A DNA stretch of 64,000 nt from Verrucomicrobia bacterium UBA1200 (GTDB taxonomy: Bacteria; Verrucomicrobiota; Kiritimatiellia; RFP12; UBA1067). A program made the position numbers and the translations under genes. This document shows positions 1 through 64,000 of this stretch, piece by piece. Under the pieces are notes generated by a model, which was given only the letters and a program-made list of their open reading frames with translations, ran no database searches and was not told the origin of the DNA. Numbering within the stretch: the stretch's first letter is position 1; the number at the start of each line of letters is the position of its first letter. Location: contig DBXY01000052.1 of the NCBI GenBank assembly GCA_002309765.1, forward strand, positions 84,210 to 148,209. Direction: 5' to 3'.

Positions 1-766
1 GCAACCGCTGCCGGATAATCAACGTCTGGACGGCGGTAGCCACCGTGCCAAAGCCCAGCGACAGCGCCACCATAAGCGTGTAGCGAATCATTGACCGGCC
101 ATCCTCGCGCCAAAAATTTTCCGAAATGACCGGAGAATGCACACGGTTTCGGAGCGTGAACCACGACCAGACGATTTGGAACAACGGCGCGATCACATTC
201 GCCAGAACATATCCCGAAAGCGCGCGGATCGGCATTGTCACCAACATCACCGCTAGTCGGATCGGGGCGGTAAAAATGTTCATGAGCGAAATCGCGCGGA
301 AATTTTTCAACCCCTGCAACGCATTAGTGAACACCGGCGCCGTGGTGCCCAGCAACGCGGAGGCCACAATCAGCACCCCCAACGATCCCGACACAATACG
401 GATTCGCTCAAAAAACAACGGCAACAGCAACGCCGCCGCCACGCAACCGAGAACCACCGCCGCCACCGCCGCTCCCCAAAAACAGCGGAGCAGCGCCTTC
501 ACCTTGCCGGGGCGTCCCGCAGTCTGGTAGATGTTTACGTAGCGAGTCAACGTCACCACCAAAATCGAGATCGGCAAACCAAATACCGTCGAAATGTGGG
601 TAATCGGCAACACCGCGCCCAATTCCGAATCCGGAACGTAATGCGGCACCAGCCACAGACCAATGACCGCGTTAACCAGGTCCGTCAGTCGCAGCGCCAG
701 AAAAATGCAGAACGAATACCACCAAAAATCGCCAAACCTCGCGCGAATACGATCCAAAAGCTTCAT
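1..766 (-). CDS. Wzx-like polysaccharide-biosynthesis / flippase-family membrane protein (N-terminal about 255 aa; the gene runs off the window start)
   Basis: Hand translation of the minus strand from the ATG at 766-764 gives MKLLDRIRARFGDFWWYSFCIFLALRLTDLVNAVIGLWLVPHYVPDSELGAVLPITHISTVFGLPISILVV..., with successive hydrophobic helices and no stop down to position 2. It is missing from the ORF track because there is no stop inside the window. An in-frame upstream stop lies at 886-884, so alternative GTG/TTG starts at 826 or 832 cannot be excluded. The family call rests on the overall multi-helix pattern only. Confidence 0.4.
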   Translation of the reverse strand, partial: MKLLDRIRARFGDFWWYSFCIFLALRLTDLVNAVIGLWLVPHYVPDSELGAVLPITHISTVFGLPISILVVTLTRYVNIYQTAGRPGKVKALLRCFWGAAVAAVVLGCVAAALLLPLFFERIRIVSGSLGVLIVASALLGTTAPVFTNALQGLKNFRAISLMNIFTAPIRLAVMLVTMPIRALSGYVLANVIAPLFQIVWSWFTLRNRVHSPVISENFWREDGRSMIRYTLMVALSLGFGTVATAVQTLIIRQRL

Positions 767-937
767 ATTCCTACCAAAAGGAAAATTCAAACGTAATAGG
801 AGAATAGTACCACATCCGCAAATCACGGTCAACCACCATTTTTGTGATTGCCGCGACCGGGAAATAATGCTAACATAATCATATTACAGATGGTGCCGTA
901 CAAAACGTCGCGCCAAATTTTCTAGGAGGAAGAACTC

Positions 938-1888
938 GTGAACGCCAAGTATGTGTTGATGTCAGCAAGTCTAGCCGTTTTGGTCGGTTGCCAAAGCACG
1001 CAGTGGGAAAAACCCGCCGCCATCCCGCGCGAAGAAGGGTTGTTCCGCTGCCAAATCCACCGCGGCGGCGGCGCTAAAGCAAAGCCGGACAATTCGCTGG
1101 AAACCTTCCTTTGGTGCTGGGGTCACGGCATGGCTCCGGAAGCCGACGCCCGGCTCACCAAAGACGGCGTGGCCATCGCCATGCACGATGACAACTTCAA
1201 ACGCATCGGACGCGGCATCAGTCCAGAATTCGCCACGAAAAAAATCAAAGACCTGACCTGGGACGAAATCAAAGACATTGATACCGGGTCTTATCTCGGC
1301 CCCGAATACGCCTCCACCCGCATCGCCACCATGGAATCGGTGTTCGCCGCCATGAAAGGCCGCCCCGAACGCCTGCTGTACGTGGACGAAAAAGGCGCGC
1401 CGCCCGAACTAATCGCCGAGCTGGCAAACCGTTTCGGGGTGATTGAACAGGTTTACTACACCTCCTCCAACTGGCGGCTGATCCCCCGTTGGCGCAAAAT
1501 CGCGCCCAAGGGACGCTCGATGGTTTGGCTGGGAAACTTTCCGCGAGACAACAGCCCGGAGAACGTGGCCAAGACCGAAGCTTTTGTCCAGAAACGGCTT
1601 GATGAAATGGCCGCCACCGGTTTTAACGGCATCGACCAGGTGCAGATCCACGTCCGTACGGACTTGAAGCGCGACGATCCGTTCTGCCCCTCCACCCCGT
1701 TTCTCAAGCGCGCCGTGGAACTGCTGCACAAGTACGGCGTTTCCGCCCAGACTGTAACCTGGACCGAAGGCACAAACAAAGACGTTTACCGCAAACTTTG
1801 GGATCTGGGGTTCGACCACTTCACCACCGACTATCCGGAAACGCTGTTCGAGGTTGCCGACGGCATCCGTTCCGGATCCTTTAAGTAA
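938..1888 (+). CDS. glycerophosphodiester phosphodiesterase (GDPD) family lipoprotein
   Basis: GTG start preceded by AGGAGG (924-929). Lipoprotein-type signal (LAVLVGC). GDPD signature H-R-G-G-G ... E-N-S-L-E-T-F ... LTKDGVAIAMHDD. Confidence 0.8.
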   Translation: MNAKYVLMSASLAVLVGCQSTQWEKPAAIPREEGLFRCQIHRGGGAKAKPDNSLETFLWCWGHGMAPEADARLTKDGVAIAMHDDNFKRIGRGISPEFATKKIKDLTWDEIKDIDTGSYLGPEYASTRIATMESVFAAMKGRPERLLYVDEKGAPPELIAELANRFGVIEQVYYTSSNWRLIPRWRKIAPKGRSMVWLGNFPRDNSPENVAKTEAFVQKRLDEMAATGFNGIDQVQIHVRTDLKRDDPFCPSTPFLKRAVELLHKYGVSAQTVTWTEGTNKDVYRKLWDLGFDHFTTDYPETLFEVADGIRSGSFK

Positions 1889-1915
1889 CCGATAACGAAA
1901 ATCCAGGGGGAAACC

Positions 1916-4900
1916 ATGCGCTCCGCCTATATCCTGTTTGTGCTGCCGTTCCTGATGACCAATTTTGCCCAAGCTAACCCCGTCCCCGACGAACAACTCC
2001 GGGCGGAATTCGCCAATCCCCCGGATTCGGCAAAGCCCCACGTCTGGTGGCACTGGATGAACGGCAATGTCTCCAAAGCCGGAATCACCGCCGACTTGGA
2101 GGCGATGAAAGCCGCAGGAATCGGCGGGGCGCAAATTTTCGACGTCTCCGACGGCATCCCCAAAGGGCCGGTGGATTTCCTCTCGCCGGAATGGTACGAC
2201 CTGGTGGATTTCGCGCTTTCTGAAGCCGAGCGGCTTGGCATCGAAATCTGCCTGGCCAACTGTTCCGGATGGAGTTCCACCGGCGGCCCGTGGGTAACCC
2301 CGGAAGAGTCGATGAAAAGCGTGGTTTACACCGAAACCCGCTGCAGCGGCGCATTCGACGGCACTCTGCCCCAACCCCCAAACCCGCACAACTTTTATGA
2401 GGACATCGCCGTGCTGGCGGTACCGCTGCCCGCCGCCGAATCGGTTTCTTTGCGGGACTATGGAATGACTGTTTCCGCGCCGAAACTCGACCAGCGGACG
2501 CAACTGGGATTGTTGACTGACGGGCAAACCAAAAACGGGATCGATTTTCAGCGAAAAGGTAAAGACAAAGTACCGTCCCCAATCGTTTTTTCGTTCGGCC
2601 AACCTTTCCCGTTGCGCGGCCTGACCCTTGGCATGACCACGCAAAACCGGTACGACCACTGTTTCGTAACCGTCGAATCGGCAGACGCGGATGGCTCCGC
2701 TTTTCGTCCGTTGGTCAACAACTATAAAGTGTTTCTGCGCTCATACGGCGATTCCCCCCGCGAGTCTTACATTCCCGTACCCGCCGTCAACGCCGGCAAA
2801 ATACGGGTAAACATTGAACTTCCGTCCGCCTCGCCATATAAAATCACGGAGCTTCGTCCTGAGGCCAAAGCGGGATTGCCGCAAGCGGCCGACAAGCTGT
2901 TTCAATTCCGTAGCCAAATCCTGTACCGCCCATATCAGTTCGAGCCAAGCTTTACCGTTCCCAAAGCCGGCATCGTAAACCTAACCTCCCGGATGAAAAA
3001 AGACGGTTCGTTACAGTGGGACGCGCCGCCCGGCGATTGGGCTTTACTCCGCATCGGCTATGCCTGTAACGGTGCCCACCCCCGCCCCGCCACACCAGCC
3101 GGAGCGGGCTTGGAATGCGACAAACTCGATCCCGAGGCGGTCACCCGATCCTTCAACGCCTATGTGGGCAAGGTGATTGAAAACGCCGGCAAACGGCGCG
3201 GAGCTACCCCCGCCCGACCGCCGGCGCTCAACAACACGCTCATCGACAGTTACGAGGTTGGTTGTCAAAACTGGACGCGGGGTTTCGACAAAATGTTCGA
3301 AAAACGCTGCGGCTACAGTTTCATCCCCTACCTCACGGTGTTTTCCGGGCGCATAATCGGCAGCGTGGAAGAGACCGAACGCGCGTTGGAGGATTTCCGC
3401 GCCACCATATCAGAACTCTTCTGCGAAAACTATTCTAAAAAATTCGCCGAACTCTGCCACCGCCACGGAATGAGCCTGTCGCTGGAAGGCTACGGCAACG
3501 CGCCTTGCGACGACTTGGCGTACAGCCGTTGGGCGGACATCCCGATGGGCGAGTTTTGGGCCTCCGCCGGCAACGGGTTGGGCAGCGGCGGCAACGGGCA
3601 TTTCGGAGCCTCCGTTTCCCACGTCTGGGGACAGAAATTTGTCGCGGCCGAGGCGTTTACCGCCGGGCCGGAAACCGGACGCTGGCTCAAAGACCCATTC
3701 TCGCTCAAAGCCCAAGGCGACCGCATCTACTGCACTGGAATCAACCGCATGGTTTACCATCGCTACGCCCACCAACCGTGGGTTGACGCAGCACACTACC
3801 CCGGTATGACCATGGGTCCGCACGGTACGCATTTCGAGCGCACCCTGACCTGGTGGAACCAATCTTCCGACTGGCTGGTTTACCAAGCCCGCTGCCAATA
3901 CCTGCTTCAATCCGGAACATTCGTTGCCGACGCGTTGTTCTTCGCCGGCGACCAAGCCCCCAACTACGGGCTGGACATCGACCGCTGGCACTCCTACGAC
4001 CGCGGAGCGCGTCCGGTCGGGCACCCGATCGGCTACGACTGGGACATTTGCGGAGCAGACGCCCTGCCGAAACTGCAAACTGCCAACGGGCGCATCGTCA
4101 GCCCCGGCAACACCTCATACCGAATGCTCGTTTTACCAGACCGCGAATGGATGTCGCTGAAAACGATCGGCGAATTGGAACGGCTGGCCGCCCAATCCGC
4201 GAAAATTGTCGGTAAAACCAAACCCCGGCGGATACTTGGATTATCCGGCGGCAGTGAGGCCGACCGCCAACTCCGCGACCGCGTGGAAAAACTTTGGCAA
4301 CGCAGCGTCGAACCGGTGACGGCCGGTGAGGCATTAGAGAAACTCGGGCTCGCCAAGGATTGCGAATGTCTCAACCCCGATCTCACCAACAAATTCTCCT
4401 ATATCCACCGCCGGGCAGACAGCGGGGCCGACATTTACTTCGTGGCGTTAGGCAACACCGCCCCGACCGATTTCGAGGTTGCCTTCCGGGTCGCCGGGAA
4501 AACTCCGGAACTTTGGGACGCCGAGACCGGTAAAACCAGAACTGCCGCCGTTTGGCGCGAGACCGGCAACCGTACCATTGTGCCGTTGCATTTTGAACCA
4601 TCCGGCTCTATCTTTGTGGTGTTCCATAACGCCGCCGCAAAAAAACATGTTACCGGATTGACCGTAACCGCCGCCAACCCGGACAAGGCCAACGCCAAGC
4701 GGCTCGAAATCGTCAAAGCCGTGTACGGGGTGCTTAACTCAGACAACACCATGGACATCACCGAAAAACTCCAAGCTGAAATTGCCAACGACCGGCTCGA
4801 AGTAAAGATATCCAACGAACTCGCCGGCCGCGACCCGGCCCGGCAGACCGTTAAAGAAGCCAAAATCGATTACCGACTCGACGGGAATGACCGCTCCGTA

Positions 4901-5659
4901 ACCGTTAAAGAAAACTCCGTCTTAGTTCTGCCGCAAGATTCCTTCGCCTCTTATCCGCCGCCCGGCGGTACGCTTCATTGCGATAACGGAAAGACCGTGT
5001 TTACCGCATTTGCGCCGCTCGCGGCTACGATCGAATATTCTTCCGGCGAACACCAAGGGCTTCAAGTCGGCGAGCTACCTCCCGATCAAGTGTTGGACTC
5101 GCCTTGGACGGTGAAGTTCCCCCAGCCTGACGGAAAAACCGTCACCATCGAATTGTCGAAGCTCTGCTCCTGGACCGACCGGCCCGAACCGGAGATAAAA
5201 TACTTTTCCGGAACCGCCACCTATTCCGGCCATTTCACCGTGAACAAGAACTTGGGTTTCGGCGAACGGGTTTGGCTCGACTTGGGCGCGGTCCGAAATC
5301 TCGCGGAGGTCAGAGTTAACCAAACCGCCTATCCGGTGCTTTGGAAACCGCCGTTCCGGATTGACATCACCTCTGCGGTGGCAGCCGCCAACGGTGCCGC
5401 CGATCTTGAAATCAAGGTCACCAACCTTTGGGCCAACCGGCTGATTGGCGATGATTTCCTGCCACCGGACTGCAAATGGAAAGCCAACGGAGCGCTGGTC
5501 GAAATTCCGCAGTGGGTTAAGGACGGAAAACCCAGCCCTACCGGGCGGCACACTTTCACCACTTGGCGTCACTGGACACGCAATGACCAGCCGCTGGTTT
5601 CCGGCATTCTCGGCCCGGTGCGGCTGCTTTTCTCTCAAGACGTTCCTCTTAACGATTAA
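1916..5659 (+). CDS. large secreted exo-glycosidase, GH106-like (alpha-L-rhamnosidase-type) family
   Basis: 1247 aa with a signal peptide (MRSAYILFVLPFLMTNFAQA). The N-terminal motif FANPPDSAKPHVWWHWMNGNVSKAGITADLEAMKAAGIGG matches, from memory, the family-defining FxNPPxxxRPxxxWxWMNGN start of GH106-type enzymes. The protein is long and multi-domain with C-terminal beta-sandwich regions. Confidence 0.6.
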   Translation: MRSAYILFVLPFLMTNFAQANPVPDEQLRAEFANPPDSAKPHVWWHWMNGNVSKAGITADLEAMKAAGIGGAQIFDVSDGIPKGPVDFLSPEWYDLVDFALSEAERLGIEICLANCSGWSSTGGPWVTPEESMKSVVYTETRCSGAFDGTLPQPPNPHNFYEDIAVLAVPLPAAESVSLRDYGMTVSAPKLDQRTQLGLLTDGQTKNGIDFQRKGKDKVPSPIVFSFGQPFPLRGLTLGMTTQNRYDHCFVTVESADADGSAFRPLVNNYKVFLRSYGDSPRESYIPVPAVNAGKIRVNIELPSASPYKITELRPEAKAGLPQAADKLFQFRSQILYRPYQFEPSFTVPKAGIVNLTSRMKKDGSLQWDAPPGDWALLRIGYACNGAHPRPATPAGAGLECDKLDPEAVTRSFNAYVGKVIENAGKRRGATPARPPALNNTLIDSYEVGCQNWTRGFDKMFEKRCGYSFIPYLTVFSGRIIGSVEETERALEDFRATISELFCENYSKKFAELCHRHGMSLSLEGYGNAPCDDLAYSRWADIPMGEFWASAGNGLGSGGNGHFGASVSHVWGQKFVAAEAFTAGPETGRWLKDPFSLKAQGDRIYCTGINRMVYHRYAHQPWVDAAHYPGMTMGPHGTHFERTLTWWNQSSDWLVYQARCQYLLQSGTFVADALFFAGDQAPNYGLDIDRWHSYDRGARPVGHPIGYDWDICGADALPKLQTANGRIVSPGNTSYRMLVLPDREWMSLKTIGELERLAAQSAKIVGKTKPRRILGLSGGSEADRQLRDRVEKLWQRSVEPVTAGEALEKLGLAKDCECLNPDLTNKFSYIHRRADSGADIYFVALGNTAPTDFEVAFRVAGKTPELWDAETGKTRTAAVWRETGNRTIVPLHFEPSGSIFVVFHNAAAKKHVTGLTVTAANPDKANAKRLEIVKAVYGVLNSDNTMDITEKLQAEIANDRLEVKISNELAGRDPARQTVKEAKIDYRLDGNDRSVTVKENSVLVLPQDSFASYPPPGGTLHCDNGKTVFTAFAPLAATIEYSSGEHQGLQVGELPPDQVLDSPWTVKFPQPDGKTVTIELSKLCSWTDRPEPEIKYFSGTATYSGHFTVNKNLGFGERVWLDLGAVRNLAEVRVNQTAYPVLWKPPFRIDITSAVAAANGAADLEIKVTNLWANRLIGDDFLPPDCKWKANGALVEIPQWVKDGKPSPTGRHTFTTWRHWTRNDQPLVSGILGPVRLLFSQDVPLND

Positions 5660-5666
5660 CTCCCTT

Positions 5667-6473
5667 ATGAGCGAGGCTCCGGATTATTTCAGTTTCCAAG
5701 CCATCGGATTCGTTGAATCTGAACGCAAATACCGCTTCGAAACCCCGCGCCAAGCGGTATTTGCCGAACAAGGATCATTTATCCGGTTCGTCCCGGACGC
5801 GCGCATGGCGCAAGCCGCCACCGACCTGCGCGGTTTCGACCGCGTCTGGGTGCTATTCTGTTTCCATCTGAATCTCGGCAAACCCTGGAAAGCCAAGGTT
5901 CGCCCGCCCGTCTCGCCGGACGGGGCGCGTTACGGGGTTTTCGCCACCCGTTCGCCGCACCGGCCCAATCCCATCGGATTAAGCTGCGTCGAGTTGCTGT
6001 CCATCAGCGATGACGGACTTGGAATCGGACCGAACGACCTGCTGGACGGGACCCCGGTGCTGGACATCAAACCCTATATCCCCGAAGCCGACGCCTTCCC
6101 GGATGCCGCCGCCGGTTGGCGGGATATGGCCGTAGCGGCCGCATGGGAGATCGATTTCTCCGCCGAAGCGCTGGACATTGCCGGAAAAATCCTTTCACTT
6201 TCCGGCCTCGACCTGATCGGTTTCTGTAAACTGCAACTCGGCAGCAATCCGTTCGACCGCCGCCGCAAACGAGTGCGCGAACTTGGCGGCAACGAGTACG
6301 CCATCGGTTGCCGCACTTGGCAAATCCGGTTTGAAGCCGACCTGCAAAACCGAAAAATCCAGGTGCGGGAAATCCAATCCAACTACACCGACGACGAGTT
6401 GTCCGACCATGCGCCCGATCCCTACGCGGACAAAGACGTCCACCGCGCCATCCGGAGGTTAAACCGTGGTTGA
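5667..6473 (+). CDS. trmO: tRNA (N6-threonylcarbamoyladenosine37) methyltransferase TrmO/TsaA
   Basis: The track ORF 5445-6473 overlaps the upstream gene. The in-frame ATG at 5667 (MSEAPDYFSFQAIGFVESE) lies just after the upstream stop. TsaA/YaeB motifs are present: IGFVES, PRQ, GFDRVWVLFCFH, GVFATRSPHRPNPIGLS, LLDGTPVLDIKPYIP. Confidence 0.85.
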   Translation: MSEAPDYFSFQAIGFVESERKYRFETPRQAVFAEQGSFIRFVPDARMAQAATDLRGFDRVWVLFCFHLNLGKPWKAKVRPPVSPDGARYGVFATRSPHRPNPIGLSCVELLSISDDGLGIGPNDLLDGTPVLDIKPYIPEADAFPDAAAGWRDMAVAAAWEIDFSAEALDIAGKILSLSGLDLIGFCKLQLGSNPFDRRRKRVRELGGNEYAIGCRTWQIRFEADLQNRKIQVREIQSNYTDDELSDHAPDPYADKDVHRAIRRLNRG

Positions 6474-7104
6474 CCGCCAAATAATTTGGGATTGGAACGG
6501 CACGCTTCTCAACGACATCGACGCCGCTCTGGCGGCGGCCAACCAGATGCTAGCCAGCCGCGATCTGCCCACCCTGACCTTAGACCGATATCGCGAAATC
6601 TTCGGTTTCCCGGTGCGTGGATTTTATCGTCTGGCCGGTTTCCGGCTTGAAAACGAAGATTGGGACGCGATGGCCTGTGAATTTCACCGGATTTTTCTCT
6701 CGCAACCCACAATGCGGCTGTTTGACGACACCATCCCTACCCTTGAGCATTTTCAAAAGTCTGGGTACCGCCAAGTTATGCTCTCCGCATCGAAGCAGGA
6801 ACTGCTCACTGGCATGATTGGGCAATTCAAACTCACCCCCTATTTCGATGCGGTAAAGGGAATCGACACCCTTTACGGCACCTCGAAAATCGAACTGGGG
6901 AAAGAGTTGCTCCGCCAATCTCCGATACCGCCGGAACGGACGATAATGATTGGCGACACCTTGCATGATGCCGAAGTCGCCGCCGCACTGGGCACGAGTT
7001 GCATACTGGTCGCGCGAGGGCACCAATCCTTGAGACGGCTCCAAACCGCCGGAGTTCCGTTGACCGCAACTCTGTCGGAACTGCGCGTTCTGTTGGGAGA
7101 ATGA
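6466..7104 (+). CDS. HAD-superfamily hydrolase (phosphoglycolate-phosphatase-like, subfamily IA)
   Basis: GTG start overlaps the trmO stop. Motif I is IWDWNGTL (DxDGTL-like) and the C-terminal motif is IMIGDTLHD. Confidence 0.75.
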   Translation: MVDRQIIWDWNGTLLNDIDAALAAANQMLASRDLPTLTLDRYREIFGFPVRGFYRLAGFRLENEDWDAMACEFHRIFLSQPTMRLFDDTIPTLEHFQKSGYRQVMLSASKQELLTGMIGQFKLTPYFDAVKGIDTLYGTSKIELGKELLRQSPIPPERTIMIGDTLHDAEVAAALGTSCILVARGHQSLRRLQTAGVPLTATLSELRVLLGE

Positions 7105-7389
7105 AACATGACATTATAACGGGGCGCAAAATACTAAAGATGTGATGTTTTTAGTTGGTGGGGTTGGTTTTGAAATTGCCTCTTATGGCATATGTTACAC
7201 CGTTGGATTGATTTCTAACGGACAGCAAGGAGGGAAAAATCCATGGCAACAGGAAAAGCTCTCAATGGAAAGCCGTATGCGGGAAATCCGCACGTTGCGC
7301 CTTCGCAATGCTACGGCGGCACAAGTCGGTTTGTGGAGGGGGAAGTCGCATCGGCGGCGACACCGATGCGTGGGTCTCTACTCTACAAC

Positions 7390-9012
7390 ATGAGAAAACT
7401 GATAGCAGTCGCCGTTTCGCTATGCGCGGCGTACGCGTCTGCGGCGAATCCGATTCTGCCGCTATGGGAATACATACCAGACGGCGAGCCTTACATCTTC
7501 GACGATCCAGACAACCCGGGCAAGATGCGAGTGTATCTATACGGCTCGCACGACACTCTGCGCAATGCCTACTGTGGCTACGACTACACATTGTGGTCGG
7601 CACCGCTTGAGGATCCTAATCACTGGAGATGCGACGGGGTCATCTTCCAGTCGGTCAATGACGCGAACGGAGTGCCGCTTCTGAAGTCCGGCAAAGGGGA
7701 GCTCCTTTGGGATCCCGATGCGCAGGTTGTGACGGGGAAGGACGGCAAGAAGACGTATTATCTGTTCCCGTTCAACGTCCGGGCACGCGAACGGCTGGGA
7801 ATGGTGGCAAAGTCCAACCGCCCCGACGGCCCGTTCAAGGTCTGCAATTGGTCCAAGGACGATCCGAAGAAGGTGGATAGCTTCGGATTTCATCTCGCGA
7901 CATTTGTCGATGACGATGGAAGGGCATATGCCTACTGGGGAAGGGATGTGGGGTTCGGCAGCGACAGCGTGTCGGCGGCGGAGCTCGACACCTCCACCAT
8001 GTGCACACTCAAGCCCGGCGCGGAAATTCACAGGAATGTCGTCACCTCGTGGCGCCAGAAAGGGGAGGATCGCTACTTCGAGGGGCCTTCCATGCGCAAG
8101 ATAAAGGGGAAGTACGTGCTCATCTACGCTCGACACACGGCGGAAGGCGAATTTGGCCTTGAAGCAGAGTACTGCACACTCGCCTATGCATACTCCGACA
8201 GCCCGCTCGGACCCTTCACGTACGGCGGGACTTTGATCGACCTGCGTGGACGCGAGAAGGGACCTGACGGAAAGACGCGCATCACAGCGGCGCCGGGCGG
8301 AAATACGCACGGCAGCCTCTGCGAGATCAATGGGCAATGGTACGTGTTCTACCATCGGCAGACCGGCTTGAACGAATTCTCGCGCCAGGCAATGGTGGGC
8401 CGTGTGAATGTGACGATCGACGAGAGGCCGGGCGGGAAGGTAGCGATTTCCGAGGCGGAGATCGATTCCATGGGCTTCGAAACCGAGGGACTTGATCCGT
8501 TCGAGCTCCATGCAGCAGGAATTGCCAGCTATTACACGGGGCCAGTGCCCGCACGCCGCAGGCCGAGATATTCGTATTCCGGGCCCTATCCCGTGCCGTT
8601 TCGATGTGACGGATATGCGGCGAAGAACGCCTACGGTCCGGATGTAAACCGTTGTGCGCTCGTCAATTGCACGGAAGGTTCCGTTGCCGGATGGAAGTAC
8701 TTCAACTTCAATAATACTTTCGGGAAGAAGGGTTTGACGCTGTCCATCGAACTGGAGCCGAATAGATTGCAAGGCGTGATCGACGTGTGGGTGAAGCGTC
8801 CTTCGGCGAATGAGGGCGGCATGAAGGTTGGCTCGTTCACCTTGACTCCGGATTTGCCAGTCGGCATGCAGAGGGTGGAGATTCCCGTAGATGCACTTGC
8901 CGTCGTGAATGGCCGGGAGGCATTGTACTTGACTTTTTCATCGTCTGTGAAGAACCAGTCGATCTGCACATTGCACACCCTGCGGTTCCATCGGCGTGAA
9001 ACCCCAGAATGA
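7390..9012 (+). CDS. secreted GH43-like five-bladed beta-propeller glycoside hydrolase with a C-terminal carbohydrate-binding-like domain
   Basis: The real start is most likely the internal ATG at 7390 (MRKLIAVAVSLCAAYASA signal peptide); the track ORF starts upstream at 7243. The N-terminal PLWEYIPDGEPYIFDDPDNPGKMRVYLYGSHD is typical of the GH43 / clan GH-F fold. The C-terminal roughly 150 aa look like a beta-sandwich CBM. Confidence 0.65.
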   Translation: MRKLIAVAVSLCAAYASAANPILPLWEYIPDGEPYIFDDPDNPGKMRVYLYGSHDTLRNAYCGYDYTLWSAPLEDPNHWRCDGVIFQSVNDANGVPLLKSGKGELLWDPDAQVVTGKDGKKTYYLFPFNVRARERLGMVAKSNRPDGPFKVCNWSKDDPKKVDSFGFHLATFVDDDGRAYAYWGRDVGFGSDSVSAAELDTSTMCTLKPGAEIHRNVVTSWRQKGEDRYFEGPSMRKIKGKYVLIYARHTAEGEFGLEAEYCTLAYAYSDSPLGPFTYGGTLIDLRGREKGPDGKTRITAAPGGNTHGSLCEINGQWYVFYHRQTGLNEFSRQAMVGRVNVTIDERPGGKVAISEAEIDSMGFETEGLDPFELHAAGIASYYTGPVPARRRPRYSYSGPYPVPFRCDGYAAKNAYGPDVNRCALVNCTEGSVAGWKYFNFNNTFGKKGLTLSIELEPNRLQGVIDVWVKRPSANEGGMKVGSFTLTPDLPVGMQRVEIPVDALAVVNGREALYLTFSSSVKNQSICTLHTLRFHRRETPE

Positions 9013-9333
9013 CAAGGGCACGACTCGGCAAGTACGGCTTCATGATCCTTGGGAACGCCGCGCCTGTGCAATTTGCCATGGGCGCATCTGCGTTTTTCAC
9101 CCATGCCGACAGGAAGCGGAAAACAACCAATACAACTGGTAAAAACAACTTGAAGAAGAACGCGGGCTAACTCGCCTGCGTTATTCCCGTTTTTCAAGAG
9201 CGACAGGAATGCGCGAGCGAGTTAGTTCGCGCGCACAAGAAAAGTTGTTTAAATTAGTTGTTTTCAACCATCATGAACTTCGATGGTGAATTACGCAGAT
9301 GCGCCCGAAATCGCGCCAAGTGCCACAACGCGA

Positions 9334-9363
9334 TTGACATCCAATATGCGGTTATGATATAAT
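9334..9363 (+). promoter_or_regulatory. canonical sigma70-type promoter (TTGACA-N18-TATAAT) in the lower-GC remnant region
   Basis: TTGACA at about 9334-9339 and TATAAT at about 9358-9363, with an 18-nt spacer. It sits immediately upstream of the AAA-ATPase gene fragment at 9377. Confidence 0.3.
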
Positions 9364-9376
9364 ACCTACTATGTAA

Positions 9377-9517
9377 ACCTCCAAAAACGGAGTTTTTGAC
9401 GAGATCATTCGCGATGCACTGGATGCCAAAGGTGCAGTGCTGATTGAGGGCGCCAAGTGGCGCGGTAAAACCACGACCGTTGGCGGTCGATGTCATAATC
9501 GGCACTATCAGGGGTGA
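9377..9517 (+). pseudogene. N-terminal fragment of an AAA+ ATPase (DUF4143 / AAA_14-like); truncated remnant
   Basis: Translation: ...GVFDEIIRDALDAKGAVLIEGAKWRGKTTTVGGRCHNRHYQG*. It resembles the N-terminus and Walker-A region (LIEGxRxxGKTT) of DUF4143-family ATPases. An in-frame TAA sits at 9374 just upstream and the reading frame ends after about 46 codons. The region is lower in GC. Confidence 0.35.
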
Positions 9518-9544
9518 GGTCGACCTCAACTCCATCCCGGTACG

Positions 9545-9793
9545 TTGACGGTAGGCGAAGAGTTTTCCGGTCTTATGACGGTGAGTGGTACGACGAACAC
9601 GGTCTTCGCATCCGGCGCGACGATGACGTTTGCGGACGCAGTGGAAGGTTTGCCGAGCGGCATGAGATTAATGGCCGAAAGCAACGGCCTCTATCTTGAG
9701 CGCCCGGGGATGGTCATCATTGTGAAGCAGTTTTCACGATGGGGCCAGAGCGGGATTTGTGGTTACTGTCGTCAGCCCGAACGGGTTGTGTAA
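9545..9793 (+). pseudogene. possible decayed C-terminal fragment of a giant beta-helical repeat protein paralog
   Basis: The 82-aa ORF contains ...TVSGTTNTVFASGATMTF...MAESNGLYLERPGMVIIVK. This matches the conserved extreme C-termini of the giant proteins in this window (GLRLKYSGGTIIIMR*, ARIILGGTLFMVR*, PSGTFIMFR*), except that no stop follows the final K. Confidence 0.3.
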
Positions 9794-9814
9794 CTTGAAC
9801 ATGAAAGGAACAAA

Positions 9815-10663
9815 ATGAACGTTGGCGTATTTCTCTGTCTCGAGCCCTACACGTCGCTCGATAACAACCTCCGTCTCGCGCACGAGTACGGATTCACCCA
9901 CGCGGATATCACGGACACCCATTCGGGCGGCAGTATGTTCGCGAGCGCCGGGCTTTCTGCCTCTGTGAGTCTCGATGACAACCCGTTTGAGATCAGGCGC
10001 ACGTTCGAGCGCCACGGCATGAAGATCATGACGCTTAGCGCGCACGCGCTCCTGCTGGAGCCGTCATCTCCCGCCAACTACGCGACGGCCGAGATCATGA
10101 AGGCCATCAAGTTCGCGGCCGGCGCGGGCATCGAATACGTGATTACCACCGAGACGTTCGCAAAGAGCGAGTGGGCGAAGTCGCTCACCTACAAGGAGAA
10201 GGTGTTCATCGCCGCCGAGAAGCTGTACAACCCCTGCCGCATGGCGACGGACTACGGCATCAAGCTCTGCCTGGAGCAGCACGGTCCGCTCACGGACACG
10301 ATCGATGGCATCGGCGACATCATGGACCGCCTCGGCAACCCCGACTCACTCGGCGTAAACCTCGACACCGGCAACAGTTGGCTCGGCGGCACAAACCCGG
10401 TCGATCTCGCGAAGAAGTACCACGACAAGATCTACCACATCCACTGGAAGGACCTCGGTCCGGAGTGGCTTCCGAAGCGCGGCACCATATTCGGCTGCGG
10501 CTTCTCCACCATCGAGGTGGGGACCGGCTGCATCGACGTGGCGGGCGTGATTGAGGTTCTGAAGGACAACAAGAACATCAAGTACTCCACCCTCGAAGTC
10601 GGCGGCAGCGCGGAACTCCTCCGCGCCAGCGCGAAGTACATTGAGGACCGCTGGAACGCGTAA
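9815..10663 (+). CDS. sugar phosphate isomerase/epimerase (xylose-isomerase-like TIM barrel) protein
   Basis: 282 aa with typical TIM-barrel family features and metal-binding-type H/D/E positions (HIHWKD, LDTGN). No signal peptide. Confidence 0.7.
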   Translation: MNVGVFLCLEPYTSLDNNLRLAHEYGFTHADITDTHSGGSMFASAGLSASVSLDDNPFEIRRTFERHGMKIMTLSAHALLLEPSSPANYATAEIMKAIKFAAGAGIEYVITTETFAKSEWAKSLTYKEKVFIAAEKLYNPCRMATDYGIKLCLEQHGPLTDTIDGIGDIMDRLGNPDSLGVNLDTGNSWLGGTNPVDLAKKYHDKIYHIHWKDLGPEWLPKRGTIFGCGFSTIEVGTGCIDVAGVIEVLKDNKNIKYSTLEVGGSAELLRASAKYIEDRWNA

Positions 10664-10698
10664 AGTCTTCATTCAATCAACAGAAACGGAACGAGATA

Positions 10699-12165
10699 AT
10701 GAACGCAACACGCAGAAATTTTCTGAAGTCCGCCCTCGCGGCGGGCTCTTTCCCGACCATCATCCCCGCCAGTGTCCTTGGCGAGAACGCGCCGAGTAAC
10801 AAAGTGCAGATCGCGCTTATCGGGTGTGGGCGCATCGGCACCACGATGGATATCAGCGGGATTGCGCGGAACGAAGACATCGCCATGCTAACCACGATCT
10901 GCGATGTCGATGCGGCGCGGCTGGCGAACATGAAACCCGTCGCGGAGCGCTATTATCAGCACAAGATGGATCATCTCAAGCTGGAGATGGATTATCGCAA
11001 GGTGCTGGACGATCCGGGAATCGACGGCGTGATGATCTGCACGCAGGACCATTGGCACGCGCGGATGGTGGTGGAAGCGTGTCTAAAGGGAAAAGACGTT
11101 TACGTGCAGAAACCGATGGCCCTCTCCATCGAGGAGAGCGAGGCGATCGTGGAGGCGGTGCGCCGCACGAAACGGGTTTTCCACATCGGCACCCAGCAGC
11201 GGAGCGACCGGGGCGGATGCGGCGACGGTTTCCGGCGCGGGGTCGAGTATGTGATCAGCGGACGCATCGGTACCCTCAAGCGCATCGACGTGGGAATCAT
11301 CGACAACAGCCCCGCTACGGAGTGGAACGTGCCGCTGTACGAGGAGACGCCCGATCCGCGAGACTTTAATTTCGATCTCTGGCTCGGTCCCGCCCGCAAC
11401 GATGTGCGCTATTCGCAGCTGCGCACACACTGGCGTCCCGTCGGGCCGGACGGGAAAGTTGTCGCCAAGATCCCCGGACAGAATGTGGGCTGGCTGCAAA
11501 TCCAGGACTACTGCACCGGCAACATCTCCGGCTGGGGTTCCCATCACGTGGATATCGCGCAATGGGCAATGGGCGGAACCGGCCCGCTTTCCGTGAAATG
11601 CGAAAAGGCCACATTCCTTAAAGGACGACTGTTCAACGTGCATGACGACTGCCTTATCACCTACACCTACCCGAACGGCATCGAAATGCGGCTCGGCACG
11701 CCGCGCCTCACCGGGTTCCGTTGCGGAACCATGTTCTACGGCGAAAACGGCGACTGGATCTCCACCTGCCGCAACACCTCCGTGATTCCCGAAGGGAAAC
11801 GAGTCGATACCGCCTTCAAGCCTAAGGCGGATGTCTGGCGCAACTGCGAAGCGAACAAAAAAGAAATTCTGGAGGGAGAACCCGAAAAGCAGGTGGTGCG
11901 CAACAACGAGAAAAACCACCACCGTCCCTGGTTCCTCGGAATGCGTTCGCGCAAGGACACAAACATCACGGTTGAAGAGGCCAATACCTCGACAATCTCC
12001 TGCATTCTCGGTTACCACGCGATGAACAACATCGGTCACACCATCGGTTGGGATCCGGTGAAACGCGCCTTTACGAATCCGGAAGACCAGAAGCTCTACA
12101 GCTGCTTCGAGCGGCCGCAGTTCTCGGTCGCCCAAGCGCTGAAGGAGATCCGGCAACGCGGGTAA
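10699..12165 (+). CDS. TAT-exported Gfo/Idh/MocA-family NAD(P)-dependent oxidoreductase (ThuB / glycoside 3-dehydrogenase-like)
   Basis: Twin-arginine signal RRNFLKSALAAGSF. Rossmann motif IALIGCGRIG. Gfo/Idh/MocA core VYVQKP. Lies directly upstream of a ThuA-domain gene. Confidence 0.8.
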   Translation: MNATRRNFLKSALAAGSFPTIIPASVLGENAPSNKVQIALIGCGRIGTTMDISGIARNEDIAMLTTICDVDAARLANMKPVAERYYQHKMDHLKLEMDYRKVLDDPGIDGVMICTQDHWHARMVVEACLKGKDVYVQKPMALSIEESEAIVEAVRRTKRVFHIGTQQRSDRGGCGDGFRRGVEYVISGRIGTLKRIDVGIIDNSPATEWNVPLYEETPDPRDFNFDLWLGPARNDVRYSQLRTHWRPVGPDGKVVAKIPGQNVGWLQIQDYCTGNISGWGSHHVDIAQWAMGGTGPLSVKCEKATFLKGRLFNVHDDCLITYTYPNGIEMRLGTPRLTGFRCGTMFYGENGDWISTCRNTSVIPEGKRVDTAFKPKADVWRNCEANKKEILEGEPEKQVVRNNEKNHHRPWFLGMRSRKDTNITVEEANTSTISCILGYHAMNNIGHTIGWDPVKRAFTNPEDQKLYSCFERPQFSVAQALKEIRQRG

Positions 12166-12175
12166 AGGAGACACC

Positions 12176-13750
12176 ATGAGAACAGGTCTAATCGCCATCG
12201 TGGTCATGGCTGTTTCCGCACTGTTGGCGGCAGATCCCGCATCCCGGGATCTCGCGGGAGACGCGGAACGGTATTTCGCAAAGCACACGGTGCCGGGACT
12301 GAAGTCGTTTCAAGATCTTTTGAAACTGGCGGTTTCGCCAATCGACAATCCGGTAGCGGTGGACGCGACGGTTCTGCCCAAACACAAGAATAAGAAAGTC
12401 CGCTGCTGGGGACCGATGATGGTTCCCGTATTCCGTTCGTGGGGACTGAATGCGGAGGAGCTGGATCCCGACGCGCTCGCGAAGGGCGAATTACCGGATG
12501 TTATCTTCGTCACCCAAGCGCCATATTACACGCAGGGCGATGTCGAGATGATCTTCCGGACGGCGGCGGAAGGGGGCCATGTGGTCACCTTGAACGCGAC
12601 CGACCGTTGGAGCGAGGCAATCGCGAAACGGCTCGGCTTCGCTTACGGCGGTGTGCTGACAATCGGTGCGCCGGAACGAGGCGGCGTACTGTTCCCAAAC
12701 TGCCCGAAACTCGTTGACGGTTTTCCGGCAAAACCCCGGCTTGATGCCGAATTCCGCGAAATCGGGCAATGGTTGCACGGGATGTATCTAACAGGTGACC
12801 GTTGCCTGATGGGAGTGGCGGATATCAGTCAAGGACGCATCGCCTCGGCGGTCGCGCAGTATCCGGTCGGGCGCGGGGCGGTCACGCTTTTCGGGCCCCG
12901 CCTTTACGAGAAGCCGGATCTGCCGGTCTGCAAACGGATGCTGCTCAACCTGATTGATCTGCGCGCCCCGGCGCCGAAACCGTTGGGGCTGCCGTTCGTA
13001 TATCATCCCGATCCGCCCGAAGGCAAACCCTACTTTGAACTTCGTGTGCCGGGCACACGCGATGAATACCTCACGGAAGCGCGTCCGAAAGACCACATTT
13101 GGCATTTGGGTTGCTTCTTCTCGTGGAAATTCATCAACGGCATTAACTTCTGGGAGCCGAATGCGCACGGCTTGACGAAAGTGGTTTCCCATCGGGAGGA
13201 AAAGACGGCGCAAGGCGCGCGGTTCGATTCCGAATTGGACTATGCGCTTGACGGTCGGGTAATCTTGCGGGAACGCCGGACCGTGGATGCGGTTGTCCGT
13301 CCTGACGGCAATTACACCCTCGAATGGACCGGCCTTTTCGAAGCACTGGACGATCTCGCGTTCACCGCCAGCAAGCCCCAGTGGGACAAGGAAAAGGGAA
13401 CCTGTAACGGTAACGGATACGCCGGGCTTTCCGCGCGCCTGGCAAAAAACGCGGCGTTTTCTTACTCCTACACGAATGCGCTCGGCTCGGTTGACGCGCG
13501 ATGTTACGGCGACATCTCGCCGCGTATGGACGTTTACGCAAAGTCGAAACGTACCGGTGAGACTACTCGGCTTTCATTTATCGCCGACAAGCCGACGGCC
13601 AACTACACCCTGCATTGGCCAGAAAAGAACGACGGCGACGGGTTCCACTTCATCGCCTTTCCGGAGATGTTTAACGGAACGCTCCAGATGAAGAAAGGCG
13701 ACAAGCGGGAGTTCCATTACACGGTTGAGGTTATGAAGGTTTTGCGTTGA
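12176..13750 (+). CDS. secreted two-domain protein: uncharacterised N-terminal domain fused to a PmoA-like (DUF6807-like) C-terminal domain
   Basis: Signal peptide. Residues about 30-270 are paralogous to the N-terminal half of the next gene (TDRWSEAIAKRLGFAYGGVLT..ERGGVLFPNCPKL versus TDRWSEVIAKRLGHTYGGVLT..ERGGVLFTNCPKL). The C-terminal half (DHIWHLGCFFSWKFINGINFWEPNAHG...) is assigned to the PmoA-like family from memory only. Confidence 0.55.
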   Translation: MRTGLIAIVVMAVSALLAADPASRDLAGDAERYFAKHTVPGLKSFQDLLKLAVSPIDNPVAVDATVLPKHKNKKVRCWGPMMVPVFRSWGLNAEELDPDALAKGELPDVIFVTQAPYYTQGDVEMIFRTAAEGGHVVTLNATDRWSEAIAKRLGFAYGGVLTIGAPERGGVLFPNCPKLVDGFPAKPRLDAEFREIGQWLHGMYLTGDRCLMGVADISQGRIASAVAQYPVGRGAVTLFGPRLYEKPDLPVCKRMLLNLIDLRAPAPKPLGLPFVYHPDPPEGKPYFELRVPGTRDEYLTEARPKDHIWHLGCFFSWKFINGINFWEPNAHGLTKVVSHREEKTAQGARFDSELDYALDGRVILRERRTVDAVVRPDGNYTLEWTGLFEALDDLAFTASKPQWDKEKGTCNGNGYAGLSARLAKNAAFSYSYTNALGSVDARCYGDISPRMDVYAKSKRTGETTRLSFIADKPTANYTLHWPEKNDGDGFHFIAFPEMFNGTLQMKKGDKREFHYTVEVMKVLR

Positions 13751-13771
13751 AATTGAAGAAAGAGGGAAAAG

Positions 13772-15343
13772 ATGAATCACCATATTGTCCGGTTTGCAAT
13801 ATCAATGCTCGCGTTCTGTATGTTGTCCATGGCAAATGCCGACGATGAAGTGCCGCGCTCATTCGCAGATGAGGTGGAACGCTATCTCGCCACGCATCCG
13901 GTAGCGGGAATGGATAGTTATGCCAACTTCTGCCGTCTCGTGGCGCAACCGGCGGCGCAGGGCGCGGTTGACGCCGTCGTGCAACCCGACCACAAAGCCC
14001 GGAAGATCCGCTTCTGGGGCGCGTTGGAACACCTCGCGCTCTTCAAGACGTGGGGACTGGACGCGGAAGAATTCGATCCCGAAGCTGCCGCGCAAGGGGT
14101 TTATCCCGATGTCATCTTCTGCCATCTCGAACCGAACTATTCGCAAGGAGCCGTCGATCGGATTCTGGATGCTGTTCGTCACGGCACGCACTTCGTAACT
14201 TTGCAGAATACAGACCGTTGGAGCGAAGTGATTGCGAAGCGGCTCGGACACACCTACGGCGGCGTGTTGACCGCGCCCGCGCAGGAGCGCGGCGGCGTAC
14301 TCTTCACCAACTGCCCAAAACTTTTCGCCGGTTTCCCGGAGGGACGGCTGGACGCACCGCTTTTCGGTTTTGTCGGACAGTCACGTCACGGAATGTACCT
14401 TTCCGGCGACCGCTGTCTGCTGGGCGTGGCCGACACGCACAAATGCCGTATCGCGACGTCGATCGCGCAATACGCTTACGGAAAAGGCGCGGTCACTCTT
14501 GTCGGACCGTGCGTTAATCCCCATTCCAAGAAAGATATGAACGATCCCGCCTATAAGCGGCTTTTGCTGAATCTGGTGACATTGTTGCCCGCCGTAGTTA
14601 GCGAAAAGCCTTATGATGTGCTGCTCTATACGCGCTGGAAGTGGCATCGCGATCCCAAGACCGGGGTCGTCGGTTCAAAAGGCTCGTTCCATCACTTCTC
14701 CACCGAGACCGGCGCGGGAAATATGGCGGCATATTTCACGGCCAAGGGCCGCACGGTAAAAGTAACGGACGATCCCGAAATCTTCCGCACCGAAGGCTTT
14801 CGGAAATGCCCCTGCGTGGTCTTCGCCTGCGCCAACGAGGAACAGTTTGAGACCGAAACCCAGCGCGAAGCCTTCTATGCGTGGGCGAAAGCGGGCGGCG
14901 GAACGCTCGTCCTGCACTCCGCGAGCAATTGCGAAGTCGGTAACGCGGCATGGCGGGAATTTCTGGGCGGGACCTTCCTCTTCCACTACCCCAAGCATTT
15001 CCCCGTGCCGTTCGCCGAAGCAGACCGCACCCATCCCGCGATTGCGTGTCTGCCGAAGGATTACGTTTGGCCGTCCGAGGAGATTTATGTAAACGACATG
15101 GTACCCGGTGCCGTTACCCCGGTGCTCACATTCCGGGCTGACACCATGCCGGAGGAGATGCGGGATTGGCTCAAGGCACGCGGGCACACCGCAGTAAACG
15201 GACGCCACATTTTGGAATGGACAAAGGATTACGGCAAGGGCCGCGTTTATTATTCCGCGCTTGGACACGATGCTTCCGGTTTCGCCAGACCGGAATTTCT
15301 CGAACATCTCTACCAAGCCGCGCTTTGGACGACGGGACAGTAA
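13772..15343 (+). CDS. secreted two-domain protein: the same uncharacterised N-terminal domain fused to a ThuA (trehalose-utilisation, class-I glutamine-amidotransferase-like) domain
   Basis: Signal peptide MNHHIVRFAISMLAFCMLSMANA. The C-terminal half carries clear ThuA motifs: GGGTLVLHSASN, HP..LPKDYVW.SEEIY, EWTKDYGKGRVYYSALGHD, LYQAALWTTG. Confidence 0.7.
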   Translation: MNHHIVRFAISMLAFCMLSMANADDEVPRSFADEVERYLATHPVAGMDSYANFCRLVAQPAAQGAVDAVVQPDHKARKIRFWGALEHLALFKTWGLDAEEFDPEAAAQGVYPDVIFCHLEPNYSQGAVDRILDAVRHGTHFVTLQNTDRWSEVIAKRLGHTYGGVLTAPAQERGGVLFTNCPKLFAGFPEGRLDAPLFGFVGQSRHGMYLSGDRCLLGVADTHKCRIATSIAQYAYGKGAVTLVGPCVNPHSKKDMNDPAYKRLLLNLVTLLPAVVSEKPYDVLLYTRWKWHRDPKTGVVGSKGSFHHFSTETGAGNMAAYFTAKGRTVKVTDDPEIFRTEGFRKCPCVVFACANEEQFETETQREAFYAWAKAGGGTLVLHSASNCEVGNAAWREFLGGTFLFHYPKHFPVPFAEADRTHPAIACLPKDYVWPSEEIYVNDMVPGAVTPVLTFRADTMPEEMRDWLKARGHTAVNGRHILEWTKDYGKGRVYYSALGHDASGFARPEFLEHLYQAALWTTGQ

Positions 15344-15377
15344 TAAAACTCCGCCCAACGCCGCGCCGGCCCGCATG

Positions 15378-16583
15378 CTACAGTGACATTTCGAGGAGCG
15401 TCTCGAATCTGGCGGTGCGCGGGAAAAGATCAAACAGCTGGGCGCGGCGGAGGCGGTAGCCGCCTTCAAGAATTATCTTCAAATCGCGGGCCAAGGTGGC
15501 AGGGTCGCAGGATACGCAAAAGATTCTCGGCACGCCGCTGTCACGCAATTGTTGCGCCACGTTTGCCGCCATGCCGCCGCGTGGCGGGTCAACGATAACG
15601 GTGGTTTGGTCCCGATGCGCCAGAATCCCGTTTAAATCAAAATGTTCCGCGCCCAATTCCAGGCAACGGAAATCTGCCGGCGAATTCCACGCCTTGGAAT
15701 TTTTCTGAGCGGCGGCAACCGCCGCCCGCCCCGACTCCACACCCGCCAAACGAGTGCCGCCGTTAACGAGGCAGGACAGACCCAACGCCCCCACGCCGCA
15801 ATAAAGGTCAACGATCTCCCCTGCCCCGGAGAATGACGAAAACCACTCCGTCAAAGTCCGAATAAGCAACGAAGCGGCAACGGGGTTTACCTGAAAGAAA
15901 CCATCCGCCGGAACTTGGAGCGGTCCGAACGGGGTACGCTCGGTGAGCATTCGGGGTAAAGTGGAATGTCGCATGGCGGCACTGTACCATCCCGCGCCGT
16001 CGGATTCGGTGCAACGGAACACCACATCCGCGCCGGGACGAAAACGCCGCACGGTAGGCGAATGCAACAACCTGGACAACTCGATGTTTATTGCCGGGTC
16101 GGAGAGCGGGCAGCTGGAGGTCGGCAAAATCTGGTGAGAGCGTTCCCGCATATAACCGAGCGCGATCCGTCCGTCGCGATTACGGCCGCAATGCAAAGTG
16201 AGCTTATTGCGGTAATTAAGGTGGCGGGGCGACGCGACCGGCGGAAGCATGTCCAATCCGTCATATCCCGGCAACCTCGCCAACGCCTCTTGGAGCTGAG
16301 CCTGCTTGACGGCCAATTCCGCGGGATAGGCAAGATCGGCGTAAACGCAACCGGGAACCGGTGAACCGGAGGAAAGTCTGCAATCCGAACCGTCAATCCG
16401 GTCGCGGCTCGACGCGAGCAACTTCACAATACGCCCGCGCATAAAAGAACGCTTGCGCTGCACGATTTCAATCTGGACGGTTTCTCCGGGAAAGGCTCCG
16501 GGAACGAACACCACCGCGTTATCGAGACGCGCCAAGCCGTCACCACCGTAAACGCACTTCTCAATGGTAACCGTTTCCGTCAC
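15378..16583 (-). CDS. RumA/RlmD-family 23S rRNA (uracil-5)-methyltransferase (TRAM domain plus class I SAM methyltransferase)
   Basis: N-terminal TRAM-like beta-barrel (VYGGDGLARLDNAVVFVPGAFPGETV). SAM-binding motif DLYCGVGALGL and a C-terminal catalytic region. The GTG start overlaps the miaB stop (GTGA). Confidence 0.7.
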   Translation of the reverse strand: MTETVTIEKCVYGGDGLARLDNAVVFVPGAFPGETVQIEIVQRKRSFMRGRIVKLLASSRDRIDGSDCRLSSGSPVPGCVYADLAYPAELAVKQAQLQEALARLPGYDGLDMLPPVASPRHLNYRNKLTLHCGRNRDGRIALGYMRERSHQILPTSSCPLSDPAINIELSRLLHSPTVRRFRPGADVVFRCTESDGAGWYSAAMRHSTLPRMLTERTPFGPLQVPADGFFQVNPVAASLLIRTLTEWFSSFSGAGEIVDLYCGVGALGLSCLVNGGTRLAGVESGRAAVAAAQKNSKAWNSPADFRCLELGAEHFDLNGILAHRDQTTVIVDPPRGGMAANVAQQLRDSGVPRIFCVSCDPATLARDLKIILEGGYRLRRAQLFDLFPRTARFETLLEMSL

Positions 16584-17932
16584 TGCACCACCTCGCCGTA
16601 AAGCGTCTGTGGGGCGGCACGGGTTATGCGGACGGGGACGATAGCTCCGGCGCGAATGCCCGGCACCGGTTCAAACACCACGATTTTGTTACCATCCGAG
16701 CGACCGGCCCAACGTTTGGCGTTGCGCAAACTGCGCCCCTCCGCCAACACCTGCTGGACCGTACCGACCAGTAATTCGTTGTTTCGGACCCCGCGCAAAT
16801 CCTGATCGGACAGCAACACCTGATTGCGCCGCATCTTCTCCGTTTCCGAAACATCGTCCTCCATTGCGGCGGCCGGGGTACCCGGACGAGGCGAATACTT
16901 AAAAATAAAGGCGTTGTCAAACCCGGCGGCATCCATCAAACTGCGGGTTTGCTCGAAATCCTCAACCGTCTCGCCGGGGAAGCCGACAATCACATCGGTA
17001 GTGAGCGCAAAATCCGGCATCGCCGAACGTAACCTGCCAACCGCGTCAAGGTACTGCTCGCGGGTATAACCGCGGCGCATGGCCTTCAAAATGCGGTCGG
17101 AACCAGACTGCACCGGCAGATGCAGGTGGTGGCAGATTTGGGGGATGGTGGACATCGCCCGCACCAATTCGGCGGTACAGCCGGAGGGGTGGCCGGAGGT
17201 GAAACGCACGCGCAAAATGCCGGGCAAGGCGGCAACCGCCTCCAAAAGCCGCGCAAATGGCTCGCGGTAACCGCCGGGTGACGGCGGGTCAATCGCGTCA
17301 TCCCACACCGGGTTCATTCGGCCGTAGTTCATCACGCTCTGACCCAGCAGGGTAACCTCGCAAACGCCGTGTCGGGTTAGCGCGGCGATTTCAGCTACAA
17401 TCTCGCGCGCCGGTCTGCTGTATTCGCATCCACGCACATCGGGAACAATACAGTAGGCGCAACGGCGGTTGCAGCCCAACAAGATGGTGACAAAAGCCGA
17501 GAAACCTCCGTCCTCGGTATGCGCTTCCGGAACGTCCGGCACTTCGTTGGGATCGGAGAATTCGCTGATTCCGCGTTCGCCGGCTATTACCCGCTCCACC
17601 AGCCGCGGGATCGCCCCGGCCCGGCGGGTTCCGACCGAAAAATCCAGCGTCGGGACCCGTTTGAAGATTTCATTCCCCAACCGTTGCGCCATGCATCCCA
17701 TCAATCCCACCAAACGTCCGGGATGGTCGCGGCGCGAAGCGCAAAGCAAACCGAGTTTGCCCAGTGCCTTGTCCTCGGCCTTGGCCCGCACGCTGCAAGA
17801 ATTGACGATCACCAAATCGGCGTCCTGTTCGGATTCCGCCGCGACATACCCGGCGGCGGAAAGCACTGCGGACACCGCTTCGGAATCGCGGACGTTCATT
17901 TGGCAGCCGTAAGTGTGGAGAAAAAACTTCAT
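16580..17932 (-). CDS. miaB: tRNA-2-methylthio-N6-dimethylallyladenosine synthase MiaB (radical-SAM methylthiotransferase)
   Basis: N-terminal MTTase domain (FLHTYGCQMNVRDSE). Radical-SAM CxxxCxxC (GCNRRCAYCIVPDVRG). C-terminal TRAM domain. Confidence 0.9.
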   Translation of the reverse strand: MKFFLHTYGCQMNVRDSEAVSAVLSAAGYVAAESEQDADLVIVNSCSVRAKAEDKALGKLGLLCASRRDHPGRLVGLMGCMAQRLGNEIFKRVPTLDFSVGTRRAGAIPRLVERVIAGERGISEFSDPNEVPDVPEAHTEDGGFSAFVTILLGCNRRCAYCIVPDVRGCEYSRPAREIVAEIAALTRHGVCEVTLLGQSVMNYGRMNPVWDDAIDPPSPGGYREPFARLLEAVAALPGILRVRFTSGHPSGCTAELVRAMSTIPQICHHLHLPVQSGSDRILKAMRRGYTREQYLDAVGRLRSAMPDFALTTDVIVGFPGETVEDFEQTRSLMDAAGFDNAFIFKYSPRPGTPAAAMEDDVSETEKMRRNQVLLSDQDLRGVRNNELLVGTVQQVLAEGRSLRNAKRWAGRSDGNKIVVFEPVPGIRAGAIVPVRITRAAPQTLYGEVVQ

Positions 17933-17944
17933 ATTTGTCAGCGG

Positions 17945-19444
17945 TTACCCTTGGCGGGTGATTTTTTGCGACACCAGCGGTTTTCCCGCGTTCCAGAAGG
18001 AATCCAGCGGCACCACCTCAAAGTGGAACGGCTGGTCGGACGGCGTAATGTCGGCGGCGATCACGCATGTGTCGCCCAACCTCGCTTTGGGAGATTCAAG
18101 AGAGTGGTTATAACCGGTCGCTATAACGTATTTGCTCTTTTTCTCGCCCTTATCTGGAATGATGTTGATTTCATATTCGTGCGGGCGGGCGCCTTTTACC
18201 GCTATTGCCGACGGGAACGCCAGCTTGAACGCGTCCTTCTTGGCCTTGGGGACTCCGGCGCCGCCACGGTTGGTGGCTTTGATCCGCGTCACGTAAAGCT
18301 TTGCGTCCGCCGGAAATTCCGGAGCGCGAAACTGTTGTTTGCGGACAGCGAACGCATACGGTTTGGATTCGGCGGCGGGAAGCGGCATCACCCAATCGTC
18401 GCCCACGAACAGATTGGTAAGAAACTCGCGCCTGGTGAAGGTGATATGGTCGGAGTAAACGCTCACCAGCATACCTTGGCGACAGTCTGTTGGATCGGCG
18501 TTCGGCATCATCTTAAACGGATCGATTTGGTCGCGATTGCTGGCCGCGCCGGTATTCTCGTATCCGCACGGCGGGCGGGAGTCGTAAGTGCGCCCGCTAT
18601 AACGAAGCGAACTGGTTCCGATAGAGGTGAAAGTGTCCTGCCAAATCGAACGTTCATCGGTCAGCGAATAGTGGGAATGTCCGGAAAAGGCGATGGCATT
18701 GGGAAACGCGCTGAGGGTTTTGGTGACCACGCCGCTGTCATGGCCCCAAGCCCAAGGACCGTAACAAGTGTCTTTCGGATGGGGATGCTGGGTATAGAAA
18801 AACGGCAGCGCGGGATCGAGTTTCTTCCCGTTGGCGGACATAAAATCTTCGATACGGTCAAAAGAGCATTTTTCCCTCCTGCCGTACCCGTCCCAATGGT
18901 GCCCAATAAAGGAATAACCCTTAATCTGCTTCAGATAAATCGGAGCGTACTCTTCTTGGAAAATGCGTTCCCAGTTGCCCTTGTAATCAGTACTGAGAAC
19001 ATGTTTCGGGCGTTCAGCGTCATTCGGAAAACGTTTCTTGGCGTACCCGCCGTATCCGGCGCCTTCCCAATCGTGGTTGCCGTAAATGAATACCTTTTCG
19101 ACGGTACGCCCGTCCGGCGCCTTGTTGTTGGGGAACACTTTAAACCAAGCGTCGGCGACCTTTTGCAATTGCTCGACCATGCCATTGTCAGCCATGTCGC
19201 CGGCAATCATCACCGCATCTACCTTCTGGTCGCGGAACCACTCAAGGGTATGAACAAATGTTTTAGTGTCGCCCTGGCGTCCGGTGTCGCCGGGCGTTTC
19301 CATAATGTGGATGTCGGACACCACCCCGAACTTAAGCTTGGGGGCGCCGGAAAACAACCCGCCCGGGGCGCGGAAAACACGGCATCCTGAAAACGCGGTG
19401 AACGACAGTGCGCTACCGATAAAGAAACGGCGTGACAAATCCAT
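17945..19444 (-). CDS. TAT-exported calcineurin-like metallophosphoesterase
   Basis: The internal ATG at 19444 is preceded by AAGGAG and gives MDLSRRFFIGSALSF (a twin-arginine-type signal). Metallophosphoesterase motifs present: GVVSDIH, GDMADNG, GNHD, GHHW, GHSH. Confidence 0.75.
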   Translation of the reverse strand: MDLSRRFFIGSALSFTAFSGCRVFRAPGGLFSGAPKLKFGVVSDIHIMETPGDTGRQGDTKTFVHTLEWFRDQKVDAVMIAGDMADNGMVEQLQKVADAWFKVFPNNKAPDGRTVEKVFIYGNHDWEGAGYGGYAKKRFPNDAERPKHVLSTDYKGNWERIFQEEYAPIYLKQIKGYSFIGHHWDGYGRREKCSFDRIEDFMSANGKKLDPALPFFYTQHPHPKDTCYGPWAWGHDSGVVTKTLSAFPNAIAFSGHSHYSLTDERSIWQDTFTSIGTSSLRYSGRTYDSRPPCGYENTGAASNRDQIDPFKMMPNADPTDCRQGMLVSVYSDHITFTRREFLTNLFVGDDWVMPLPAAESKPYAFAVRKQQFRAPEFPADAKLYVTRIKATNRGGAGVPKAKKDAFKLAFPSAIAVKGARPHEYEINIIPDKGEKKSKYVIATGYNHSLESPKARLGDTCVIAADITPSDQPFHFEVVPLDSFWNAGKPLVSQKITRQG

Positions 19445-19735
19445 TGCGAACTCCTTGCTTACTGGGTAGAAACGGTTATGACGTCTTGGGCTTACACCGC
19501 TCGCTGGCATACCGTTTAAAACTGTCGGTGATTCTAGCAGTTTACCCCAATGCGGTCAAGGGCATTTTTCGTCAATCCAGATTACGCTGTTCGTTTTCCC
19601 GCTTGAACCCGAAGACCGAAATTAGTATCATATTTCCGTTTTTCTATCGGGGATGCCGCAGCCTCGAAACGAAAGGCACGGCAAATCAATTGCAAAGTGC
19701 CGCCGCAGTTACCAACCAACGAAAGGGACCAATCC

Positions 19736-22700
19736 ATGACCGCAGGAAAAATGTTCAACAAAAAGCCGTTTGCAAGGACTGATGAATGGGGATTTGTTGC
19801 GATTATCATAATATGCATGGCGATGATACCTTTAGCGATGTTAGCGGATGGCGTTAAGCGTTCGATGTCGCTTGTGGTAATGGTGGACGGTCTTCGTTCC
19901 GACGCGATCGAATCGGGACACATGCCCAACCTTGAAAAACTGCGCGCCGGAAAATGGCAGAGTGGCTACAAGGCCGCATGGTCGGTGACGGGGCAGATCA
20001 CCCCGGGCTCTGCGCCGTCCTCCGGGCCGAACCACGTCTCTATCGCGACGGGATTCAATCCAGCAACGCACGGTGTGACATCAAACACCATACTTGAAAA
20101 CGGAACGCCGTCCGCTATGCCGACCTGGCTCAAGCGCGTTATTGACGCGAAACCGGGAACGACAGCGCTCTTCGTCTATTCCTGGAGCCCTGACGGTAAT
20201 ATCGCCCCGAGCGAAGGTATCGAGTCCATGGGCGACTCGGACAACGAGAACGCCTCCGCGCTCGCGTCGCGCCTCGCTGCCGCGAACGCGCCGGACGCGA
20301 CCTTGTACTTCATCGACGCGGTCGACCACGCTGGTCACGCTGGGCAATACTATTCTTACACCGACGGATATCTCGCCGCCGTATCGACGGTTGACGGCTA
20401 CATCGGCGCGTGCCTCAACGCGATTGCGTCCCGTCCTACCTTCGCGGACGAGGATTGGCTTATCGCCGTCACTTCCGACCACGGCGGATACGGCACATAC
20501 CATGGACAGATTACCGTGGGCGGCCACGCCCAGACTATTCCGATTGTCATCGCCGGGACGAACATAACGCAGGGCCGCATCCCCGGCACGCCGTACAACT
20601 TCGACGTGGCAGCGTCCGCGCTACACCATTTCGGAATCACGGTTGCCGGGCTTCAGGCCTCGCTGCGCGACGGCGCGGCAGAGACGGTACGGACACTCAA
20701 TGACGGTCTATCCGTATATCTCTCGTTCAACGAATCGATGACCGACAACGCGGTCGTTGGCAGTTCCGTCACGCCGGAAATCGTCGGTTCGCCAACCCTG
20801 GTAGCGAACGGAATGCACGGTAAAAGCATGAGCATCTCCACGAACAACGTCTTGAAGCTCGCCGGTTCAGAATCGCTTTCGTTCGAGGATTCCAACCGCA
20901 GTTTCGCGGCGGTTGTCTGGGCAAAGTTCGCCGACAGGGGCGACGCCGGTGGCGATCCCGTCATCTTCGGCAACAAGTCTTGGTCTGGCAATGTAAAGGG
21001 GATGATTCTCACGTCGAGAAAAAAGGCGGGATGGACCTCCCCCGCATCAGGCGCGGGAGTAGGCTTCAACATTGGTTCCGGTTCAGGGCGCATGGATATC
21101 TATCCGATGCCGACCGAGGGTGCCTCGGCGTGGACCTTCTACGCCGTCACGTATTCCGAGAACGGTACTTACACACTCTACCAGGGGCGTAGCGACGGGA
21201 CACTCTATTGGGCGTCCGGGCAGTTCCCCGCCGCCACGCTGGCGTCGGGTATGCCGTTCTACATTGGGCAAGACGGAACTGGCAATTATTCAAAGCACTT
21301 CGTCGGCGAGGTTGATGACTTCGCGCTTTGGACGCGCGGGCTTTCGCATGACGACATCCGCCGCATCTACGAGTGCGGAAGGGCAGGCATGGAATTGGGC
21401 GACCTGCTTAAGATCGAAGCGAACGACGCGCCCACAATGGAAGTCTCGGTTGCCAACGGCGAGTACACGCTGGAATTCGGCGGACGTCGCACAATGACGC
21501 ACGAACTCTACATTGCCTACGGGGCTGATGATGAGGGCGGGAACAAGCACGCATGGGAATCGTTCGACAAAATCGCCGACATTCCAATGGGCACGACGAC
21601 GCACTCATACACCGTGCCGAATGCGCTGAAAGCCGCGAACGCAAAGTTCCGCTTCTTCCTCATGCAGACGGGCAGCCTTCCATACGCAAAGGAGGTCGAA
21701 TACGCCCATTCGGACGGTAACGCCTGGTTTGACACCGGCATCGCGCCGCGGCGCGACCTCGTCGCGGAGTTTGATGTGCGACTAACCGCCGACAACACGG
21801 AATGGGGTACTGGTAAGACCGACACGCAGACCGCAATCTACGAAAACATATTCGGCGCGTTCTGCGGCACGGACAAACGAGGGAACTACGGCATGTGCCG
21901 TTATCGTAGATCGGGTAACAGCAACCACAACAAGTGGGATCGCGAATTAAACACCGGAAACAACTACCAGTTCGTCGGCAGCTGCGTTAACGACACCGAC
22001 TACCACGTCATGTTCTCCACGACGGATCTCGTCATCAACGGCACATCTTACGGCAGCGGAATCACCGCCGCAAACTTCATCGAAGGCGGATACGGCATTA
22101 CGCTTTACCGCAACTTGAAGAACGGCGCGATCTATGACGACACGATGATCGGCTATTTCAAAACCTTCTTGCTCTACACCCCAAAACGCAAGGTGCGCGA
22201 CTACATGCCCGTTGTCGATGCCGACGGCACGGTGGGAATGTTCGATGCGGTAACGGGGCAATTCCAGACGAGCGAGGACACCGCGCTCACTGCAGGTTCG
22301 GACTGCGATGCCGCGCGCAAGGGATGGGTGCGCTGCGTCTCCGAAAAGGTTTATACTGCGAGCGACACTATTCCTGTCACCGCCACCTACACGGGTTTGG
22401 GGAGCGATCCGCTCGACTTCACCGATTCCGCGAACTGGGTTTGCGAGAATGCATACGGCGTCATGCTCGATGGCGCCGTGCCAACCATCGATACGGCGGT
22501 GACGGTAGCGGGCGAGACGGCGTTCGCAGTGCCAAGCGGTGCGGCAACGCCAGTCTGCGCTAGCATCAGATTCAACAACGCCACGCCAACGAACGCGATG
22601 GATTGGAGCGGACTTGATTTCACCAAAGTGACGGTAAACTCCGTGATTGATCTCAAAGGGCATACCCTTTATCTCGCCGATGAAAACAGCGCGGCATTAA

Positions 22701-23827
22701 GCCAGTTTACCGTGACCGACTCCTCGGACGGCGATCCCGGCATACTGCGCATTTCGGTTGCATCGGGCGCGACACTTGCCAACGAGGGCGTATCGTTGAC
22801 CGGAAACCTTAAACTCAAGAAAGAGGGAGAGGGCACATTCTCAGCCGCGAAGGCGGGTCAGGCATATAGCGGCGGCACGGACGTGGATGCCGGAACCGTT
22901 CTCGTTGGTTCGTCTGGCAACGGGCATTTCGGCAGCGGTATCGTCCATATCCCGACTGGAACGACATACGATGCGTACGGCAATGCCGATTCTTCCGTGA
23001 ACCTTGTTCTCGCTGGCGGAAAGATCGCGAATAACGGCGTTAACGCCACGTTACCATCGACACTAAGAATGACGGAAGATTCAACCATCGAGTTTGCCGT
23101 ATTGCCCGCAAACCACGACATGACCATTCCCGCCGGCGCGGTCTGGAATCTCGGCGGAAAGACGCTTTCCGTTGTGATGGACGGCTACGATCCCGACCTG
23201 CAAGTGAGGGACGTTACGATTTCCAACGGGACCTTCACCGTCACCGTCAACACTTACAACAACGAGACGAAGGGGTATGTGCAAATCTACAAACTGCGCG
23301 GCGGGGACGGGCTGAACCTCGACTTGGGCAACACGTGTCTGCGCCTTTCCTCGGGCGGAGTTGCGACTTCGCAAGTTTGCGACTTCACGGCGAATCCGCC
23401 AGACCAGGCGAATGTGGTGTATAGCTATTCGACGAGCCGGTTGCAGATTTTCGGCACGTATACGCCGCAGACGGTACGCGGATTGAACATGACGATGATG
23501 GACGGCTCGACGTTGGACATTTCGCATTGGTCCGGCGCATACAATTGCGTATTCACAAACCCGAAATACAGCAACAGCGCAAACAACACCCTCTGCGATC
23601 TCCAATTCTCCGCCGGGACGATTACGGTGAACCTCGCGGGACGGACGGACTTGGAGGAAATCGCAACGAGCGAATCGCCATACATCGTCACATGGGAAGA
23701 CGAGCCGGACACAGGAGTGTCATTCGTGCTTGATCCGGGAACTGCGGCCAGAACATTTGAAATTGCCAAAGAATCGACCGGGCTTCGCCTCAAGTACAGC
23801 GGCGGGACAATCATCATTATGCGCTGA
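19736..23827 (+). CDS. giant membrane-anchored/secreted protein with an N-terminal nucleotide-pyrophosphatase/phosphodiesterase (NPP, alkaline-phosphatase-superfamily) domain, a LamG-like lectin domain and C-terminal beta-helical repeats
   Basis: Start taken at the ATG at 19736 (MTAGKMFNKKPF...GFVAIIIICMAMIPLAML anchor). NPP motifs: LVVMVDGLRSD, SSGPNHVSIATG (nucleophile region), SDHGGYG (metal ligands). LamG motif: GEVDDFALWTRGLSHDDIRRIY. The C-terminal third is a Gly/Thr/Asn-rich beta-strand repeat region paralogous to the ORF at 61687. Confidence 0.75.
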   Translation: MTAGKMFNKKPFARTDEWGFVAIIIICMAMIPLAMLADGVKRSMSLVVMVDGLRSDAIESGHMPNLEKLRAGKWQSGYKAAWSVTGQITPGSAPSSGPNHVSIATGFNPATHGVTSNTILENGTPSAMPTWLKRVIDAKPGTTALFVYSWSPDGNIAPSEGIESMGDSDNENASALASRLAAANAPDATLYFIDAVDHAGHAGQYYSYTDGYLAAVSTVDGYIGACLNAIASRPTFADEDWLIAVTSDHGGYGTYHGQITVGGHAQTIPIVIAGTNITQGRIPGTPYNFDVAASALHHFGITVAGLQASLRDGAAETVRTLNDGLSVYLSFNESMTDNAVVGSSVTPEIVGSPTLVANGMHGKSMSISTNNVLKLAGSESLSFEDSNRSFAAVVWAKFADRGDAGGDPVIFGNKSWSGNVKGMILTSRKKAGWTSPASGAGVGFNIGSGSGRMDIYPMPTEGASAWTFYAVTYSENGTYTLYQGRSDGTLYWASGQFPAATLASGMPFYIGQDGTGNYSKHFVGEVDDFALWTRGLSHDDIRRIYECGRAGMELGDLLKIEANDAPTMEVSVANGEYTLEFGGRRTMTHELYIAYGADDEGGNKHAWESFDKIADIPMGTTTHSYTVPNALKAANAKFRFFLMQTGSLPYAKEVEYAHSDGNAWFDTGIAPRRDLVAEFDVRLTADNTEWGTGKTDTQTAIYENIFGAFCGTDKRGNYGMCRYRRSGNSNHNKWDRELNTGNNYQFVGSCVNDTDYHVMFSTTDLVINGTSYGSGITAANFIEGGYGITLYRNLKNGAIYDDTMIGYFKTFLLYTPKRKVRDYMPVVDADGTVGMFDAVTGQFQTSEDTALTAGSDCDAARKGWVRCVSEKVYTASDTIPVTATYTGLGSDPLDFTDSANWVCENAYGVMLDGAVPTIDTAVTVAGETAFAVPSGAATPVCASIRFNNATPTNAMDWSGLDFTKVTVNSVIDLKGHTLYLADENSAALSQFTVTDSSDGDPGILRISVASGATLANEGVSLTGNLKLKKEGEGTFSAAKAGQAYSGGTDVDAGTVLVGSSGNGHFGSGIVHIPTGTTYDAYGNADSSVNLVLAGGKIANNGVNATLPSTLRMTEDSTIEFAVLPANHDMTIPAGAVWNLGGKTLSVVMDGYDPDLQVRDVTISNGTFTVTVNTYNNETKGYVQIYKLRGGDGLNLDLGNTCLRLSSGGVATSQVCDFTANPPDQANVVYSYSTSRLQIFGTYTPQTVRGLNMTMMDGSTLDISHWSGAYNCVFTNPKYSNSANNTLCDLQFSAGTITVNLAGRTDLEEIATSESPYIVTWEDEPDTGVSFVLDPGTAARTFEIAKESTGLRLKYSGGTIIIMR

Positions 23828-23879
23828 AAAAAGGCAACGGGGCGTTTGGCAAAAGGCGGAGCCGCGCCGCGGATTGACT

Positions 23880-24623
23880 TTATCCGCGGTCGCGGTTTGG
23901 GTCGGCTTTGGATGCCCAATCCGCCTGCCGGGCGACTCCCATCATAATGGACACGTCATCGTCCGAAAAGACCCCGCGGGAGAAAATCCGCTGGATCCCC
24001 TGCATCATGTGGTCGGCTTTGTCGGGCTTCATGAAACCGATTTCCAGCAGCATTCCGCGCCAAATGTCCAACAGTCTCAGCTTACGCGCCATTTGCGCGG
24101 GTTCGGATTTTTCGACCGGGGGTTCGTATGCGCCCAATGCGGAAAAAAGCTCGTAACAGCAAAGCAGTACCGCCTGGGAAAGGTTCAAAGAGGTGTAATC
24201 GGGATCGACCGGAATGCGTATCAAATGGGTACAGCGGGCGATTTCGTCGTTTACCAAGCCCTTGTCCTCGCGTCCGAAAACCAACGCCACCTTGGAGTTG
24301 GCCGCCAACTGCAGCAGGGTCGGCGACAATTCTCGCGGGGTCTTCACATGCTGACGGTACAACCCGCCGCGCGCCGTCGTTCCCACCACGAACGAGCAGT
24401 CGGACACGGACTCTTCAAAAGTCTCGGTTTTTCGGCAACGCTGGAGAATCCCGGTGGCGTGCACCGCCATGCGCTCCGCCTCGGACCAATCGTCGCAGAG
24501 CCTCGGCGCGGCCAGCACCAAATCGCTGAAACCCATATTGGCCATGGCCCGGCATACCGACCCCACATTGCCACTGTAAAGGGTACCGACCAGCACCACC
24601 CGGAAATTTGACAGCACGCCCAT
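23880..24623 (-). CDS. SpoU/TrmH-family RNA 2'-O-methyltransferase (TrmJ-like)
   Basis: N-terminal RVVLVGTLYSGNVGSVCRAMANMGFSDLVLAAP matches the TrmJ pattern (VLVEPQHPGNIGAVARAMKNMG). SPOUT knot region IRIPVDPDYTSLNLSQAV. Confidence 0.7.
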   Translation of the reverse strand: MGVLSNFRVVLVGTLYSGNVGSVCRAMANMGFSDLVLAAPRLCDDWSEAERMAVHATGILQRCRKTETFEESVSDCSFVVGTTARGGLYRQHVKTPRELSPTLLQLAANSKVALVFGREDKGLVNDEIARCTHLIRIPVDPDYTSLNLSQAVLLCCYELFSALGAYEPPVEKSEPAQMARKLRLLDIWRGMLLEIGFMKPDKADHMMQGIQRIFSRGVFSDDDVSIMMGVARQADWASKADPNRDRG

Positions 24624-24625
24624 GG

Positions 24626-25507
24626 TTATTCCAAGTTTTGCACCTGCTCGCGGATCGCCTCAACACCGGCTTTGAGCGCAATGACGAATTTGGCGATCTC
24701 GGCGTCGTTGGCCTTGGAGCCGATGGTGTTGATTTCGCGGAAGAACTCCTGGCAAAGGAAATCCAGCGTTCGACCGCAAGCGGCCTCTTCGGCGAAGATT
24801 TTTTCAGCTTGCATGAAATGGCTTTCCAAGCGGGTAAGTTCTTCGCTAATGTCGCAACGGTCGGCGAACACCGCCACCTCGCGGGCGACAAGCGCTTGGT
24901 CAATCGCTTCTCCGCCGGTTTGCAGCAATTCGTTCAAACGGCGTTCCAACGCCGCCCGGTAAGCTACCGGCACCCGCGGCGCAAGGTCGCGGATTTTTCC
25001 CGCCATGCCGTGAAGCGTGTTGAAACGCTGGCGAAGGTCGGCCACCAGCTCGGCCCCTTCGCGTTCCCGCATTTTGGTCATCTCCTCAAGGGCGGCGGTG
25101 GCGGCCTGTTGAATCAGCGGCCAAAGCTCTTCGGAATCCCGGAGCGACAAACGGAGCCGTAAAATGTCGGGGATTCGGAGCAGGTCGGAGGAGGTCAAGG
25201 TGTCCTTCAACCCCAACTCGCTGGAAATCAGGCGCAGGGATTCCACTTGCTTGCGGATACCGTCCAAAGACGCGGCGGAATAACCGCCCGACACCGTCTC
25301 CAGCGTGACCGCCCCCTTTATGTAACCGCGATTGACGTAACTGTGAACCAGTTTTTGAAAATCCGCCTCCAGGCAAGCCAACTCGCGCGGCAGGGTGACG
25401 CTGCAATCAAACTGTTTGCGGTTGACCGAACCCAATTCTGCGGTAACTTTGTAAGTTTCATTGGACGCTTCGCCGCGCCCGAAGCCCGTCATGCTGCGAA
25501 TGGCCAT
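24626..25507 (-). CDS. yicC: YicC/YloC-family protein (stress-induced, putative endoribonuclease)
   Basis: Starts MAIRSMTGFGRGE, the hallmark YicC N-terminus. Length 293 aa with a C-terminal DUF1732-like region. Confidence 0.8.
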   Translation of the reverse strand: MAIRSMTGFGRGEASNETYKVTAELGSVNRKQFDCSVTLPRELACLEADFQKLVHSYVNRGYIKGAVTLETVSGGYSAASLDGIRKQVESLRLISSELGLKDTLTSSDLLRIPDILRLRLSLRDSEELWPLIQQAATAALEEMTKMREREGAELVADLRQRFNTLHGMAGKIRDLAPRVPVAYRAALERRLNELLQTGGEAIDQALVAREVAVFADRCDISEELTRLESHFMQAEKIFAEEAACGRTLDFLCQEFFREINTIGSKANDAEIAKFVIALKAGVEAIREQVQNLE

Positions 25508-25508
25508 C

Positions 25509-26501
25509 TCACACCTGCTTTTGTTGCGCCTCGGCGATGTTTATCTGCGATTTCACGGTGGTGCCGGATCCTTTGCGGGAGTAAATCTCGAACGAATCCG
25601 AAACCCGTTTCACGTTTGCCAATCCCATGCCCGCGCCAAACCCGAGCGAACGAATCCACTCGTTGGCGGTAGAGGTGCCGTCGCGGCACGCCCACTCTAC
25701 GTCCTCAATGCCGGGGCCGGCGTCGCGGGCGATGATTTCCGACTTGCCGTTGACAATCTCCCAAGTGAGTACCCCGCCGTCGGAATGGACGCAAAGGTTG
25801 ATTTCCAGCTCGTAGGCCGCCACGGCGATCCGCCGAATGATTTTGGGGGCGATGTTACGTTCCTGCAAAAGTTTCTTGATTTGGTTGGACGCCTTGCCGG
25901 CGCGCTCGAAATCATATTTGCAGATCGGGAATTCGCGGTAAACGTAAATCCCGGAGGCGGTGTCGGCATCGACTCCTTTGGCCTTGCTTTCCAGCCGGTT
26001 GAACTCGCGGGAAAGTTCGCGGAGCAAAGTGCGGTTGATGTCGCGCTGGCAAATAATCCCCACCAAACGCTGATCGCGGTTGATTACCGGGAACCGCCCG
26101 TAATGGTAACGCTCAAAATACCTCAGCGCGAAAGAGAGCGGCATATCATCCTCAAGCACCACCAGCTTGGTGGTCATGTGCTCGCTGCAGGAATCATTTA
26201 TGTAACCGCCGCTCAAAGCCCGTATGATGTCGTCAATACTGACCAGTCCGAAAAACCGTCCGTTCTCTTCCACCGGCACTCCGCTGATTTTGTTCTTGCG
26301 CATCAGCTCCTGAATCTCGTGCATGGTGGCGGAACGCGGGACCTTGGTTAAATCCGTGGTCATCACGTCGCGGACTTTCATCCGCTGGATAAGCTCAAGC
26401 AACACCAGCGGTTCGCTGTCATCCGGAGACATCCCGTGGGATGTAGTGGAAAAGGAGTTGGCCGGTTTGTCTCCCGGCGCCGCTTGAGGTTGCTCAGACA
26501 T
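25509..26501 (-). CDS. CBS-pair domain protein fused to a GHKL-type (RsbW/SpoIIAB-like serine-kinase/anti-sigma) ATPase domain
   Basis: Two CBS motifs (VRDVMTTDLTKV...GVPV; VLEDDMPL...FPVINRDQRLVGIICQRDI). The C-terminal HATPase_c-like region (IARDAGPGIEDVEWA...GFGAGMGLANVKRVSD) carries a GxGxG ATP lid. Separated from the DRTGG gene by 7 nt. Confidence 0.7.
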   Translation of the reverse strand: MSEQPQAAPGDKPANSFSTTSHGMSPDDSEPLVLLELIQRMKVRDVMTTDLTKVPRSATMHEIQELMRKNKISGVPVEENGRFFGLVSIDDIIRALSGGYINDSCSEHMTTKLVVLEDDMPLSFALRYFERYHYGRFPVINRDQRLVGIICQRDINRTLLRELSREFNRLESKAKGVDADTASGIYVYREFPICKYDFERAGKASNQIKKLLQERNIAPKIIRRIAVAAYELEINLCVHSDGGVLTWEIVNGKSEIIARDAGPGIEDVEWACRDGTSTANEWIRSLGFGAGMGLANVKRVSDSFEIYSRKGSGTTVKSQINIAEAQQKQV

Positions 26502-26508
26502 GGTTGCG

Positions 26509-26850
26509 TCACCCGTTTTGCTTTAAAGCTTCATAAACCGCAATGTTGGCCTGGTATTTCGCCAGTTTGCAGGTCATAAGCGTCATGTGCAAATCGTTGG
26601 CGACGTTGACCATGGATGACGGCAACGGCTTTCCGTTGACCACCACCACCCCCAACGCCCCGACAATCTGAGCCGTGCGCAACACCTGGTCGCTCGCCAG
26701 CGAGGTCAGCAACAGGATGTCGTCATCGTCAACCACCAGCACATCGCTCATCAAATCTGACGAGACAACGTTTTTTATCGGACGGTCCAACCCCTCGCCT
26801 TTAACCAAAACCTCGGCTTTGAGCGCTTCGGCAATCTCTAAAATCGTCAT
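26509..26850 (-). CDS. DRTGG-domain protein
   Basis: 113 aa (MTILEIAEALKAEVLVKGEGLDRPIKNVVSSDLMSDVL...LRTAQIVGALGVVVVNGKPL) fits the DRTGG domain that commonly accompanies CBS pairs. Confidence 0.6.
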   Translation of the reverse strand: MTILEIAEALKAEVLVKGEGLDRPIKNVVSSDLMSDVLVVDDDDILLLTSLASDQVLRTAQIVGALGVVVVNGKPLPSSMVNVANDLHMTLMTCKLAKYQANIAVYEALKQNG

Positions 26851-26954
26851 AACTTACCCCTTTTCAGCAATACCCGAAAAACAAGTGAAATGATACAATA
26901 AGCGCGTTTTGTAATCAAGCACAAACGGTGCGGATTTGCGGCTCCGCGGAATCT

Positions 26955-29591
26955 CTACTTGGCAAGCTCCAAAAGCTGTTCCGGCCAGTCCTTAATGATT
27001 TTGGGCGGAACGGCGACTCCGTTCTCCTGCGAATCGTAGGGTTTCCCGCAACCAAGATTCTCCGGATAGGAGACGGCTTTTTTGACGGCGGCTTTCGCCG
27101 CATTGCGGTCGCCGCGCTTTAGCGCGTCGAGCGCGATACCCCGCCAAGCGTTAACCCACGCCGGAAGGGCGTTGTCGCCGCACTCCGACGGCAAAAACGT
27201 CGTCTTTTCGAGATAATCAACCGTCTCCTGAAAACGCCCGCTCTGCGAAAGCGCGGTGGCGTATGCGAGTTTTACCGGATTCGACTCGGGGTAACGGTCA
27301 AAACAAGGCGTTATCTCCGCCAAAGCCGACTCCCAATCCCCGGTCTCCGCAAAATGACGGTAAAGCGCATACCCGACACGCCATGATCGCTGGAATTTTG
27401 CCGCCCGGCGGAGATCGCAAAGCCGCCGATCACCCTTTTCACGCGAGGCGCGGAAAAGATAGAATGTCTCGTCATCGGGTTTGTCGCCGCACTTTTCAAG
27501 CAGCTTGTCCGACCGCTCGCCCCAACCGTTAGCGGCAAATCCGACCGCCGCATAGTACGAGAACTTCCATGAAGGATGGTTCATCGCCGCATGGTCAAGC
27601 GCGGGAAGCGTCTCACGTCGGAACGGCAGCGCGAAATCAATGGGAGCGGCGGCAACCGCGTCCAGCGTCTTCTTTGTCTCACCACCCCGGCCGGTACGGT
27701 ACAACAGATACGCGAGACGCAACCCGCCGACGGGATTAACCGCCGCGAGACGGAAGAACCTTTCGGCGTCATCGTACAATCCAGCCTCTTCGTACCAACC
27801 GCCGAGGTCAATATAAGTCTGGTACGGAAATTCGCCGCGAACAAATTTCGCGAACGGTTCGGTTGCGGCGTCAACAAGATTCAATTCATACCGGGCCGCG
27901 TGGAACAGCGGGACACGGTCGAGAATCCGTCGCGCCGTGTCAGCCGCCGCCACCTTGTCGCCGCGTTTGCGGGCGGCGGCGATCCGCACCAGCCACGCAT
28001 CAAGATTCAACCCGTTCGCAACAAGCGCGTCTTGCGCCATCTTTGCCGCCTCGTCCCAATGCCCCTCCCGCATCTCCGCTTTAGCGACAAGAACAAACGC
28101 GGAAGCGCGGACCTGCGGCGAATAGGCGGCAAGCCCCAACCGTTCCTTGGCCGTAAGCAAATCGCCCTCCGCGAAGAACGCCTGCCCGTCGGCAAAGTTC
28201 GCCTCCGGATCGTAGGTGTTAACCGCCAATGCGCGTTGCGCGTACCCGTGGGCACCAGCGTAATCGCCGCGCCGCACCGACAACGCGGCAAGCTTGTCAA
28301 GCGCGGGGGCAAAACACGGTTCGATTTCGAGGCTTTTCAAAAGTTCCTCTTTCGCCTCGGCATCTTTGCGCTGGAACAGCGCCTGCTCGCCTTTGACATA
28401 ATGGCCGTAGGCGGAATCCCAGTTGAAACCGTCCGGCATCGCCAGCGGACGCGGAACCGTATTCGTCACGTTCAACCGTTTCGCCAAGTCAGCGCGATCC
28501 CGAACCACGCCCCATTTCTCTTCGAAAGTATCCGTCGCCCCCGGTTCAAAGGCGGGGTGCTTGAAGGGCGTTTTCAGCGTATCGCCAGGCTGATTGAAAC
28601 ACCGCCCGGATTGCAATTCCGTATATTGGCCATCCGTATCCGTGAGCAAATCCTCCCAGATGCCGCCCTCACGCGACAGCGCCCAAAGCCAGACCTTTCG
28701 GCCGTATTTCTGCGTCACGCCGTTTTCGTGGATCGAACCGATCTTTTTATCCGGCCACCAGACTCCGTAAACAGTATGGTCGCCGTTCAGCACATGGTAT
28801 GACTTGTGACTGCCGAAGGCATTCTCCGAATAATTGGAGAGGGTGTGGCCTTGGTCATCGACCGGCCAAGGGTGCGGGTCGCCGCCATGCCCGATGTAAG
28901 ACGAACCTGGGAAGAAGAACTCCGGATTACCGTGAGCGGAATAGGCGGCGTTCATCCACTGGTAATATGGCACAGCGAGATTTGAGCCGTTGAACCAAAT
29001 GGTGCGCGTTAGGAAATAGTCGGCGTCCGCCGGCAGGTTTACCTCCACCTGCCATGTGGTTCGGCAAATTAACTCCGTGCTGGAACAGAAATAACTGACA
29101 CTACCGTCAGCATTCGTGCGCACGCACCAATCGACCGGCGTGGCGGAAGTAGGAGCGTGCCCGATGATACCGAAGTTGAACTCGATTCCACCGGAACACC
29201 ACGGTCCACGCATTGCGATATTGCGAAACTTCACCGCATGGTTGAAGTAGATGAAATCGTGTCCCGTCACCTTATCTTGCGCCCCCCACACTTTGCCGCC
29301 GATTTCGGGAAGGATCGTCACCTTGATCCGGTTATTTTCCAATATGACCGCTTTCCACTTTCGGGAAACGCTTTTTTCGTTTGTTCCGTGGAAAAAGAAA
29401 TACGGATATCGCGATTCCCCCGTGGCCGGGACCGGATCGGAATCAAAGAACTGATAAGTGGGCAACTCTATCTCCGTCTCAGTCACGGTTGCGGCGGAAA
29501 ATGTCCGCACCTTGTTGGGATGGCCATTCTCGTCCGCCCCCGCACAAATCGCAAAACACGCGCAAATTGCCAGTATCCGGAGTTTCTTCAT
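26955..29591 (-). CDS. secreted DUF5107-domain protein with C-terminal TPR repeats
   Basis: Start at the ATG at 29591 (MKKLRILAICACFAICAGA signal). The N-terminal roughly 400 aa (YPYFFFHGTNE, ENNRIKVTILPEIGGKVWGAQDKVTGHDFIYFNH) match DUF5107, from memory. The C-terminal roughly 450 aa are TPR-like Ala/Leu-rich helical repeats. Confidence 0.65.
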   Translation of the reverse strand: MKKLRILAICACFAICAGADENGHPNKVRTFSAATVTETEIELPTYQFFDSDPVPATGESRYPYFFFHGTNEKSVSRKWKAVILENNRIKVTILPEIGGKVWGAQDKVTGHDFIYFNHAVKFRNIAMRGPWCSGGIEFNFGIIGHAPTSATPVDWCVRTNADGSVSYFCSSTELICRTTWQVEVNLPADADYFLTRTIWFNGSNLAVPYYQWMNAAYSAHGNPEFFFPGSSYIGHGGDPHPWPVDDQGHTLSNYSENAFGSHKSYHVLNGDHTVYGVWWPDKKIGSIHENGVTQKYGRKVWLWALSREGGIWEDLLTDTDGQYTELQSGRCFNQPGDTLKTPFKHPAFEPGATDTFEEKWGVVRDRADLAKRLNVTNTVPRPLAMPDGFNWDSAYGHYVKGEQALFQRKDAEAKEELLKSLEIEPCFAPALDKLAALSVRRGDYAGAHGYAQRALAVNTYDPEANFADGQAFFAEGDLLTAKERLGLAAYSPQVRASAFVLVAKAEMREGHWDEAAKMAQDALVANGLNLDAWLVRIAAARKRGDKVAAADTARRILDRVPLFHAARYELNLVDAATEPFAKFVRGEFPYQTYIDLGGWYEEAGLYDDAERFFRLAAVNPVGGLRLAYLLYRTGRGGETKKTLDAVAAAPIDFALPFRRETLPALDHAAMNHPSWKFSYYAAVGFAANGWGERSDKLLEKCGDKPDDETFYLFRASREKGDRRLCDLRRAAKFQRSWRVGYALYRHFAETGDWESALAEITPCFDRYPESNPVKLAYATALSQSGRFQETVDYLEKTTFLPSECGDNALPAWVNAWRGIALDALKRGDRNAAKAAVKKAVSYPENLGCGKPYDSQENGVAVPPKIIKDWPEQLLELAK

Positions 29592-29683
29592 ACTTCTCGC
29601 CCCTTTCGCCATACCTTACGAAGCACTTCCCCTTCATCGGTGCGGAATCATATCAAACCATGCGCAATTCCGCAACGATGAAA

Positions 29684-30832
29684 TCATTTCCGTTCATCTC
29701 TCGCGCTTTGCAACACGCTGCAAGTTTTCCGTATGTTGTTGGCAAGATCAAATTCCGCCTCAACGGTGGCTCGGGCGGCTACCGCCAACGGCGACAAATC
29801 CTGCCGCAAGGCGTTTTCCAACGTGTCGGCCAGCAACAGCGGATGGTCCGGGGCGATTATAAAACCGTTTTCCCCGTTACGGATAATCTCCCCCGCCGCG
29901 CCGGCGGTGGTGGTTACCGCCACCGTTCCCAAGGCCATCGCCTCCAAAACCGCGTTCGCGATGCCGTCGCGGTCGCCATCCGGCAACACCCGAGAAGGCA
30001 ACACGACCAAACGCGCACCGGCGATCAAACTGCGGATTTCCGACGGTGTTTTCCAACCCAGCCACTCCACCCGTTCGGCAATTCCGCTCTTCTCCGCACG
30101 GGCCGCCAACGCACTTCGCAACGGGCCATCACCGGCAATGGCACACTTAAAGTCTATCTTCCGCCGAGCCAGTTCCGCCGCCGCGTCCAATAGCGTATCC
30201 AACCCTTTTTTGGCTTCCAACCGCGCTGCGGTGAACAGCACCGACGGGGTGTCCGGACAGTGCCGGAACGGATATTCAGCCAACGGCAGTCCGTGATGGA
30301 CTACCTCCACCCGGTCGGGATCCGGCACGGCCCGGCGGACGCACTCCGCCGCCAGATTTGAACAGGCGATAATCTTTTTTGCCGTGGACAAACGGAAACC
30401 GAGCAAGCCCGGCGGCGATGTAAACACGTCATGGGCGTGTACCGAACAAACCCACGGAATACCCAACACGCGGGCGGCAACCGCCGCGAAATCGGCGGTG
30501 ATGCCGGCAAACTGGGCATTCAGCAAACCGATTCCTTCCGCCCGCGCCAAACGGATCAACCTCACCACCTGCAACAGACGGCGTAACAGCCGAGCGGCAT
30601 CGATTTTTGAATGTGCGGCAAGTTTCCGGGCGTAACCGGCAACGGCAAAGGCCAAACGCCATTGAAACAAATCGGGAAAATGAAAACCCAAACTGTCCGG
30701 ATTACCGCAGCGCAATAAAAACAACCGGGGCGGCAAGCCGGAGTCGCGCAAACCATCCAACTCGCGCCGGATGAACGTTTCACTCGGCGCGAGCCAATCC
30801 AGTACGTAACCGATTTTCAGCGCACCGGCCAT
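29684..30832 (-). CDS. GT4-family glycosyltransferase (GT-B fold)
   Basis: C-terminal E-x7-E-like region (RVLPDGDRDGIANAVLEAMALGTVAVTTTAGAAGEII) and the N-terminal GT4 acceptor domain. Confidence 0.75.
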   Translation of the reverse strand: MAGALKIGYVLDWLAPSETFIRRELDGLRDSGLPPRLFLLRCGNPDSLGFHFPDLFQWRLAFAVAGYARKLAAHSKIDAARLLRRLLQVVRLIRLARAEGIGLLNAQFAGITADFAAVAARVLGIPWVCSVHAHDVFTSPPGLLGFRLSTAKKIIACSNLAAECVRRAVPDPDRVEVVHHGLPLAEYPFRHCPDTPSVLFTAARLEAKKGLDTLLDAAAELARRKIDFKCAIAGDGPLRSALAARAEKSGIAERVEWLGWKTPSEIRSLIAGARLVVLPSRVLPDGDRDGIANAVLEAMALGTVAVTTTAGAAGEIIRNGENGFIIAPDHPLLLADTLENALRQDLSPLAVAARATVEAEFDLANNIRKTCSVLQSARDERK

Positions 30833-31902
30833 TACGGCTGTGGCGGGCAGAGGTTGATGTCAGCCGGGATGGCTTTGATGGCGGCGGTCAACAACTCAAT
30901 GGTGGCGGCGGCATCGTCCAGCGAGATTACCTCGACCGGGCTGTGCATATAACGCAACGGGATGCTGATCTGCGCCACCGCCGCGCCGCCGCGCTCCATG
31001 CGCATCGCCCAGGCGCAGGTGCCGGTTCCGCGTCCCGCGGCCCGGCGCTGCCAAGCGATCTTATTGTCATCGGCGGTCTGTTCCAAAAGTTTGCGCACCA
31101 CCGGATGGTAAGTGGGACCGATGCCGATGATCGGGCCGCCGCCCAGACGGATGTCACCAATCACGGTGCGGTCATCCTTTTGGGCATCGGAAGCGAACCC
31201 GACATCCACGCACAGCCCGATGTCCGGGTTGATGTCAAACGCGGTGGTGTGGCCGCCGACCAAGCCGATCTCCTCTTGCACGCTGGCGACGACATTGAAA
31301 TCGACATTCAGCTTTTCGCGGGCGAGCCGCTTCATCACCTGCGTCACCACGAACGCGCCGATGCGGTTGTCGAAACCACGGCACGAAATGCGGTTGTTCG
31401 CCAAAGGCCGCCAACCGGTATCCACCACCGCCGGCGCGCCCAGCTCGACCAGCTTCATGGCATCCTCGCGGCTCGTGGCGCCAATGTCCACCTTAATCGA
31501 CTTCAGCTCGGTCGGGGCAACCTTTTTGCGCTCTTCCGCGTTCATCAAATGCGGAGGACGCACCCCGAACACACCGTTGACCGGACCGTTAATGCCTTTG
31601 ATCAGAATCCGCTCGGCGGCGACCAGCGGAACCGTAACCCCGCCCAACGCGGAGACGTAAAGGAATCCGTCATCGTCAATGTAATGCACGATAAAGCCGA
31701 TTTCATCGCAATGGCCCTCAAGCATCACCTTGACCGGCGCACCGGCGTTAACGCGGGCGCGGAGGTTGCCGTGACGGTCGATGGCGAGGTCTTTAACCTC
31801 GTCACGAAGCGACTTCGCGAGCAACATCATGCCGTCATACTCAAACCCCGTGGGAGTGGGCATCGAAACCAAAGCCTTCAACAGTTCAAAATCAGGTTGC
31901 AT
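30832..31902 (-). CDS. M42-family metallo-aminopeptidase (FrvX / cellulase-M-like)
   Basis: 356 aa with the typical M42 layout and metal-ligand pattern (HCDEIGF, DNRIG, DVGFASDAQ, MHSPVE). Confidence 0.75.
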   Translation of the reverse strand: MQPDFELLKALVSMPTPTGFEYDGMMLLAKSLRDEVKDLAIDRHGNLRARVNAGAPVKVMLEGHCDEIGFIVHYIDDDGFLYVSALGGVTVPLVAAERILIKGINGPVNGVFGVRPPHLMNAEERKKVAPTELKSIKVDIGATSREDAMKLVELGAPAVVDTGWRPLANNRISCRGFDNRIGAFVVTQVMKRLAREKLNVDFNVVASVQEEIGLVGGHTTAFDINPDIGLCVDVGFASDAQKDDRTVIGDIRLGGGPIIGIGPTYHPVVRKLLEQTADDNKIAWQRRAAGRGTGTCAWAMRMERGGAAVAQISIPLRYMHSPVEVISLDDAAATIELLTAAIKAIPADINLCPPQP

Positions 31903-31924
31903 TTTTACACCTTTCGTTTTCTGG

Positions 31925-32965
31925 TTATTTGTCGACTATCGAGACCTTCGTTCCCGCCGGAAGCAAAACCGCAAGGTCGTCAATGTCGGCGTTGGAAAAT
32001 CTGACAAAACCGGATTCGTCCCCCCGCCCCAGCGATGATTCGTCCCAAGTGCCGTGAAGTCCGGCGAAAGGAACCGGCTCGCCGGTGGTGGCGCTGGAGA
32101 GCGAAATCCACCATGTGCCAAGGATGTTGCCGGGAGCGCCGTAAGGAACGGCGGGAGCGTTTTTGCGGCGGTACACCGGATGCTCAACGCTGCCGCGAAC
32201 CAGATACTCGCCGGCTGCGACTTCGCCCAAACCGATGGAAAACCGTTTGAAGAAACTGCCGTTAAGCGTAAGAACAGCGGAGAAGTCGCGTTTATAGACG
32301 GTAAGCCGGAAATCCGGGTATTTCAAAAGCAGCAGCTTTTGCCCGATCTTCATTTTGGACGGATCCTCAATCCGGTTGATTTTAAGCACGTAAGCGGGGT
32401 TGTTGCGGTATTGTTTGCAAATGCGCGAAAACAAATCGCCCTTAACCACAGTATGCTCGATTTTTTCCGGAGCCGGCAGCGTTGACAACAGCAACGCGTG
32501 ATTGATTTCCGCAATCCGCCGCTCGGCATAGGCGCGAGAATCCTCCGCTTCCGGGATTTCCAACAAATCGAGGTAGATCAACCGCGCGCCCAGCAGGTCG
32601 TCCTCACGTTCCTTCTGTCGCACCAGCTCCAGAAGCCGACGCACGAATTTAGGCTGGGACTTGCTGATGGGCGGGAGCTTTGGCTGCGGCGGATCCAAAA
32701 ACGCGTTTGCCGTCTGGTTGGTGGCGTCCGCCTCCGAGCGGCGGAACAGCCCGCCCCAAAACGACGGGCGCTGGCGCGTGGCGGAGGCGTCGAAATGTGG
32801 AGCATCCTCCGTTCCGGGATTTTCCTCCTCCGGCGAAGCGGAGCACGAGCCGCCCTTGAATACGAAGTAGAGCAAAACCGGCAGAAGCAAAAGCAACCAG
32901 GCCAGCCGCCGCCACGGCGACCGTTCGGGTTCGCTAAACTCTATGCCGTACTTTCCGGGAAGCAT
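31925..32965 (-). CDS. membrane-anchored LysM-domain protein with a YkuD (L,D-transpeptidase)-like C-terminal domain lacking the catalytic Cys
   Basis: N-terminal TM anchor. LysM motif (HTVVKGDLFSRICKQY...KIGQKLLL). YkuD-like LHGTWDESSLGRGDESGFVRFSNADIDDL, in which the SHGC(I/V)R catalytic motif reads SGFVRF (Cys to Phe, TTT codon). Confidence 0.65.
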   Translation of the reverse strand: MLPGKYGIEFSEPERSPWRRLAWLLLLLPVLLYFVFKGGSCSASPEEENPGTEDAPHFDASATRQRPSFWGGLFRRSEADATNQTANAFLDPPQPKLPPISKSQPKFVRRLLELVRQKEREDDLLGARLIYLDLLEIPEAEDSRAYAERRIAEINHALLLSTLPAPEKIEHTVVKGDLFSRICKQYRNNPAYVLKINRIEDPSKMKIGQKLLLLKYPDFRLTVYKRDFSAVLTLNGSFFKRFSIGLGEVAAGEYLVRGSVEHPVYRRKNAPAVPYGAPGNILGTWWISLSSATTGEPVPFAGLHGTWDESSLGRGDESGFVRFSNADIDDLAVLLPAGTKVSIVDK

Positions 32966-32994
32966 GCCCTAACTCCGTAACCAAACTTCGCGTT

Positions 32995-34722
32995 TCACTT
33001 CGAGGATAATTTAGACCAAGTGTCCTTCAGGGTCGCGGTGCGATTGAAAATAGGCTTGCCGGGGGCGGAGTCCGGATCCACGCAAAAATACCCGACGCGC
33101 TCAAACTGGTAATACTCGCCCACCGCAGCCTCGGCAACCGCCGGTTCGGCATAGGCGGTCACGGTCTTCAGCGAGTCCGGGTTAAGGAACTCGGTGAAAT
33201 CATGTTCCGGATCGCCGTCCGGCGCCGGCACGGTGAAGAGCCGGTCGTAAAGGCGCACCTCCACCGGAACCGCATGCGCCGCGCTGACCCAATGGATGGT
33301 TCCCTTGATTTTCCGGCCGTCCGAAGCGTTACCGCCCTGGGACTGCTCGTCATAGGTACCGTGGATTTCGACCACCTTGCCTTCGGAGTCCTTGACCAGA
33401 CTGGTGCAGGTGAAGAGACACGCCCCGCGCAGCCGCACCTCACGCCCGGGAGCCATGCGGAAGAATTTCTTTTCGGGTTCCTCGCGAAAATCGTCGCGCT
33501 CGATCCACAGCTCGCGGCCGAACGGGATTTTGCGGCTACCGGCCGACGGGTCTTCCGGATTGTTCGCCGCCTCGGCATAACGGGTCTCGCCGACCGGGAA
33601 GTTGTCGATGACCACCTTGACCGGATCCAGCACCGCCATGCGGCGCGTGGCGCGTTTGTTCAGATCGTCGCGCACGCAATACTCCAACAGGGCCAGATCG
33701 GTTTCGCTTTCGTACTTAGACACGCCAATGCGCTCGCAGAAATCGGCAATGGCGACCGGGGTGTACCCGCGGCGGCGCAGTCCGCACACCGTCGGCATAC
33801 GGGGATCGTCCCAACCGCTGACCTTGCCCTCTTCGACCAACTGGCGAAGCTTGCGTTTGGACATTACGGTATAGGTAAGGTTGAGCCGCGCGAATTCGCG
33901 CTGCTGCGGACGGATCTTCACGCCGTTGCGCACCACCAGCAGCCCCATCTCGTCGAGACGGTCCACCACCCAGTCATAAAGCGGACGGTGCACCTCGAAC
34001 TCAAGGGTACACATGGAGTGGGTTACACCTTCCAACGCATCCTCGATGGGATGGGCGAAATCGTACATCGGGTAAATGCACCACTTGTCGCCCGCATGGT
34101 AGTGCGGGGTGCGGACGATGCGATAGATAACAGGATCACGGAAATGAATGTTGGGAGACGCCATGTCAATCTTGGCCCGGAGGCAACGCTCCCCTTCCGC
34201 GAACTCGCCGGCGCGCATCCGGCGGAAAAGATCCAGATTCTCCTCCGGCGAGGTGTCACGATAGGGACTCGGTGTACCCGGCTCGGTGGGGATGCCGCGA
34301 TACTTCTTCCACTCCTCCTGGGAGAGCGAACAAACGTATGCGTGACCGGACTTGATCAGGTTCTCCGCGATTTCGTACATCTGGTCGAACATATCCGACC
34401 CGCAGTAAAAATGGTCGCCCCAATCGCACCCCAGCCAGCGAATGTCATTTTGGATACTGCGGGCAAACTCGTCGGACTCTTTCGAAGGGTTGGTGTCGTC
34501 CATACGCAGATGGCAAACGCCGCCAAACGCCTTAGCCATGCCAAAATCCACCATGATTGCCTTGGCATGTCCGATGTGGATATACCCGTTCGGCTCGGGC
34601 GGGAAACGGGTCACCACCAATCCGCCGGTACGGCCCGCCTCAACGTCCTCGGCGATCCACTGCCGCAAAAAATGCCGGGCGGTGTCACTCTCGCGCGCCG
34701 CCGAATCAATCACTTCGCCCAT
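32995..34722 (-). CDS. glnS: glutamine--tRNA ligase
   Basis: HIGH motif (PEPNGYIHIGHAKAI). VMSKR (the GlnRS-type KMSKS). C-terminal anticodon-binding beta-barrels. 575 aa. Confidence 0.9.
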   Translation of the reverse strand: MGEVIDSAARESDTARHFLRQWIAEDVEAGRTGGLVVTRFPPEPNGYIHIGHAKAIMVDFGMAKAFGGVCHLRMDDTNPSKESDEFARSIQNDIRWLGCDWGDHFYCGSDMFDQMYEIAENLIKSGHAYVCSLSQEEWKKYRGIPTEPGTPSPYRDTSPEENLDLFRRMRAGEFAEGERCLRAKIDMASPNIHFRDPVIYRIVRTPHYHAGDKWCIYPMYDFAHPIEDALEGVTHSMCTLEFEVHRPLYDWVVDRLDEMGLLVVRNGVKIRPQQREFARLNLTYTVMSKRKLRQLVEEGKVSGWDDPRMPTVCGLRRRGYTPVAIADFCERIGVSKYESETDLALLEYCVRDDLNKRATRRMAVLDPVKVVIDNFPVGETRYAEAANNPEDPSAGSRKIPFGRELWIERDDFREEPEKKFFRMAPGREVRLRGACLFTCTSLVKDSEGKVVEIHGTYDEQSQGGNASDGRKIKGTIHWVSAAHAVPVEVRLYDRLFTVPAPDGDPEHDFTEFLNPDSLKTVTAYAEPAVAEAAVGEYYQFERVGYFCVDPDSAPGKPIFNRTATLKDTWSKLSSK

Positions 34723-35185
34723 TGTTCAATCTCCAAACCTTAACCTTGACCTTCTTCCGTCCCCACCGTTTTGCCTCGTCATGGGACGGAAACCACAAAT
34801 CCAAACGATTGCCGTTGATGGCTCCGCCGCGGTCCTCAACCCTCGCGTAGCCGTACCCCGGCACCTCCAGCACCGTTCCGTACGGCAACACCGAGATATC
34901 CGCCGCCACCGTGCCGCGTTTGGCGCGGGTACCGCTGGCCGTTACGCCGACCTGCTTGCGCTTGCCTTTATCCGCGCCCTTGCTAACCACCGGCGGTCCC
35001 AAGCCCATCCAGCTGCGCTCCCAGCTGCAGCATTTGCGGCAGTTGCAGTAACCGGTGACCTCAAACTCCATCTCCTGCGGCTGGACCCCGCGTGGGGGAC
35101 GGATCCGTTCCGCCAAACAACCCGCGCCGACCGCAAACAACAACAAAGCCGCCGCTGACGCAAAAATACTCCTCTTGAAAAACAT
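34706..35185 (-). CDS. 3D-domain (MltA/YuiC-like) secreted cell-wall protein
   Basis: Start at the ATG at 35185 (MFFKRSIFASAAALLLFAVGAGC). 3D-domain motifs present: TGYCNC, GTVAADISVLPYGT, GYGYARVEDRGGAINGNRLDLWF. The 3' end overlaps the glnS start by 17 nt. Confidence 0.7.
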   Translation of the reverse strand: MFFKRSIFASAAALLLFAVGAGCLAERIRPPRGVQPQEMEFEVTGYCNCRKCCSWERSWMGLGPPVVSKGADKGKRKQVGVTASGTRAKRGTVAADISVLPYGTVLEVPGYGYARVEDRGGAINGNRLDLWFPSHDEAKRWGRKKVKVKVWRLNNGRSD

Positions 35186-35255
35186 AACTGGAATTTTAAC
35201 AAAAACCGCACCGGCTTGCAATAGTGATTTTAAAATCTTGCGGGCGTAAAAAAAA

Positions 35256-35300
35256 GCCGGCGGCCCTCGAATTGAGAGCCGCCGGCCACAAAAAACCGCA
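35256..35300 (-). terminator. Rho-independent terminator downstream of the 1595-aa giant protein gene
   Basis: GC hairpin GCCGGCGGC-(13 nt)-GCCGCCGGC. On the minus strand it is followed by a T8 run (the plus-strand A8 run at about 35249-35256). Confidence 0.6.
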
Positions 35301-38300
35301 TTAGCGGACCATAAACAGGGTGCCGCCTAGAATAATCCGGGCGGTCTTCTTATCCGCCGAGAGAACCACCGTGTATTTGTCCGGCAGATTGGTCTCGGCG
35401 AAGGTTCCGCTGATGGTACCCACCGAAGTGGTGGCAAAGGTGTAGGAGCCGCCCGCCAACTGCTCGCTGGTGAATTCCAGCTTGGCATTGGTGAGATCCA
35501 AAGAACCTTCACACTGCAGCAGGTCGCCCTGCGCCACCCGGAGCGTACCGGTGAGCACCGTGTCCAAAGCGAGATTCAACGTGCCGATGGCGTCATCGCC
35601 GCCGGGCGAAAGCACGCCCTTGACGTTCAAGGTGCCATGATAAACCCGGCCGCTACCCGACAGGCCAAACAGCTCGTGGGTGTCGCCGTTCAGGTCAAGC
35701 GTGGCACCGGCCGCGACATCGACGTTACGGACGGTCTCGACAAATTCGCTGGAGAGTTTCGGCAGCGCGTCGGTGCCGAGAATCGCGTTCTCGGTCAACT
35801 GGGCTTCCGACAACCCCGCGTTCCAAACGCGGAACTCGAAATAGGTCGCGCTGGCATCGGGATCGTTAAATTCGGAACGGCCCAACACGCAATGCACCTG
35901 ATTTAGGCTCGCGATGGTCCAGTTGTCATAGTGCCGGGTAGCAATGGCGATGGTCTCGCCGGTCCCAGCGTCCTGCTGGTAGAGGGTGACGTCTGAACCA
36001 CCCGCCCCGTCCGGAATTACCACGCAGCCAAAGTGGTAGATGACACCCTCGGTACACTCGTTAACCGGGATGTTGGCATAGTTGCTGACACAGAAGAAGC
36101 CCTTGCCTGTGACCGGGTCTGCACCGCCGCGCCAGCCCATTGCCAGATAATCGGAAGTGGAAGACCCGAAGGCGAACGCCTGACTCCAAGTGCGAGCGAT
36201 ATTCTGCCGTCCCCAGAACTCGATGGTCACCGGACCCTCGGTCGGCAGAATGTCCGTGCCGAGGTTAATCGACGAAGTACCCTTGTTGCCGCCGGAGGTT
36301 TGCGCCGCCTTGCCGCTGTCGAGGCGAACCTGACCCTGCGGGATCGCGTCGGCTCCGCCGATCACGTCGGCGTAGGAGTTGTTGAACGGCCAGCGGTGGG
36401 TCAAGTAGTTGTTCTGCAACAGTTCGGCGCTAGGCTCATCCGGGAAAACGTTGTCATCTTTAACCGTGTCTTCCTGGAGATAGGCAGGAAGCCGGTCCGG
36501 ACCGTAAAGCACGTTCTGGGTGAGTTCGGCATCGGTGAAAACGCGGTTCCAAACGCGGACTTCGTTGTAGTTCGCCATCGCGTCGGCATCACCCCACTCA
36601 TGGGTAGCCCCGAGGAAGCAGTAATTCAGCGCCCACTCTGAGGTAGTCCAATTACTAACGTTGATGGTTCTGGAACCCAACGTGGCGCCGGTGGCAATAT
36701 CCTTACGAACCGCTACCACCGAAGTATTGCCCGCCCCGTCCGGTTTGATGGTAACCGCATAGTAGTATTCAGCATTAAGGTCAATCGTACCGGTACCGGT
36801 TTCGTTGCCGCTCTTACCCAACACATTGACTGAAGTATTCTGAGTGTCACCACCGGTGCAGAAGGTCATCAAAAGACCATTGTCAGTTTTCGAGCTGAAG
36901 CAGAACATTTTTGACCAGTTTCTCCTCTCGCGCAACGTCGTCCACAACTCGATGGTTACCGGGGTGTTGTCCGAAGGGAGAATGTCACTGCCAAGATTGA
37001 CGTAGCCGCCAAAATGCGTACCCGCGTTCAGGCAAATCTGCTTGCCGTCCTCCGAGTAAGTGCAGTTGCCAACAATGAAGGCGTTTTTGTCGCCGACCAA
37101 ATCTTCGGCAGTGCCGTTGAAGCTCCAGCGGTGGACCAACCCGCCGCTGCCGGAGTGAATGGAGAGCGTACCCTCGGCAACGTTGAGATTTTCGACCGAC
37201 GGCACCGTACCCAAAGCGAGCAACCCGCTGCCGGTTTTGGTGATGGCACCGGTGGAACGACCGTTGGCCACCGGAATGCCGTAAGAATACACGCTGTTGG
37301 CACCGGTATCGATGGTCACGCCGCCGGGACCGATGGAGAGTCCGGCGGAATCATTGCCGTTGAAGAAATTCGCGAACACGCCCGAAGGATCGGGATTTTC
37401 TTCCGTCGCCGGGTTGTACGGAGCGAGAGTGGCGTTGTCAACGTAGAACACCAAGGTGTTGGTGGTGGCGCCGAAGTTGAAGCTGGAAGCCTCCACCCGA
37501 CCGCCGTCCGTAACGTTGAGAATAGCCCCCTGGGTCTCGACCGCATTCGCCAACCGGACAGGGGCGGCGGAGTAAACCCGACCATCGCCGCTAACATTCA
37601 AAGTACCGGTACCCAGCTCGCCGACGATGATGGCGCGACCGGCGTTAGGCTGGGTTAGAGTGCCGCCGGAGATGTCCCAAGTACCAACCGAACCGGCATA
37701 ACGGGCAATGCTAAACCACTCGGAGCAAGACGCAGCACCGCCGGTTTGGAAAACCTCGCCAATGCCGTAGCGGCCGATCTGGAAGTTATTGTCCACCTGC
37801 AAGACACCGTCGTTCAGGCGATAAATACCGTGGCCAACCAGATTGTCGTTATTGTTATATTCGCCGATGGCGGCGTCTTCACCGCGTTTGGTGGTGTCAT
37901 GGACGACGCCGCCGTTTTGGATCAATTCGCCAACGCCGAGGTTGCCGATAATCAGTTGCCCGACTTGAATGTCCGCGCCCGGCTCGACGTAAATTTTTGA
38001 AGTGGTGCCTCCTTCCCATGCGGCGATGAAACGGCCGCCTTCCATGTCAATCGAGCTTCCGCTCTCGAAATGCGACTCGGAACCGGTCCCTGTGAAACCG
38101 GAATAGAACCAACCGCCGGAGGTGGTCAGTTTTACGCCGTCGGTCACATAAAGCTTCGTGGCGTTGTAGATGCGGTAATCATGCGTGTAATAGGTGGCAA
38201 GGGAGTTGGTAAAGTATGCCACGCCGTCATAAATCTGCACCCACTGGTTCGGGGTGGAGATACCGCCGTCGAAACTGATCGTGGCGGGACCGGTCTTGAC

Positions 38301-40088
38301 GATATGGTTGGCACTGCACGAAATCTCGCCCGCCATTATCACCGCCGCGTTTGCATCGGCGCTGTTCGCCTCGATGGTCAACGTGCCGGCGGTATAAATT
38401 ATCGGGTTGACAAAAGTCAACGGGGCATTCGCGCCCGTATCATTCAACCGCAAAGTTCTGATGCCTTTCTCGGTAACATTTAAAGCTGCGCCCTCACCGC
38501 CGATGTCCACGGTTAACGGAGCATTCATCGCGGCAAGCGACAGCGGCTGCCCTTCATCCACCGAGAAGTTGGCGGCGCCTTCGCCGATGGAACGGGTCAT
38601 AGGCGACTCGTTGATCGGGGCCCAACCGCCGCCGGCGAGCCGGATGTGCGAATCGTTGGGGATGCCCACGCCCTTTGCCGCATGGAGCAAGCCTTTCCAG
38701 ATCACGGTATCGCCGGTGTAGGTATTCGCGCCGGTAAGGGTAAGGGTGTTGTTTCCAGTCTTGGACAAACCGGCGGTACCGGTAAGGGCGATAGCGTCAT
38801 CGAACTCCGCGTTACCGCCATTGGTATCCAAACCGATACCGACGTTGTAGATACCGTTTATCCGGGCGATCAATGCGGCGGTTGCCGCTTCTGACCAGTT
38901 GTTGACGCCAAAGCCCACGGTGGTGCCGGGGGCAATCGTGAAGTCCGCCTCGGCGATGGAAGGAATCGAATTCTCATTGGACAACACCAAAGTACCGGCG
39001 CTGAGAACGGTAGGCCCCTCGTAATCCGCCGAGCCGTTCAGCACCAAAGTCCCGGCACCGGTCTTGGTAAGTCCGCCGTCGGCAGTGGCGTCGGGATGCT
39101 TGGTGAAGTTGTTGTTGATTGAAGCATAATGTCCTTCGGGGATTTCCAGTTTCGCGCCGCCGTCGTTAACGTAAAGGTGGGCGATTTCCGCCGGAATGTA
39201 AGGATCCCTAATCAGGGTGGTGCCGCCCATCGCCAGCGTGCCGCCGTCAAAGTTGATGGTGGAGTCGGTGCCGTAGGTGTTCTGCCGCTGGATATAGTTG
39301 GCGGAAATTCTTCCACCCTCCATCAGGTTCACCGTACCGTAGCCGTTGACGCTGAGCCGTCCCAACAAATCCATATTGGCAGTACCGCTAACGTTCAGGG
39401 TGGCTTTGCCGTACTCGCCAACGATTACACCGCCGCCGGCGTTGACACCGGAAAACGTACCGCCGGTGAAGTTGTAGATGCCCTCGCTGTCCACCACCAC
39501 GCCGTCCAAGGTGGAGTTCATCCGCCCCATCGCAAACCACGCGGAGTGTTCAATGGTACCGCCGCTCTGGTTGATGATGCCGGTGCCGTAACGGCCGATG
39601 TTAGAGTTGGCGCCAGTTACAGAGAGTTTGCCACCCGTGATGTTCACGGTACCCGTCGAGCCGAGTCCGACACCCACGCCAAAGCCGGGGTCGCCGCCGG
39701 CGCGGACGGTATAGGTGCCGCCGCTGATGTTCAGCGTGGCGACAGACCCCGCCGCATCGGCCACGAAAAGCTGGTCGGATTCAAATGTGCCGTTGGTCAA
39801 GGTAGCAATCACCTCGGCGCTGTCCACTTCCGGGTCGTCGGTAATGTAACCCAGATAAAGCCGCCCCACGACGAGCGTGCCTTCGCTGCTAAGCGAGATG
39901 TCGCTATTGCCGGGGATTCTGGCGTAGTCCGATTCCGCCGGGACAAAAGTCTCGCGCCAGTTCCCGTTGAGCGACCAGGTACTGCCGTCGTCATTGCCAG
40001 TCCAATGCACGTCCGCGGCCGAAGCCAGCATCGCCACACCGGCCGCCGCGCCGAACCACCACAATTTGCCAAAAAGTAATTGCCTCAT
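35301..40088 (-). CDS. giant secreted beta-helical repeat protein with two LamG-like (concanavalin-A-like) domains
   Basis: Start at the ATG at 40088, preceded by AAGGAG, giving MRQLLFGKLWWFGAAAGVAMLASA (signal peptide). The N-terminal two thirds carry many GGTLxxxGxT / NxTG-type beta-strand repeats (autotransporter-associated beta-strand repeat style). Two LamG-like domains (WSFNGTAEDLVGD...EVRVWNRVFTDAEL and HRWPFNNSYADVIGG...EFRVWNAGLSEAQL). Ends ...GGTLFMVR*. Confidence 0.8.
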   Translation of the reverse strand: MRQLLFGKLWWFGAAAGVAMLASAADVHWTGNDDGSTWSLNGNWRETFVPAESDYARIPGNSDISLSSEGTLVVGRLYLGYITDDPEVDSAEVIATLTNGTFESDQLFVADAAGSVATLNISGGTYTVRAGGDPGFGVGVGLGSTGTVNITGGKLSVTGANSNIGRYGTGIINQSGGTIEHSAWFAMGRMNSTLDGVVVDSEGIYNFTGGTFSGVNAGGGVIVGEYGKATLNVSGTANMDLLGRLSVNGYGTVNLMEGGRISANYIQRQNTYGTDSTINFDGGTLAMGGTTLIRDPYIPAEIAHLYVNDGGAKLEIPEGHYASINNNFTKHPDATADGGLTKTGAGTLVLNGSADYEGPTVLSAGTLVLSNENSIPSIAEADFTIAPGTTVGFGVNNWSEAATAALIARINGIYNVGIGLDTNGGNAEFDDAIALTGTAGLSKTGNNTLTLTGANTYTGDTVIWKGLLHAAKGVGIPNDSHIRLAGGGWAPINESPMTRSIGEGAANFSVDEGQPLSLAAMNAPLTVDIGGEGAALNVTEKGIRTLRLNDTGANAPLTFVNPIIYTAGTLTIEANSADANAAVIMAGEISCSANHIVKTGPATISFDGGISTPNQWVQIYDGVAYFTNSLATYYTHDYRIYNATKLYVTDGVKLTTSGGWFYSGFTGTGSESHFESGSSIDMEGGRFIAAWEGGTTSKIYVEPGADIQVGQLIIGNLGVGELIQNGGVVHDTTKRGEDAAIGEYNNNDNLVGHGIYRLNDGVLQVDNNFQIGRYGIGEVFQTGGAASCSEWFSIARYAGSVGTWDISGGTLTQPNAGRAIIVGELGTGTLNVSGDGRVYSAAPVRLANAVETQGAILNVTDGGRVEASSFNFGATTNTLVFYVDNATLAPYNPATEENPDPSGVFANFFNGNDSAGLSIGPGGVTIDTGANSVYSYGIPVANGRSTGAITKTGSGLLALGTVPSVENLNVAEGTLSIHSGSGGLVHRWSFNGTAEDLVGDKNAFIVGNCTYSEDGKQICLNAGTHFGGYVNLGSDILPSDNTPVTIELWTTLRERRNWSKMFCFSSKTDNGLLMTFCTGGDTQNTSVNVLGKSGNETGTGTIDLNAEYYYAVTIKPDGAGNTSVVAVRKDIATGATLGSRTINVSNWTTSEWALNYCFLGATHEWGDADAMANYNEVRVWNRVFTDAELTQNVLYGPDRLPAYLQEDTVKDDNVFPDEPSAELLQNNYLTHRWPFNNSYADVIGGADAIPQGQVRLDSGKAAQTSGGNKGTSSINLGTDILPTEGPVTIEFWGRQNIARTWSQAFAFGSSTSDYLAMGWRGGADPVTGKGFFCVSNYANIPVNECTEGVIYHFGCVVIPDGAGGSDVTLYQQDAGTGETIAIATRHYDNWTIASLNQVHCVLGRSEFNDPDASATYFEFRVWNAGLSEAQLTENAILGTDALPKLSSEFVETVRNVDVAAGATLDLNGDTHELFGLSGSGRVYHGTLNVKGVLSPGGDDAIGTLNLALDTVLTGTLRVAQGDLLQCEGSLDLTNAKLEFTSEQLAGGSYTFATTSVGTISGTFAETNLPDKYTVVLSADKKTARIILGGTLFMVR

Positions 40089-40323
40089 ATTGACCACTCC
40101 TTTACCACATTTAAACCAACTGCATAATAAGTTAATCAATTCCACCTGTAAAGTAAAGTGAAAACCGAGCGCGGAAGTAAAAAAGTTATCCGTCTTGTTA
40201 CCTTGGATAACGCCAACCGCCTCAACATCCATTTTTCTTCCCCGCTTTTTCTTTTTTCGTTTGAATTTTACCGCCTTTTATGGCATAATAAATCGCGATT
40301 TTCAAACGAAAGTGAGGTTTTAA

Positions 40324-40668
40324 ATGGCTGCGCCTTTTGAATTGACCGGAACGGTTAAAGTGCTGATGGACACGATGACATTCCCCAGCGGTTTCAGCAA
40401 ACGCGAATTTGTGGTCACGTCCGAAGACGAATACCCGCAAGACATTAAATTTGCCTGCGTCAAGGAACGGATATCCCAGCTGGACAAACTACAGCCCGCC
40501 GACCGCGTAAAAGTGAGTTTCCGCATTCGCGGCAACGAGTACCAGGGCCGTTATTTTGTCGACCTTCAGGCTTTCAAGGTGGAAAAACTCGACGCCGACG
40601 GTTCGGCCGTGGAATACGACAATCTGGAGCCGCCGGACGCGTTGCCGGACACGGAGATGCCATTTTAA
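40324..40668 (+). CDS. DUF3127-domain protein
   Basis: FELTGTVKVLMDTMTFPSGFSKREFVVTSEDEYPQDIKFACVKERISQLDKLQPADRVKVSFRIRGNEYQGRYFVDLQAF matches the DUF3127 consensus (ELTGTV..V.TF.SGF.KREFVL.T...YPQ.VKFE..KD......GD.V.VSFN.RGRE..GKYF). Confidence 0.7.
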   Translation: MAAPFELTGTVKVLMDTMTFPSGFSKREFVVTSEDEYPQDIKFACVKERISQLDKLQPADRVKVSFRIRGNEYQGRYFVDLQAFKVEKLDADGSAVEYDNLEPPDALPDTEMPF

Positions 40669-40686
40669 CCTGACGCGACACGACCA

Positions 40687-41559
40687 ATGCCCGACCCGAC
40701 ACAATTGCCGCTGCGCGAGCTGATTCGGCGCGGCGCGGATTTTTTGGAGCGCAAAGGCATTCCTGACGCCGCAACCGTATGCGAGTTGCTGGCGGCGCGA
40801 TTGTGCCAATGCAAGAGGATAGAGCTTCACCGGTCGCTGGACGCCCCGCTTTCCGAACCGAGGGTGGATGCGATGCGCCGGGGCATCCAGCGCGTCGCGG
40901 GCGGAGAACCGGTTCAGTATGTGCTGGGGCAATGGGATTTCCGCCACCTGACCCTTAAATGCGACCGCCGGGCGTTGATCCCCCGGCCGGAAACCGAGGG
41001 GCTGGTGGAACTGGTTCTGAAGTCGCCGCAACTCAACGGGAACCCTAAACCGCTGGTGGTGGATGTCGGGACCGGAACCGGATGCGTCATCTTGAGCATC
41101 GCGCAGGAGCATCCCGGCGGGGTGTATGTCGGGCTGGACATCAGCCCTGACGCGCTGGCGCTGGCCGGAGAAAACGCCAAGCTTACCGGGCTGGAAGACA
41201 AGGTGATGTTCGCGGAATCCGACGGTTGCGGCGAATTCGAACCCGCCAGCGTGGACATTCTGGTCTCCAACCCGCCCTATATTCCTTCGGCGACGGTTGA
41301 CGCGCTCGACCCGTGGATCCGGGACCACGAGCCGCGGTTGGCGCTGGACGGCGGGGCGGACGGACTGAATTTCTACCGCTCGTTTCTGATGGACGCCATT
41401 ATGGTGCTGAAATCCGGCGGCGCGGTTTTCTTTGAAATCGGTGACGACCAAAGCCAGGCGCTGCGGGATATGATGGAGGAGCACGGACTGGAGGAGGTCC
41501 GAATCCTCAAGGATCTGGCCGGACGAGACCGCTACGCCACAGGAGTTATGGCGGGCTGA
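40687..41559 (+). CDS. prmC: release-factor glutamine N5-methyltransferase PrmC/HemK
   Basis: SAM motif VVDVGTGTGCV. Catalytic NPPY (SNPPYIP). About 290 aa. Confidence 0.85.
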   Translation: MPDPTQLPLRELIRRGADFLERKGIPDAATVCELLAARLCQCKRIELHRSLDAPLSEPRVDAMRRGIQRVAGGEPVQYVLGQWDFRHLTLKCDRRALIPRPETEGLVELVLKSPQLNGNPKPLVVDVGTGTGCVILSIAQEHPGGVYVGLDISPDALALAGENAKLTGLEDKVMFAESDGCGEFEPASVDILVSNPPYIPSATVDALDPWIRDHEPRLALDGGADGLNFYRSFLMDAIMVLKSGGAVFFEIGDDQSQALRDMMEEHGLEEVRILKDLAGRDRYATGVMAG

Positions 41560-41578
41560 ACGGGTAGCCCGCAGGAGG

Positions 41579-42430
41579 ATGAAAATGTTTTTTGTCGGAC
41601 CGCATGTTTCAACATCCGGCGGCGTGAGCAACGCCCCGCTGAACGCGAGTTCGGTCGGCGCGACCGGATTCGCCATGTTTGTCAAAAACCAGCGGCAGTG
41701 GACGGCGCCGCCGCTGTCCAGCCAAGAGATTGAATTGTTTAAGCAGCGGTTGCGCGAATGCGGCTACTCGCCCGCCCAGGTGCTGCCGCACGCCGGATAC
41801 CTGATCAATCTCGCCAACCCCGACGCGGAGGCGCACGCGAAATCCATGGCTTCGCTTAAAAACGAGCTGTCGCGCTGCATGGCGCTTGGCCTGACAATGC
41901 TGAACCTGCACCCCGGCAGCCACCTGCGCCAACTCACCCCGGAAGCCGCGTGCGACCGGGTGGCCGAATCAATCAACTCTGCGTTGAAAGACTCTGACGG
42001 GGTAACCATCGTTATTGAAAACACCGCCGGGAGCGGGGGCAACCTTGGCTCGAAATTCTCCGAGCTGGCAAGGATTATCAGCGGCGTGAAAGACCAGCAA
42101 CGCATCGGGGTCTGCATCGACACCGCCCACACCTTCGGTTCGGGCATGGACATCTCCACCCCGGATGGCTTTGACCGCGCCATCGCCGAGTTCGACCGGA
42201 CGGTGGGGTTGCGGTTCCTGCGCGGGATGCATCTGAACGACTCGCGCGCGGCGCTGAACTCGCACGTTGACCGTCACGAATCGCTGGGACTCGGGAAAAT
42301 CGGTTTCGCAACCTTCGCGCATCTGATGGAAGATAACAGGTTCGAAGGCATACCGTTGATTCTGGAGACCCCGGACGAATCCAAATGGGCGGACGAGGTT
42401 CGCCGCTTGCTTGAATGCCGGAGAAGCTGA
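41579..42430 (+). CDS. nfo: endonuclease IV (deoxyribonuclease IV)
   Basis: AGGAGG precedes the ATG. Nfo-family TIM barrel with conserved HxxYLINLA, HPG, IENTAG and CIDTAH metal-binding motifs. Confidence 0.85.
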   Translation: MKMFFVGPHVSTSGGVSNAPLNASSVGATGFAMFVKNQRQWTAPPLSSQEIELFKQRLRECGYSPAQVLPHAGYLINLANPDAEAHAKSMASLKNELSRCMALGLTMLNLHPGSHLRQLTPEAACDRVAESINSALKDSDGVTIVIENTAGSGGNLGSKFSELARIISGVKDQQRIGVCIDTAHTFGSGMDISTPDGFDRAIAEFDRTVGLRFLRGMHLNDSRAALNSHVDRHESLGLGKIGFATFAHLMEDNRFEGIPLILETPDESKWADEVRRLLECRRS

Positions 42431-42431
42431 C

Positions 42432-43259
42432 ATGGACAACTCCAGACTAACCAATGAGGAATTTCTGAAATCGTTGCTGGAAACCGGCGGTTACACCACG
42501 CCCGACTCGCGTCGGCCTGCCCGTCCGCCCAAAGCCAGCATCGGAGAGTCTTTCCGCTACGCCGCCACCATCATCGGGCTGGTGCTACGTTGCGTGGTGC
42601 GCTTCGTACAGCGCCGGTTCAATTACGATGTCTGGCAGCGCAACGCCTTTCGATCAGTCGCTTTCGCGGAACGCGCCGGAGCGCTGGTAAAAATCGACGG
42701 GTTTGACAAAAGCAAGTTTGCCAACGGCCCGGTGGTTTTCGTGATGAACCACATGAGTACGCTCGAAACAATGGTCGCCCCGGCGTTAATCATCCCGTTC
42801 AGCGAAATTTCCATCGTGCTGAAAGAATCGCTCGACCGGATCCCGTTTGTCGGCAAGGCCGCCCGGTCGGTCGGCTCCATCGCGGTAAGCCGCAAAAACG
42901 CCCGCGAGGATCTGAAAACCGTACTCACCGAAGGTGTGAAACGCATCCGCGACGGCAAGTCGGTCCTGCTTTACCCGCAAGGGACGCGCCAAGCGGTTTT
43001 CGACCACAAACGGTTCAACTCCCTGGGCGCGAAACTGGCGGAACGCGCCGGAGTGCCGCTGGTGCCGATCGCGGTCCGGACCGACATTCTCCAAACCGGC
43101 AAGCTGATTCGCGATTTCGGGGCGGTTGACCCGTCCCGCCCGCTGCTGGTGTCCTGCGGCGACCCGATCCCGGTTGAAGTGGGCGCGCGAGAGATGCATG
43201 AGCGCAGCCTCAAGTTCATCATGGAGAAGTTGCAGGAATGGGGTTTGGAGACAATTTAG
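42432..43259 (+). CDS. 1-acyl-sn-glycerol-3-phosphate acyltransferase-like (PlsC / lysophospholipid acyltransferase family)
   Basis: Start at the ATG at 42432, immediately after the nfo stop; the track ORF begins with TTG at 42411. Acyltransferase motif I is NHMSTLE (HxxxxD/E variant) and motif III is YPQGTR. Confidence 0.7.
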   Translation: MDNSRLTNEEFLKSLLETGGYTTPDSRRPARPPKASIGESFRYAATIIGLVLRCVVRFVQRRFNYDVWQRNAFRSVAFAERAGALVKIDGFDKSKFANGPVVFVMNHMSTLETMVAPALIIPFSEISIVLKESLDRIPFVGKAARSVGSIAVSRKNAREDLKTVLTEGVKRIRDGKSVLLYPQGTRQAVFDHKRFNSLGAKLAERAGVPLVPIAVRTDILQTGKLIRDFGAVDPSRPLLVSCGDPIPVEVGAREMHERSLKFIMEKLQEWGLETI

Positions 43260-43320
43260 GGGTAAAATATCAACTGAAATGGCGTTCTATTTACGACTTA
43301 TGATTTGAAAGGATGTTTGA

Positions 43321-44646
43321 ATGAATCTGTGGAGAGACCGAAATTATCCCATCATTGTTTCCTGCGCGAAGGGGTTGGCCCCCTACACCGAACAGGAACT
43401 GCTGAAGATGGGCTACAAAATCGTCGAAGTTACCGAAAACACCGTGGTCGTGCGCGGCGCGATGCGCGATATGATGCGGCTTAACCTTCAGCTGCGCACC
43501 GCGCACCGGGTGCTGGTGCCGCTGCTGCGTACCGAATGCTACAACCTCGACCAGCTTTACCAGGACGTGTTTTCCATCGATTGGGAGAACCTGCTGGAGC
43601 CGGACAGCTATTTCACCGTGAACAATGTGGTGCATAACAGCACCATACGCGACACGCGGATGCCTTCGCTGGTCACCAAGGACGCCATCGCCGACCGGAT
43701 GCGCAAACACTGCGGCGGGGCGCGGCCCGATTCCGGACCGGAGACCTTCGGCGCGGCGTTCTTTGTTTACTGGCAAGACAACGAAATGATCGTGTACATC
43801 GACACCGCGAACGAACCGTTGTCCAAACGCGGTTACCGGCGCATTCCCGGCGACGCCCCGATGCAGGAGACGCTGGCCGCCGGCTGTATCCTCGCCTCGG
43901 AATGGGATCCTACGACACCGTTTGTGGCCCCGATGTGCGGCAGCGGCACCCCCGCCATCGAGGCGGCGTTGATCGCGCTCAACCGCGCCCCCGGTTCGTT
44001 CAAAACCCATTTCGGTTTTGAGTCGATAAAGGGATACCAGCTGCGGATTCCGACCGAGCGGGTCAACAATGTCGGCAGACGCCGTTTCGGCGGCGCGTCG
44101 CCGGAGGAGATATGGCGCGAAATGCGCCGCGACGCAGAGGCCGCCGAGACCCCGCAGAATATGCCCCGGATTTTGGCTTCGGACATCAACCCGGCTTTGA
44201 CCGAAGTGGCGAGCCACAATGCCATTGCCGCCGGCGTGGCGAAGTACATCACCTTCTCTTCGCACGATTTCGCGGACACCGAGATACCGCCCGCGCCCGG
44301 CACGATCTTCATGAACCCCGCCTACGGCGAGCGGTTGGGCGCGAATGACGATCTGGTGGCGCTTTACGGGCGCATCGGAGATTTCTTCAAACAGCGTTGC
44401 GCCGGCTACACCGGGTGCGTGCTTACCGGCAATATGGCGCTGTCGCGAAAAATCGGGTTGCGTTCCAAACACCGGATCCCGTTCTTCAACGGCCCGATCG
44501 AATGCCGGATGATGGTTTACGACCTCTACCAAGGCGGAGAGCGGGAAGCCATCCCGTCCAACGCGGAAATTATCGCCGAGCTGCCGCCGGAGCAACGACG
44601 GCAACGCAAATCCCCGAACCATGACGATCTGATAATCGGAGTTTAA
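43321..44646 (+). CDS. THUMP-domain class I SAM-dependent RNA methyltransferase (RlmL N-terminal half / Trm14-like, COG0116)
   Basis: N-terminal THUMP-like region. SAM-binding motif APMCGSGTPAIEAA. NPAYGERLG, an N-methyltransferase (D/N)PP(Y/F)-type motif. Confidence 0.7.
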   Translation: MNLWRDRNYPIIVSCAKGLAPYTEQELLKMGYKIVEVTENTVVVRGAMRDMMRLNLQLRTAHRVLVPLLRTECYNLDQLYQDVFSIDWENLLEPDSYFTVNNVVHNSTIRDTRMPSLVTKDAIADRMRKHCGGARPDSGPETFGAAFFVYWQDNEMIVYIDTANEPLSKRGYRRIPGDAPMQETLAAGCILASEWDPTTPFVAPMCGSGTPAIEAALIALNRAPGSFKTHFGFESIKGYQLRIPTERVNNVGRRRFGGASPEEIWREMRRDAEAAETPQNMPRILASDINPALTEVASHNAIAAGVAKYITFSSHDFADTEIPPAPGTIFMNPAYGERLGANDDLVALYGRIGDFFKQRCAGYTGCVLTGNMALSRKIGLRSKHRIPFFNGPIECRMMVYDLYQGGEREAIPSNAEIIAELPPEQRRQRKSPNHDDLIIGV

Positions 44647-44698
44647 TTCAACCCCCGCGCCAAAGTTTCGAACCGGCGCACCACAGGAGAAACACACC

Positions 44699-45967
44699 AT
44701 GTCGTTATTATCCACGTTCGCCTCCCGCCACCTTTTGGAGGCCACCACCAGCCCCGATCTGGAAAAAATGCTGGAAAAGCCGCTTACCGTTTATGCCGGA
44801 TTCGACCCCACCAGCGATTCGCTGCAGGCGGGTAATTTCGTGACCATCATGGCGTTGACCCGGATGCAGCAGGCCGGGCATCGGGTAATCGCCCTGGTCG
44901 GCGGCGCCACCGGACTGATCGGCGACCCGTCCGGCAAATCGGTGGAGCGCCAGATGCTCACCCCGGAACAGGTGGAGAAAAACCTGATCGGCATCAAGGA
45001 GAACCTTTCGCGCTTCCTGAAATTTGACGACCCGGTAAATCCCGCCATTCTGGTGAACAATTTTGACTGGTACAAGAACGTGAGCGCCATCAACTTCCTG
45101 CGCGACATCTGCGTGAATTTCCGGGTGCCGCAGATGCTGGCCAAAGAGAGCGTGAAAAAACGGTTGGAAGCCACCGACGGCGGCATGACGTTCACCGAAT
45201 TCTCTTACCAGATTCTTCAGGGTAACGACTTTCTGCACCTTTACGACACCTACGGCTGCACGCTGGAAATCGGCGGCGCCGACCAGTGGGGAAACATAAC
45301 CGCCGGCACCGATTTGGTGCGCCGTCTGCGCGGTAAGGAAGTTTACGGCTTGACTTTCCCGCTGGTTTGCGACAGTACCGGCAAGAAATTCGGCAAGAGC
45401 GAGGGTAACGCCATCTTTCTTGACGCCCGCAAGACTTCGTACTACGATTTCTACCAGTTCTTCATGCGGTCGATGGACGCCGACGTAATCCGTTACCTCA
45501 AAATCTTCACGCTGCTTCCGGACGAACGGATTGCGGAACTCGAAGAGTCGCTGGCCAAAGAGCCGGAAAAACGCGAAGCCCAGCGGACGTTGGCCGAAGA
45601 GGTCACCCGCATGGTTCACGGCGAGAAGGGACTGGCCATCGCCAAAGCCGCCACCAACGTGCTGTTCGGCGGCTCGGTGAACGGGCTTTCCGCCGCCGAT
45701 CTGGAGGGAATCTTCGCCAACGTCAAGTCGGCGACGCTGCCCGCCGCCGAAGTAATCGGCAAGTCGCTCATTGACGTCACGGCGGCGGCAAAGATGTTCG
45801 CCTCCAAGGGCGAAGCGCGGAGGATGATCCAGCAGGGCGGGGTGAGCGTGAATAACGTCAAAGTCCCCACCATCGAACGTATCTTCGCCGCCGAAGACCT
45901 GATCGAAGGCCGCGTGGCGGTGCTTCGGAGCGGCAAGAAGAATTTCTTCCTGCTTAAGGTGGAATAG
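44699..45967 (+). CDS. tyrS: tyrosine--tRNA ligase (HIGH motif degenerate, reading QAGN)
   Basis: [45 protein letters not shown] is collinear with E. coli TyrRS GFDPTADSLHLGHLV...[22 protein letters not shown]. KFGKS (KMSKS). C-terminal S4-like domain. Confidence 0.85.
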   Translation: [422 protein letters not shown]

Positions 45968-45977
45968 CAGTTGAACC

Positions 45978-46940
45978 ATGCGCCGCATCGCCAAAATCGA
46001 GGTGGCTGCCGCCAACGCCGGGATTCCGGTCGCGGAGTTTCTGGCAACGCGGTTCACTTACCATTCGCGGGAAGAATGGACGGCGCAGATTGACTCCGGC
46101 GCCATCACCGTTAACGGCGCGGCGGTGCGGCCGGAAGATCCGCTTGCGGCCGGCGCGGTGCTGGAATACGCGCCGCCTGCCGTACCCGAACCGCCAGCCG
46201 ACTTGTCGTACACCGTGCTGGCGGACGACCCGGATTTCATAATCGTGGACAAAAGCGGCAACCTGCCGTGCCATCCGGCGGGGCGGTATTTCCGGCATAC
46301 GCTTTGGGCATTGCTTAAGGAGCGGCAGCATATCGACACCCCGATTTTCGTACACCGGCTCGACCGCGAGACTTCCGGCGTGGTGATGGTGGCCAAGAAC
46401 CCCGCCACGGCCCGCGTCCTCTCCGCGCAGTTTGAGCGGCGGGAGGTCAGCAAGGAATATCTGGCGCTGGTGGAGGGCGAATTTCCCCAACAGCTCAGTA
46501 CCGAAGGGTGGCTGTGCCCGGACACGGTCTCCTCCATCCGCAAGAAACGCCGTTTTGTCCTTGGCGAAACGCCCCCCTGCCCCAACGCCGAACCGGCCGC
46601 CACCGTCTTCCGGCGCGAAGCGTTCGCCAACGGAATCAGTTTGGTGCGAGCGATTCCGCACACCGGACGCACACACCAAATCCGGGCGACGCTTTATTCG
46701 CTCGGTTACCCGGTGGTGGGCGATAAACTCTACGGGCGCGACGAATCTTGCTTTCTGCGCCAACTTGAAGGCCGGCTGACCGACGCCGACCGACGCGCGC
46801 TGCGTCTCGACCGACAGGCGTTACACTCCGCGTTACTGCGGTTCCGGCATCCGCGCAACAATAATGAAGTCTCTGCGACCGCACCCGTACCTGCATCATG
46901 GCACGGCGTTATGCCAATCGGGATAAACAATGAATACTAG
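45978..46940 (+). CDS. RluA-family pseudouridine synthase
   Basis: Catalytic-Asp motif VHRLDRETSGVVMVAKN. N-terminal S4-like region. Conserved HTGRTHQIR. Confidence 0.8.
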   Translation: MRRIAKIEVAAANAGIPVAEFLATRFTYHSREEWTAQIDSGAITVNGAAVRPEDPLAAGAVLEYAPPAVPEPPADLSYTVLADDPDFIIVDKSGNLPCHPAGRYFRHTLWALLKERQHIDTPIFVHRLDRETSGVVMVAKNPATARVLSAQFERREVSKEYLALVEGEFPQQLSTEGWLCPDTVSSIRKKRRFVLGETPPCPNAEPAATVFRREAFANGISLVRAIPHTGRTHQIRATLYSLGYPVVGDKLYGRDESCFLRQLEGRLTDADRRALRLDRQALHSALLRFRHPRNNNEVSATAPVPASWHGVMPIGINNEY

Positions 46941-48792
46941 CCTATCCGCAAAAATCGGGGTGGTCATCACCGTAATACTGGGAGTGGGAATCTGGTATGT
47001 CTACCGCCGCCGCAGATGGCTGGCAAGCTTATCCAAGCGGCTCTGCCCCATGCCCAGACGCATCCAGCTCACCCTTGCGCGTTTCGCTCCGCCCGACCGG
47101 GCTGTCTTTGCCCCCAACGTGCCAGAGGAGTGGGGGCACCCCGCCCTTGAGACACTCAAGAACGCCTTTCCCGATTTAGTGCCGGTTGCGGAATCCGGGT
47201 CAACGGAAAACATTTGCCAAATCAATCTGGCAGCGGACCCAAACCTGCCGGCCGACGGTTACCGGCTGGTAATCGAACCCGGCGAGATAGTTTTGACAGC
47301 ATCCAACCGAGCCGGTCTTTTTTACGGCACCGCCACACTGGCCGCATTAGTTGCCACCGCCAACGAATCGCGTCCCAAATTAATGGAATCCTGCGTGGTT
47401 GAAGATTATCCGGATCTGCCGGAACGCGGTTTTATGCTGGACGTCAGTCGCGACAAAGTCCCCACGCTTACCACGCTGTTCGGTCTGGTTGACCGACTGG
47501 CCGCACTGCGCTACAACCAGCTGCAACTTTACTTTGAACACGTCTTTGCCTATCGCAACCACGAAACGGTTTGGCGCGATGCCTCGCCGTTCACCACGGA
47601 AGAGATCCGCAAACTCGACGACTATTGCCGCAGCAAATGCATCGAACTGGTGCCGAACCAAAATTCGCTGGGACATCTGGAACGCTGGCTAAAACATCCA
47701 GAATACTTGCCGCTGGCGGAACTGCCGCAAGGCGGTGCGCCGCTGCCTTGGGGCGGAACGCGGGATTACCCGTCCGCCATCTCGCCCACCAAGCCCGAAA
47801 CCCTGCGGTTTTTATCGGAACTTTACGACGAACTGTTGCCGAGCTTCACCTCCTGCCGTTTTAACGTCGGATGCGACGAAGTGTTTGATTTGCGAGGCGA
47901 AGGGCATTCAGCCGCCCAAGTGAAAAAATTCGGAGAAGGTCGGGTTATCGTTGATTTCATCAACCGATTAGACGCAGAGGTGAAAAGCCGCGGTCGAACA
48001 ATGATGTTCTGGGCTGACATGGTGCTGCACCACCCGGAACTGGTCAAAGAACTACCGCATGACGCGGTCGCTCTGGTATGGGGATATGAGGCCGACCACC
48101 CATTTGAAACCCAATGTGAAGCCATGGAAAAGGCCGGGATACCGTTTTACGTCTGCCCCGGCACCTCGTCATGGCGCAGTATCGCCGGACGCACCGCAAA
48201 TATGCGGAACAACATCAGATCCGCACTACAGGCGGCGGCAAGACACGGCGCCCGCGGAATGCTGCTGTGCGACTGGGGCGATGCCGGACATTGGCAACCG
48301 CTCTGTGTCAGCTACGCCGCCATTGCCGAGGCGGCTCGGATCGCCTGGTGCCCTAAAACAAATGAAAAGATTCCGCTCCCCAACGCCATGCAGGCGGCTG
48401 GGGTTTTCCCAGATTTGGCAGAACCTTTGTTGGAGCTGGGAGAATTCTACCGGCATTGCGGAAGTCTCCGTGGCAATGCGTCAGAACTATTTCAAGTGTT
48501 GGCCGGACTGCCCACCGCCGCCCCGTTACCGCAGAAAAAATTAACCGCGTTGAACAGGCAGCTGGATAAGATTGAGCGGCGGTTGCCCACCGCCCATACA
48601 GAAGATTCCGAAGAACACCGCATCCAAATCCGCGAAACTAAATTAGTGGCGGCGCTGCTGCGCCAGGCAATCCGGCGTGCGCTGAATCCCTCATGCGAGT
48701 TTCCTTTAGAATTGCGGGAAGAATTCCAAAAAGTGTGGTTAATCCGAAATAGGCCTGGCGGGCTTGCCGACAGTGTAATGCGCTTTAAATGA
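46930..48792 (+). CDS. membrane-anchored GH20-family beta-N-acetylhexosaminidase-like protein
   Basis: N-terminal TM helix. GH20 catalytic-domain hallmarks: EDYPDLPERGFMLDVSRDKVP, RYNQLQLYFEHVFAY, GCDEV. Confidence 0.7.
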   Translation: MNTSLSAKIGVVITVILGVGIWYVYRRRRWLASLSKRLCPMPRRIQLTLARFAPPDRAVFAPNVPEEWGHPALETLKNAFPDLVPVAESGSTENICQINLAADPNLPADGYRLVIEPGEIVLTASNRAGLFYGTATLAALVATANESRPKLMESCVVEDYPDLPERGFMLDVSRDKVPTLTTLFGLVDRLAALRYNQLQLYFEHVFAYRNHETVWRDASPFTTEEIRKLDDYCRSKCIELVPNQNSLGHLERWLKHPEYLPLAELPQGGAPLPWGGTRDYPSAISPTKPETLRFLSELYDELLPSFTSCRFNVGCDEVFDLRGEGHSAAQVKKFGEGRVIVDFINRLDAEVKSRGRTMMFWADMVLHHPELVKELPHDAVALVWGYEADHPFETQCEAMEKAGIPFYVCPGTSSWRSIAGRTANMRNNIRSALQAAARHGARGMLLCDWGDAGHWQPLCVSYAAIAEAARIAWCPKTNEKIPLPNAMQAAGVFPDLAEPLLELGEFYRHCGSLRGNASELFQVLAGLPTAAPLPQKKLTALNRQLDKIERRLPTAHTEDSEEHRIQIRETKLVAALLRQAIRRALNPSCEFPLELREEFQKVWLIRNRPGGLADSVMRFK

Positions 48793-48793
48793 C

Positions 48794-48838
48794 ACAAAAA
48801 AAGCGCCGCGTCTTAATGACGCGGCGCACAATCTTTTT
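48794..48838. terminator. bidirectional Rho-independent terminator shared by the convergent GH20 and 1646-aa giant-protein genes
   Basis: Hairpin GCGCCGCGTCA-tta-TGACGCGGCGC (about 48803-48827). It is flanked by an A7 run upstream and a T5 run downstream, so each strand sees hairpin plus U-tract. Confidence 0.65.
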
Positions 48839-48851
48839 GGATTAAACCGTT

Positions 48852-51800
48852 TTAACGGAACATAATAAACGTTCCCGACGGCTTGGTGTTGTAAAGATAC
48901 AACATCCCGTTCTCAACCTTAGGCTCGAAGAAATCGCAACTCTCCGTCGATCCGTCGACAGTGTAGCTGACTTCCAACAAATCGGACAGCGCTTCCGCTT
49001 CAAGTTGCTCCAGTCCCAGTGACGGGCAGGCCAGATAAGAGTTGCGTCCGGGTTTGCCTTCAAACGTTACCTTAATCTTGCCGACCTCCGCCAACATATC
49101 CGGATTGCCGTTAATGAAGGTAACGCCGCTAAGTTGAGCGTCCATAGCCTTAGCGGTCAATTCATACGTGCCGCCCTTGAACGCATATAGCCCGTTGAGG
49201 ATACCGGTTCCGGAAAGCGTTCCAGTGATTCCGCACGGCGTAGCCGCACGGTTTTGCAACTGAGAACCCTCGTTCAGCACGACTTCCCCGCAAATACGGC
49301 CGTAAGGCGTTGCAGTAATCCGGAGCGTCCGCTCGTCAAACGGAGTCGCCACGCCGCCGGGAACGGTGTAGGCTAGCGCGTTGCCGCGGCCGGAGGAGAT
49401 TCCCCCGCCGTAGTCGTAGGTACGGATCTGGAAAGCATGCCAGCCGGCAGTCAGTTCAGCTGTCCCCTCCACGGCAACGTTGTGCACCTCGGACGAAAAG
49501 ATGGTCTCTCCATCGATCTTCAAACTGATACGGTCGTCATACACACCATCAAACGTCCACTCGCCGGCAATTTCCGGCTCGACGTAGAACCAGCCGGAAA
49601 GCTCGCAGGCGGCGAGTTTACCCGGTTCCCAAGAAGTACTGTGAATAACCTGCAAAGAGGGCAACACCTCGGTTGTATCGTATTCCGGATCAACCCACTC
49701 GTCTTTGTAACCCGAGCCAAGCGCATGGCGGGTCAAGCGAACCGAACTGGCCGGACGCATCTTGAACGCTGCGGTGCTGAACGGTTCATAATCCGCAGCG
49801 GAGGTTGAAGAAGTTCCGCCGTAGCAGTATCCAAGCGCCATCTTCTTGTTTTTCCACTCCGTGACGGCCGGCCCTGCGCCACCGCCAAGATCCATTGCCG
49901 AAATCCGGAAATTGTGCCAACCGGCGGAGAGAGTCACGGATTTCGTCCCTACCCCGTTCCATGTCGTGTTCTCGCAAGCCAATTCGCCGTCAATCCACAT
50001 GGTCAACTTATCATCATAAGTACAGGCGAAGGTGTAAACGCCCGCCTTCTCCACCTCGAAATCGCCTTCGATCCGGTAGTTGGTGTAAAGCGGGGTCAGG
50101 GGCGCAGTGATCAGCTCCTGAATATCATTGGCAAACCATACGGGAGGAATGTCGGAGCGTGACCCGAAATCCACATGGTTGGGGGAAGCGGTCTCGTCAT
50201 TCAACATCGCCGCGAAGACGTTAAGTCCAGCAAAGTGTTCATAGTCGCCGATGTTAATTGTGGCGAAAGTATTCTCCGCAAGCGTTAAACCGCCGCCAAT
50301 GCCGGCCAAGTTCTCGAGCATATTGGCACCGGTGTTTTCAACGGTTATCGATCCGTTTAGACCGCCTTGCACCGCATTAGTGGCGGCAAAGGTGCCTGCG
50401 CCCTTGATAATTATGTTACCCGCACCCTGAATCGCGGTATGCCAAAGCGTATCACCGTTACCGACGTCAAAGGTGAAGGCCGTATCCTTCTCGGCGAACG
50501 GGCCGTTGAAGGTCCCCCACGTCTCGAAGGCGGTGTGCAGGTACTTACGGATGCCCCAATTGTCAGTGCCAAGCGCGGCATCCGCCCAGTTGCTAGGAGT
50601 AGCGATACCAGGATCATCGGTGTTCCAACCCTTGGCCGTACCGCCCGCCAACCAAACCTGCGGGCAAATCGGATAACCGCGCCGCGAGGTGAAGCCGTTC
50701 GGGCCTACCCGCAGCGTACCACCGTTCATCACAAACAATTCGCGGCCAATGGAGTTGGTTTTGTAGTAGTTGAACTGGTAACGGATGTCGATGCCCTTGA
50801 CGTCAAGGTTACCCGAATTCAGCCACAACTCAGCGTAGTGCGTATCGTAACCGTCGCGGATAACGTTGTCAACCACCGCGAGATAACCGCCGTCGATCAC
50901 CATCTTGTGGACGTTATCGGTGTTGCCGCTCCAGCGTCCGAGGATCACCTCGTTCCGCGCGATGAGCTGCGACCCCTCGTCCAGCGTCAAGGTCGCGCTG
51001 GCCGGGCTGGCCTGAATGTCGCCCAGATAGACGTTCGTAACCGTAATCGAGGTACCGTTGCCCAAAACCGCATAGCCGGGGGCGTTCGGCGAACCGGTTC
51101 CCATACGGAGCGAGCCGACCTCCATCACCGTGTCCTCGATCCTGGCCACCGCCGTGCCGCCCGCCGCGAGGGAACAGGGGACGAACGCGCCGGCGCCGCT
51201 AAGTTGAATGTTGCGGTAGGTAGTGTCGGCAACCGGTGCCAAACCCAGCATACCCGATGCCTCGGTAACGACCACAGGCATCTTGAACTCCGTGCCCGAT
51301 GACGTCTCGTGGTCGCCGTACAGGACACCGCCGTTGGGCGCGTTCGCGTCGGTGCCGGCCACGTTTAGGGTATCATACGCGATGTTGCTGGCCAGGTAGT
51401 GCCAGCCAAGGGTGACCTTCGCTTCGCCGTCGCCGGCGAGTCCACCACGCAGGATGAGACCGCTGTCGCTGCCACCGCCGGAAAGTTTTAAAGATCCCGG
51501 AGAAGTGACCGTGACAGTCGAGGCGACCGGGGCGTAACCCGATGTACAGCTCAACACATTTTCCGCGTTAATAGCGGATACCGGGACCGTGAACGGATAT
51601 GTAAGCGCGTAGAAGCGGAACTGCCCATGGTCGAGAATCAGCGATTTCCAATTCTCGCCCGCAAGCGAATCACGCTCAAAACCGGCTATGGTGTTATTGA
51701 TGACTTTGACCGTCCCAACGTTGATGTCCGCATAGACCATCATAAGCGAATCGATGTTTTCCTGACCAGTGATCGTCAGCGTGGCGTCCGCCGGACCGGT

Positions 51801-53792
51801 TATGAAGGGGCGTCCGGCATTGGCGCTTCCGTTAACCGACTGCATGTGGAAACGGTCGCCATCCGGACTTCCGACCGTGGCGTCACCCTCCATCACAATA
51901 CCATAGAGCTGGGGGTTCGTTGAGTACTGATTCTCGTTGTAGATCGTCCCTTTGCCGTTCTGGCCCTCGCCGAGGATGTGGAAGATTTTGGAGTGCGTCT
52001 GAAGATGATGGTCGTACTGGTTGGTATAGGCAAGGTCGAAGGAGGCGTTCCGGACATAGACCGGCGAACTGGACGAACCGAGCGCGAAGTGCTGGGCATC
52101 CGGACCAAGGCGCATTACGCCACCAGAAACCGTGATGCTCTCCGGCGCGGCGAAACCGTCGCCGTCGATCGTCACGGTGCCGGAACCGGACTTGGTGACG
52201 GTCGGAGTGTCAATCTTCGCGCCCGTGATAGTGTAATCCTTGTTACCGGAAAATTCCAACCCGCTTGCCGCCACGGCTTCCGGGACATTGACCGTACTGA
52301 CGAAATTATTCTCCGCTCCGTCGAATTTGGCCGTATAATCGCTCAGGAACGAGACCTGGGTTCCGACATACAAGCCGTTTCCGATCATCCATGCCTCGGA
52401 GGCCCAGGTGTCAGTCGCGTTCTGCGGCCGCCACAGGACGGAGGTCGCGTACCAGAAGGTACCGGTGGGAGAGAAAGTGGTCTCGCCGAGGGAGTTAATT
52501 GCCTTGAAGGCGACATAATACTTCTGGCCGCTGGTCAGGGAAGACAGGTTTGCGGTGAGCGCGTTAGCTTCGGTGTAGGTTCCGACATTCACCGGCAGTG
52601 TGCCCTCCATTGCTTCAGTCGTACCCCAAACCAGAGAGACGGAAACGGAGGTTACGTCATCGCCGAGCTCCGAAAGGGTTCCGGAAACGGTGGCGGAGTT
52701 CGGGTTCAGAGTCACGCCGTCAAAGGTGAGCGTGGTAGGAACAAGGTCGGAAGTGCTCTTGACATCACCGGCGACAACGAACGCCGCGTTCGCCACCGAG
52801 TCGTACTCGGCCTTCAGCCAGTCCGCGGTCGCCGCGCCGTTGAAAATACGCCACTCATCCAGCTTGCCCTGAAGGTGGTCGCCGTGGTTCGACATATTCC
52901 CGTAATTGCCAAAGCCCCATGTGTAACCGGGATCGGCAATGGCGGGGATGGAGTGGGAGTAGTGGAGATTGCCATTGTAGTAACTGGTACCGGTCGTGTT
53001 GTCGTAAACCACGGCAACGTTCACCCACTCGTCAAGCGAGTAGGTCCAGCTCACCTTGTTGTGCCCGCTCGTTCCGCTCGTAAAGGAGAGTTCGTTGCCG
53101 TTCTCATTCAGAATCAAGAACCCGGCAGCACCCCATGACGACATCGCGCCGAACATGATGTGGGTCTGCTTTTTGGCAAAGGTCATCCAACCGGAGATGG
53201 TAAAAATGGTAGAATCCGTCAACTTCGCCAGCGGATTGGTAAGATGAATGCCGGCGTTATCATTGTTGCGGTCCGGAATCTCGTACCCCACGCCAAGTTT
53301 ACCGTTGGGAATAACGGCGGTGTTGCTTCCGACAAACACGTCGAGACCGCTTGCGGAATCTTTGGGCGTCGAGCCGCCATGCACCACCGCCGCATAACGG
53401 ATCCATACCGCCGAGGGCGTGTTTTCCGGCGCCGTAGCCGAGCCGTAATACATTTTTATCTGCGTGGCGGTTCCGGAAAGCGCTGGAACCCTGACCCAGA
53501 CCAGCGACTCGCCGTCGGGATCCCACGTGTCAATTTCATAGGGGAGCGGTTCCCCGGCGGAATCGGTAAAACAGAGGTCGGTGCCGTCCGCCTTAAGGTC
53601 GGCATAACTGAAACCCGTTATCGCGGATGAGAGCCGCACCAGCACGGGAAAGTCCACCAAATCCGAAGCCCCCTGATAGCCCGATAGGGTTAATGTGCAC
53701 TTCTTCGCGTATAAAGAAGCATCTATCGCGGCGCAAGACAACGCCAACGAAAACGCGGCGACACCCGCAGTCAAAAACATACAACGCTTCAT
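48852..53792 (-). CDS. giant secreted protein: N-terminal DUF2341-like domain, LamG-like domain, long beta-helical repeat region and two C-terminal PA14 domains
   Basis: Signal peptide MKRCMFLTAGVAAFSLALSCAA (possible lipobox). N-terminus LTLSGYQGASDLVDFPVLVRL...QIKMYYGS resembles DUF2341. Two PA14-like segments (GDFEVEKAGVYTFACTYDDKLTMWIDGELA...AGWHNFRISAMDLGGG and SGWFYVEPEIAGEWTFDGVYDDRISLKIDGETIF...LTAGWHAFQIRTYDYGGG). Ends ...PSGTFIMFR*. Confidence 0.8.
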   Translation of the reverse strand: MKRCMFLTAGVAAFSLALSCAAIDASLYAKKCTLTLSGYQGASDLVDFPVLVRLSSAITGFSYADLKADGTDLCFTDSAGEPLPYEIDTWDPDGESLVWVRVPALSGTATQIKMYYGSATAPENTPSAVWIRYAAVVHGGSTPKDSASGLDVFVGSNTAVIPNGKLGVGYEIPDRNNDNAGIHLTNPLAKLTDSTIFTISGWMTFAKKQTHIMFGAMSSWGAAGFLILNENGNELSFTSGTSGHNKVSWTYSLDEWVNVAVVYDNTTGTSYYNGNLHYSHSIPAIADPGYTWGFGNYGNMSNHGDHLQGKLDEWRIFNGAATADWLKAEYDSVANAAFVVAGDVKSTSDLVPTTLTFDGVTLNPNSATVSGTLSELGDDVTSVSVSLVWGTTEAMEGTLPVNVGTYTEANALTANLSSLTSGQKYYVAFKAINSLGETTFSPTGTFWYATSVLWRPQNATDTWASEAWMIGNGLYVGTQVSFLSDYTAKFDGAENNFVSTVNVPEAVAASGLEFSGNKDYTITGAKIDTPTVTKSGSGTVTIDGDGFAAPESITVSGGVMRLGPDAQHFALGSSSSPVYVRNASFDLAYTNQYDHHLQTHSKIFHILGEGQNGKGTIYNENQYSTNPQLYGIVMEGDATVGSPDGDRFHMQSVNGSANAGRPFITGPADATLTITGQENIDSLMMVYADINVGTVKVINNTIAGFERDSLAGENWKSLILDHGQFRFYALTYPFTVPVSAINAENVLSCTSGYAPVASTVTVTSPGSLKLSGGGSDSGLILRGGLAGDGEAKVTLGWHYLASNIAYDTLNVAGTDANAPNGGVLYGDHETSSGTEFKMPVVVTEASGMLGLAPVADTTYRNIQLSGAGAFVPCSLAAGGTAVARIEDTVMEVGSLRMGTGSPNAPGYAVLGNGTSITVTNVYLGDIQASPASATLTLDEGSQLIARNEVILGRWSGNTDNVHKMVIDGGYLAVVDNVIRDGYDTHYAELWLNSGNLDVKGIDIRYQFNYYKTNSIGRELFVMNGGTLRVGPNGFTSRRGYPICPQVWLAGGTAKGWNTDDPGIATPSNWADAALGTDNWGIRKYLHTAFETWGTFNGPFAEKDTAFTFDVGNGDTLWHTAIQGAGNIIIKGAGTFAATNAVQGGLNGSITVENTGANMLENLAGIGGGLTLAENTFATINIGDYEHFAGLNVFAAMLNDETASPNHVDFGSRSDIPPVWFANDIQELITAPLTPLYTNYRIEGDFEVEKAGVYTFACTYDDKLTMWIDGELACENTTWNGVGTKSVTLSAGWHNFRISAMDLGGGAGPAVTEWKNKKMALGYCYGGTSSTSAADYEPFSTAAFKMRPASSVRLTRHALGSGYKDEWVDPEYDTTEVLPSLQVIHSTSWEPGKLAACELSGWFYVEPEIAGEWTFDGVYDDRISLKIDGETIFSSEVHNVAVEGTAELTAGWHAFQIRTYDYGGGISSGRGNALAYTVPGGVATPFDERTLRITATPYGRICGEVVLNEGSQLQNRAATPCGITGTLSGTGILNGLYAFKGGTYELTAKAMDAQLSGVTFINGNPDMLAEVGKIKVTFEGKPGRNSYLACPSLGLEQLEAEALSDLLEVSYTVDGSTESCDFFEPKVENGMLYLYNTKPSGTFIMFR

Positions 53793-53973
53793 AGACCACT
53801 CCTATTTCTACAACAATGCAAGACTGGGGAACATGCAAACCCCCGCCCTGCTTGTCACGTTTAACGGAAAAAAACCCATCTCCAATTAACAATTATAATG
53901 TTATCGCATTATTTTTACCCGGTCAATGTAAAAATATTAAAAACGCGTTTTAACCTAAATTTTCCCGGTTGAT

Positions 53974-54016
53974 TTTACAAAAAAACAACCTCCGCACGGC
54001 AACCGTGCGGGGGTTG
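53974..54016 (-). terminator. Rho-independent terminator of the YXWGXW small-protein gene
   Basis: 14-bp stem CAACC(T/C)CCGCACGG with a 3-nt loop. On the minus strand it is followed by TTTTTTTG (the plus-strand A7 run at about 53979-53985). Confidence 0.65.
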
Positions 54017-54048
54017 TTAAAGGACAGGAACGGAACCAATCGCAATAC

Positions 54049-54483
54049 TTATGGGGCCGGAACCCAAACTCGGACGGTACGGTTTTCGTAATGCCCTGGC
54101 TGCCAAGCGCGGCAAACACGGCCGTATGCGTCAACCGAATTCACCCAGCAACCCTCGACCCAGACCTGCTGCACCCGGTCTTCGTAATGTCCGGCCGGTT
54201 GCGCCGGGGCAACCACCACAGGAGCGGGGGCTACCACCACCGGCGCGGGGTTAACCACCACGGGCGGCGGAGGAGGCGGAGCCGGGCGAACGGCATCGGC
54301 AATAGCCGAGCCGATTACGGCCGCTCCGAGGATTCCGGCACCGATAACCCATCCGGGACCACCATGGTGGTGGTGATGGCGGGGCCCAGGGCCGTGGGCA
54401 TAGGTCGGGAACGCGGCGCAGCAGCAAAGCATCCCCGTGACAATCAAGGCAGCAGCCTTACGGATAATCATGTTGTTCTTCAT
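54049..54483 (-). CDS. small secreted His-rich / Pro-rich protein with YXWGXW-type repeats
   Basis: Start at the ATG at 54483, preceded by AAAGGAAG. Signal peptide (MKNNMIIRKAAALIVTGMLCCCAAFPTYA), then PRHHHHHGGP, a (PAPVVV)n proline-rich stretch, and two GHYE(D/N)R..(Q/R)VWV..W repeats. Confidence 0.65.
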   Translation of the reverse strand: MKNNMIIRKAAALIVTGMLCCCAAFPTYAHGPGPRHHHHHGGPGWVIGAGILGAAVIGSAIADAVRPAPPPPPPVVVNPAPVVVAPAPVVVAPAQPAGHYEDRVQQVWVEGCWVNSVDAYGRVCRAWQPGHYENRTVRVWVPAP

Positions 54484-54606
54484 ATCGACTTCCTTTCTTG
54501 GCACCTTACGCCCGGTGCCATCGGGCAAACTGATCACCACAATTGTTCAAACACGCGATTTAAACGATTGATTAACTAGGTTTATTGCCAACAATTTTAA
54601 TTTTTT

Positions 54607-55806
54607 TTACAAATCGTTCACCGGCGGCACCTCCAGCGATTGCCACTTGGGCGGCGGAGGCGGCGGAGTGTCATCGTTGGGATTGATTTGCGCGTCGGCG
54701 TTGTTCTTAAGCACCGCGTCCACAAAAGCAACCATGCGCAACCCTTCCGGCGGACTCACGAAGTCCAACCCCGGATCGGGATTGATAATCTTGCCGGCCT
54801 TGGCAAAGGCGGCGAAGCTGAGATACGACTTTGCCAGCGCGTCAACATACGCCTCGTTGTTCCCAAACGGCGTCGGCGGGCAGAACGGGGTCGGCGGCGG
54901 CACCGACTCGCCGATAGAGGTGACGGAACCGTCCACCGCCCGCAACCGGATAACGCCGGGGTCAATCTGCTTCCAAAGCATCGCGGCCCTGTCACCGTAA
55001 ATCTGAAACGATAATCCGTCTGCCGCCCCGGTCTCGATCTGGCTGGCCAGGAAATAACCGCGCACCCCGTTGTTGAAACGGGCCAGCACGGTACAATCGT
55101 CATCAATCACCCGTCCCGGAACCGTCGGGCGCATATCGGAGGTGAGGTCAACCACCGAGAGCCCGGTAAGCCACTCCGCAAGATAGAAACAGTGCGAAGC
55201 CAAATCCGCCAGACATCCCGCCGGACCGCCGCGGCGCGGATCGGAACGCCACAGCGCCTGACGGTTCCCGGCATTCTCAATCCGGGGCGCCATCCACCCC
55301 AGCCGATACTCCACCACCACTTTGCGGATGGTGCCGAGCGCCTTTTCCTCCAGCATCGCCTTGGCCTTGCGAAGCGCCGGGTAAGCCGGGTAAACCATCG
55401 CCACCCCGAACGGAACCTGGTTCGCGGTCATTTTACGCATCAGGTTCAGCGCCTCGTCGATATTACAGGTGAATGGCTTTTCGCAGAAAATCGGGAAATG
55501 CGCGTCCAGGGCGGACATTGAGATGGGATAGTGCATGGCGTTGGAGGTGACGATGGAGACAAAATCCACCCGTTCCTCCGGCGGCAGGAACGCTTCCCTC
55601 CGGAAGAAATCCCGATATGTCCCGTAAACCCGGTTCGCCTGCAAGTTAAGCGCCCGGCCCGTTTCGTAAGATGAGTTCCGGTTAGAACCAAATGCACCGC
55701 TAACCAATTCAATGCAACCGCATTTCTTAATCGCGCGCCGGTGGATCTCGCCCATGAACGAGTCTTTGCCACCGCCAATCATGCCTATTTTAAGTGTATC
55801 TGCCAT
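54607..55806 (-). CDS. Gfo/Idh/MocA-family oxidoreductase (cytoplasmic, poly-Pro C-terminal tail)
   Basis: Start at the ATG at 55806 (MADTLKIGMIGGGKDSFMGEIH, Rossmann motif). Core motif CEKPF. C-terminus ...PPPPPPKWQSLEVPP. Confidence 0.7.
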   Translation of the reverse strand: MADTLKIGMIGGGKDSFMGEIHRRAIKKCGCIELVSGAFGSNRNSSYETGRALNLQANRVYGTYRDFFRREAFLPPEERVDFVSIVTSNAMHYPISMSALDAHFPIFCEKPFTCNIDEALNLMRKMTANQVPFGVAMVYPAYPALRKAKAMLEEKALGTIRKVVVEYRLGWMAPRIENAGNRQALWRSDPRRGGPAGCLADLASHCFYLAEWLTGLSVVDLTSDMRPTVPGRVIDDDCTVLARFNNGVRGYFLASQIETGAADGLSFQIYGDRAAMLWKQIDPGVIRLRAVDGSVTSIGESVPPPTPFCPPTPFGNNEAYVDALAKSYLSFAAFAKAGKIINPDPGLDFVSPPEGLRMVAFVDAVLKNNADAQINPNDDTPPPPPPKWQSLEVPPVNDL

Positions 55807-55957
55807 ATGCGCCACTCTACTTTCTGCGGCAATAGCTATCCCGGACAAACCGGAACACACCGCTTAACTGTAACGTATCATATATTAAAAGGGACTGTGT
55901 TGGCAAGCGAAAAAAAATTTTTTGCGGCAACCGTTCGGTTTTACCCCAAACGCGGGG

Positions 55958-56614
55958 TTAAAACCCCAAATCGTCATTGACCACCAAAACGTGGAAATCG
56001 GTCCGTTGGGGCTTGCGCTCAAAAACGGCGGTGACATTGCAAATGCGATCGGGCGAAGCGCAGTCGGCGCACATTCCGGTCATGGCGCAAGGAGTGTTTT
56101 TGCCCAACCGCATCGCATTGGGCGGCGAAGCCTGCTGCCTGACGCGCTTACAGGCGTCTTCGATGCCGCCATCGACGATTTTATTGCGACCCACCGTCAA
56201 AATGACCTTTTTCGGACCAAAAATCATAGCCGCCACCCGGTTGCCGACCCCGTCGACATTAACCAGCACCCCGTCAATGGTTACCGCGTTAGCGCTGGCG
56301 AGAAAAAGATCGCAAGTCAGCTGGCGGCGCATCACCATCATTTTTTCTTCCGGGGTTAGGTTCGGGTTGCCGTGAATCAGCAGTTCCTTGCCCATCGACT
56401 GCAACGGTTCGGTCACCTGAAGGTCGGAGACGGTCATCGACCCGCCGAAACCCACCGATTGGGCGTCCTCGGCCTGTTTCAAGATGTATTCCGCCGCGTC
56501 TGAAGCGGCGGGGCAATAAACCGACGTGAAATTGCGCCGCTCCAACGCCTTAACCACGGCCAAGCACTTTTTCTCCCAAAGCCAATTCATCATTCCGCGG
56601 GTACGCTCCGACAT
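55958..56614 (-). CDS. LUD-domain (LutC/YkgG-like lactate-utilisation family) protein with a C-terminal Cys cluster
   Basis: Start at the ATG at 56614 (MSERTRGMMNW). The LUD/DUF162 core (LKQAEDAQSVGFGGSMTV...ANAVTIDGVLVNVDGVGNR) is followed by CAMTGMCADCASPDRIC. Confidence 0.55.
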   Translation of the reverse strand: MSERTRGMMNWLWEKKCLAVVKALERRNFTSVYCPAASDAAEYILKQAEDAQSVGFGGSMTVSDLQVTEPLQSMGKELLIHGNPNLTPEEKMMVMRRQLTCDLFLASANAVTIDGVLVNVDGVGNRVAAMIFGPKKVILTVGRNKIVDGGIEDACKRVRQQASPPNAMRLGKNTPCAMTGMCADCASPDRICNVTAVFERKPQRTDFHVLVVNDDLGF

Positions 56615-56705
56615 TTTCCGCCCCCTATTGTAAGTCTGGCCGCCCGGCAACCGCCGGACGGCCATTGAAGATTGGACCTGACATCAAAAATCAGGCCGTT
56701 ACCGG

Positions 56706-58991
56706 TTATTTGTAACTGATCGTGGTGATGCCGACATCGATGTACGCGCCGCCAACCTTGTTGCCAACGCTCACCGCCAAAACGTTGCGCCCCTGCTTCA
56801 AAGCGCGGCGGAACACCGCCTGATCCAGCTCGATGTCTTCATACTTGATGTTGTATCCGCTCAACTTGGCGATTTCGACCCCGTTGAGGTAAACCACCGC
56901 ATCCTCGTCGTAGAAGCACTTGAGGGCGAATTCGCCTGCGGCAGACAAATCGCCGGAGAAATCAAAGGTGCGCCGGACCCACAGTTTGGGGGAATCCCAC
57001 AACGTGCGGACCACCGCATTATCCTTGGCGTCACGCTTGATGATCTCGTTGCCGAAACCAGCCTCACCGCTCTTCCACGACGAATCGTTGAATTCCGGCT
57101 TCATCCAACCGTCAGCGGGTTGCGAGGTGGTGTACTGCCACTTGGCGGCAGCCGCCTGGGAGGTCGGCAGGATATCCTTGTAAACCGCGATGCGGGTGTC
57201 GGCGGCGGCCGTGTAAACCGCGTCGTGCAGTTTCTTCAGCTCCGCCCGGTTGTACTTCTCGTGCTTGCGGTCGTAGGTGACCAAACCGTTGATCTCGGAT
57301 TCCACGTCCGTGGTCTGGGTGTAAACCGAGGCCGCAAGACCTTTCTTGGCCAACTTCGCCAATTTGCGCATCAAAGCGGTGTAACGGGCGAAAGAAGCCT
57401 CGGTGGTGGTATCGGAGACATACCCCCAGTTCTTGCTGTTCTCGCGCCACAGGTGCCCGGAAATCGACAGCCCGATGCCGCCGAACTCGCCCAGCACCGA
57501 GACGCGGTTGTCCATCACGTCAAACATTCCGGGACCGGGATAGTTGTGCATATCGCGGGTATCGCCCACCCCGTAATCGTTCCAGCCCGACGGACCGTCA
57601 ACCAACCGGGTGGGATCGTAACGCTTAACCCAGTTCTGGGTCATGTTGGTCTTCGCGGCGGCCGGCTGGCCCCAGCTCTCGTTGTACGGCACCCACATCA
57701 CGATGCACGGGAAGGTTTGCAACAGGTCGATCATCCCCTTCAGTTCCTTGCGGTACTCGGCGTAACGCTCGTCCTGGTTGCCCCAACCGCTCACCATGTC
57801 CTGCCAAATCATAATGCCCATCTTGTCGCAGAGGTAGTAGTAGCGCAACGGCTCGACCTTGATGTGCTTGCGCATCATGTTGAACCCAACGCCTTTGAGC
57901 AGGTCGATGTCGTACTTCATCGCCGCCTCGGAGGGCGGGGTCAAGAGCCCGTCCGGCCACCAGCCCTGATCAAGCGTACCCTGCATGTAGCACATTTCGT
58001 TGTTCAGGTAAAAGCGCGGAACGCCCTTTTCATCCTTGCGCCACTCGACCTTGCGCATTCCGAAGTAACCGTTCACAACGTCATCGGCGCTGTCGGGGGC
58101 CTCCAGCGTAATTTCCAAACCGTAAAGGTTAGGATTGGCGGGCGACCACAACTGCGCGTCCTTCACCGGCAGCACCACCGGTTTCCCCCAGCTTTTAACT
58201 TTGCCGCTGGAGACCACTTTGTCGCCGTATTTCACCTTCAGGCTGACCTTGGCATTGGAGAGGTCGCCCTCGGCCTGGACGGTAACCGCCACCGTTCCGG
58301 CATCGATATCCGTGACCACCTTGTAACCGGTGATGTAGGTGGCAGGGACTACTTCGGCCCAAACGGTCTGCCAAATGCCGGAAACGCGGGTGTACATGCA
58401 TCCGCCCGGCTTGCAGTGCTGCTTGCCCATGCTCTGGGTGAAACGTCCGTCACTGTTGGTCGGGTCCCAAACCGACACCACCAGTTCGTTCGCACCCTGC
58501 ACCGCCGCGTCGGTAATGTCAATCGTAAAAGGCTGGTTGCCGCCGGTGTGCGGGGCATCGGTGACCTCAATGCCGTTGACGAACACCTGCGCCCGGTAAT
58601 CGACCGCGCCAAAGTGCAGCAACAGTCTTTCCTTAGAGGAATCGAACTTGGCATCGAACGACCGCTTGTACCAAAGCTGCTCCGGCGTTTCCATCAAATG
58701 CTTCACGCCGGAAAGCGCGGATTCCACGCAGAACGGCACCAGAATCTCGCCCTGCCACTCTTCCGGAACCCCGTCTTCGCGCTTGTTGATGCTGTACTGC
58801 CACAAACCGTTCAGATTCTGCCAGTTCTCGCGCACCAGGTTCGGCCGCGGATACTCCGTCCACGCCGTTTCCGGGGTTATCTTCTCACCCCAAACCGTCA
58901 TCAGCGGGTTCTCCGCCGGAGCGTAAGCCAATGACTCACCCGCCACCATCAGCCCCGCTACCGCCACGGTCAAACCAATCAACTTATTCAT
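56706..58991 (-). CDS. secreted GH2-family glycoside hydrolase (beta-galactosidase / beta-mannosidase / glucuronidase type)
   Basis: Signal peptide. GH2 sugar-binding jelly-roll, Ig-like domain and TIM-barrel catalytic region (NMMRKHIKVEP...WVPYNESWG acid/base region). Confidence 0.75.
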   Translation of the reverse strand: MNKLIGLTVAVAGLMVAGESLAYAPAENPLMTVWGEKITPETAWTEYPRPNLVRENWQNLNGLWQYSINKREDGVPEEWQGEILVPFCVESALSGVKHLMETPEQLWYKRSFDAKFDSSKERLLLHFGAVDYRAQVFVNGIEVTDAPHTGGNQPFTIDITDAAVQGANELVVSVWDPTNSDGRFTQSMGKQHCKPGGCMYTRVSGIWQTVWAEVVPATYITGYKVVTDIDAGTVAVTVQAEGDLSNAKVSLKVKYGDKVVSSGKVKSWGKPVVLPVKDAQLWSPANPNLYGLEITLEAPDSADDVVNGYFGMRKVEWRKDEKGVPRFYLNNEMCYMQGTLDQGWWPDGLLTPPSEAAMKYDIDLLKGVGFNMMRKHIKVEPLRYYYLCDKMGIMIWQDMVSGWGNQDERYAEYRKELKGMIDLLQTFPCIVMWVPYNESWGQPAAAKTNMTQNWVKRYDPTRLVDGPSGWNDYGVGDTRDMHNYPGPGMFDVMDNRVSVLGEFGGIGLSISGHLWRENSKNWGYVSDTTTEASFARYTALMRKLAKLAKKGLAASVYTQTTDVESEINGLVTYDRKHEKYNRAELKKLHDAVYTAAADTRIAVYKDILPTSQAAAAKWQYTTSQPADGWMKPEFNDSSWKSGEAGFGNEIIKRDAKDNAVVRTLWDSPKLWVRRTFDFSGDLSAAGEFALKCFYDEDAVVYLNGVEIAKLSGYNIKYEDIELDQAVFRRALKQGRNVLAVSVGNKVGGAYIDVGITTISYK

Positions 58992-59170
58992 GCGTTAATT
59001 CCTTTCAAATAAGATTAAAAACTACGGATTTCCGCGGAAACCGGCCGCCCGCCGCGATTGCAAATGTGACTCAAGCAACCCAATCGCCGCCGACAGACAT
59101 TTCCTTGAAAACGTAAAAAGCATAACACAAAACAACCGGTGAAGTAAAGCCGCATTTTTGTGCATAAGTT

Positions 59171-59274
59171 GGATGGTTAGGTGGTTAGGTGGTTGGGTGG
59201 TTGGGTGGTTTGATTTAGTCGCTAGTCGATCTAGTTATTCTAGTTAATCTAGTCAATCTAGTCAATCTAGTCAA
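59171..59274. repeat. two adjacent short tandem repeat arrays in the GH127-GH2 intergenic region
   Basis: (GGTGGTTR)x5 at about 59171-59211, followed by (TCTAGTYAW)x5 at about 59230-59274. The second array is preceded by the degenerate copies TAGTCGC / TAGTCGA. A GACTTC(A/G) doublet and a TTCWTT-rich tract follow, up to about 59345. Confidence 0.8.
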
Positions 59275-59371
59275 AAGACTTCAGACTTCGGACATAAGAC
59301 ATCCAGCCTCTAGCGACTACCTGCCCCCTAATTCTTCATTCTTCTCTCTTCATTTTTCATTTCCAAGCAGA

Positions 59372-61312
59372 CTATTTCGCTTTTGGAAGCCATGTCTGGA
59401 CGTGCTTGCCATTCCAACCATTGACGGAGGCGTAGTCGCACATGGTGATGAATCCGTCCTTGGTGGGGACGCGGAACTCAAGCCGGTGCGCCGGCGACTG
59501 GGGTACGATCCGTTCAACGGCCACGGTACCGTCCGCGCCCGCTTTGATCGCGACCGGGGCGGCATAGTTCGGATCCGTGTTCTCGTCGCGAGAAAGCGCG
59601 ATGGGACCCCACGTAACCGCCTGGAACGGGGCGGAGGCGTGGTTGCGTCCGACCGGCGCGTCGAGCAGGCGCGCCTTGAAGTCGAATGTCACGGCGACCT
59701 TGTCGCCCGCACGCCATGCGCGCGCCAGTTTCAGGTACTTCCCGGGGATAACCTCGCTGACTGGCTCGCCGTTGATAGTAACGGTTGTCTTTTCGCTCCA
59801 TGCCGGGATGCGCAGGGAGATTGTGAAGGATTCCTCGCGCGCGGGCGAAACGGTCATGCGCCACCCGCCCATGTCGAGCAAGTCGCCTTCCGCCGCTAAG
59901 CGAATCTCGCCGCCCGACGCGGTTTTTGCAACAGCCGAGCCGGCGTTATACAGGTTCACGACCGGACCATCCTGCGCCTGCATCACCGCCACGAAGGGGA
60001 TGTACGCAAGGCCCATCGGCCCGTTCAAATTGCAACAGGTGACGGGGCCGCTCTCGAACGTCCAGCCCCACCCCTTGTTCGTCACCTTTTCGCCGTTGAG
60101 CAGGTTCACGTAACTGAACCCGTCACCGTTCGGCTTCATCGCGCCAAGCAGCCCGTTGTAAACGTAGAGTTCAATGGCGTCCGCCGCCCGCACGTCGCCG
60201 GTCAGGCGCAGAACCTGGCTTGCGTACTTCATCCACGTCACGCCTACGCACGTCTCCATCATCCGCGTCATGTCGGGGTTCGACTGCTCGGCGGCCGTGT
60301 TGTCCCACGCCTCGCCGAACCAGCGCGGCCAGTGCGGGTAGTTTCCGCCGCCGTTGCCAACGATCGTGATTTCGTGTCGCAGCACGCTGTCGAAATACTT
60401 GACCACCGCCTCGCTCGCCGACGTATCACCCGTCACGCGGCTCCATTCGGCAAGACCCTCAAAAACGGATGTCATCTCGTAAGCCTTCGGGTACGGCTCG
60501 CCCATCCGCCACGGCATCGTACCCGTGCGGGCCTGCTCAAAGAGGTTGCTCCCTTTAGCGCCGCCGCACTCGATAATGTAGCGCGCGAAGTCGAGGTAGT
60601 CCTTGCGTCCGGTTAGCTTGTACAAGCGCATGAACGGTTCCAGCAGCGACGACGATTCGATACAGTTCGGGCTCCACCCGATCTCGCGGATATCGCGCTT
60701 CGGCGCGGGGCCGACCTGACGGATGATGCAGTCCGCCTGGCGCTGGAGCGAGGCCAGCACCTCCGGACGGCGTTCCACCCATTCGTAGTAGTCCTCCAGC
60801 CCCAGCATCACGTACTTCCGCTCCCACAGGTCGCCGCAGTGCGGATGCGAATGGCCATCGCCGCCGGGCTGCAGCTCATCCGGCACGCAGCTGACGCTGC
60901 CGTTCGGCCGCTCCGTCGCGAGGATGTCCGCGACTGCGGTGTCCAGCACCGCCTTTAACCCGGGGTCGCGCAGATGGCGGTACTGCATGGCCCCGGACCG
61001 CACGAATTTCCCCCACATCTCGCCGAGCGCGAACTGGGGCCGCCCCTCCCTGAAGAATGCCGCGAATTCATGGTACGGCACGTTCCCCTTGTGCCAATTC
61101 GCGACGCTCTTTTCAATCGGCACCTCCAACCCGCCCGAAAGTCTAACGGCACCGGCGGGAAGCGGCTCCATCACGTCTCGCACCGCACACTTCACCTGTT
61201 CGGCCGGCGCCGCAGGGGTGGTGTCGGCATATACCGCGCCGACCATAACAGCGGCGGACAGAAGGATTGCGAACGATTTTCCTCTACGGGATTCTTTCTT
61301 CACGGCATTCAC
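59372..61312 (-). CDS. secreted GH127-family (DUF1680) beta-L-arabinofuranosidase-like glycoside hydrolase
   Basis: Signal peptide MNAVKKESRRGKSFAILLSAAVMVGAVYA. The DUF1680/GH127 (alpha/alpha)6 domain carries a conserved Cys-rich zinc region (CCNLNGPMG). Confidence 0.7.
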   Translation of the reverse strand: MNAVKKESRRGKSFAILLSAAVMVGAVYADTTPAAPAEQVKCAVRDVMEPLPAGAVRLSGGLEVPIEKSVANWHKGNVPYHEFAAFFREGRPQFALGEMWGKFVRSGAMQYRHLRDPGLKAVLDTAVADILATERPNGSVSCVPDELQPGGDGHSHPHCGDLWERKYVMLGLEDYYEWVERRPEVLASLQRQADCIIRQVGPAPKRDIREIGWSPNCIESSSLLEPFMRLYKLTGRKDYLDFARYIIECGGAKGSNLFEQARTGTMPWRMGEPYPKAYEMTSVFEGLAEWSRVTGDTSASEAVVKYFDSVLRHEITIVGNGGGNYPHWPRWFGEAWDNTAAEQSNPDMTRMMETCVGVTWMKYASQVLRLTGDVRAADAIELYVYNGLLGAMKPNGDGFSYVNLLNGEKVTNKGWGWTFESGPVTCCNLNGPMGLAYIPFVAVMQAQDGPVVNLYNAGSAVAKTASGGEIRLAAEGDLLDMGGWRMTVSPAREESFTISLRIPAWSEKTTVTINGEPVSEVIPGKYLKLARAWRAGDKVAVTFDFKARLLDAPVGRNHASAPFQAVTWGPIALSRDENTDPNYAAPVAIKAGADGTVAVERIVPQSPAHRLEFRVPTKDGFITMCDYASVNGWNGKHVQTWLPKAK

Positions 61313-61345
61313 CCTCTCTTTCCTTCCTTAAGACTCCTCTTGCCC

Positions 61346-61418
61346 TAAAAGATCGTTTGACCACTCTTGCCCAAAGTCAAACGTATGTTATCACTTTTAT
61401 CCGTTATACGCAATCCGA
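61346..61418. promoter_or_regulatory. two inverted-repeat candidate operator sites upstream of the giant-protein gene at 61687
   Basis: GTTTGAC-N14-GTCAAAC (about 61346-61373) and ACGCAAT-CCGATT-ATTGCGT (about 61399-61418), lying 270-340 nt upstream of the start codon. Confidence 0.3.
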
Positions 61419-61686
61419 TTATTGCGTTTATTGATGGGCGAGGAGACGTTTTCCAAGTCAGCTTTGTAAACGGCCGGCCCGCAAATGGCGGTTTACGGAG
61501 ACGACGTTATAACGGCGGTTTTATGGCAAATCGCGGTCGCGATGCGCCCGCTAGCGCCACATTTTACCCCCCAAAAACCGCGAAAAATCGATTTTTGGCG
61601 AAAATATAACCTTTTTTTTGTGAAAAGATTATTTCCTTTTCCCATGATTTGTGGTATTATTAGTTTTGTTGAAAGGAGATTCGGTT

Positions 61687-64000
61687 ATGAAGAATGCTAA
61701 AATGACGAGGATTGGCCACACATTTTTTAAACGCGTCACACGCTCGCATGGCGTGTGGAAGGGTTTGTCGATTGCCACCGCCTTCATCTTTATGCGGTTC
61801 AGCGTTTTTGCGATGAATGAGACGGTCAGCGAGGATCTGGTGCTGACCAACGACTGGGCGGTGGACGGCACCCTAACGGTGGAGGAAGGCGTGACGGTCG
61901 ATCTGAACGGCCATACGCTCACGGTGCGGGGCATAGCCGGGGACGGCGCGATCGTCTGCACGAGCGGCGACACCGGCATCCTTTGCATCGATTCCGACTC
62001 CAACCTGACCAACGACTCGGTGGGGTTGTTCGGAAACCTTCAGCTGGTAAAAACCGGAAGCGGGACCTTCACGGCGGCAAGGAAGTACCAGGGTTATACC
62101 GGCGGGACGAAAATCGACGGTGGCGTATTCAAGTACAATTCCGCCGGTTCGCTCGGACAGGCCGGCAGCGCGAATCTCGTTAAGAACGGGGATTTCGAAA
62201 GCGCGTCTATCTCGGGCAAATACGCATACACGACCGGCGCCGAGTGGTCGGCAAACCCATACTGGACCTGCGACGGTGTGAACGCCGGGCTTGACAAAGG
62301 CAAGAACTCGAACACCATGTTTGAGAGTGGTATCGATGTCGGGACATACGCCGCCTATCTGCGAACCGGGAATAACGGAACAACTGATTTCGGGGACGGA
62401 TGGTTCGAGCAAACGATAACCTGTTTCATACCGGGAATCTACCGGCTGGGTTTTGTGAGCATCCCACCGAGCTTGTCCGCGCGCAGGGGCGCATCCGTCA
62501 CCGTTACTCTGACAGACACTGTCAGTAACGCCGGGATTTTCACCTTTACCTATTCGGCCGGCTACACCGCCAAAACCGCGATCGATGTGCCAATGATAAC
62601 GATAGCCAAAGCCGGAACCTATGCCCTGCGTTTCTCCCAGAAGGGCAGCGACAAAATTCAGGTAACCGGATTCGATGACATCGTCTTGGAACAGGTGTCT
62701 GACCGCAACCTGATCCGGAACGGGACGTTTGACGAGGCGGATGTCGGATCGCCGGGAAGCACCGTATGGGCCACGTCACCGGAATGGACGGCAAACCCAT
62801 ACTGGACGGCGTCCGGAGGCGATGACAGCTCTTACGCCGGTCTTATACCCAACGGTGCCGGCGGATACATCGCCCCATCGACGCCGGTTGGCAAATACGC
62901 GGCAGTTCTGAGAACCACTGCAAATGGCAGCGAAGTGTATATCCGCCAGGCGTTCAGCGTCGCCAAGCCGGGGATCTATCAGTTGCGATTCTCGTATATC
63001 GCCTGCTACCTCTATTCCAATACCAGAGGATCGACGGTGACGGCGAACATCCTCCACGGGGATGAGGTGATAACCGTCGGGGCTGTCGTGGCGTCGGATA
63101 CGGGCCGGACGGGTTTCGAGACCACTCTGGTCCTACCCGAAGCGGGGGATTACATTTTGGAATTCCGCCAAACTCCCGGCAACGGCACCCGAATCACGAT
63201 GCTCGACGACGTTATACTCCTCCCCATGGTGGATGTGACGGTTAACGAGAGCGGAACGATTGATTTTAACTGTAAGTCGAAACATGCGGACTGCCAGTTT
63301 ATCCTGGCCGGCGGGATGCTGTATAATCCGGGACCGACCGTTCTGAAGTATCTGTTTTTGACGGCGGACTCGACTATGAGTGTCATCAACCATTCGGGAA
63401 TGGGGGCTGACGAAGGCGGCGCAATTATTGATCTGGGCGGGCACAACCTTTCGATAGGGATCCCCTCGGGAATATTCCACCGTCTTTTTAAAACCGCAAT
63501 CCTCAACGGAACCATCACCACTTCCGGAGCCGGAACATTGTACCTCGGTGTTGACGGCGGATATGTGGCGGCGACGAATCTCGACCTCCATGCCAGTTGC
63601 GCGCTAAACATCATTAACGACGTCTCCTTGCGCGATTATAAGACAACCTACACGGGTAACTCCAACTCGGGGACGGCGGAAATGACGGTGAGCGGCACAT
63701 TTACGCCACAAACCGATTGCTTCTACGGCTGTACCCTTCAGGACGGGGTCACGATTGACTTTTCGGAGCGGGAAACCACGCTGAGTGTCGTCTCGTCGTT
63801 CACCTCCGGAAGCAACACGTTGTCATTTGCGCCGTACGCGACAATCATGGTCGATCTGGCCGGAAACGGATCCCGTTTTCTGGCCAGCGCCGGAAACCCC
63901 TATCTTATCAAATGGGATACTGAACCAGCGGACGTAACTTTTGTTTTGGATGAAGCGACGAGGAATAACCACTTCATCATCAAACCGGATCAAACCGGAT
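61687..64000 (+). CDS. giant secreted beta-helical repeat protein with two tandem DUF642-like carbohydrate-binding modules (5' part of at least 771 codons; continues past the window end)
   Basis: Absent from the ORF track (no stop in the window). Hand translation from the ATG at 61687 (AAAGGAG RBS) gives MKNAKMTRIGHTFFKRVTRSHGVWKGLSIATAFIFMRFSVFA... and runs without a stop to position 64000. The N-terminal framework (HTLTVRGIAGD...GNLQLVKTGSGTFTAARKYQGYTGGTKIDGGVF) is paralogous to the 22600-22960 region of the gene at 19736. Two internal repeats: NLVKNGDFESA...ANPYWT...GTYAAYLRT...PGIYRLGF and NLIRNGTFDEA...ANPYWT...GKYAAVLRT...PGIYQLRF. Confidence 0.7.
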   Translation, partial: MKNAKMTRIGHTFFKRVTRSHGVWKGLSIATAFIFMRFSVFAMNETVSEDLVLTNDWAVDGTLTVEEGVTVDLNGHTLTVRGIAGDGAIVCTSGDTGILCIDSDSNLTNDSVGLFGNLQLVKTGSGTFTAARKYQGYTGGTKIDGGVFKYNSAGSLGQAGSANLVKNGDFESASISGKYAYTTGAEWSANPYWTCDGVNAGLDKGKNSNTMFESGIDVGTYAAYLRTGNNGTTDFGDGWFEQTITCFIPGIYRLGFVSIPPSLSARRGASVTVTLTDTVSNAGIFTFTYSAGYTAKTAIDVPMITIAKAGTYALRFSQKGSDKIQVTGFDDIVLEQVSDRNLIRNGTFDEADVGSPGSTVWATSPEWTANPYWTASGGDDSSYAGLIPNGAGGYIAPSTPVGKYAAVLRTTANGSEVYIRQAFSVAKPGIYQLRFSYIACYLYSNTRGSTVTANILHGDEVITVGAVVASDTGRTGFETTLVLPEAGDYILEFRQTPGNGTRITMLDDVILLPMVDVTVNESGTIDFNCKSKHADCQFILAGGMLYNPGPTVLKYLFLTADSTMSVINHSGMGADEGGAIIDLGGHNLSIGIPSGIFHRLFKTAILNGTITTSGAGTLYLGVDGGYVAATNLDLHASCALNIINDVSLRDYKTTYTGNSNSGTAEMTVSGTFTPQTDCFYGCTLQDGVTIDFSERETTLSVVSSFTSGSNTLSFAPYATIMVDLAGNGSRFLASAGNPYLIKWDTEPADVTFVLDEATRNNHFIIKPDQTG

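Follow-up and report, generated by a model that had tools for sequence, protein, structure and literature searches.

A ThuAB-like gene cluster with a putative role in extracytoplasmic sugar oxidation in a rumen Kiritimatiellae bacterium

Do four clustered genes of a rumen Kiritimatiellae bacterium encode the parts of one extracytoplasmic sugar or glycoside oxidation system, and which of these parts are held together in related genomes? The window analyzed here is a stretch of 64,000 nucleotides of Verrucomicrobia bacterium UBA1200, in which four co-oriented ORFs are found on the + strand at 9815-10663, 10699-12165, 12176-13750 and 13772-15343. The orientation and the second and third gaps (10 and 21 nt) agree with a preliminary description of this DNA; the first gap, given there as 36 nt, measures 35 nt. 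The four domain families that it had named, AP_endonuc_2, GFO_IDH_MocA, DUF6807 and ThuA, were all recovered above the curated Pfam cut-offs. Glycoside hydrolase genes (GH106, GH43, GH2, GH20 and GH127) are located around the cluster, and they would point to a substrate among plant or host glycans. A scan of ORFs within about 5 kb on the upstream side and 8 kb on the downstream side, and of other large ORFs of the window, gave neither an ABC transporter nor a solute-binding protein. The cluster contains neither a regulator nor an electron acceptor, and the four proteins and the other window ORFs scanned gave no match to DUF1080 (3-keto-glycoside hydrolase).

The catalytic core of the cluster is the product of the second gene (10699-12165, + strand), a Gfo/Idh/MocA NAD(P) oxidoreductase of 488 amino acid residues, hereafter GFO (Pfam PF01408, 1.3e-16, above the curated cut-off). 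Signal peptides were called by direct reading and a Kyte-Doolittle hydropathy script. The N-terminus of GFO, MNATRRNFLKSALAAGSFPTIIPASVLG, contains an exact S/T-R-R-x-F-L-K twin-arginine motif (TRRNFLK) which, with the hydrophobic region after it, forms a Tat signal in residues 1-28 (nt 10699-10782, + strand). Although the Pfam TAT_signal profile scored below its threshold (14.4 vs 22.7 bits), a RRxF[LI]K motif is N-terminal in nearly every GFO orthologue with an intact 5' end among the fetched loci, and the twin-arginine motif behind the Tat export described previously is canonical and conserved. The closest characterised models are glycoside or C-glycoside 3-oxidoreductases: the NCBIfam BT_2158_fam glycoside 3-dehydrogenase (NF058561), with 109.7 bits vs an equivalog cut-off of 750, in a match confined to GFO residues 4-245 and profile positions 1-227 of 487 (the Rossmann half), and DgpA (2.1e-15), which together with 8tdf and 8tdh was matched in PDB over the Rossmann half only. 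GxGxxG, K138, H282 and D285 are invariant.

The first gene (9815-10663, + strand) encodes a xylose-isomerase-like TIM barrel of 282 residues (Pfam AP_endonuc_2, 1.5e-21, above the curated cut-off). No signal peptide was found: the protein opens directly with strand 1, MNVGVFLCLEPY, and there is no in-frame start upstream, because the ORF listing gives the first start after a stop. The TIM barrel is probably cytoplasmic, a putative enzyme of the keto-sugar isomerase or dehydratase type; weak PDB matches were 3p6l, AsbF and 8tcd/8tcs (E ~1e-3 for the last two). The compartment split of the preliminary description, a signal-less TIM barrel with the other three proteins exported, is also predicted outside the window, since a TIM protein without a signal again neighbours an exported GFO and/or DUF6807 in Pontiella (TIM-GFO-DUF6807) and Luteolibacter (TIM-DUF6807). 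A TIM-ThuA-GFO arrangement is found in other metagenomes.

The third gene (12176-13750, + strand) encodes a protein of 524 residues with a Sec-type signal, an N-terminal domain of about 250 residues that is shared with the fourth gene (N-domain), and a DUF6807 domain. Its hydrophobic leader, MRTGLIAIVVMAVSALLA followed by AD, spans approximately nt 12176-12232 (maximum 10-residue Kyte-Doolittle value of 3.05), the N-domain approximately nt 12236-12979 and the DUF6807 domain approximately nt 13001-13747. Pfam DUF6807 (PF14100) matched residues 294-520 with 2.7e-26 and 93.2 bits (threshold 27), from profile positions 36 to 256 of 270, the first ~35 positions being absent. The C-terminal domain of this gene had been called PmoA-like, which stands as a family assignment; the term is a legacy name, as DUF6807 was formerly 'PmoA', and the fold is galactose-mutarotase-like, with an identity to that fold of only 6-14% and no sequence-level relation. 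The fourth gene (13772-15343, + strand) encodes 523 residues, with a Sec-type leader, MNHHIVRFAISMLAFCMLSMANA followed by DD (approximately nt 13772-13840, maximum value 2.40), the N-domain (approximately nt 13841-14596) and a canonical ThuA domain (approximately nt 14627-15340). Pfam ThuA (PF06283) matched residues 303-520 with 6.1e-32 and 112 bits (threshold 33.4), over a nearly full profile (positions 8-209 of 209). The third and fourth proteins are 50% identical over their first ~260 residues (BLASTP 1e-75), in agreement with the shared domain reported before.

That domain had also been considered novel, which does not hold for its fold. No Pfam or NCBIfam match to the N-domain was obtained in either protein; it superposes structurally on GATase1/ThuA-like proteins, and its fold neighbours are class-I GATase-like non-catalytic domains, namely the ThuA-like 1t0b, 4e5v and 4jqs and the middle (trimerisation) domain of GH42/GH164, with GH42-type domains scoring about equal to ThuA-like ones. 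On the basis of fold only, the N-domain is a very diverged GATase1/ThuA-like domain, and the fourth gene therefore effectively encodes a tandem ThuA-like and ThuA protein. The N-domain gives no sequence or profile match of the kind that defines Pfam ThuA, and hhalign of its profile against the local ThuA domains was not significant (probability 0.7%). The family is tiny, with 34 clusters among 5.8 billion proteins, every one of them from Kiritimatiellae of the ruminant gut; a search of 1.84e9 representatives gave no more than 13 proteins at E<1e-10, and all 28 GTDB loci with the domain belong to rumen or gut Kiritimatiellae-type MAGs.

In these 28 loci, GFO, the N-domain, ThuA and DUF6807 are linked. 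Stand-alone N-domain genes lie directly upstream of a 64-81%-identical GFO, with gaps of 14-50 nt, wherever downstream sequence is available (~15 fetched loci, several of them redundant; L016 ends at the N-domain gene), and in the window and 14 further loci, fused N-domain genes lie directly 3' of a GFO from that clade. This clade is discrete, with 61-91% identity within it and next relatives at 45% or less, and its size is approximately that of the N-domain family. The adjacency is not universal, because at least four loci (L026, L029, L030 and L033) have N:DUF6807 genes for which no member of this GFO clade lies within 8 kb. All three pairwise fusions of the N-domain, ThuA and DUF6807 occur across genomes, including ThuA:DUF6807 in L024. 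Other arrangements are GFO - N:ThuA, GFO - N:DUF6807 and the unfused order N-domain - GFO - ThuA (L007, L017, L019 and L021), and GFO is directly adjacent to a ThuA gene in L011-L014 and L007. The N-domain is genetically tied to one GFO clade.

The TIM gene is loosely linked to the cluster. It is missing at the locus of the closest relative, in many cases it occupies an unrelated context at another place in the genome, and its product shows 94-99% amino acid identity between loci whose GFO identity is only 64-80%. The linkage put forward in the preliminary description is thus recovered in the 28 GTDB loci, Pontiella and Luteolibacter, but the conserved core is GFO plus the N-domain and not the four-gene set, in which the TIM gene is strain-variable.

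Fused and stand-alone forms of the N-domain differ in their leaders. Of the ~20 fused forms, almost all have a hydrophobic leader, and the 11 stand-alone forms have none; the exceptions among fused forms (L012, L026, L032 and partly L023b) are over-extended ORF calls, and in L012 and L032 the leader is unconfirmed. The stand-alone forms, which are not represented in the window, have 5-6 extra conserved Cys residues that are absent from the Sec-exported forms. A signal-less N-domain beside a Tat substrate, with Sec-exported fused forms, is hard to explain unless all act in the same compartment.

We propose, with a probability of about 50%, that the cluster forms a ThuAB-like module for the oxidation of sugars or glycosides outside the cytoplasm, in which the N-domain is the dedicated partner or tether of GFO. 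GFO would leave the cytoplasm already folded, with NAD(P) tightly bound, as in the Zymomonas glucose-fructose oxidoreductase (GFOR) and as proposed for BT2158, a precedent for Tat export of a GFO together with its bound cofactor (PMC8121099). The N-domain would play no catalytic part and would serve GFO as a partner or docking subunit, corresponding to ThuA in the ThuA-ThuB pair, and in this locus it may tether the canonical ThuA and DUF6807 domains to the dehydrogenase in the periplasm. Separate signal-less N-domains would most likely bind GFO in the cytoplasm and be co-exported by Tat hitchhiking, in which a signal-less subunit leaves the cytoplasm with a partner that has a Tat signal; these stand-alone forms are signal-less while their fused homologues are Sec-exported. 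GFO would probably oxidise a hydroxyl of a glycoside or sugar, most likely at C3, and the keto-sugar could be processed partly in the periplasm by DUF6807, in a sugar-binding or acid-base (mutarotase-like) role, and ThuA, and then, after uptake, by the signal-less TIM barrel. The preliminary assignment to glycoside 3-oxidation is upheld in the clustering of ThuA with GFO, while the 3-keto-glycoside chemistry is inferred, the BT_2158 match covering the Rossmann half and DUF1080 being absent. Through this cluster, two widespread, functionally uncharacterised protein families become open to testing.

The four proteins could instead be independent, co-regulated enzymes of one sugar pathway, with a catalytic or carbohydrate-binding N-domain and neither complex nor hitchhiking. 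The many conserved polar residues of the N-domain (H, K, R, D, E, Q and Y) would suit this, but they say little because the family is narrow (≥47% identity). Outside the family, its sequence relatives are confined to C-terminal, accessory domains of GH2/PA14 glycosidases (weak HMM matches, 1e-14 to 1e-3), and some N:DUF6807 genes have no GFO nearby; however, the position expected for the GATase nucleophile elbow has no Cys (TLQNTD, in the hhalign alignment, itself non-significant), and such enzymes would explain neither the strict adjacency of stand-alone N-domain genes to GFO nor the pairing of a signal-less protein with a Tat substrate. We consider this explanation unlikely. The N-domain also resembles GH oligomerisation domains, and the fold of DUF6807 often serves GHs and PLs as a non-catalytic domain, as would be expected if GFO were by itself a complete NAD-dependent glycosidase with a GH109/GH4-type mechanism, carrying out oxidation, elimination, hydration and reduction at a single active site, and ThuA, DUF6807 and the N-domain were accessory domains for binding or oligomerisation. 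GH109 enzymes have ~480 residues and a Tat signal, like GFO, but their structures (2ixa, 5e-4; 6t2b, 4e-4) are the weakest of the listed PDB matches and cover the Rossmann domain only. The recurrent TIM linkage in PVC genomes suggests separate elimination or hydration enzymes, and the invariant His/Asp/Glu of the DUF6807 family suggest chemistry and not scaffolding alone, which makes a GH109-like enzyme very improbable.

A further explanation concerns only the GFO/TIM pair, which might be a cyclitol or monosaccharide module, either IolG/IolE-like (inositol dehydrogenase and inosose dehydratase) or a GFOR-like aldose oxidoreductase. In NCBIfam, the second-best models are IolG (TIGR04380), with 80 bits to GFO, and IolE (TIGR04379), with 44.4 bits to the TIM barrel, both far under the equivalog cut-offs of 355 and 290. 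Scyllo-inositol dehydrogenases and GFOR (31-32 bits, Rossmann region only) are among the PDB matches of GFO, and an AsbF-type dehydratase is among the top matches of the TIM barrel; the best GFO match, however, is a glycoside 3-dehydrogenase model. IolG is cytoplasmic whereas GFO is Tat-exported, the TIM gene is only loosely linked, and the neighbourhood is rich in glycoside hydrolases, so that this function seems quite unlikely.

Among the known systems closest to the proposed oxidation module are ThuA-ThuB and a Bacteroides pathway. ThuA-ThuB belongs to the thuEFGKAB operon of Sinorhizobium/Agrobacterium (Ampomah 2013, as summarized in PMC6683767 and PMC8121099). As there, the genes for a ThuA-family protein and for a Gfo/Idh/MocA oxidoreductase go together, here in one co-oriented cluster, and in many relatives the ThuA-like N-domain gene is directly upstream of GFO, like thuA-thuB. 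Unlike that operon, the cluster has no ABC transporter, its GFO is Tat-exported and its ThuA protein Sec-exported, it contains two ThuA-type modules (the diverged N-domain and canonical ThuA) plus DUF6807, and its host is an anaerobic gut bacterium. The second is the Bacteroides BT2156-BT2159 3-keto-glycoside pathway (Liu 2021, PMC8121099). It shares with the cluster a Tat-exported GFO (best model BT_2158) in a glycan-degrader context, and the AP_endonuc_2 protein may correspond to its xylose-isomerase-like TIM barrel; redox-neutral use of a bound cofactor would be plausible in an anaerobe. In the cluster, however, the C-terminal half of GFO is unmatched (110 vs 750 bits), the TIM barrel is signal-less and only weakly similar to 8tcd/8tcs, and ThuA, DUF6807 and the N-domain are found instead of a DUF1080 hydrolase/lyase and a second GFO. 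The mechanism of the Bacteroides pathway was reportedly addressed by Nasseri in 2024. In C-glycoside deglycosylation by DgpA/DgpBC (CarABC), the oxidoreductase works with a heteromeric pair of TIM-barrel subunits; here a single TIM gene is present, with nothing like the DgpB/C pair. GFOR of Zymomonas mobilis is a periplasmic, Tat-exported Gfo-family enzyme with tightly bound NADP, and serves as a working model for cofactor handling by GFO, although it works without partner proteins and on free sugars.

Finally, blastn of the closest, ~95%-identical relative L009 against the window showed that a strain-variable 3.6-kb segment (7108-10731) is replaced there by 74 bp. Within the segment lie the TIM gene, a GH43 gene (7243-9012) and sequence that is non-coding or remnant, and it also takes in the initial ~11 codons of GFO. 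A candidate sigma-70-type promoter for the cluster, TTGACA-18-TATAAT with TG (9334-9363, + strand), lies 450 nt upstream of the TIM gene; it is a consensus match only (12/12) and weak as evidence, because 4 sites were found vs 2.5 expected in shuffles. At its N-terminus, MNATRRNFLKSALAAG, the GFO of the window agrees with GFOs from other types of locus and not with that of L009, MKKRIGRRGFLKG.

The cluster consists of four co-oriented open reading frames on the + strand, as the preliminary description had stated, separated by intergenic gaps of 35, 10, and 21 nt. The first gene (9815-10663) encodes a xylose-isomerase-like TIM barrel of 282 aa with an AP_endonuc_2 domain (1.5e-21), and the second (10699-12165) a Gfo/Idh/MocA oxidoreductase (GFO) of 488 aa (GFO_IDH_MocA, 1.3e-16). 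Gene 3 (12176-13750) encodes a protein of 524 aa with DUF6807 at its C-terminus (residues 294-520, 2.7e-26), and gene 4 (13772-15343) a protein of 523 aa with a ThuA domain (residues 303-520, 6.1e-32). All four assignments exceed the curated Pfam cut-offs and agree with those proposed previously, including the DUF6807/PmoA match in gene 3. The extra N-terminal domain of gene 4 is likewise present, in the first ~260 residues. The N-terminus of the GFO, MNATRRNFLKSALAAGSFPTIIPASVLG, contains a textbook twin-arginine motif, which bears out the proposed TAT signal, and nearly all GFO orthologues whose 5' end is intact share this motif at their N-terminus. Genes 3 and 4 each encode a Sec-type hydrophobic leader, and the first strand of the TIM barrel lies at the very start of the protein, with no space for a leader. 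No terminator-like site was found on the + strand between the four genes, and a convergent methyltransferase gene (15378-16583, - strand) bounds the end of the cluster. An Rfam scan of 6500-17000 gave a sole match, Collinsella-1, sub-threshold and within a coding region, which was taken as chance, and tblastn of the cluster modules against the rest of the window detected no additional copies.

The N-terminal ~260 residues of the gene 3 and gene 4 proteins share 50% identity (1e-75) and have no match in Pfam or NCBIfam. This domain, named here N-dom, forms only 34 clusters in a search of 5.8 billion proteins, nearly all of them stand-alone proteins of ~255-260 aa. Among 1.84 billion representatives, a profile search retrieved 13 proteins at E<1e-10 and ~30 weak matches (1e-14 to 1e-3); those weak matches with any Pfam family are GH2 and/or PA14-domain proteins, matched in their C-terminal domains. 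The AF2 model of N-dom, obtained with a 30-sequence alignment, is confident (pLDDT 92.2, pTM 0.91), and Foldseek ranks the middle (oligomerisation) domains of GH42/GH164 together with 1t0b (TM ~0.4-0.55). Sequence homology between N-dom and ThuA was rejected: an hhalign value of 99.7% was an artefact, because the alignment included a relative (P0001) that extends into a true ThuA domain, and the trimmed alignment against local ThuA domains, which pairs YGKGAVT of N-dom with YGKGRVY of ThuA, was not significant. The earlier view of the domain as novel does not hold for its fold: judged by the model and the Foldseek ranking, N-dom belongs to the class-I GATase-like fold, within its non-catalytic ThuA / GH42-middle branch, of which it is a strongly diverged member, and gene 4 in effect encodes ThuA-like plus ThuA.

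A GTDB scan gave 28 loci, all in Kiritimatiellae-type MAGs from the gut of goat, sheep, yak, cattle, buffalo, and roe-deer, and their arrangements were typed by tblastn of the window modules against all loci together with gene calls. Type A (L001-L006, L015, L018, L020, L022) shows N-dom followed by GFO, and type B (L007, L017, L019, L021, L024) has ThuA as a third gene, which in L024 is a ThuA:DUF6807 fusion. Types C (L011-L014) and D (L008, L027, L028, L032, L034-L036) show GFO followed by N-dom:ThuA and N-dom:DUF6807 fusions, respectively. Type E (L026, L029, L030, L033) contains N-dom:DUF6807 with no GFO of the clade within 8 kb, and genes for GH123, CBM6, and HZS_alpha proteins lie beside it. 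Type F, in which GFO is followed by N-dom:DUF6807 and N-dom:ThuA, comprises the window, L009 (RGIG3692, goat rumen; DNA ~95% identical to the window) and probably L010, in which the GFO region is truncated, and type G (L023) shows GFO, N-dom:DUF6807, TIM, N-dom:ThuA and GFO. The L024 fusion (4548-6173), downstream of N-dom and GFO, is a single 541-aa protein with a Sec signal, ThuA, and DUF6807. It completes the pairwise set, in which N-dom, ThuA, and DUF6807 are each fused with each other, and this pattern argues for a joint function as classic Rosetta-stone evidence. Large proteins with HZS_alpha (hydrazine synthase alpha middle) recur, adjoining the N-dom:DUF6807 gene (L026:4365-7130) or the TIM gene (L047:1935-4298); one also contains CBM6.

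The GFOs that partner N-dom are 64-97% identical to that of the window and form a discrete clade, with identities of 61-91% that then fall to <=45%. The nearest outgroup (L097, L098; P0171, P0173, P0180) shows 40-45% identity, has ~478 aa and comes with another small partner, PF16490 Oxidoreduct_C, either as a pair or as a fusion; therefore, each GFO clade has its own small partner domain. Nearly all fused N-dom proteins have a hydrophobic leader and none of the stand-alone N-doms does; stand-alone ThuA and ThuA:DUF6807 proteins carry Sec leaders. The stand-alone N-doms (P0002-P0027; e.g., L003:8001-8771) contain 7-14 cysteines, with five to six extra conserved ones, among them those of a C-terminal CxxC-type tail such as LPPVGGKACKSC. 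These conserved cysteines are subgroup-specific (alignment positions 6, 50, 87, 94, and 183), the extra ones are missing in the Sec-exported fused forms, and they may represent a metal or cluster site.

Planctomycetes, Verrucomicrobia, Kiritimatiellae, and other glycan degraders harbour ThuA (PF06283) and DUF6807 (PF14100) in abundance. To our knowledge, neither has a known biochemical role. The fold of DUF6807 is mutarotase-like, its older name "PmoA" is a misnomer, and D-H-x-W-H, E99, Y148, and R154 are among its invariant residues; no sequence relatives were found in the PDB. The mentions of PF14100 found in the literature are incidental, e.g., in a Verrucomicrobia beta-galactosidase cosmid (PMC5342196). 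Among other PVC bacteria, stand-alone DUF6807 is found in Pontiella agarivorans (TIM, GFO, DUF6807) and Luteolibacter algae (TIM, DUF6807), both with a divergent AraC-type gene adjoining, and in L039 (DUF6807, UroD, GFO, TIM). The TIM proteins of Pontiella and Luteolibacter lack a signal peptide, their DUF6807 proteins have Sec signals, and the Pontiella GFO shows a Tat-like leader (TRQNFLK). The L039 GFO and DUF6807 have twin-arginine and Sec signals, respectively, and its TIM barrel also has a Tat-like leader. The proposed split between a signal-less TIM barrel and exported partners is seen in the window, Pontiella, and Luteolibacter. The gene 3' of the Luteolibacter pair (L038:6951-7535) encodes a protein of 194 aa whose CxxCH haem-binding motif may point to a cytochrome c link among aerobic relatives.

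Clustering of all four components, as previously claimed, is true of the window, although its TIM gene lies within a strain-variable insertion. Positions 7108-10731 (3.6 kb) hold a GH43 gene and the TIM gene together with non-coding or remnant sequence, and extend into the first GFO codons; in L009 (4818-4891), which has no TIM within 16.7 kb, 74 bp take their place. The breakpoint falls inside the GFO signal-peptide coding region, and the window GFO leader resembles those of type A/B loci and not that of L009, which suggests recombination between paralogous loci at this region. Across loci whose GFOs are 64-80% identical, the TIM proteins share 94-99% identity; in the MAGs of L010, L019, L021, L023, L036, and L040-L051, the adjacent GFO, DUF6807, and ThuA reach only 44-80%. 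Such identity reflects either unusually strong constraint or recent spread. The TIM gene is beside system modules in L010, L019, L021, L023, L035, L036, L041-L043, L050, and L051, and in unrelated contexts (S1 protein, GpsA, GH43/AXE) in L040 and L045-L047; downstream of more distant TIM homologues (70-74% identity), distant ThuA and GFO genes are frequent. Because of the strain-variable insertion and the S1, GpsA, and GH43 neighbours elsewhere, the TIM barrel was rejected as an integral operon member. We read it as a single, highly constrained enzyme, predicted to be cytoplasmic and functionally associated with the system with no obligate place in the operon, which may work with several periplasmic modules in one genome. 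The gap of 800 nt that precedes the TIM gene contains a 12/12 sigma-70 consensus (TTGACA-18-TATAAT with TG, 9334-9363), in a count of promoter-like sites that barely exceeds shuffles. Just 3' of it, a short reading frame (9392-9480), VFDEIIRDALDAKGAVLIEGAKWRGKTTT, resembles on direct reading a Walker-A fragment from an AAA ATPase pseudogene.

The preliminary description had considered the cluster a candidate ThuAB-like or 3-keto-glycoside cluster, and it works similarly to ThuAB and to the Bacteroides BT2156-2159 route; however, it is a member of neither, since it has no thuEFGK transporter and no DUF1080, and its GFO fails the BT_2158 equivalog (110 vs 750 bits). The IolG, IolE, levoglucosan dehydrogenase, and BT_2159 equivalogs also scored far under their cut-offs. 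The best matches of the GFO, both partial, are the glycoside 3-dehydrogenase model and DgpA, and C3 oxidation of a glycoside is for this reason its most likely chemistry. Domain identities, signals, folds, and linkage and fusion patterns are counted here as observations. The Tat-exported GFO would carry tightly bound NAD(P), like GFOR of Zymomonas and as proposed for BT2158 (PMC8121099). N-dom would be its dedicated partner, the counterpart to ThuA in ThuAB, and in the window genome it would hold ThuA and DUF6807, with its mutarotase-like fold, on the GFO. In genomes where N-dom is a separate protein that has no signal, it would be exported together with the GFO by hitchhiking. A redox-neutral cycle would fit an anaerobic lifestyle, and the genes near the cluster include none for an electron acceptor.

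N-dom, ThuA, and DUF6807 could belong, as subunits or as tethered domains, to a modular "oxidative glycosidase" complex in the periplasm that has the Tat-exported GFO as its base, a reading to which we give about one chance in five. In most Kiritimatiellae, the separate signal-less, Cys-rich N-dom, possibly metal- or cluster-binding, would leave via Tat by hitchhiking on the GFO, and DUF6807 would perform the elimination, hydration or anomerisation done in Bacteroides by DUF1080 and TIM-barrel enzymes. Should this reading be correct, it would describe the first Tat hitchhiker system that acts on sugars, and ThuA and DUF6807, both large PVC families of unknown function, would gain assigned roles. 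Several features are new: the N-dom family, which pairs exclusively with one GFO clade; the three-way fusions that join it with ThuA and DUF6807; the dichotomy between Sec-exported and signal-less forms; and the DUF6807 fold, which is mutarotase-like. The three pairwise fusions, the dedicated partner domain and the signal dichotomy provide natural Rosetta-stone evidence that ThuA and DUF6807 act with a Tat-exported Gfo/Idh/MocA dehydrogenase. They turn a vague "trehalose utilisation" annotation into concrete questions: whether a complex forms, whether Tat exports its parts together, and which keto-sugar chemistry takes place. These questions belong to the oxidative (non-Koshland) route by which glycosides are cleaved, a route recognised only recently, and the main value of the system is to make the roles of ThuA and DUF6807 experimentally tractable. 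No new principle is involved, the chemistry is putative, and the partner family is restricted to ruminant-gut Kiritimatiellae, a narrow range that limits this value.

Elsewhere in the window, a second AP_endonuc_2 TIM barrel (41579-42430, + strand, 201 bits) is unlinked to the cluster, and a second, shorter Gfo/Idh/MocA gene (54607-55860, - strand) is unlinked to both. Two ORFs of nearly equal length (~1640 aa) are located at 35301-40232 and 48852-53792 (- strand); the product of the former looks like an autotransporter-like surface protein, because it contains PATR repeats and a Laminin_G_3 domain.

Follow-up and report, generated by a model that had tools for sequence, protein, structure and literature searches.

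A rare domain family with a predicted ThuA-like fold, fused to ThuA and to DUF6807 beside a Tat-signal oxidoreductase gene in rumen Kiritimatiellae

The question raised by this locus is what kind of region stands at the beginning of two adjacent genes, A and B, of UBA1200, a rumen Kiritimatiellae bacterium, and what it does next to the gene of a Gfo/Idh/MocA oxidoreductase. The region, below called the N-domain, is joined to a DUF6807 domain in A and to a ThuA domain in B. ThuA-type proteins are found widely as partners of Gfo/Idh/MocA sugar oxidoreductases, and ThuAB is known from Sinorhizobium meliloti and Agrobacterium tumefaciens; to our knowledge, no molecular role has been established for ThuA-type proteins. 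All coordinates are positions in the window, that is, the whole stretch of 64,000 nucleotides of UBA1200 that was analysed:

7243..9012, + strand: GH43 glycoside hydrolase, upstream of the operon (Pfam Glyco_hydro_43)
9334..9363, + strand: promoter-like site, predicted by a consensus scan only (TTGACA-18-TATAAT with TG, 12/12)
9815..10663, + strand: xylose-isomerase-like TIM barrel (Pfam AP_endonuc_2), candidate 3-keto-glycoside lyase
10699..12165, + strand: Gfo/Idh/MocA oxidoreductase with a twin-arginine (Tat) signal (Pfam GFO_IDH_MocA and a weak TAT_signal match)
12176..13750, + strand: gene A, ORF of 524 aa with a Sec signal peptide, N-domain and DUF6807
12251..12985, + strand: N-domain copy 1, A residues ~26-270 (family HMM, E 2e-123)
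13016..13747, + strand: DUF6807 domain of A, residues 294-520 (PF14100, E 2.7e-26)
13772..15343, + strand: gene B, ORF of 523 aa with a Sec signal peptide, N-domain and canonical ThuA
13856..14611, + strand: N-domain copy 2, B residues ~29-280 (BLASTP to copy 1; family HMM, E 4e-127)
14642..15340, + strand: ThuA domain of B, residues 303-520 (PF06283, E 6e-32)

The promoter-like site precedes the gene set AP_endonuc_2-Gfo-A-B, in which the genes are separated by 35, 10 and 21 bp. The N-termini read from the sequence are signal-peptide-like both in A (MRTGLIAIVVMAVSALLA followed by AD) and in B (ending in MLSMANA followed by DDE), while the Gfo protein starts with MNATRRNFLKSALAAG.

The N-terminal parts of the two proteins are homologous, as the initial annotation had proposed: BLASTP yields a single alignment of A residues 1-254 with B residues 6-263, with 130/260 identical positions (50%; E 1e-75), and no further significant similarity beyond it. 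As approximately 240 residues of the mature proteins are aligned, the similarity extends well beyond the signal peptides; the peptide strings quoted in that annotation are all present in the translations, and Pfam confirms that the two C-terminal fusions differ. At the DNA level, identity over the aligned codons is 58%, but just 39% at third positions, and the best stretch (12599-12897 against 14210-14508, 67.6% over 302 nt, E 6e-23) agrees with the earlier remark on similarity near 12598 and 14211. The DNA similarity is real but old. The family HMM detects just these two copies in the window and no third one. Copy 2 is closer to the stand-alone forms of the domain found elsewhere (58-69% identity) than to copy 1, and the two copies fall into separate, old paralogous clades that both have orthologues in other genomes, hence there was no recent local duplication. 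Thus, the description "duplicated in tandem" holds for homologous neighbours, but not for a recent local event.

Both C-terminal domains can be assigned. In A, DUF6807 scores 93.2 bits against a gathering cut-off of 27, and its AlphaFold2 (AF2) model (pLDDT 88, pTM 0.87) has Foldseek matches that include LacZ-type GH2 beta-galactosidases, the GalM mutarotase, GH36 alpha-galactosidases, the YidC periplasmic domain and OpgG; the predicted fold is a galactose-mutarotase-like beta-sandwich. The ThuA domain of B retains H308, H382, H405, H479, H499, Q364-R365 and E437/Y439, plus H421, where the invariant set is taken from an alignment of 23 sequences, with H421 replaced by Asn in 3/23.

The N-domain itself is not recognized by sequence. 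For A residues 1-275 Pfam gives nothing at E<=10, for B residues 1-283 it gives just a spurious Hepar_II_III_N match at 0.21, and we found nothing in NCBIfam and nothing by sequence in PDB; at this level, the earlier statement that the domain could not be assigned to a known family is borne out, and the N-domain represents a sequence family not described before. It is very rare: among 1.84 billion representatives its profile has 33 matches at E<1e-3 and 13 at E<1e-10. Our set comprises 30 loci from 16 MAGs of gut or rumen origin, and in the collections searched all named sources are gut or rumen Kiritimatiellae-type MAGs. Three forms of the domain exist, two of them fusions (N-DUF6807 and N-ThuA) and one stand-alone, and one locus (L037) carries a ThuA-DUF6807 fusion, so that Rosetta-stone-type fusions link all three modules pairwise.

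Although the 37 N-domain sequences are only 40-70% identical overall, 49 columns are at least 95% conserved, and the invariant positions include about 25 polar or aromatic residues, among them H37, R76, W78, E95, D97, D108, Y118, H135, T142, W145, R152, Y157, C176, R188, D216, Q228 and Y229. According to the secondary-structure string, many of the invariant residues lie at the C-terminal ends of beta-strands (1-6), the canonical active-site face. A ligand-binding or catalytic site would account for this pattern no less well than a protein interface would. The invariant H37 belongs to an extra conserved N-terminal helical segment of approximately 45 residues.

The AF2 model of the N-domain (pLDDT 80, pTM 0.81) has the ThuA-like structure 1t0b as its top Foldseek match in PDB (E 1.8e-6, TM 0.47-0.54), other ThuA-like matches being 4jqs/4pxy. 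Next come domain B of a GH42 enzyme (5xb7, E 8e-6), GH35 (5gsl, 6jow), 7vky and STM3548, and further matches are the GATase1-like 3rht, GH164 (6t7g), GH5 Op5Man5 (7bob) and GH2 (8u01). Hence the faint resemblance to class-I glutamine amidotransferase (GATase) and ThuA-like folds suspected initially is supported by both the top match and the GATase1-like domains, and the model predicts a strongly diverged alpha/beta fold of this type.

The profile comparison goes in the same direction. With hhalign, the broadened N-domain profile is collinear with ThuA over 199 columns (pairwise E 5e-5 to 6e-4), matching GxHxVTL with GGGxxxxH, W145 with W394, N-C176-P (H-P in the GH2 relatives described below) with T-H421-P, and G-[KR]-G-A-V...G-P with G-K-G-R-V...G-H; the GGHVVTL strand that had served as the initial cue is covered here, GxHxVTL[N/Q] falling onto the GGGxxxxH-S strand of ThuA. 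The identity to ThuA, however, is 14%. The ThuA residues H308/H382/H405/H421/H499 (numbering of B) are aligned with W78/N140/A156/C176/P241 of the N-domain, with H479 unplaced; at least four, and probably five, of the six invariant histidines of ThuA are replaced, and the invariant residues of the N-domain itself differ from those of ThuA. At the elbow after beta-4, the cysteine nucleophile of amidotransferases with its His/Glu triad is absent from the N-domain: the position after GxHxVTL holds N140 in A, a Q in B and varying residues in the GH2 relatives, whereas the sole invariant cysteine, C176, occupies the position of the ThuA H-P motif and not the elbow.

One may ask whether the N-domain is nevertheless an ordinary member of the ThuA family, or a standard N-terminal extension of ThuA, in which case B would be a plain ThuA-ThuA duplication. 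The top structural match and the collinear alignment agree with this. The N-domain also shares with ThuA (as partner of ThuB) a gene position near a Gfo/Idh/MocA gene, and in B it is fused to a genuine ThuA. On the other hand, the ThuA HMM PF06283 yields no match to the N-domain at E<=10, while the same library scores the C-terminal half of B at 6e-32; the identity is low and most invariants are replaced; the profile search of the 1.84 billion representatives retrieves GH2 C-terminal domains and no ThuA proteins; and the nearest ThuA relatives of the C-terminal half of B (51-59% identical) are proteins of 270-279 aa with no extension of the N-domain type. The N-domain further differs from ThuA by the additional helical segment and by its named sources, which are Kiritimatiellae. 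Failing both the HMM and the invariant-residue tests, ordinary membership is rejected, and we consider this explanation very improbable. Neither of the two outcomes named in the initial annotation as refuting it, a confident assignment to a well-known family and a similarity limited to signal peptides, was observed. The initial proposal that B is composed of two ThuA-like domains thus stands with respect to domain content, but the first of them is outside the ThuA family by sequence and has lost most of the invariant histidines. ThuAB is cited in PMC8121099 as a dehydrogenase forming 3-keto-disaccharides; as the function of ThuA itself is not established, the label "ThuA-like" supplies no mechanism.

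The nearest outside relatives of the N-domain are not ThuA but unannotated C-terminal domains of GH2 proteins, the only sequence relatives beyond the close family (family profile, E 1.6e-13 to 1e-3). The aligned part comprises the C-terminal 150-180 residues of proteins of approximately 950-1150 aa from PVC bacteria, one example being from Kiritimatiellae and one from Phycisphaerae. The common motifs are a G-T-x-[VIL]3 strand followed by a helix with a conserved Trp, GG-x-x-F, [HC]-P-x-[FL]-x-G-[FL]-P, G-x-G-x-[IV] and K-[RK]-L-L-x-N. Unlike the N-domain, these domains are C-terminal appendages of Koshland-type glycosidases, lack the N-terminal helical extension, have a different elbow and a His at the position of C176, and have no reported link to Gfo, ThuA or DUF6807. 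The match is homology to a part of the N-domain and does not imply a shared function. The accessory domains of GH42, GH35, GH164 and GH5 enzymes resemble the N-domain in structure (Foldseek E 1e-5 to 1e-2); they are non-catalytic, lack the amidotransferase triad and, in GH42 and similar enzymes, are regarded as oligomerisation or accessory domains. However, they are embedded in glycosidases, whereas the N-domain stands alone or is fused to ThuA or DUF6807; by Pfam, it has no sequence-level match to accessory GATase1-like domains, the Glyco_hydro_42M HMM does not match it, and the A and B proteins carry no GH domain.

The genomic neighbourhood ties most N-domain genes to oxidoreductases. In the window, as in the majority of related loci, the N-domain gene adjoins a Gfo gene or is at most two genes away from it. 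All stand-alone copies with downstream sequence are directly followed by a Gfo gene, and all N-ThuA copies with sufficient flanking sequence have one within two genes. Approximately half of the N-DUF6807 copies (10) come after a Gfo gene, and eight are not beside one, having as neighbours GH2, GH123 or GH127 enzymes or an MFS transporter. In five loci (L015, L016, L027, L028, L029) stop and start codons overlap or abut, which suggests translational coupling. An AP_endonuc_2 gene recurs in related loci, and in one of them (L003) a GH43 gene comes after the Gfo gene.

The export signals follow the domain form. The partner Gfo proteins all start with [ST]R[RK]xFLK and a subsequent hydrophobic stretch, that is, a Tat signal, and all fused N-domain forms have a Sec-type signal peptide. 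The stand-alone forms have no hydrophobic segment at the N-terminus, even when the longest possible ORF is considered, and in their loci ThuA and ThuA-DUF6807 bear Sec signals. A stand-alone N-domain with no signal peptide, adjacent to a Gfo protein with a twin-arginine signal, fits the signature of a Tat hitchhiker; the stand-alone forms could simply be cytoplasmic.

As to the pathway, the best PDB sequence relatives of the Gfo protein from the window are the dehydrogenases 8tdf/8tdh and the C-glycoside 3-oxidase DgpA, and the AP_endonuc_2 protein weakly matches 8tcs and 8tcd/8tcr, deposited as sugar phosphate isomerase or xylose isomerase-like proteins. We take 8tdf/8tdh, 8tcs and 8tcd to be entries from the study of BT2156-BT2159 / AL1-AL4. 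A periplasmic pathway with a Tat-exported Gfo oxidoreductase and a "sugar phosphate isomerase" lyase has been described (bioRxiv 10.1101/2024.03.25.586180; PMC8121099). The window resembles these "non-Koshland" clusters in combining, in one operon, a Tat-signal Gfo/Idh/MocA protein and a xylose-isomerase-like "sugar phosphate isomerase". The described clusters, in turn, contain a DUF1080 lyase/hydratase together with a second Gfo reductase, and are devoid of ThuA, DUF6807 and N-domain proteins (bioRxiv 10.1101/2024.03.25.586180); Pfam scans find no DUF1080 in the five genes of the window from 7243 to 15343. The assignment of the window genes to such a pathway would be by analogy only.

Taken as a whole, the explanation that we tentatively prefer, plausible while short of probable, is that this undescribed family with a diverged ThuA-like fold serves periplasmic oxidative glycoside cleavage as a partner and assembly module that is non-catalytic or at most binds a ligand. 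In this scheme, C3 of a glycoside would be oxidized by the Tat-exported oxidoreductase, and elimination of the aglycone would fall to the xylose-isomerase-like TIM-barrel protein. Accessory activities would come from ThuA and the mutarotase-like DUF6807, and the N-domain would keep these two beside the oxidoreductase. In the window it would do so as a fusion to ThuA and to DUF6807 exported via Sec; in other loci the signal-less stand-alone form, encoded directly upstream of the Tat oxidoreductase, would cross the membrane bound to it by Tat hitchhiking. A bolder version, in which the N-domain is the organising subunit of a new periplasmic multi-enzyme assembly, a Tat-exported Gfo/Idh/MocA glycoside 3-oxidoreductase decorated via N-domains with ThuA and the mutarotase-like DUF6807 and with the stand-alone form hitchhiking, seems to us unlikely.

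Two further alternatives give the N-domain a different role. It could itself be an enzyme or a sugar-binding module, that is, a neofunctionalised ThuA-like domain in which E95, D97, D108, H135, C176 and D216 act and W78, Y118, W145 and Y229 form a sugar platform, the target being a glycoside, a 3-keto-glycoside or a 2-hydroxy-3-keto-glycal, or the role being delivery of the substrate to the oxidoreductase. The strong conservation of polar and aromatic residues just past beta-strands 1-6 argues for this, as does their composition, since Asp/Glu together with Trp/Tyr is typical of carbohydrate sites; the relatives of the domain are parts of GH2 enzymes, and, as some N-DUF6807 copies lie beside GH2, GH123 or GH127 genes with no Gfo gene, the domain can work with no oxidoreductase nearby. 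We still regard an enzymatic or sugar-binding role as possible rather than likely, given that the amidotransferase triad and most of the ThuA histidines are gone, that the GH2 relatives keep the structural motifs only, most of the invariant polar residues of the close family not being conserved in them, and that the equivalent GH42-type domains are considered to be accessory. If, vice versa, the N-domain were a generic oligomerisation domain, similar to GH42 domain B or the GH2 C-terminal domain and with no specific tie to Gfo, the predominance of accessory GATase1-like domains of multimeric glycosidases among the Foldseek matches would be accounted for, together with the GH2 relatives, one of them from Kiritimatiellae, and the copies beside GH genes. 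This, however, leaves unexplained why the signal-less stand-alone form exists and is always immediately upstream of a Tat-signal Gfo gene, and it does not account for the helical extension with the invariant H37, which is missing in the GH2 relatives, making a purely generic role quite unlikely.

The N-domain adds modestly to a known kind of protein, and should it be just a structural appendage, the outcome amounts to the routine annotation of a domain family, together with predicted folds for two unannotated or DUF regions, the N-domain and DUF6807. At the same time, the locus and its relatives offer ways to test the role of ThuA, through a degenerate ThuA-like paralogue and the natural fusions N-ThuA, N-DUF6807 and ThuA-DUF6807, and the distribution of signals, Sec on the fused forms, none on the stand-alone ones and Tat on the oxidoreductase, leads to a concrete prediction of complex formation and co-export. 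The preferred explanation would extend the recently described oxidative non-Koshland cleavage of glycosides to rumen Kiritimatiellae, polysaccharide degraders that have received little study. If the multi-enzyme assembly is real, ThuA-type proteins would gain a defined structural context, and a Kiritimatiellae-specific version of the non-Koshland pathway would be defined.

Two adjoining genes of the window, A and B, encode proteins that begin with a common domain of ~250 residues (the N-domain). These genes and the features upstream of them are as follows.

1916-5659, forward strand: GH106 alpha-L-rhamnosidase (1247 aa, E 3.5e-176), upstream of the GH43 gene
7243-9012: GH43
9334-9363, forward strand: perfect (12/12) sigma-70-like consensus (TTGACA, 18-nt spacer, TG, TATAAT), ~450 nt upstream of the AP_endonuc_2 start
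9815-10663: AP_endonuc_2, xylose-isomerase-like TIM barrel
10699-12165: Gfo/Idh/MocA oxidoreductase (Gfo), followed by A and then by B
12176-13750, forward strand: A, ORF of 524 aa
13772-15343, forward strand: B, ORF of 523 aa, adjoining A

BLASTP comparison of A and B yields one strong alignment, covering the first ~260 residues (130/260 identical, E 1e-75), and no significant alignment beyond them; a family HMM detects no further copy of the N-domain in the 64-kb window. The C-terminal part of A matches DUF6807 (PF14100; residues 294-520, E 2.7e-26), and that of B matches ThuA (PF06283; residues 303-520, E 6e-32). Thus, the initial annotation was right in describing homologous N-terminal regions fused to two different C-terminal domains; all motifs quoted in it are found in A and B, and the similarity it reported at the DNA level is highest between 12599-12897 and 14210-14508 (67.6% over 302 nt). 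The aligned codons are 58% identical, with only 39% identity at third positions, and orthologues of each copy are present in other genomes. Hence a recent tandem duplication or gene conversion is rejected, and the duplication is, judging by this divergence, old. A similarity restricted to signal peptides is rejected as well, since the alignment covers ~240 residues of the mature protein.

No sequence model recognises the N-domain, consistent with the earlier failure to assign it to a known family: there is no match in Pfam at E<=10 and none in NCBIfam, and among PDB sequences neither the single domain nor the family profile retrieved anything better than chance (E near 1). A word-indexed search of 5.8 billion proteins retrieved 10 relatives, and an exhaustive HMM search of 1.84 billion cluster representatives retrieved 33 proteins at E<1e-3, 13 of them at E<1e-10. 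The close matches comprise ~520-aa proteins sharing the architecture of A or of B, ~260-aa proteins made up of nothing but the domain, and fragments. The distant ones (E 1.6e-13 to 1e-3) mostly correspond to the C-terminal 150-180 residues of proteins of ~950-1150 aa, which, where scanned with Pfam, carry GH2 domains and sometimes also PA14, the matched terminal region itself having no Pfam annotation; the named sources of these GH2 relatives are Kiritimatiellae and Phycisphaerae MAGs. The other distant matches are shorter proteins or fragments with no or marginal Pfam matches. In a joint alignment, the N-domain and its distant relatives share motifs from the 'GTHFVTL' strand through the C-terminal 'KRLLLNL' helix. 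The A and B genes had no megablast match among plasmids, and Rfam at gathering thresholds gave nothing across the whole window.

An AlphaFold2 model of the N-domain, built from a 12-sequence alignment (pLDDT 80, pTM 0.81), consists of strands alternating with helices, followed by a beta-meander. The first-ranking Foldseek match in the PDB is the ThuA-like protein 1t0b (E 1.8e-6, TM 0.47-0.54, 14% identity), followed by glutamine-amidotransferase-like accessory domains, GH42 (5xb7), GH35 (5gsl, 6jow), 7vky, GH164, GH5 Op5Man5 and GH2 8u01; the GATase1-like structures 2gk3, 3soz and 3rht are also matched. Profile comparison with hhalign became informative only once the GH2 relatives were included. 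The close family alone matches a 23-sequence ThuA alignment weakly (probability 8%, 49 columns), exactly in the beta3-helix-beta4 region singled out in the initial annotation, and the extended profile is collinear with ThuA over 199 columns (pairwise E 5e-5 to 6e-4, probability 27-41%). Both the Foldseek and the hhalign results support the guess, made there from the sequence, of a ThuA or class-I glutamine-amidotransferase fold.

The hhalign alignment pairs the following elements of the N-domain and of ThuA (residue numbers W78-P241 refer to the N-domain, H308-H499 to the ThuA domain of B).

GxHxVTL[N/Q] of the N-domain with GGGxxxxH-S of ThuA
W145 with W394
N-C176-P (H-P in the GH2 relatives) with T-H421-P-A
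G-[KR]-G-A-V...G240-P241 with G-K-G-R-V...G498-H499

The invariant residues of ThuA are H308, H382, H405, H479, H499, Q364-R365 and E437/Y439, with H421 mostly conserved. These conserved residues are largely replaced in the N-domain, the counterparts being W78, N140, A156, C176 and P241; no counterpart of H479 can be placed in the alignment. The N-domain is a real but strongly diverged relative within the ThuA / class-I GATase-like superfamily, and is not a member of the ThuA family itself. Plain duplication of ThuA is rejected by the tests for membership of the ThuA family, and an origin by internal duplication of the ThuA domain of B is rejected because the family is much nearer to the GH2 C-terminal domains than to ThuA. 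We also reject a catalytic glutamine amidotransferase, as the N-domain has no Cys at the nucleophile elbow.

When one genome from each of 185,579 species was scanned with a pattern, 30 N-domain loci were located in 16 assemblies. All of these are MAGs from rumen or other animal gut, bearing either the label Kiritimatiellae/Kiritimatiellia or a generic one (Lentisphaerae, Verrucomicrobia or uncultured), and some of them have as many as four copies. Three architectures were distinguished.

Architectures of N-domain proteins (37 distinct sequences; ORFs assigned by BLASTP against the domains of the window)
N-DUF6807: 19 sequences, about 521-537 aa
N-ThuA: 8 sequences, about 523-540 aa
stand-alone N: 10 sequences, about 256-260 aa

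The N-domains are 66-74% identical within a class and 47-59% between classes, and that of B is nearer to the stand-alone forms than to that of A. Locus L037 has, at 4548-6173, a ThuA-DUF6807 fusion of 541 aa with a Sec signal peptide, directly after a stand-alone N gene and a Gfo gene; thus, N, ThuA and DUF6807 are found fused in every pairwise combination. The stand-alone forms (L002, L006, L030-L037) end, right after the conserved LLPPVGG, in a short two-cysteine tail of 6-10 codons (e.g. ...KTCKAC, ...ATCGTNC, ...VCGAACR, ...VCGKCS) that the fused forms lack; it could be a metal site, a disulfide or a modification site.

The AP_endonuc_2, Gfo, A and B genes are separated by 35, 10 and 21 bp, and B is followed by convergent housekeeping-sized ORFs. 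Every stand-alone N gene with available downstream sequence is followed, within about 15-25 bp, by a Gfo gene 70-81% identical to that of the window. N-DUF6807 follows a Gfo gene in 10 copies, and N-ThuA is found directly after a Gfo gene (L026-L029), after N-DUF6807 (the window, L008, L011) or ahead of a second Gfo gene (L023); overlapping stop and start codons are seen in L015, L016 and L029, and abutting ones in L027 and L028. Since eight N-DUF6807 copies adjoin GH2, GH123 or GH127 enzymes or an MFS sugar transporter instead of Gfo, association with the oxidoreductase is strong without being universal; association with carbohydrate breakdown holds throughout. Flanks of N-DUF6807 in L009, L012 and L020 (around position 8000) include a GH2 beta-galactosidase (1300 aa, with an F5/8 type C domain), GH123, a GH127-like protein and an MFS sugar transporter.

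Apart from the consensus at 9334-9363, the 800-bp gap at 9013-9814 contains just short ORFs, e.g. 9545-9793 (82 aa). The AP_endonuc_2 protein is 94-99% identical in amino acids across the window (9815-10663) and L004, L006, L011, L023-L025, L033 and L035, the neighbouring Gfo proteins of the same loci being merely 64-81% identical; because third-codon-position identity of AP_endonuc_2 is only 61-76%, this indicates very strong purifying selection and not recent transfer. Window positions 10732-15500 share 94% DNA identity with locus L008, which belongs to a Kiritimatiellae MAG from goat rumen and so identifies the kind of organism behind the window; L008 positions 6376-6482 match window 7001-7107. 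Between these blocks (window 7107-10732 versus L008 6482-6557) L008 lacks 3.6 kb carrying GH43, AP_endonuc_2 and the first Gfo codons, and the Gfo signal peptide of the window (MNATRRNFLKSALAAG...) resembles those of stand-alone-N loci (L001, L030, L032), unlike that of L008. Together, these sequence differences suggest an indel or recombination between paralogous loci. Elsewhere in the window, two large reverse-strand ORFs of near-equal size (35301-40232 and 48852-53792; 1643 and 1646 aa), with Laminin_G_3 plus PATR repeats, or DUF2341 and PA14, probably encode surface or secreted proteins.

All partner Gfo proteins start with a twin-arginine-type [ST]R[RK]xFLK motif and a hydrophobic stretch, and all fused N proteins with a Sec-type signal peptide. 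In the stand-alone loci, ThuA (L033, L035) and ThuA-DUF6807 (L037) have their own Sec signal peptides, and none of the stand-alone N proteins has a signal segment, even in the longest possible ORF. Hence, in these operons, stand-alone N is the sole component without an export signal, and its gene immediately precedes that of a Tat substrate. The most economical reading of this pattern is that stand-alone N would bind the folded oxidoreductase and be exported with it.

The DUF6807 half of A (window 13016-13747) is, in a high-confidence model (pLDDT 88, pTM 0.87), a galactose-mutarotase-like beta-sandwich, a fold typical of sugar-binding or epimerase domains. Its structural matches include LacZ-type GH2 beta-galactosidases, GalM, GH36 alpha-galactosidases, the YidC periplasmic domain and OpgG. 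DUF6807 was formerly annotated as 'PmoA family', but its fold is unrelated to methane monooxygenase PmoA. A literature search on DUF6807, PF14100, the PmoA family and the ThuA mechanism found no functional characterisation; PF14100 was mentioned only in passing, for a gene that shares its operon with two novel beta-galactosidases. Among solved structures, Gfo is most closely related to 8tdf and 8tdh, two entries named 'dehydrogenase', and to DgpA, a C-glycoside 3-oxidase; AP_endonuc_2 has weak matches to 8tcs and 8tcd, entries for a 'sugar phosphate isomerase'.

In a periplasmic pathway described from gut Bacteroides and related bacteria, glycosides are oxidised at C3 by a Gfo/Idh/MocA enzyme that has a Tat signal and a tightly bound cofactor, before a 'sugar phosphate isomerase' removes the aglycone by elimination (bioRxiv 10.1101/2024.03.25.586180; PMC8121099); ThuAB is a rhizobial dehydrogenase forming 3-keto-disaccharides (cited in PMC8121099). 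By analogy, operon 9815-15343 may be a Kiritimatiellae version of this oxidative glycoside-cleavage route, in which ThuA and DUF6807 would replace the DUF1080 and second-Gfo components. The neighbouring GH106, GH43, GH127 and GH2 genes suggest plant-cell-wall glycosides as candidate substrates, and GH106 upstream of GH43 gives a hint that the region may act on substrates of the rhamnogalacturonan or arabinan type.

As to the role of the N-domain, we tentatively prefer a degenerate ThuA-like assembly module, a reading to which we give a little under an even chance: the domain would bind the oxidoreductase, and its fusion to ThuA and DUF6807 would keep these two beside this enzyme. The main rival, which we consider rather unlikely, assigns sugar binding or catalysis to a pocket formed by ~25 invariant polar and aromatic residues, many of which sit where strands 1-6 have their C-terminal ends. 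The invariant residues include H37, R76, W78, E95, D97, D108, Y118, H135, T142, W145, R152, Y157, C176, R188, D216, Q228 and Y229. That the domain serves generic oligomerisation, in the manner of GH42 domain B, seems improbable and would leave the placement of the stand-alone form unexplained.

The fold and the general partnership of ThuA-like proteins with Gfo-type oxidoreductases are already known. What is new is an undescribed and very rare sequence family, the loss from the N-domain of most of the conserved histidines of ThuA, a collection of informative domain fusions, and a signal-peptide pattern that leads to a testable model.

Follow-up and report, generated by a model that had tools for sequence, protein, structure and literature searches.

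A C-terminal heptapeptide shared by four large mosaic beta-helix proteins of a Kiritimatiellae bacterium, a candidate sorting tag

The window, by which we mean the whole stretch of 64,000 nucleotides analysed, contains four large genes, A to D (Table 1), whose open reading frames were borne out at the coordinates assigned to them in the preliminary description. Their start codons are consistent with those of orthologs showing 91–97% identity (P0001, P0108, P0228 and P0348), and for gene B the ATG at 40088 is favored because a promoter-like site is found at 40152–40124. Protein sizes of 1400–1650 aa had been announced, which is right for B and C, but A falls below this range and D reaches about half of it. 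The tail of D is located just past the window edge, and its full length was taken from the 97% identical homolog P0348, of 785 aa. GC content is uniform throughout the window, which is an ordinary chromosome stretch from an uncultured rumen Kiritimatiellae bacterium, an origin based on Kiritimatiellae MAGs from ruminants (goat, roe deer and others). As had been described, glycoside hydrolase genes (GH106, GH43, GH20, GH2 and GH127, identified with Pfam in the window) are interspersed among the four, but so are GlnRS, TyrRS and other housekeeping genes. Genes A to D appear to be scattered among the latter as separate transcription units, with terminators 3' of B and C. A short ORF near the start of the window had been taken for a decayed fragment of the same family. 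We consider this doubtful: the resemblance is limited to a tail-like 'PGMVIIVK', and the best BLAST match against all the collected homologs was not significant (E 0.6–1).

Table 1. Coordinates of the four genes and their features within the window
Feature	Position	Strand	Description
Doubtful remnant	9545..9793	+	82-aa ORF containing '...NGLYLERPGMVIIVK', then 21 codons more
Gene A, 1363 aa	19736..23827	+	Signal peptide, NPP-type phosphodiesterase, LamG, middle region of ~370 aa with no domain assigned, beta-helix module, tail
A/D-type right-handed beta-helix module of A, aa 930-1356	22523..23803	+	C-terminal
Heptapeptide tail of A, GTIIIMR	23804..23824	+	Read from the DNA; stop codon next
Intrinsic-terminator-like hairpin	35255..35287	-	Directly past the stop of B; 14-bp stem with 11 GC pairs, then T7
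Tail of B, GTLFMVR	35304..35324	-	C-terminal heptapeptide
Gene B, 1595 aa	35301..40088	-	Signal peptide, long PATR-type beta-helix region, two LamG, tail
Tail of C, GTFIMFR	48855..48875	-	C-terminal heptapeptide
Central beta-helix of C, aa 440-1180	50253..52475	-	Beta-helix fold shown
Gene C, 1646 aa	48852..53792	-	Signal peptide, DUF2341, LamG, fn3-like, beta-helix, two PA14, C-terminal domain, tail
Gene D, 771 of ~785 aa in the window	61687..64000	+	Signal peptide, A/D beta-helix module split by two DUF642-like modules

Each protein carries a different set of modules. Gene A gave Pfam matches to Phosphodiest (PF01663; aa 46–250, 62.5 bits, cut-off 23) and Laminin_G_3 (aa 386–541), in agreement with the NPP-type phosphodiesterase and LamG domain attributed to it. 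The motifs VDG50, SGPNH, DHAGH197 and SDHG247 are of the metal-ligand and nucleophile type, and the enzyme is apparently active. An ortholog with 94% identity from a Kiritimatiellae MAG (P0001) is annotated as 'alkaline phosphatase family protein'. A, alone among the four, shares PF01663 and these catalytic-type motifs with the NPP branch of the alkaline phosphatase superfamily, and differs from known NPP proteins in its fusion to a LamG domain, an unassigned stretch of ~370 aa, a beta-helix and the tail. Gene B matched the autotransporter-associated repeat models PATR (PF12951; 53.7 bits, cut-off 27) and TIGR02601 (55.9 bits), with an additional T5SS/PEP-CTERM-associated repeat below threshold, and its 91% identical ortholog P0108 is annotated as 'autotransporter-associated beta strand repeat-containing protein'. 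Of the two LamG domains expected in B, the first was recovered as Laminin_G_3 (aa 1027–1189), while the second (aa ~1269–1431) stayed below threshold with 20 bits.

In gene C, all the proposed modules were found: DUF2341 (aa 69–124), Laminin_G_3 (aa 180–325) and PA14 (aa 1239–1316) by Pfam, and a second PA14 that aligns to the first with an E of 2e-12, as a tandem duplication. The fn3 match was below threshold. The N-terminal DUF2341-LamG part is a widely shared module, and P0228 is an ortholog of the entire protein with 93% identity. As to gene D, two DUF642-like modules had been reported. They are duplicates of each other (33% identity, E 2e-22), but their assignment to DUF642 (PF04862) is sub-threshold, with 25.0 bits for the whole protein against a cut-off of 27, and 17.3 and 14.8 bits for the individual copies. 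These beta-sandwich modules (aa ~163–517) interrupt the helix at a loop, between the N-terminal part of the A/D module (aa 56–161) and its remainder (aa 517–771).

The preliminary description had presented the four proteins as paralogs that share a scaffold and differ in the cargo swapped onto it. Both A/D alignments on which it drew are real: by BLASTP, residues 956–1067 of A match residues 56–161 of D (E 2e-11) and residues 1089–1349 of A match residues 537–771 of D (E 3e-12), and hhalign gave a probability of 99.4% (E 2.7e-21). A and D are thus true paralogs within a C-terminal beta-helix module of ~430 aa, which represents an unnamed Kiritimatiellae family of 691 clusters at 50% identity (E ≤ 1e-3); A is its founding sequence, and its members are defined by the module followed by the tail. 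B and C showed no BLASTP match at E < 0.01 with each other or with A/D. In hhalign they gave just a PATR-like unit of ~40 aa at a probability below 5%, and the A/D-type module was not matched. PATR scores of A and D were below threshold (17–18 bits) and C had no match, leaving B as the only one above the curated threshold of the PATR family. Framework homology is therefore limited to A and D, and B (a PATR protein) and C are independent architectures. What did stand is the picture of modular secreted proteins in which a beta-helical scaffold bears variable lectin-like or enzymatic modules: a right-handed beta-helix fold is shown for A/D and for C, and we infer one for B from its PATR repeats. 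Signal peptide, beta-helix and a fixed tail are common to all four. The proteins themselves are ordinary for Kiritimatiellae, and the point of interest is the tail.

Proteins A, B and C end in GGTIIIMR, GGTLFMVR and SGTFIMFR, respectively, and the 97% identical homolog of D in GGTVILIR, so that the common style of C-terminus noticed earlier is confirmed, with the consensus G-[TLFM]-x-[ILV]-[ILF]-[VIL]-[R/K/Q]-COOH. It is absent from all of the other ~146 window ORFs with 100 aa or more. Outside the window, we found ~330 tail-bearing homologs with unrelated upstream sequences: the tail is present in 90 of 107 homologs of A, 110 of 120 of C, 131 of 150 representatives of D and ~28 homologs of B. 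Among tailed homologs, the distance of the motif from the C-terminus is constant and Gly occupies position -7 in ~70–97%, depending on the family, while the residues immediately before the tail vary by subfamily (examples are 'DIGCYE...' and a linker that follows the last part of a LamG domain). In the ortholog 94% identical to A, Leu takes the place of the final Arg, so a basic residue in last position is not an absolute requirement. In the model of A, otherwise of high confidence, the last 10 residues have a mean pLDDT of ~50 and no secondary structure, and the final R is seven residues beyond the last structured strand. A signal-peptide-like N-terminus was seen in 325 of 364 tail-bearing proteins starting with Met, most of the others being truncated gene calls; signal peptides were judged by eye and with a crude heuristic that was also positive in 137 of 155 non-tail homologs. 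The secreted GH43 of the same window does not carry the tail, which therefore marks a subset of exported proteins.

We compared these features with known export systems. PATR/PEP-CTERM proteins (PF12951/TIGR02601) of Verrucomicrobiota and Planctomycetota are similar in their signal peptide, long beta-helix and very large size, frequently contain LamG or PA14 modules and, as here, end in a small element that follows the final rung of the beta-helix; gene B is a homolog of them at the sequence level. In contrast to PEP-CTERM, the four proteins present no PEP motif, transmembrane segment of ~20 residues or Arg cluster, and end in G, five hydrophobic residues and R/K/Q. PF07589/TIGR02595 had no Pfam or NCBIfam match in A to D. 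With just 5–6 hydrophobic residues and one basic residue, we ruled them out as PEP-CTERM/exosortase substrates. Since such a stretch is too short for a membrane-spanning helix, the tail differs from every sortase-type signal described so far. Type IX cargo of Bacteroidota is comparable in that one C-terminal element is found on many unrelated large adhesins and glycan-active proteins. However, that element is a folded beta-sandwich of 70–100 aa, against about seven conserved residues here, and the phylum differs. The last strand of its type B C-terminal domain ends similarly, in 'G-x-V-x-L-I-R'. The final 60 residues of A, B and C were scanned with Pfam and NCBIfam and matched none of their models at E ≤ 10, neither the type IX domains Por_Secre_tail and CHU_C (PF18962/TIGR04183, PF13585/TIGR04131) nor the autotransporter barrel PF03797, the latter being also absent from A to D as a whole. 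Type IX cargo was rejected for want of a folded C-terminal domain matched in Pfam or NCBIfam within these 60 residues. The right-handed beta-helical stalk is like that of classical type Va autotransporters, although identity to the passengers UpaB, Hap, pertactin, Ag43 and IcsA is 7–15%. The 12-stranded translocator barrel is missing and the terminal residue is R instead of an aromatic one, and we discarded this class too.

According to these results, we consider A to D to be Sec-exported mosaic proteins of the surface or the extracellular space, with a C-terminal tag for sorting or retention that has not been described; we give this reading, in which the function of the tail is inferred, a probability of about 0.6. 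The four genes would be transcribed separately and their products exported by Sec, each with a stalk of the autotransporter-passenger type bearing different modules and with the tail on a flexible linker. A periplasmic or outer-membrane factor would then recognize the free heptapeptide, probably as an added beta-strand, and either guide the protein through the outer membrane or keep it attached to that membrane. The tail would thus play the role that PEP-CTERM/exosortase or an autotransporter barrel plays for homologous beta-helix proteins of other phyla. Once on the surface, the proteins may bind glycans through their lectin-like modules and act on them with the enzyme module, in the service of a polysaccharide-degrading lifestyle.

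A wider proposal, to which we grant a little less than even odds, is that the heptapeptide is, in Kiritimatiellae and possibly also in some Lentisphaerae, a minimal signal for sorting or surface retention, read by a dedicated machine and defining a secretome of hundreds of giant beta-helix/lectin proteins, in place of PEP-CTERM/exosortase and autotransporter barrels. No previous description came up in a limited literature search, which could have missed one. Kiritimatiellae degrade polysaccharides and are widespread in rumen, hindgut and sediments, although hardly any have been cultured. Should the tail prove to be a sorting tag, a rule of seven residues would allow proteome-wide prediction of surface proteins straight from metagenomes, the new sorting pathway could be sought by phylogenetic profiling, and a very small surface-display tag could result. 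If it is not, the annotation is still corrected to four mosaic proteins, two of them paralogous, with no cellulosome-like family.

One could argue that the tail is a structural or assembly element, for instance one that caps the fold, a sticky terminal beta-strand through which the proteins oligomerise or build a lattice, or a mark for a protease that reads C-termini, and that export takes place by type II secretion through folded features. The tail is indeed very short and strongly beta-prone, and the neighborhoods examined contained no conserved neighboring gene, no sortase-like partner and no genomic link to a sorting machinery. Against this, variable linkers attach the tail to unrelated domains, it is predicted to be disordered in the monomer, and its constant spacing to the free C-terminus suggests that a partner recognizes it. 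Besides, where close homologs of B have the tail, its distant PATR homologs have genuine elements for sorting or translocation, namely an autotransporter barrel or PEP-CTERM (~40). We regard such a non-sorting role as unlikely.

These same distant homologs raise a second alternative, somewhat less probable and itself a narrower version of the sorting hypothesis: the tail would imitate, or be left over from, the terminal beta-strand (beta-signal) of an outer-membrane barrel. It would dock on BamA, TamA or a dedicated protein of the Omp85 type by strand augmentation, which would make A to D passengers of a split type-V-like pathway. The barrels end in 'GGTLILNY' or 'NGTLILNY', close to tails such as 'GGTLFMVR' and 'ANGTVMLLR', and the stalk folds are of the passenger type. 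This likeness is a short-motif observation that carries no statistics, though, and the tail shows neither the alternating hydrophobic pattern nor the terminal aromatic residue of known beta-signals. No gene for a partner barrel is evident within the window.

Least probable is the original model of one local family of four paralogs forming a cellulosome-like display system, which is largely refuted as to paralogy: it accounts for the scaffold shared by A and D with other modules inserted in D, for the beta-helices, lectin-like modules and tail of all four, and for the CAZyme genes nearby, but not for the lack of alignable sequence in B and C beyond one PATR-like unit, the size of D, or the housekeeping genes and terminators in between. 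Cellulosomal scaffoldin/dockerin systems of fiber-degrading gut organisms likewise consist of modular proteins outside the cell that contain carbohydrate-binding modules, but Pfam scans of whole proteins or segments revealed no cohesin, dockerin or scaffoldin-type module in A to D, and there is no sign of mutual assembly. As to their density, the four genes together make up ~25% of the bases in the window; this most likely reflects a large lineage-wide expansion and not a local cluster, the A/D module alone having the 691 clusters mentioned above.

Four genes for large secreted proteins in the window, A to D, share a C-terminal heptapeptide (the tail). The three complete proteins A, B and C end in GGTIIIMR, GGTLFMVR and SGTFIMFR, and such an ending was found in none of the other ~146 window ORFs of at least 100 aa; a homolog of D ends in GGTVILIR. 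Among the homologs that we collected, the tail was present in 90 of the 107 of A, in 110 of the 120 of C, in about 28 homologs of B and in 131 of the 150 representatives found with D. Its consensus is G(-7) [TLFM](-6) x(-5) [ILV](-4) [ILF](-3) [VIL](-2) [R>K>Q](-1), and it runs up to the stop codon in every case. A signal-peptide-like N-terminus accompanied it in 325 of the 364 tail-bearing proteins with a Met start (the exceptions being mostly truncated gene calls). In neighbouring loci, the tail was again essentially confined to large secreted proteins, and several such genes were often adjacent.

Regarding variation, a goat-rumen ortholog of A (94% identical; L001:11280-11304) ends in GTIIIIL instead of GTIIIMR (window 23804-23827), with the codons ATA CTC replacing ATG CGC, so the basic terminal residue can be lost. 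In the related locus L006, on another metagenome contig, a protein of 2009 aa without any Pfam domain (L006:3925-9954) carries the tail PGFFLILR directly upstream of the B homolog P0109 (L006:10001-14749), which itself ends in NITIFVR, with Asn replacing Gly at position -7. Tandem arrangements of tail-bearing genes thus occur. The GH43 gene of the window (7243-9012, + strand) has a signal-peptide-like N-terminus and ends in ...RFHRRETPE, without the tail, which thus marks only a subset of exported proteins.

Several features mark the tail as an autonomous element. The residues immediately upstream are unrelated among subfamilies (for example, the end of a LamG domain followed by a Pro/Ala linker, 'DIGCYE...', or 'GL[KR]L' in the A/D module, the ~430-aa beta-helix unit common to A and D), and the last 10 residues of A have a pLDDT of ~50 and no secondary structure in a confident model. 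The tail matched no known sorting-signal model: for A, B and C alike, the final 60 aa gave no Pfam or NCBIfam match at E ≤ 10 in scans covering PEP-CTERM, GlyGly-CTERM, LPXTG, the C-terminal domains of type IX cargo and autotransporter barrels. The tail lies outside the coverage of the 2025 Pfam and June 2026 NCBIfam libraries, and a literature search of limited coverage, including the K. glycovorans genome paper, returned no description of it.

Our main reason for seeing a sorting or retention element in the tail is a pattern of 'choice of anchor' among the homologs of B, a protein with autotransporter-associated beta strand repeats (PATR). Close homologs of B bear the tail, while more remote PATR proteins from Verrucomicrobiota, Planctomycetota and Proteobacteria have different C-termini: a PEP-CTERM ending in about 40 of 120 and, in others, an autotransporter barrel or the motif 'F[FY]R[LV]..P', which is neither of these. 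This third C-terminus recurs as '...P..F[FY]R[LV]..P' at the extreme end of verrucomicrobial PATR proteins such as P0138, P0161, P0172, P0178 and P0219. Some of the barrels of distant B homologs end in 'GGTLILNY', similar to tails such as 'GGTLFMVR'; we treat this resemblance as a lead only.

What we observed is that the N-termini are signal-peptide-like, that the beta-helix stalks bear lectin-like or enzymatic modules, that a flexible linker leads to a fixed heptapeptide at the C-terminus and that known anchors take its place in homologs. In the proposed mechanism, the proteins would be exported by Sec, and their free C-terminus would be recognised by a periplasmic or outer-membrane factor, leading to surface display or to release; glycan binding and phosphodiester hydrolysis could then take place at the surface. 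One could argue, and this is a serious rival, that the proteins follow a type II route and that the tail has a non-sorting role. Counting against sorting, a membrane helix would need a longer hydrophobic run than the tail has and, given the A ortholog that ends in Leu and not in Arg, the terminal residue is not absolutely fixed. No conserved neighbour that could be a candidate sorting enzyme was seen in the window or in the related loci L001-L007. We give the tail a probability of about 0.45, a little short of even, of being a new sorting signal.

The preliminary description had set A to D as one paralogous family. All-versus-all BLASTP and profile comparison restricted this to A and D, and B and C were ruled out as paralogs. 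A and D align by BLASTP in two collinear segments (E 2e-11 and E 3e-12), and no pair involving B or C gave a significant match. A 25-sequence profile built on the last 434 aa of A (alignment A1) matched D in hhalign with a probability of 99.4% (E 2.7e-21) and matched B and C only in one PATR-like unit of ~40 aa, with a probability below 5%. The stretch 'GNLKLKKEGEGTF...YSGGT', which had been quoted as a sign of paralogy, scores 17-18 bits as a PATR unit, below threshold. The proposed beta-helical scaffold stands as a fold and fails as a common sequence framework. AlphaFold2 models the A/D module with confidence as an all-beta structure (pLDDT 91.9, pTM 0.90), for which Foldseek gave only weak matches. 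PATR repeats form beta-helices of this kind, and B is a PATR protein according to Pfam and NCBIfam.

The A/D module is mobile: it forms the C-terminal part of about 100 homologs of A, which show at least three architectures, and a search with D against 1.84 billion cluster representatives gave 691 matches at E ≤ 1e-3, in proteins of 160 to 3050 aa; the named members among the cluster names are all Kiritimatiellae. On either side of the two DUF642-like modules of D, the module residues belong to what is a loop in the model of A, so D is an A-type helix carrying a lectin-like pair as an insertion in that loop. In C, by contrast, the widely shared part is the N-terminal region: its DUF2341-LamG-fn3-like segment was present in 120 homologs and the remainder in only 6.

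Most of the domains first proposed were recovered by the Pfam scan: Phosphodiest (62.5 bits) and Laminin_G_3 in A, PATR (53.7 bits) and Laminin_G_3 in B, and DUF2341, Laminin_G_3 and PA14 in C. DUF642 in D is sub-threshold (25 bits against a cut-off of 27), and the second LamG of B is matched at full length yet sub-threshold (20 bits). The tandem copies are real, with the PA14 pair of C aligning to each other at E 2e-12 and the DUF642-like pair of D at 33% identity (E 2e-22). The phosphodiesterase of A keeps the VDG, SGPNH, DHAGH and SDHG motifs expected for an active NPP-type enzyme. The source records carry generic annotations ('alkaline phosphatase family protein', 'autotransporter-associated beta strand repeat-containing protein', 'DUF2341 domain-containing protein'). 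The middle region of A, of ~370 aa (aa 551-929; window 21386-22522, +), has no Pfam or PDB sequence match, and is missing from relatives of ~1040 aa in which LamG is joined directly to the beta-helix module. A sequence search of solved structures gave nothing useful for this region, the inserted modules of D, or C. At least seven A-type clusters (P0036, P0060-P0062, P0073, P0085 and P0087), none of them in the window, have in their gene calls an ECF sigma-70 domain at the N-terminus, followed by one transmembrane helix, a linker and, in frame, an internal Met with a signal peptide and the NPP-LamG-beta-helix-tail body. These are either real sigma/anti-sigma-like fusions or recurrent read-through gene calls.

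A to D belong to a known kind, the giant surface proteins of PVC type with beta-helices and LamG. They differ from classical autotransporters in having no barrel, and they lack the defining features of PEP-CTERM proteins, type IX cargo and cellulosome components.

Coordinates and products of genes A to D
Gene	Position	Strand	Product
A	19736-23827	+	1363 aa
B	35301-40088	-	1595 aa
C	48852-53792	-	1646 aa
D	61687 to window end	+	771 aa visible

The ORF check placed all four genes where they had been described, jointly covering ~25% of the window bases, and their starts are consistent with orthologs of 91-97% identity (P0001, P0108, P0228 and P0348). For B, the presence of a promoter-like site at 40152-40124 favours the ATG at 40088 as the start. 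The giant size claimed for the family does not extend to D, whose 97% identical homolog has 785 aa, leaving only 14 codons beyond the window. The ORF at 9545-9793, which contains 'NGLYLERPGMVIIVK' and then 21 further codons, had been taken for a decayed family member; its best BLAST E-values were 0.6-1, and a blastx comparison with the whole set of 500+ collected homologs turned up nothing significant. It may be a remnant.

The closest DNA is a goat-rumen Kiritimatiellae MAG (94% identity), with further matches in roe deer and other ruminant MAGs; a single-protein scan returned only 4 genome loci. GC content is even throughout the window, which holds housekeeping genes (GlnRS, TyrRS, tRNA and rRNA modification enzymes) and CAZyme genes (GH106, GH43, GH20, GH2, GH127). 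Given this mixed content and the strong terminators after B and after C, the region is neither one operon nor an island, and no gene recurs beside the tail-bearing genes in the loci compared. A perfect GC-rich hairpin of 10 bp (48803-48827), flanked by T-runs on both strands, lies between gene C and the GH20 gene that converges on it, and looks like a bidirectional terminator. Finally, the 398-aa ORF at 40489-41685 (-), Arg-rich, of low complexity and without a Pfam match, is probably a spurious antisense call, the real gene likely being 40687-41559 (+).
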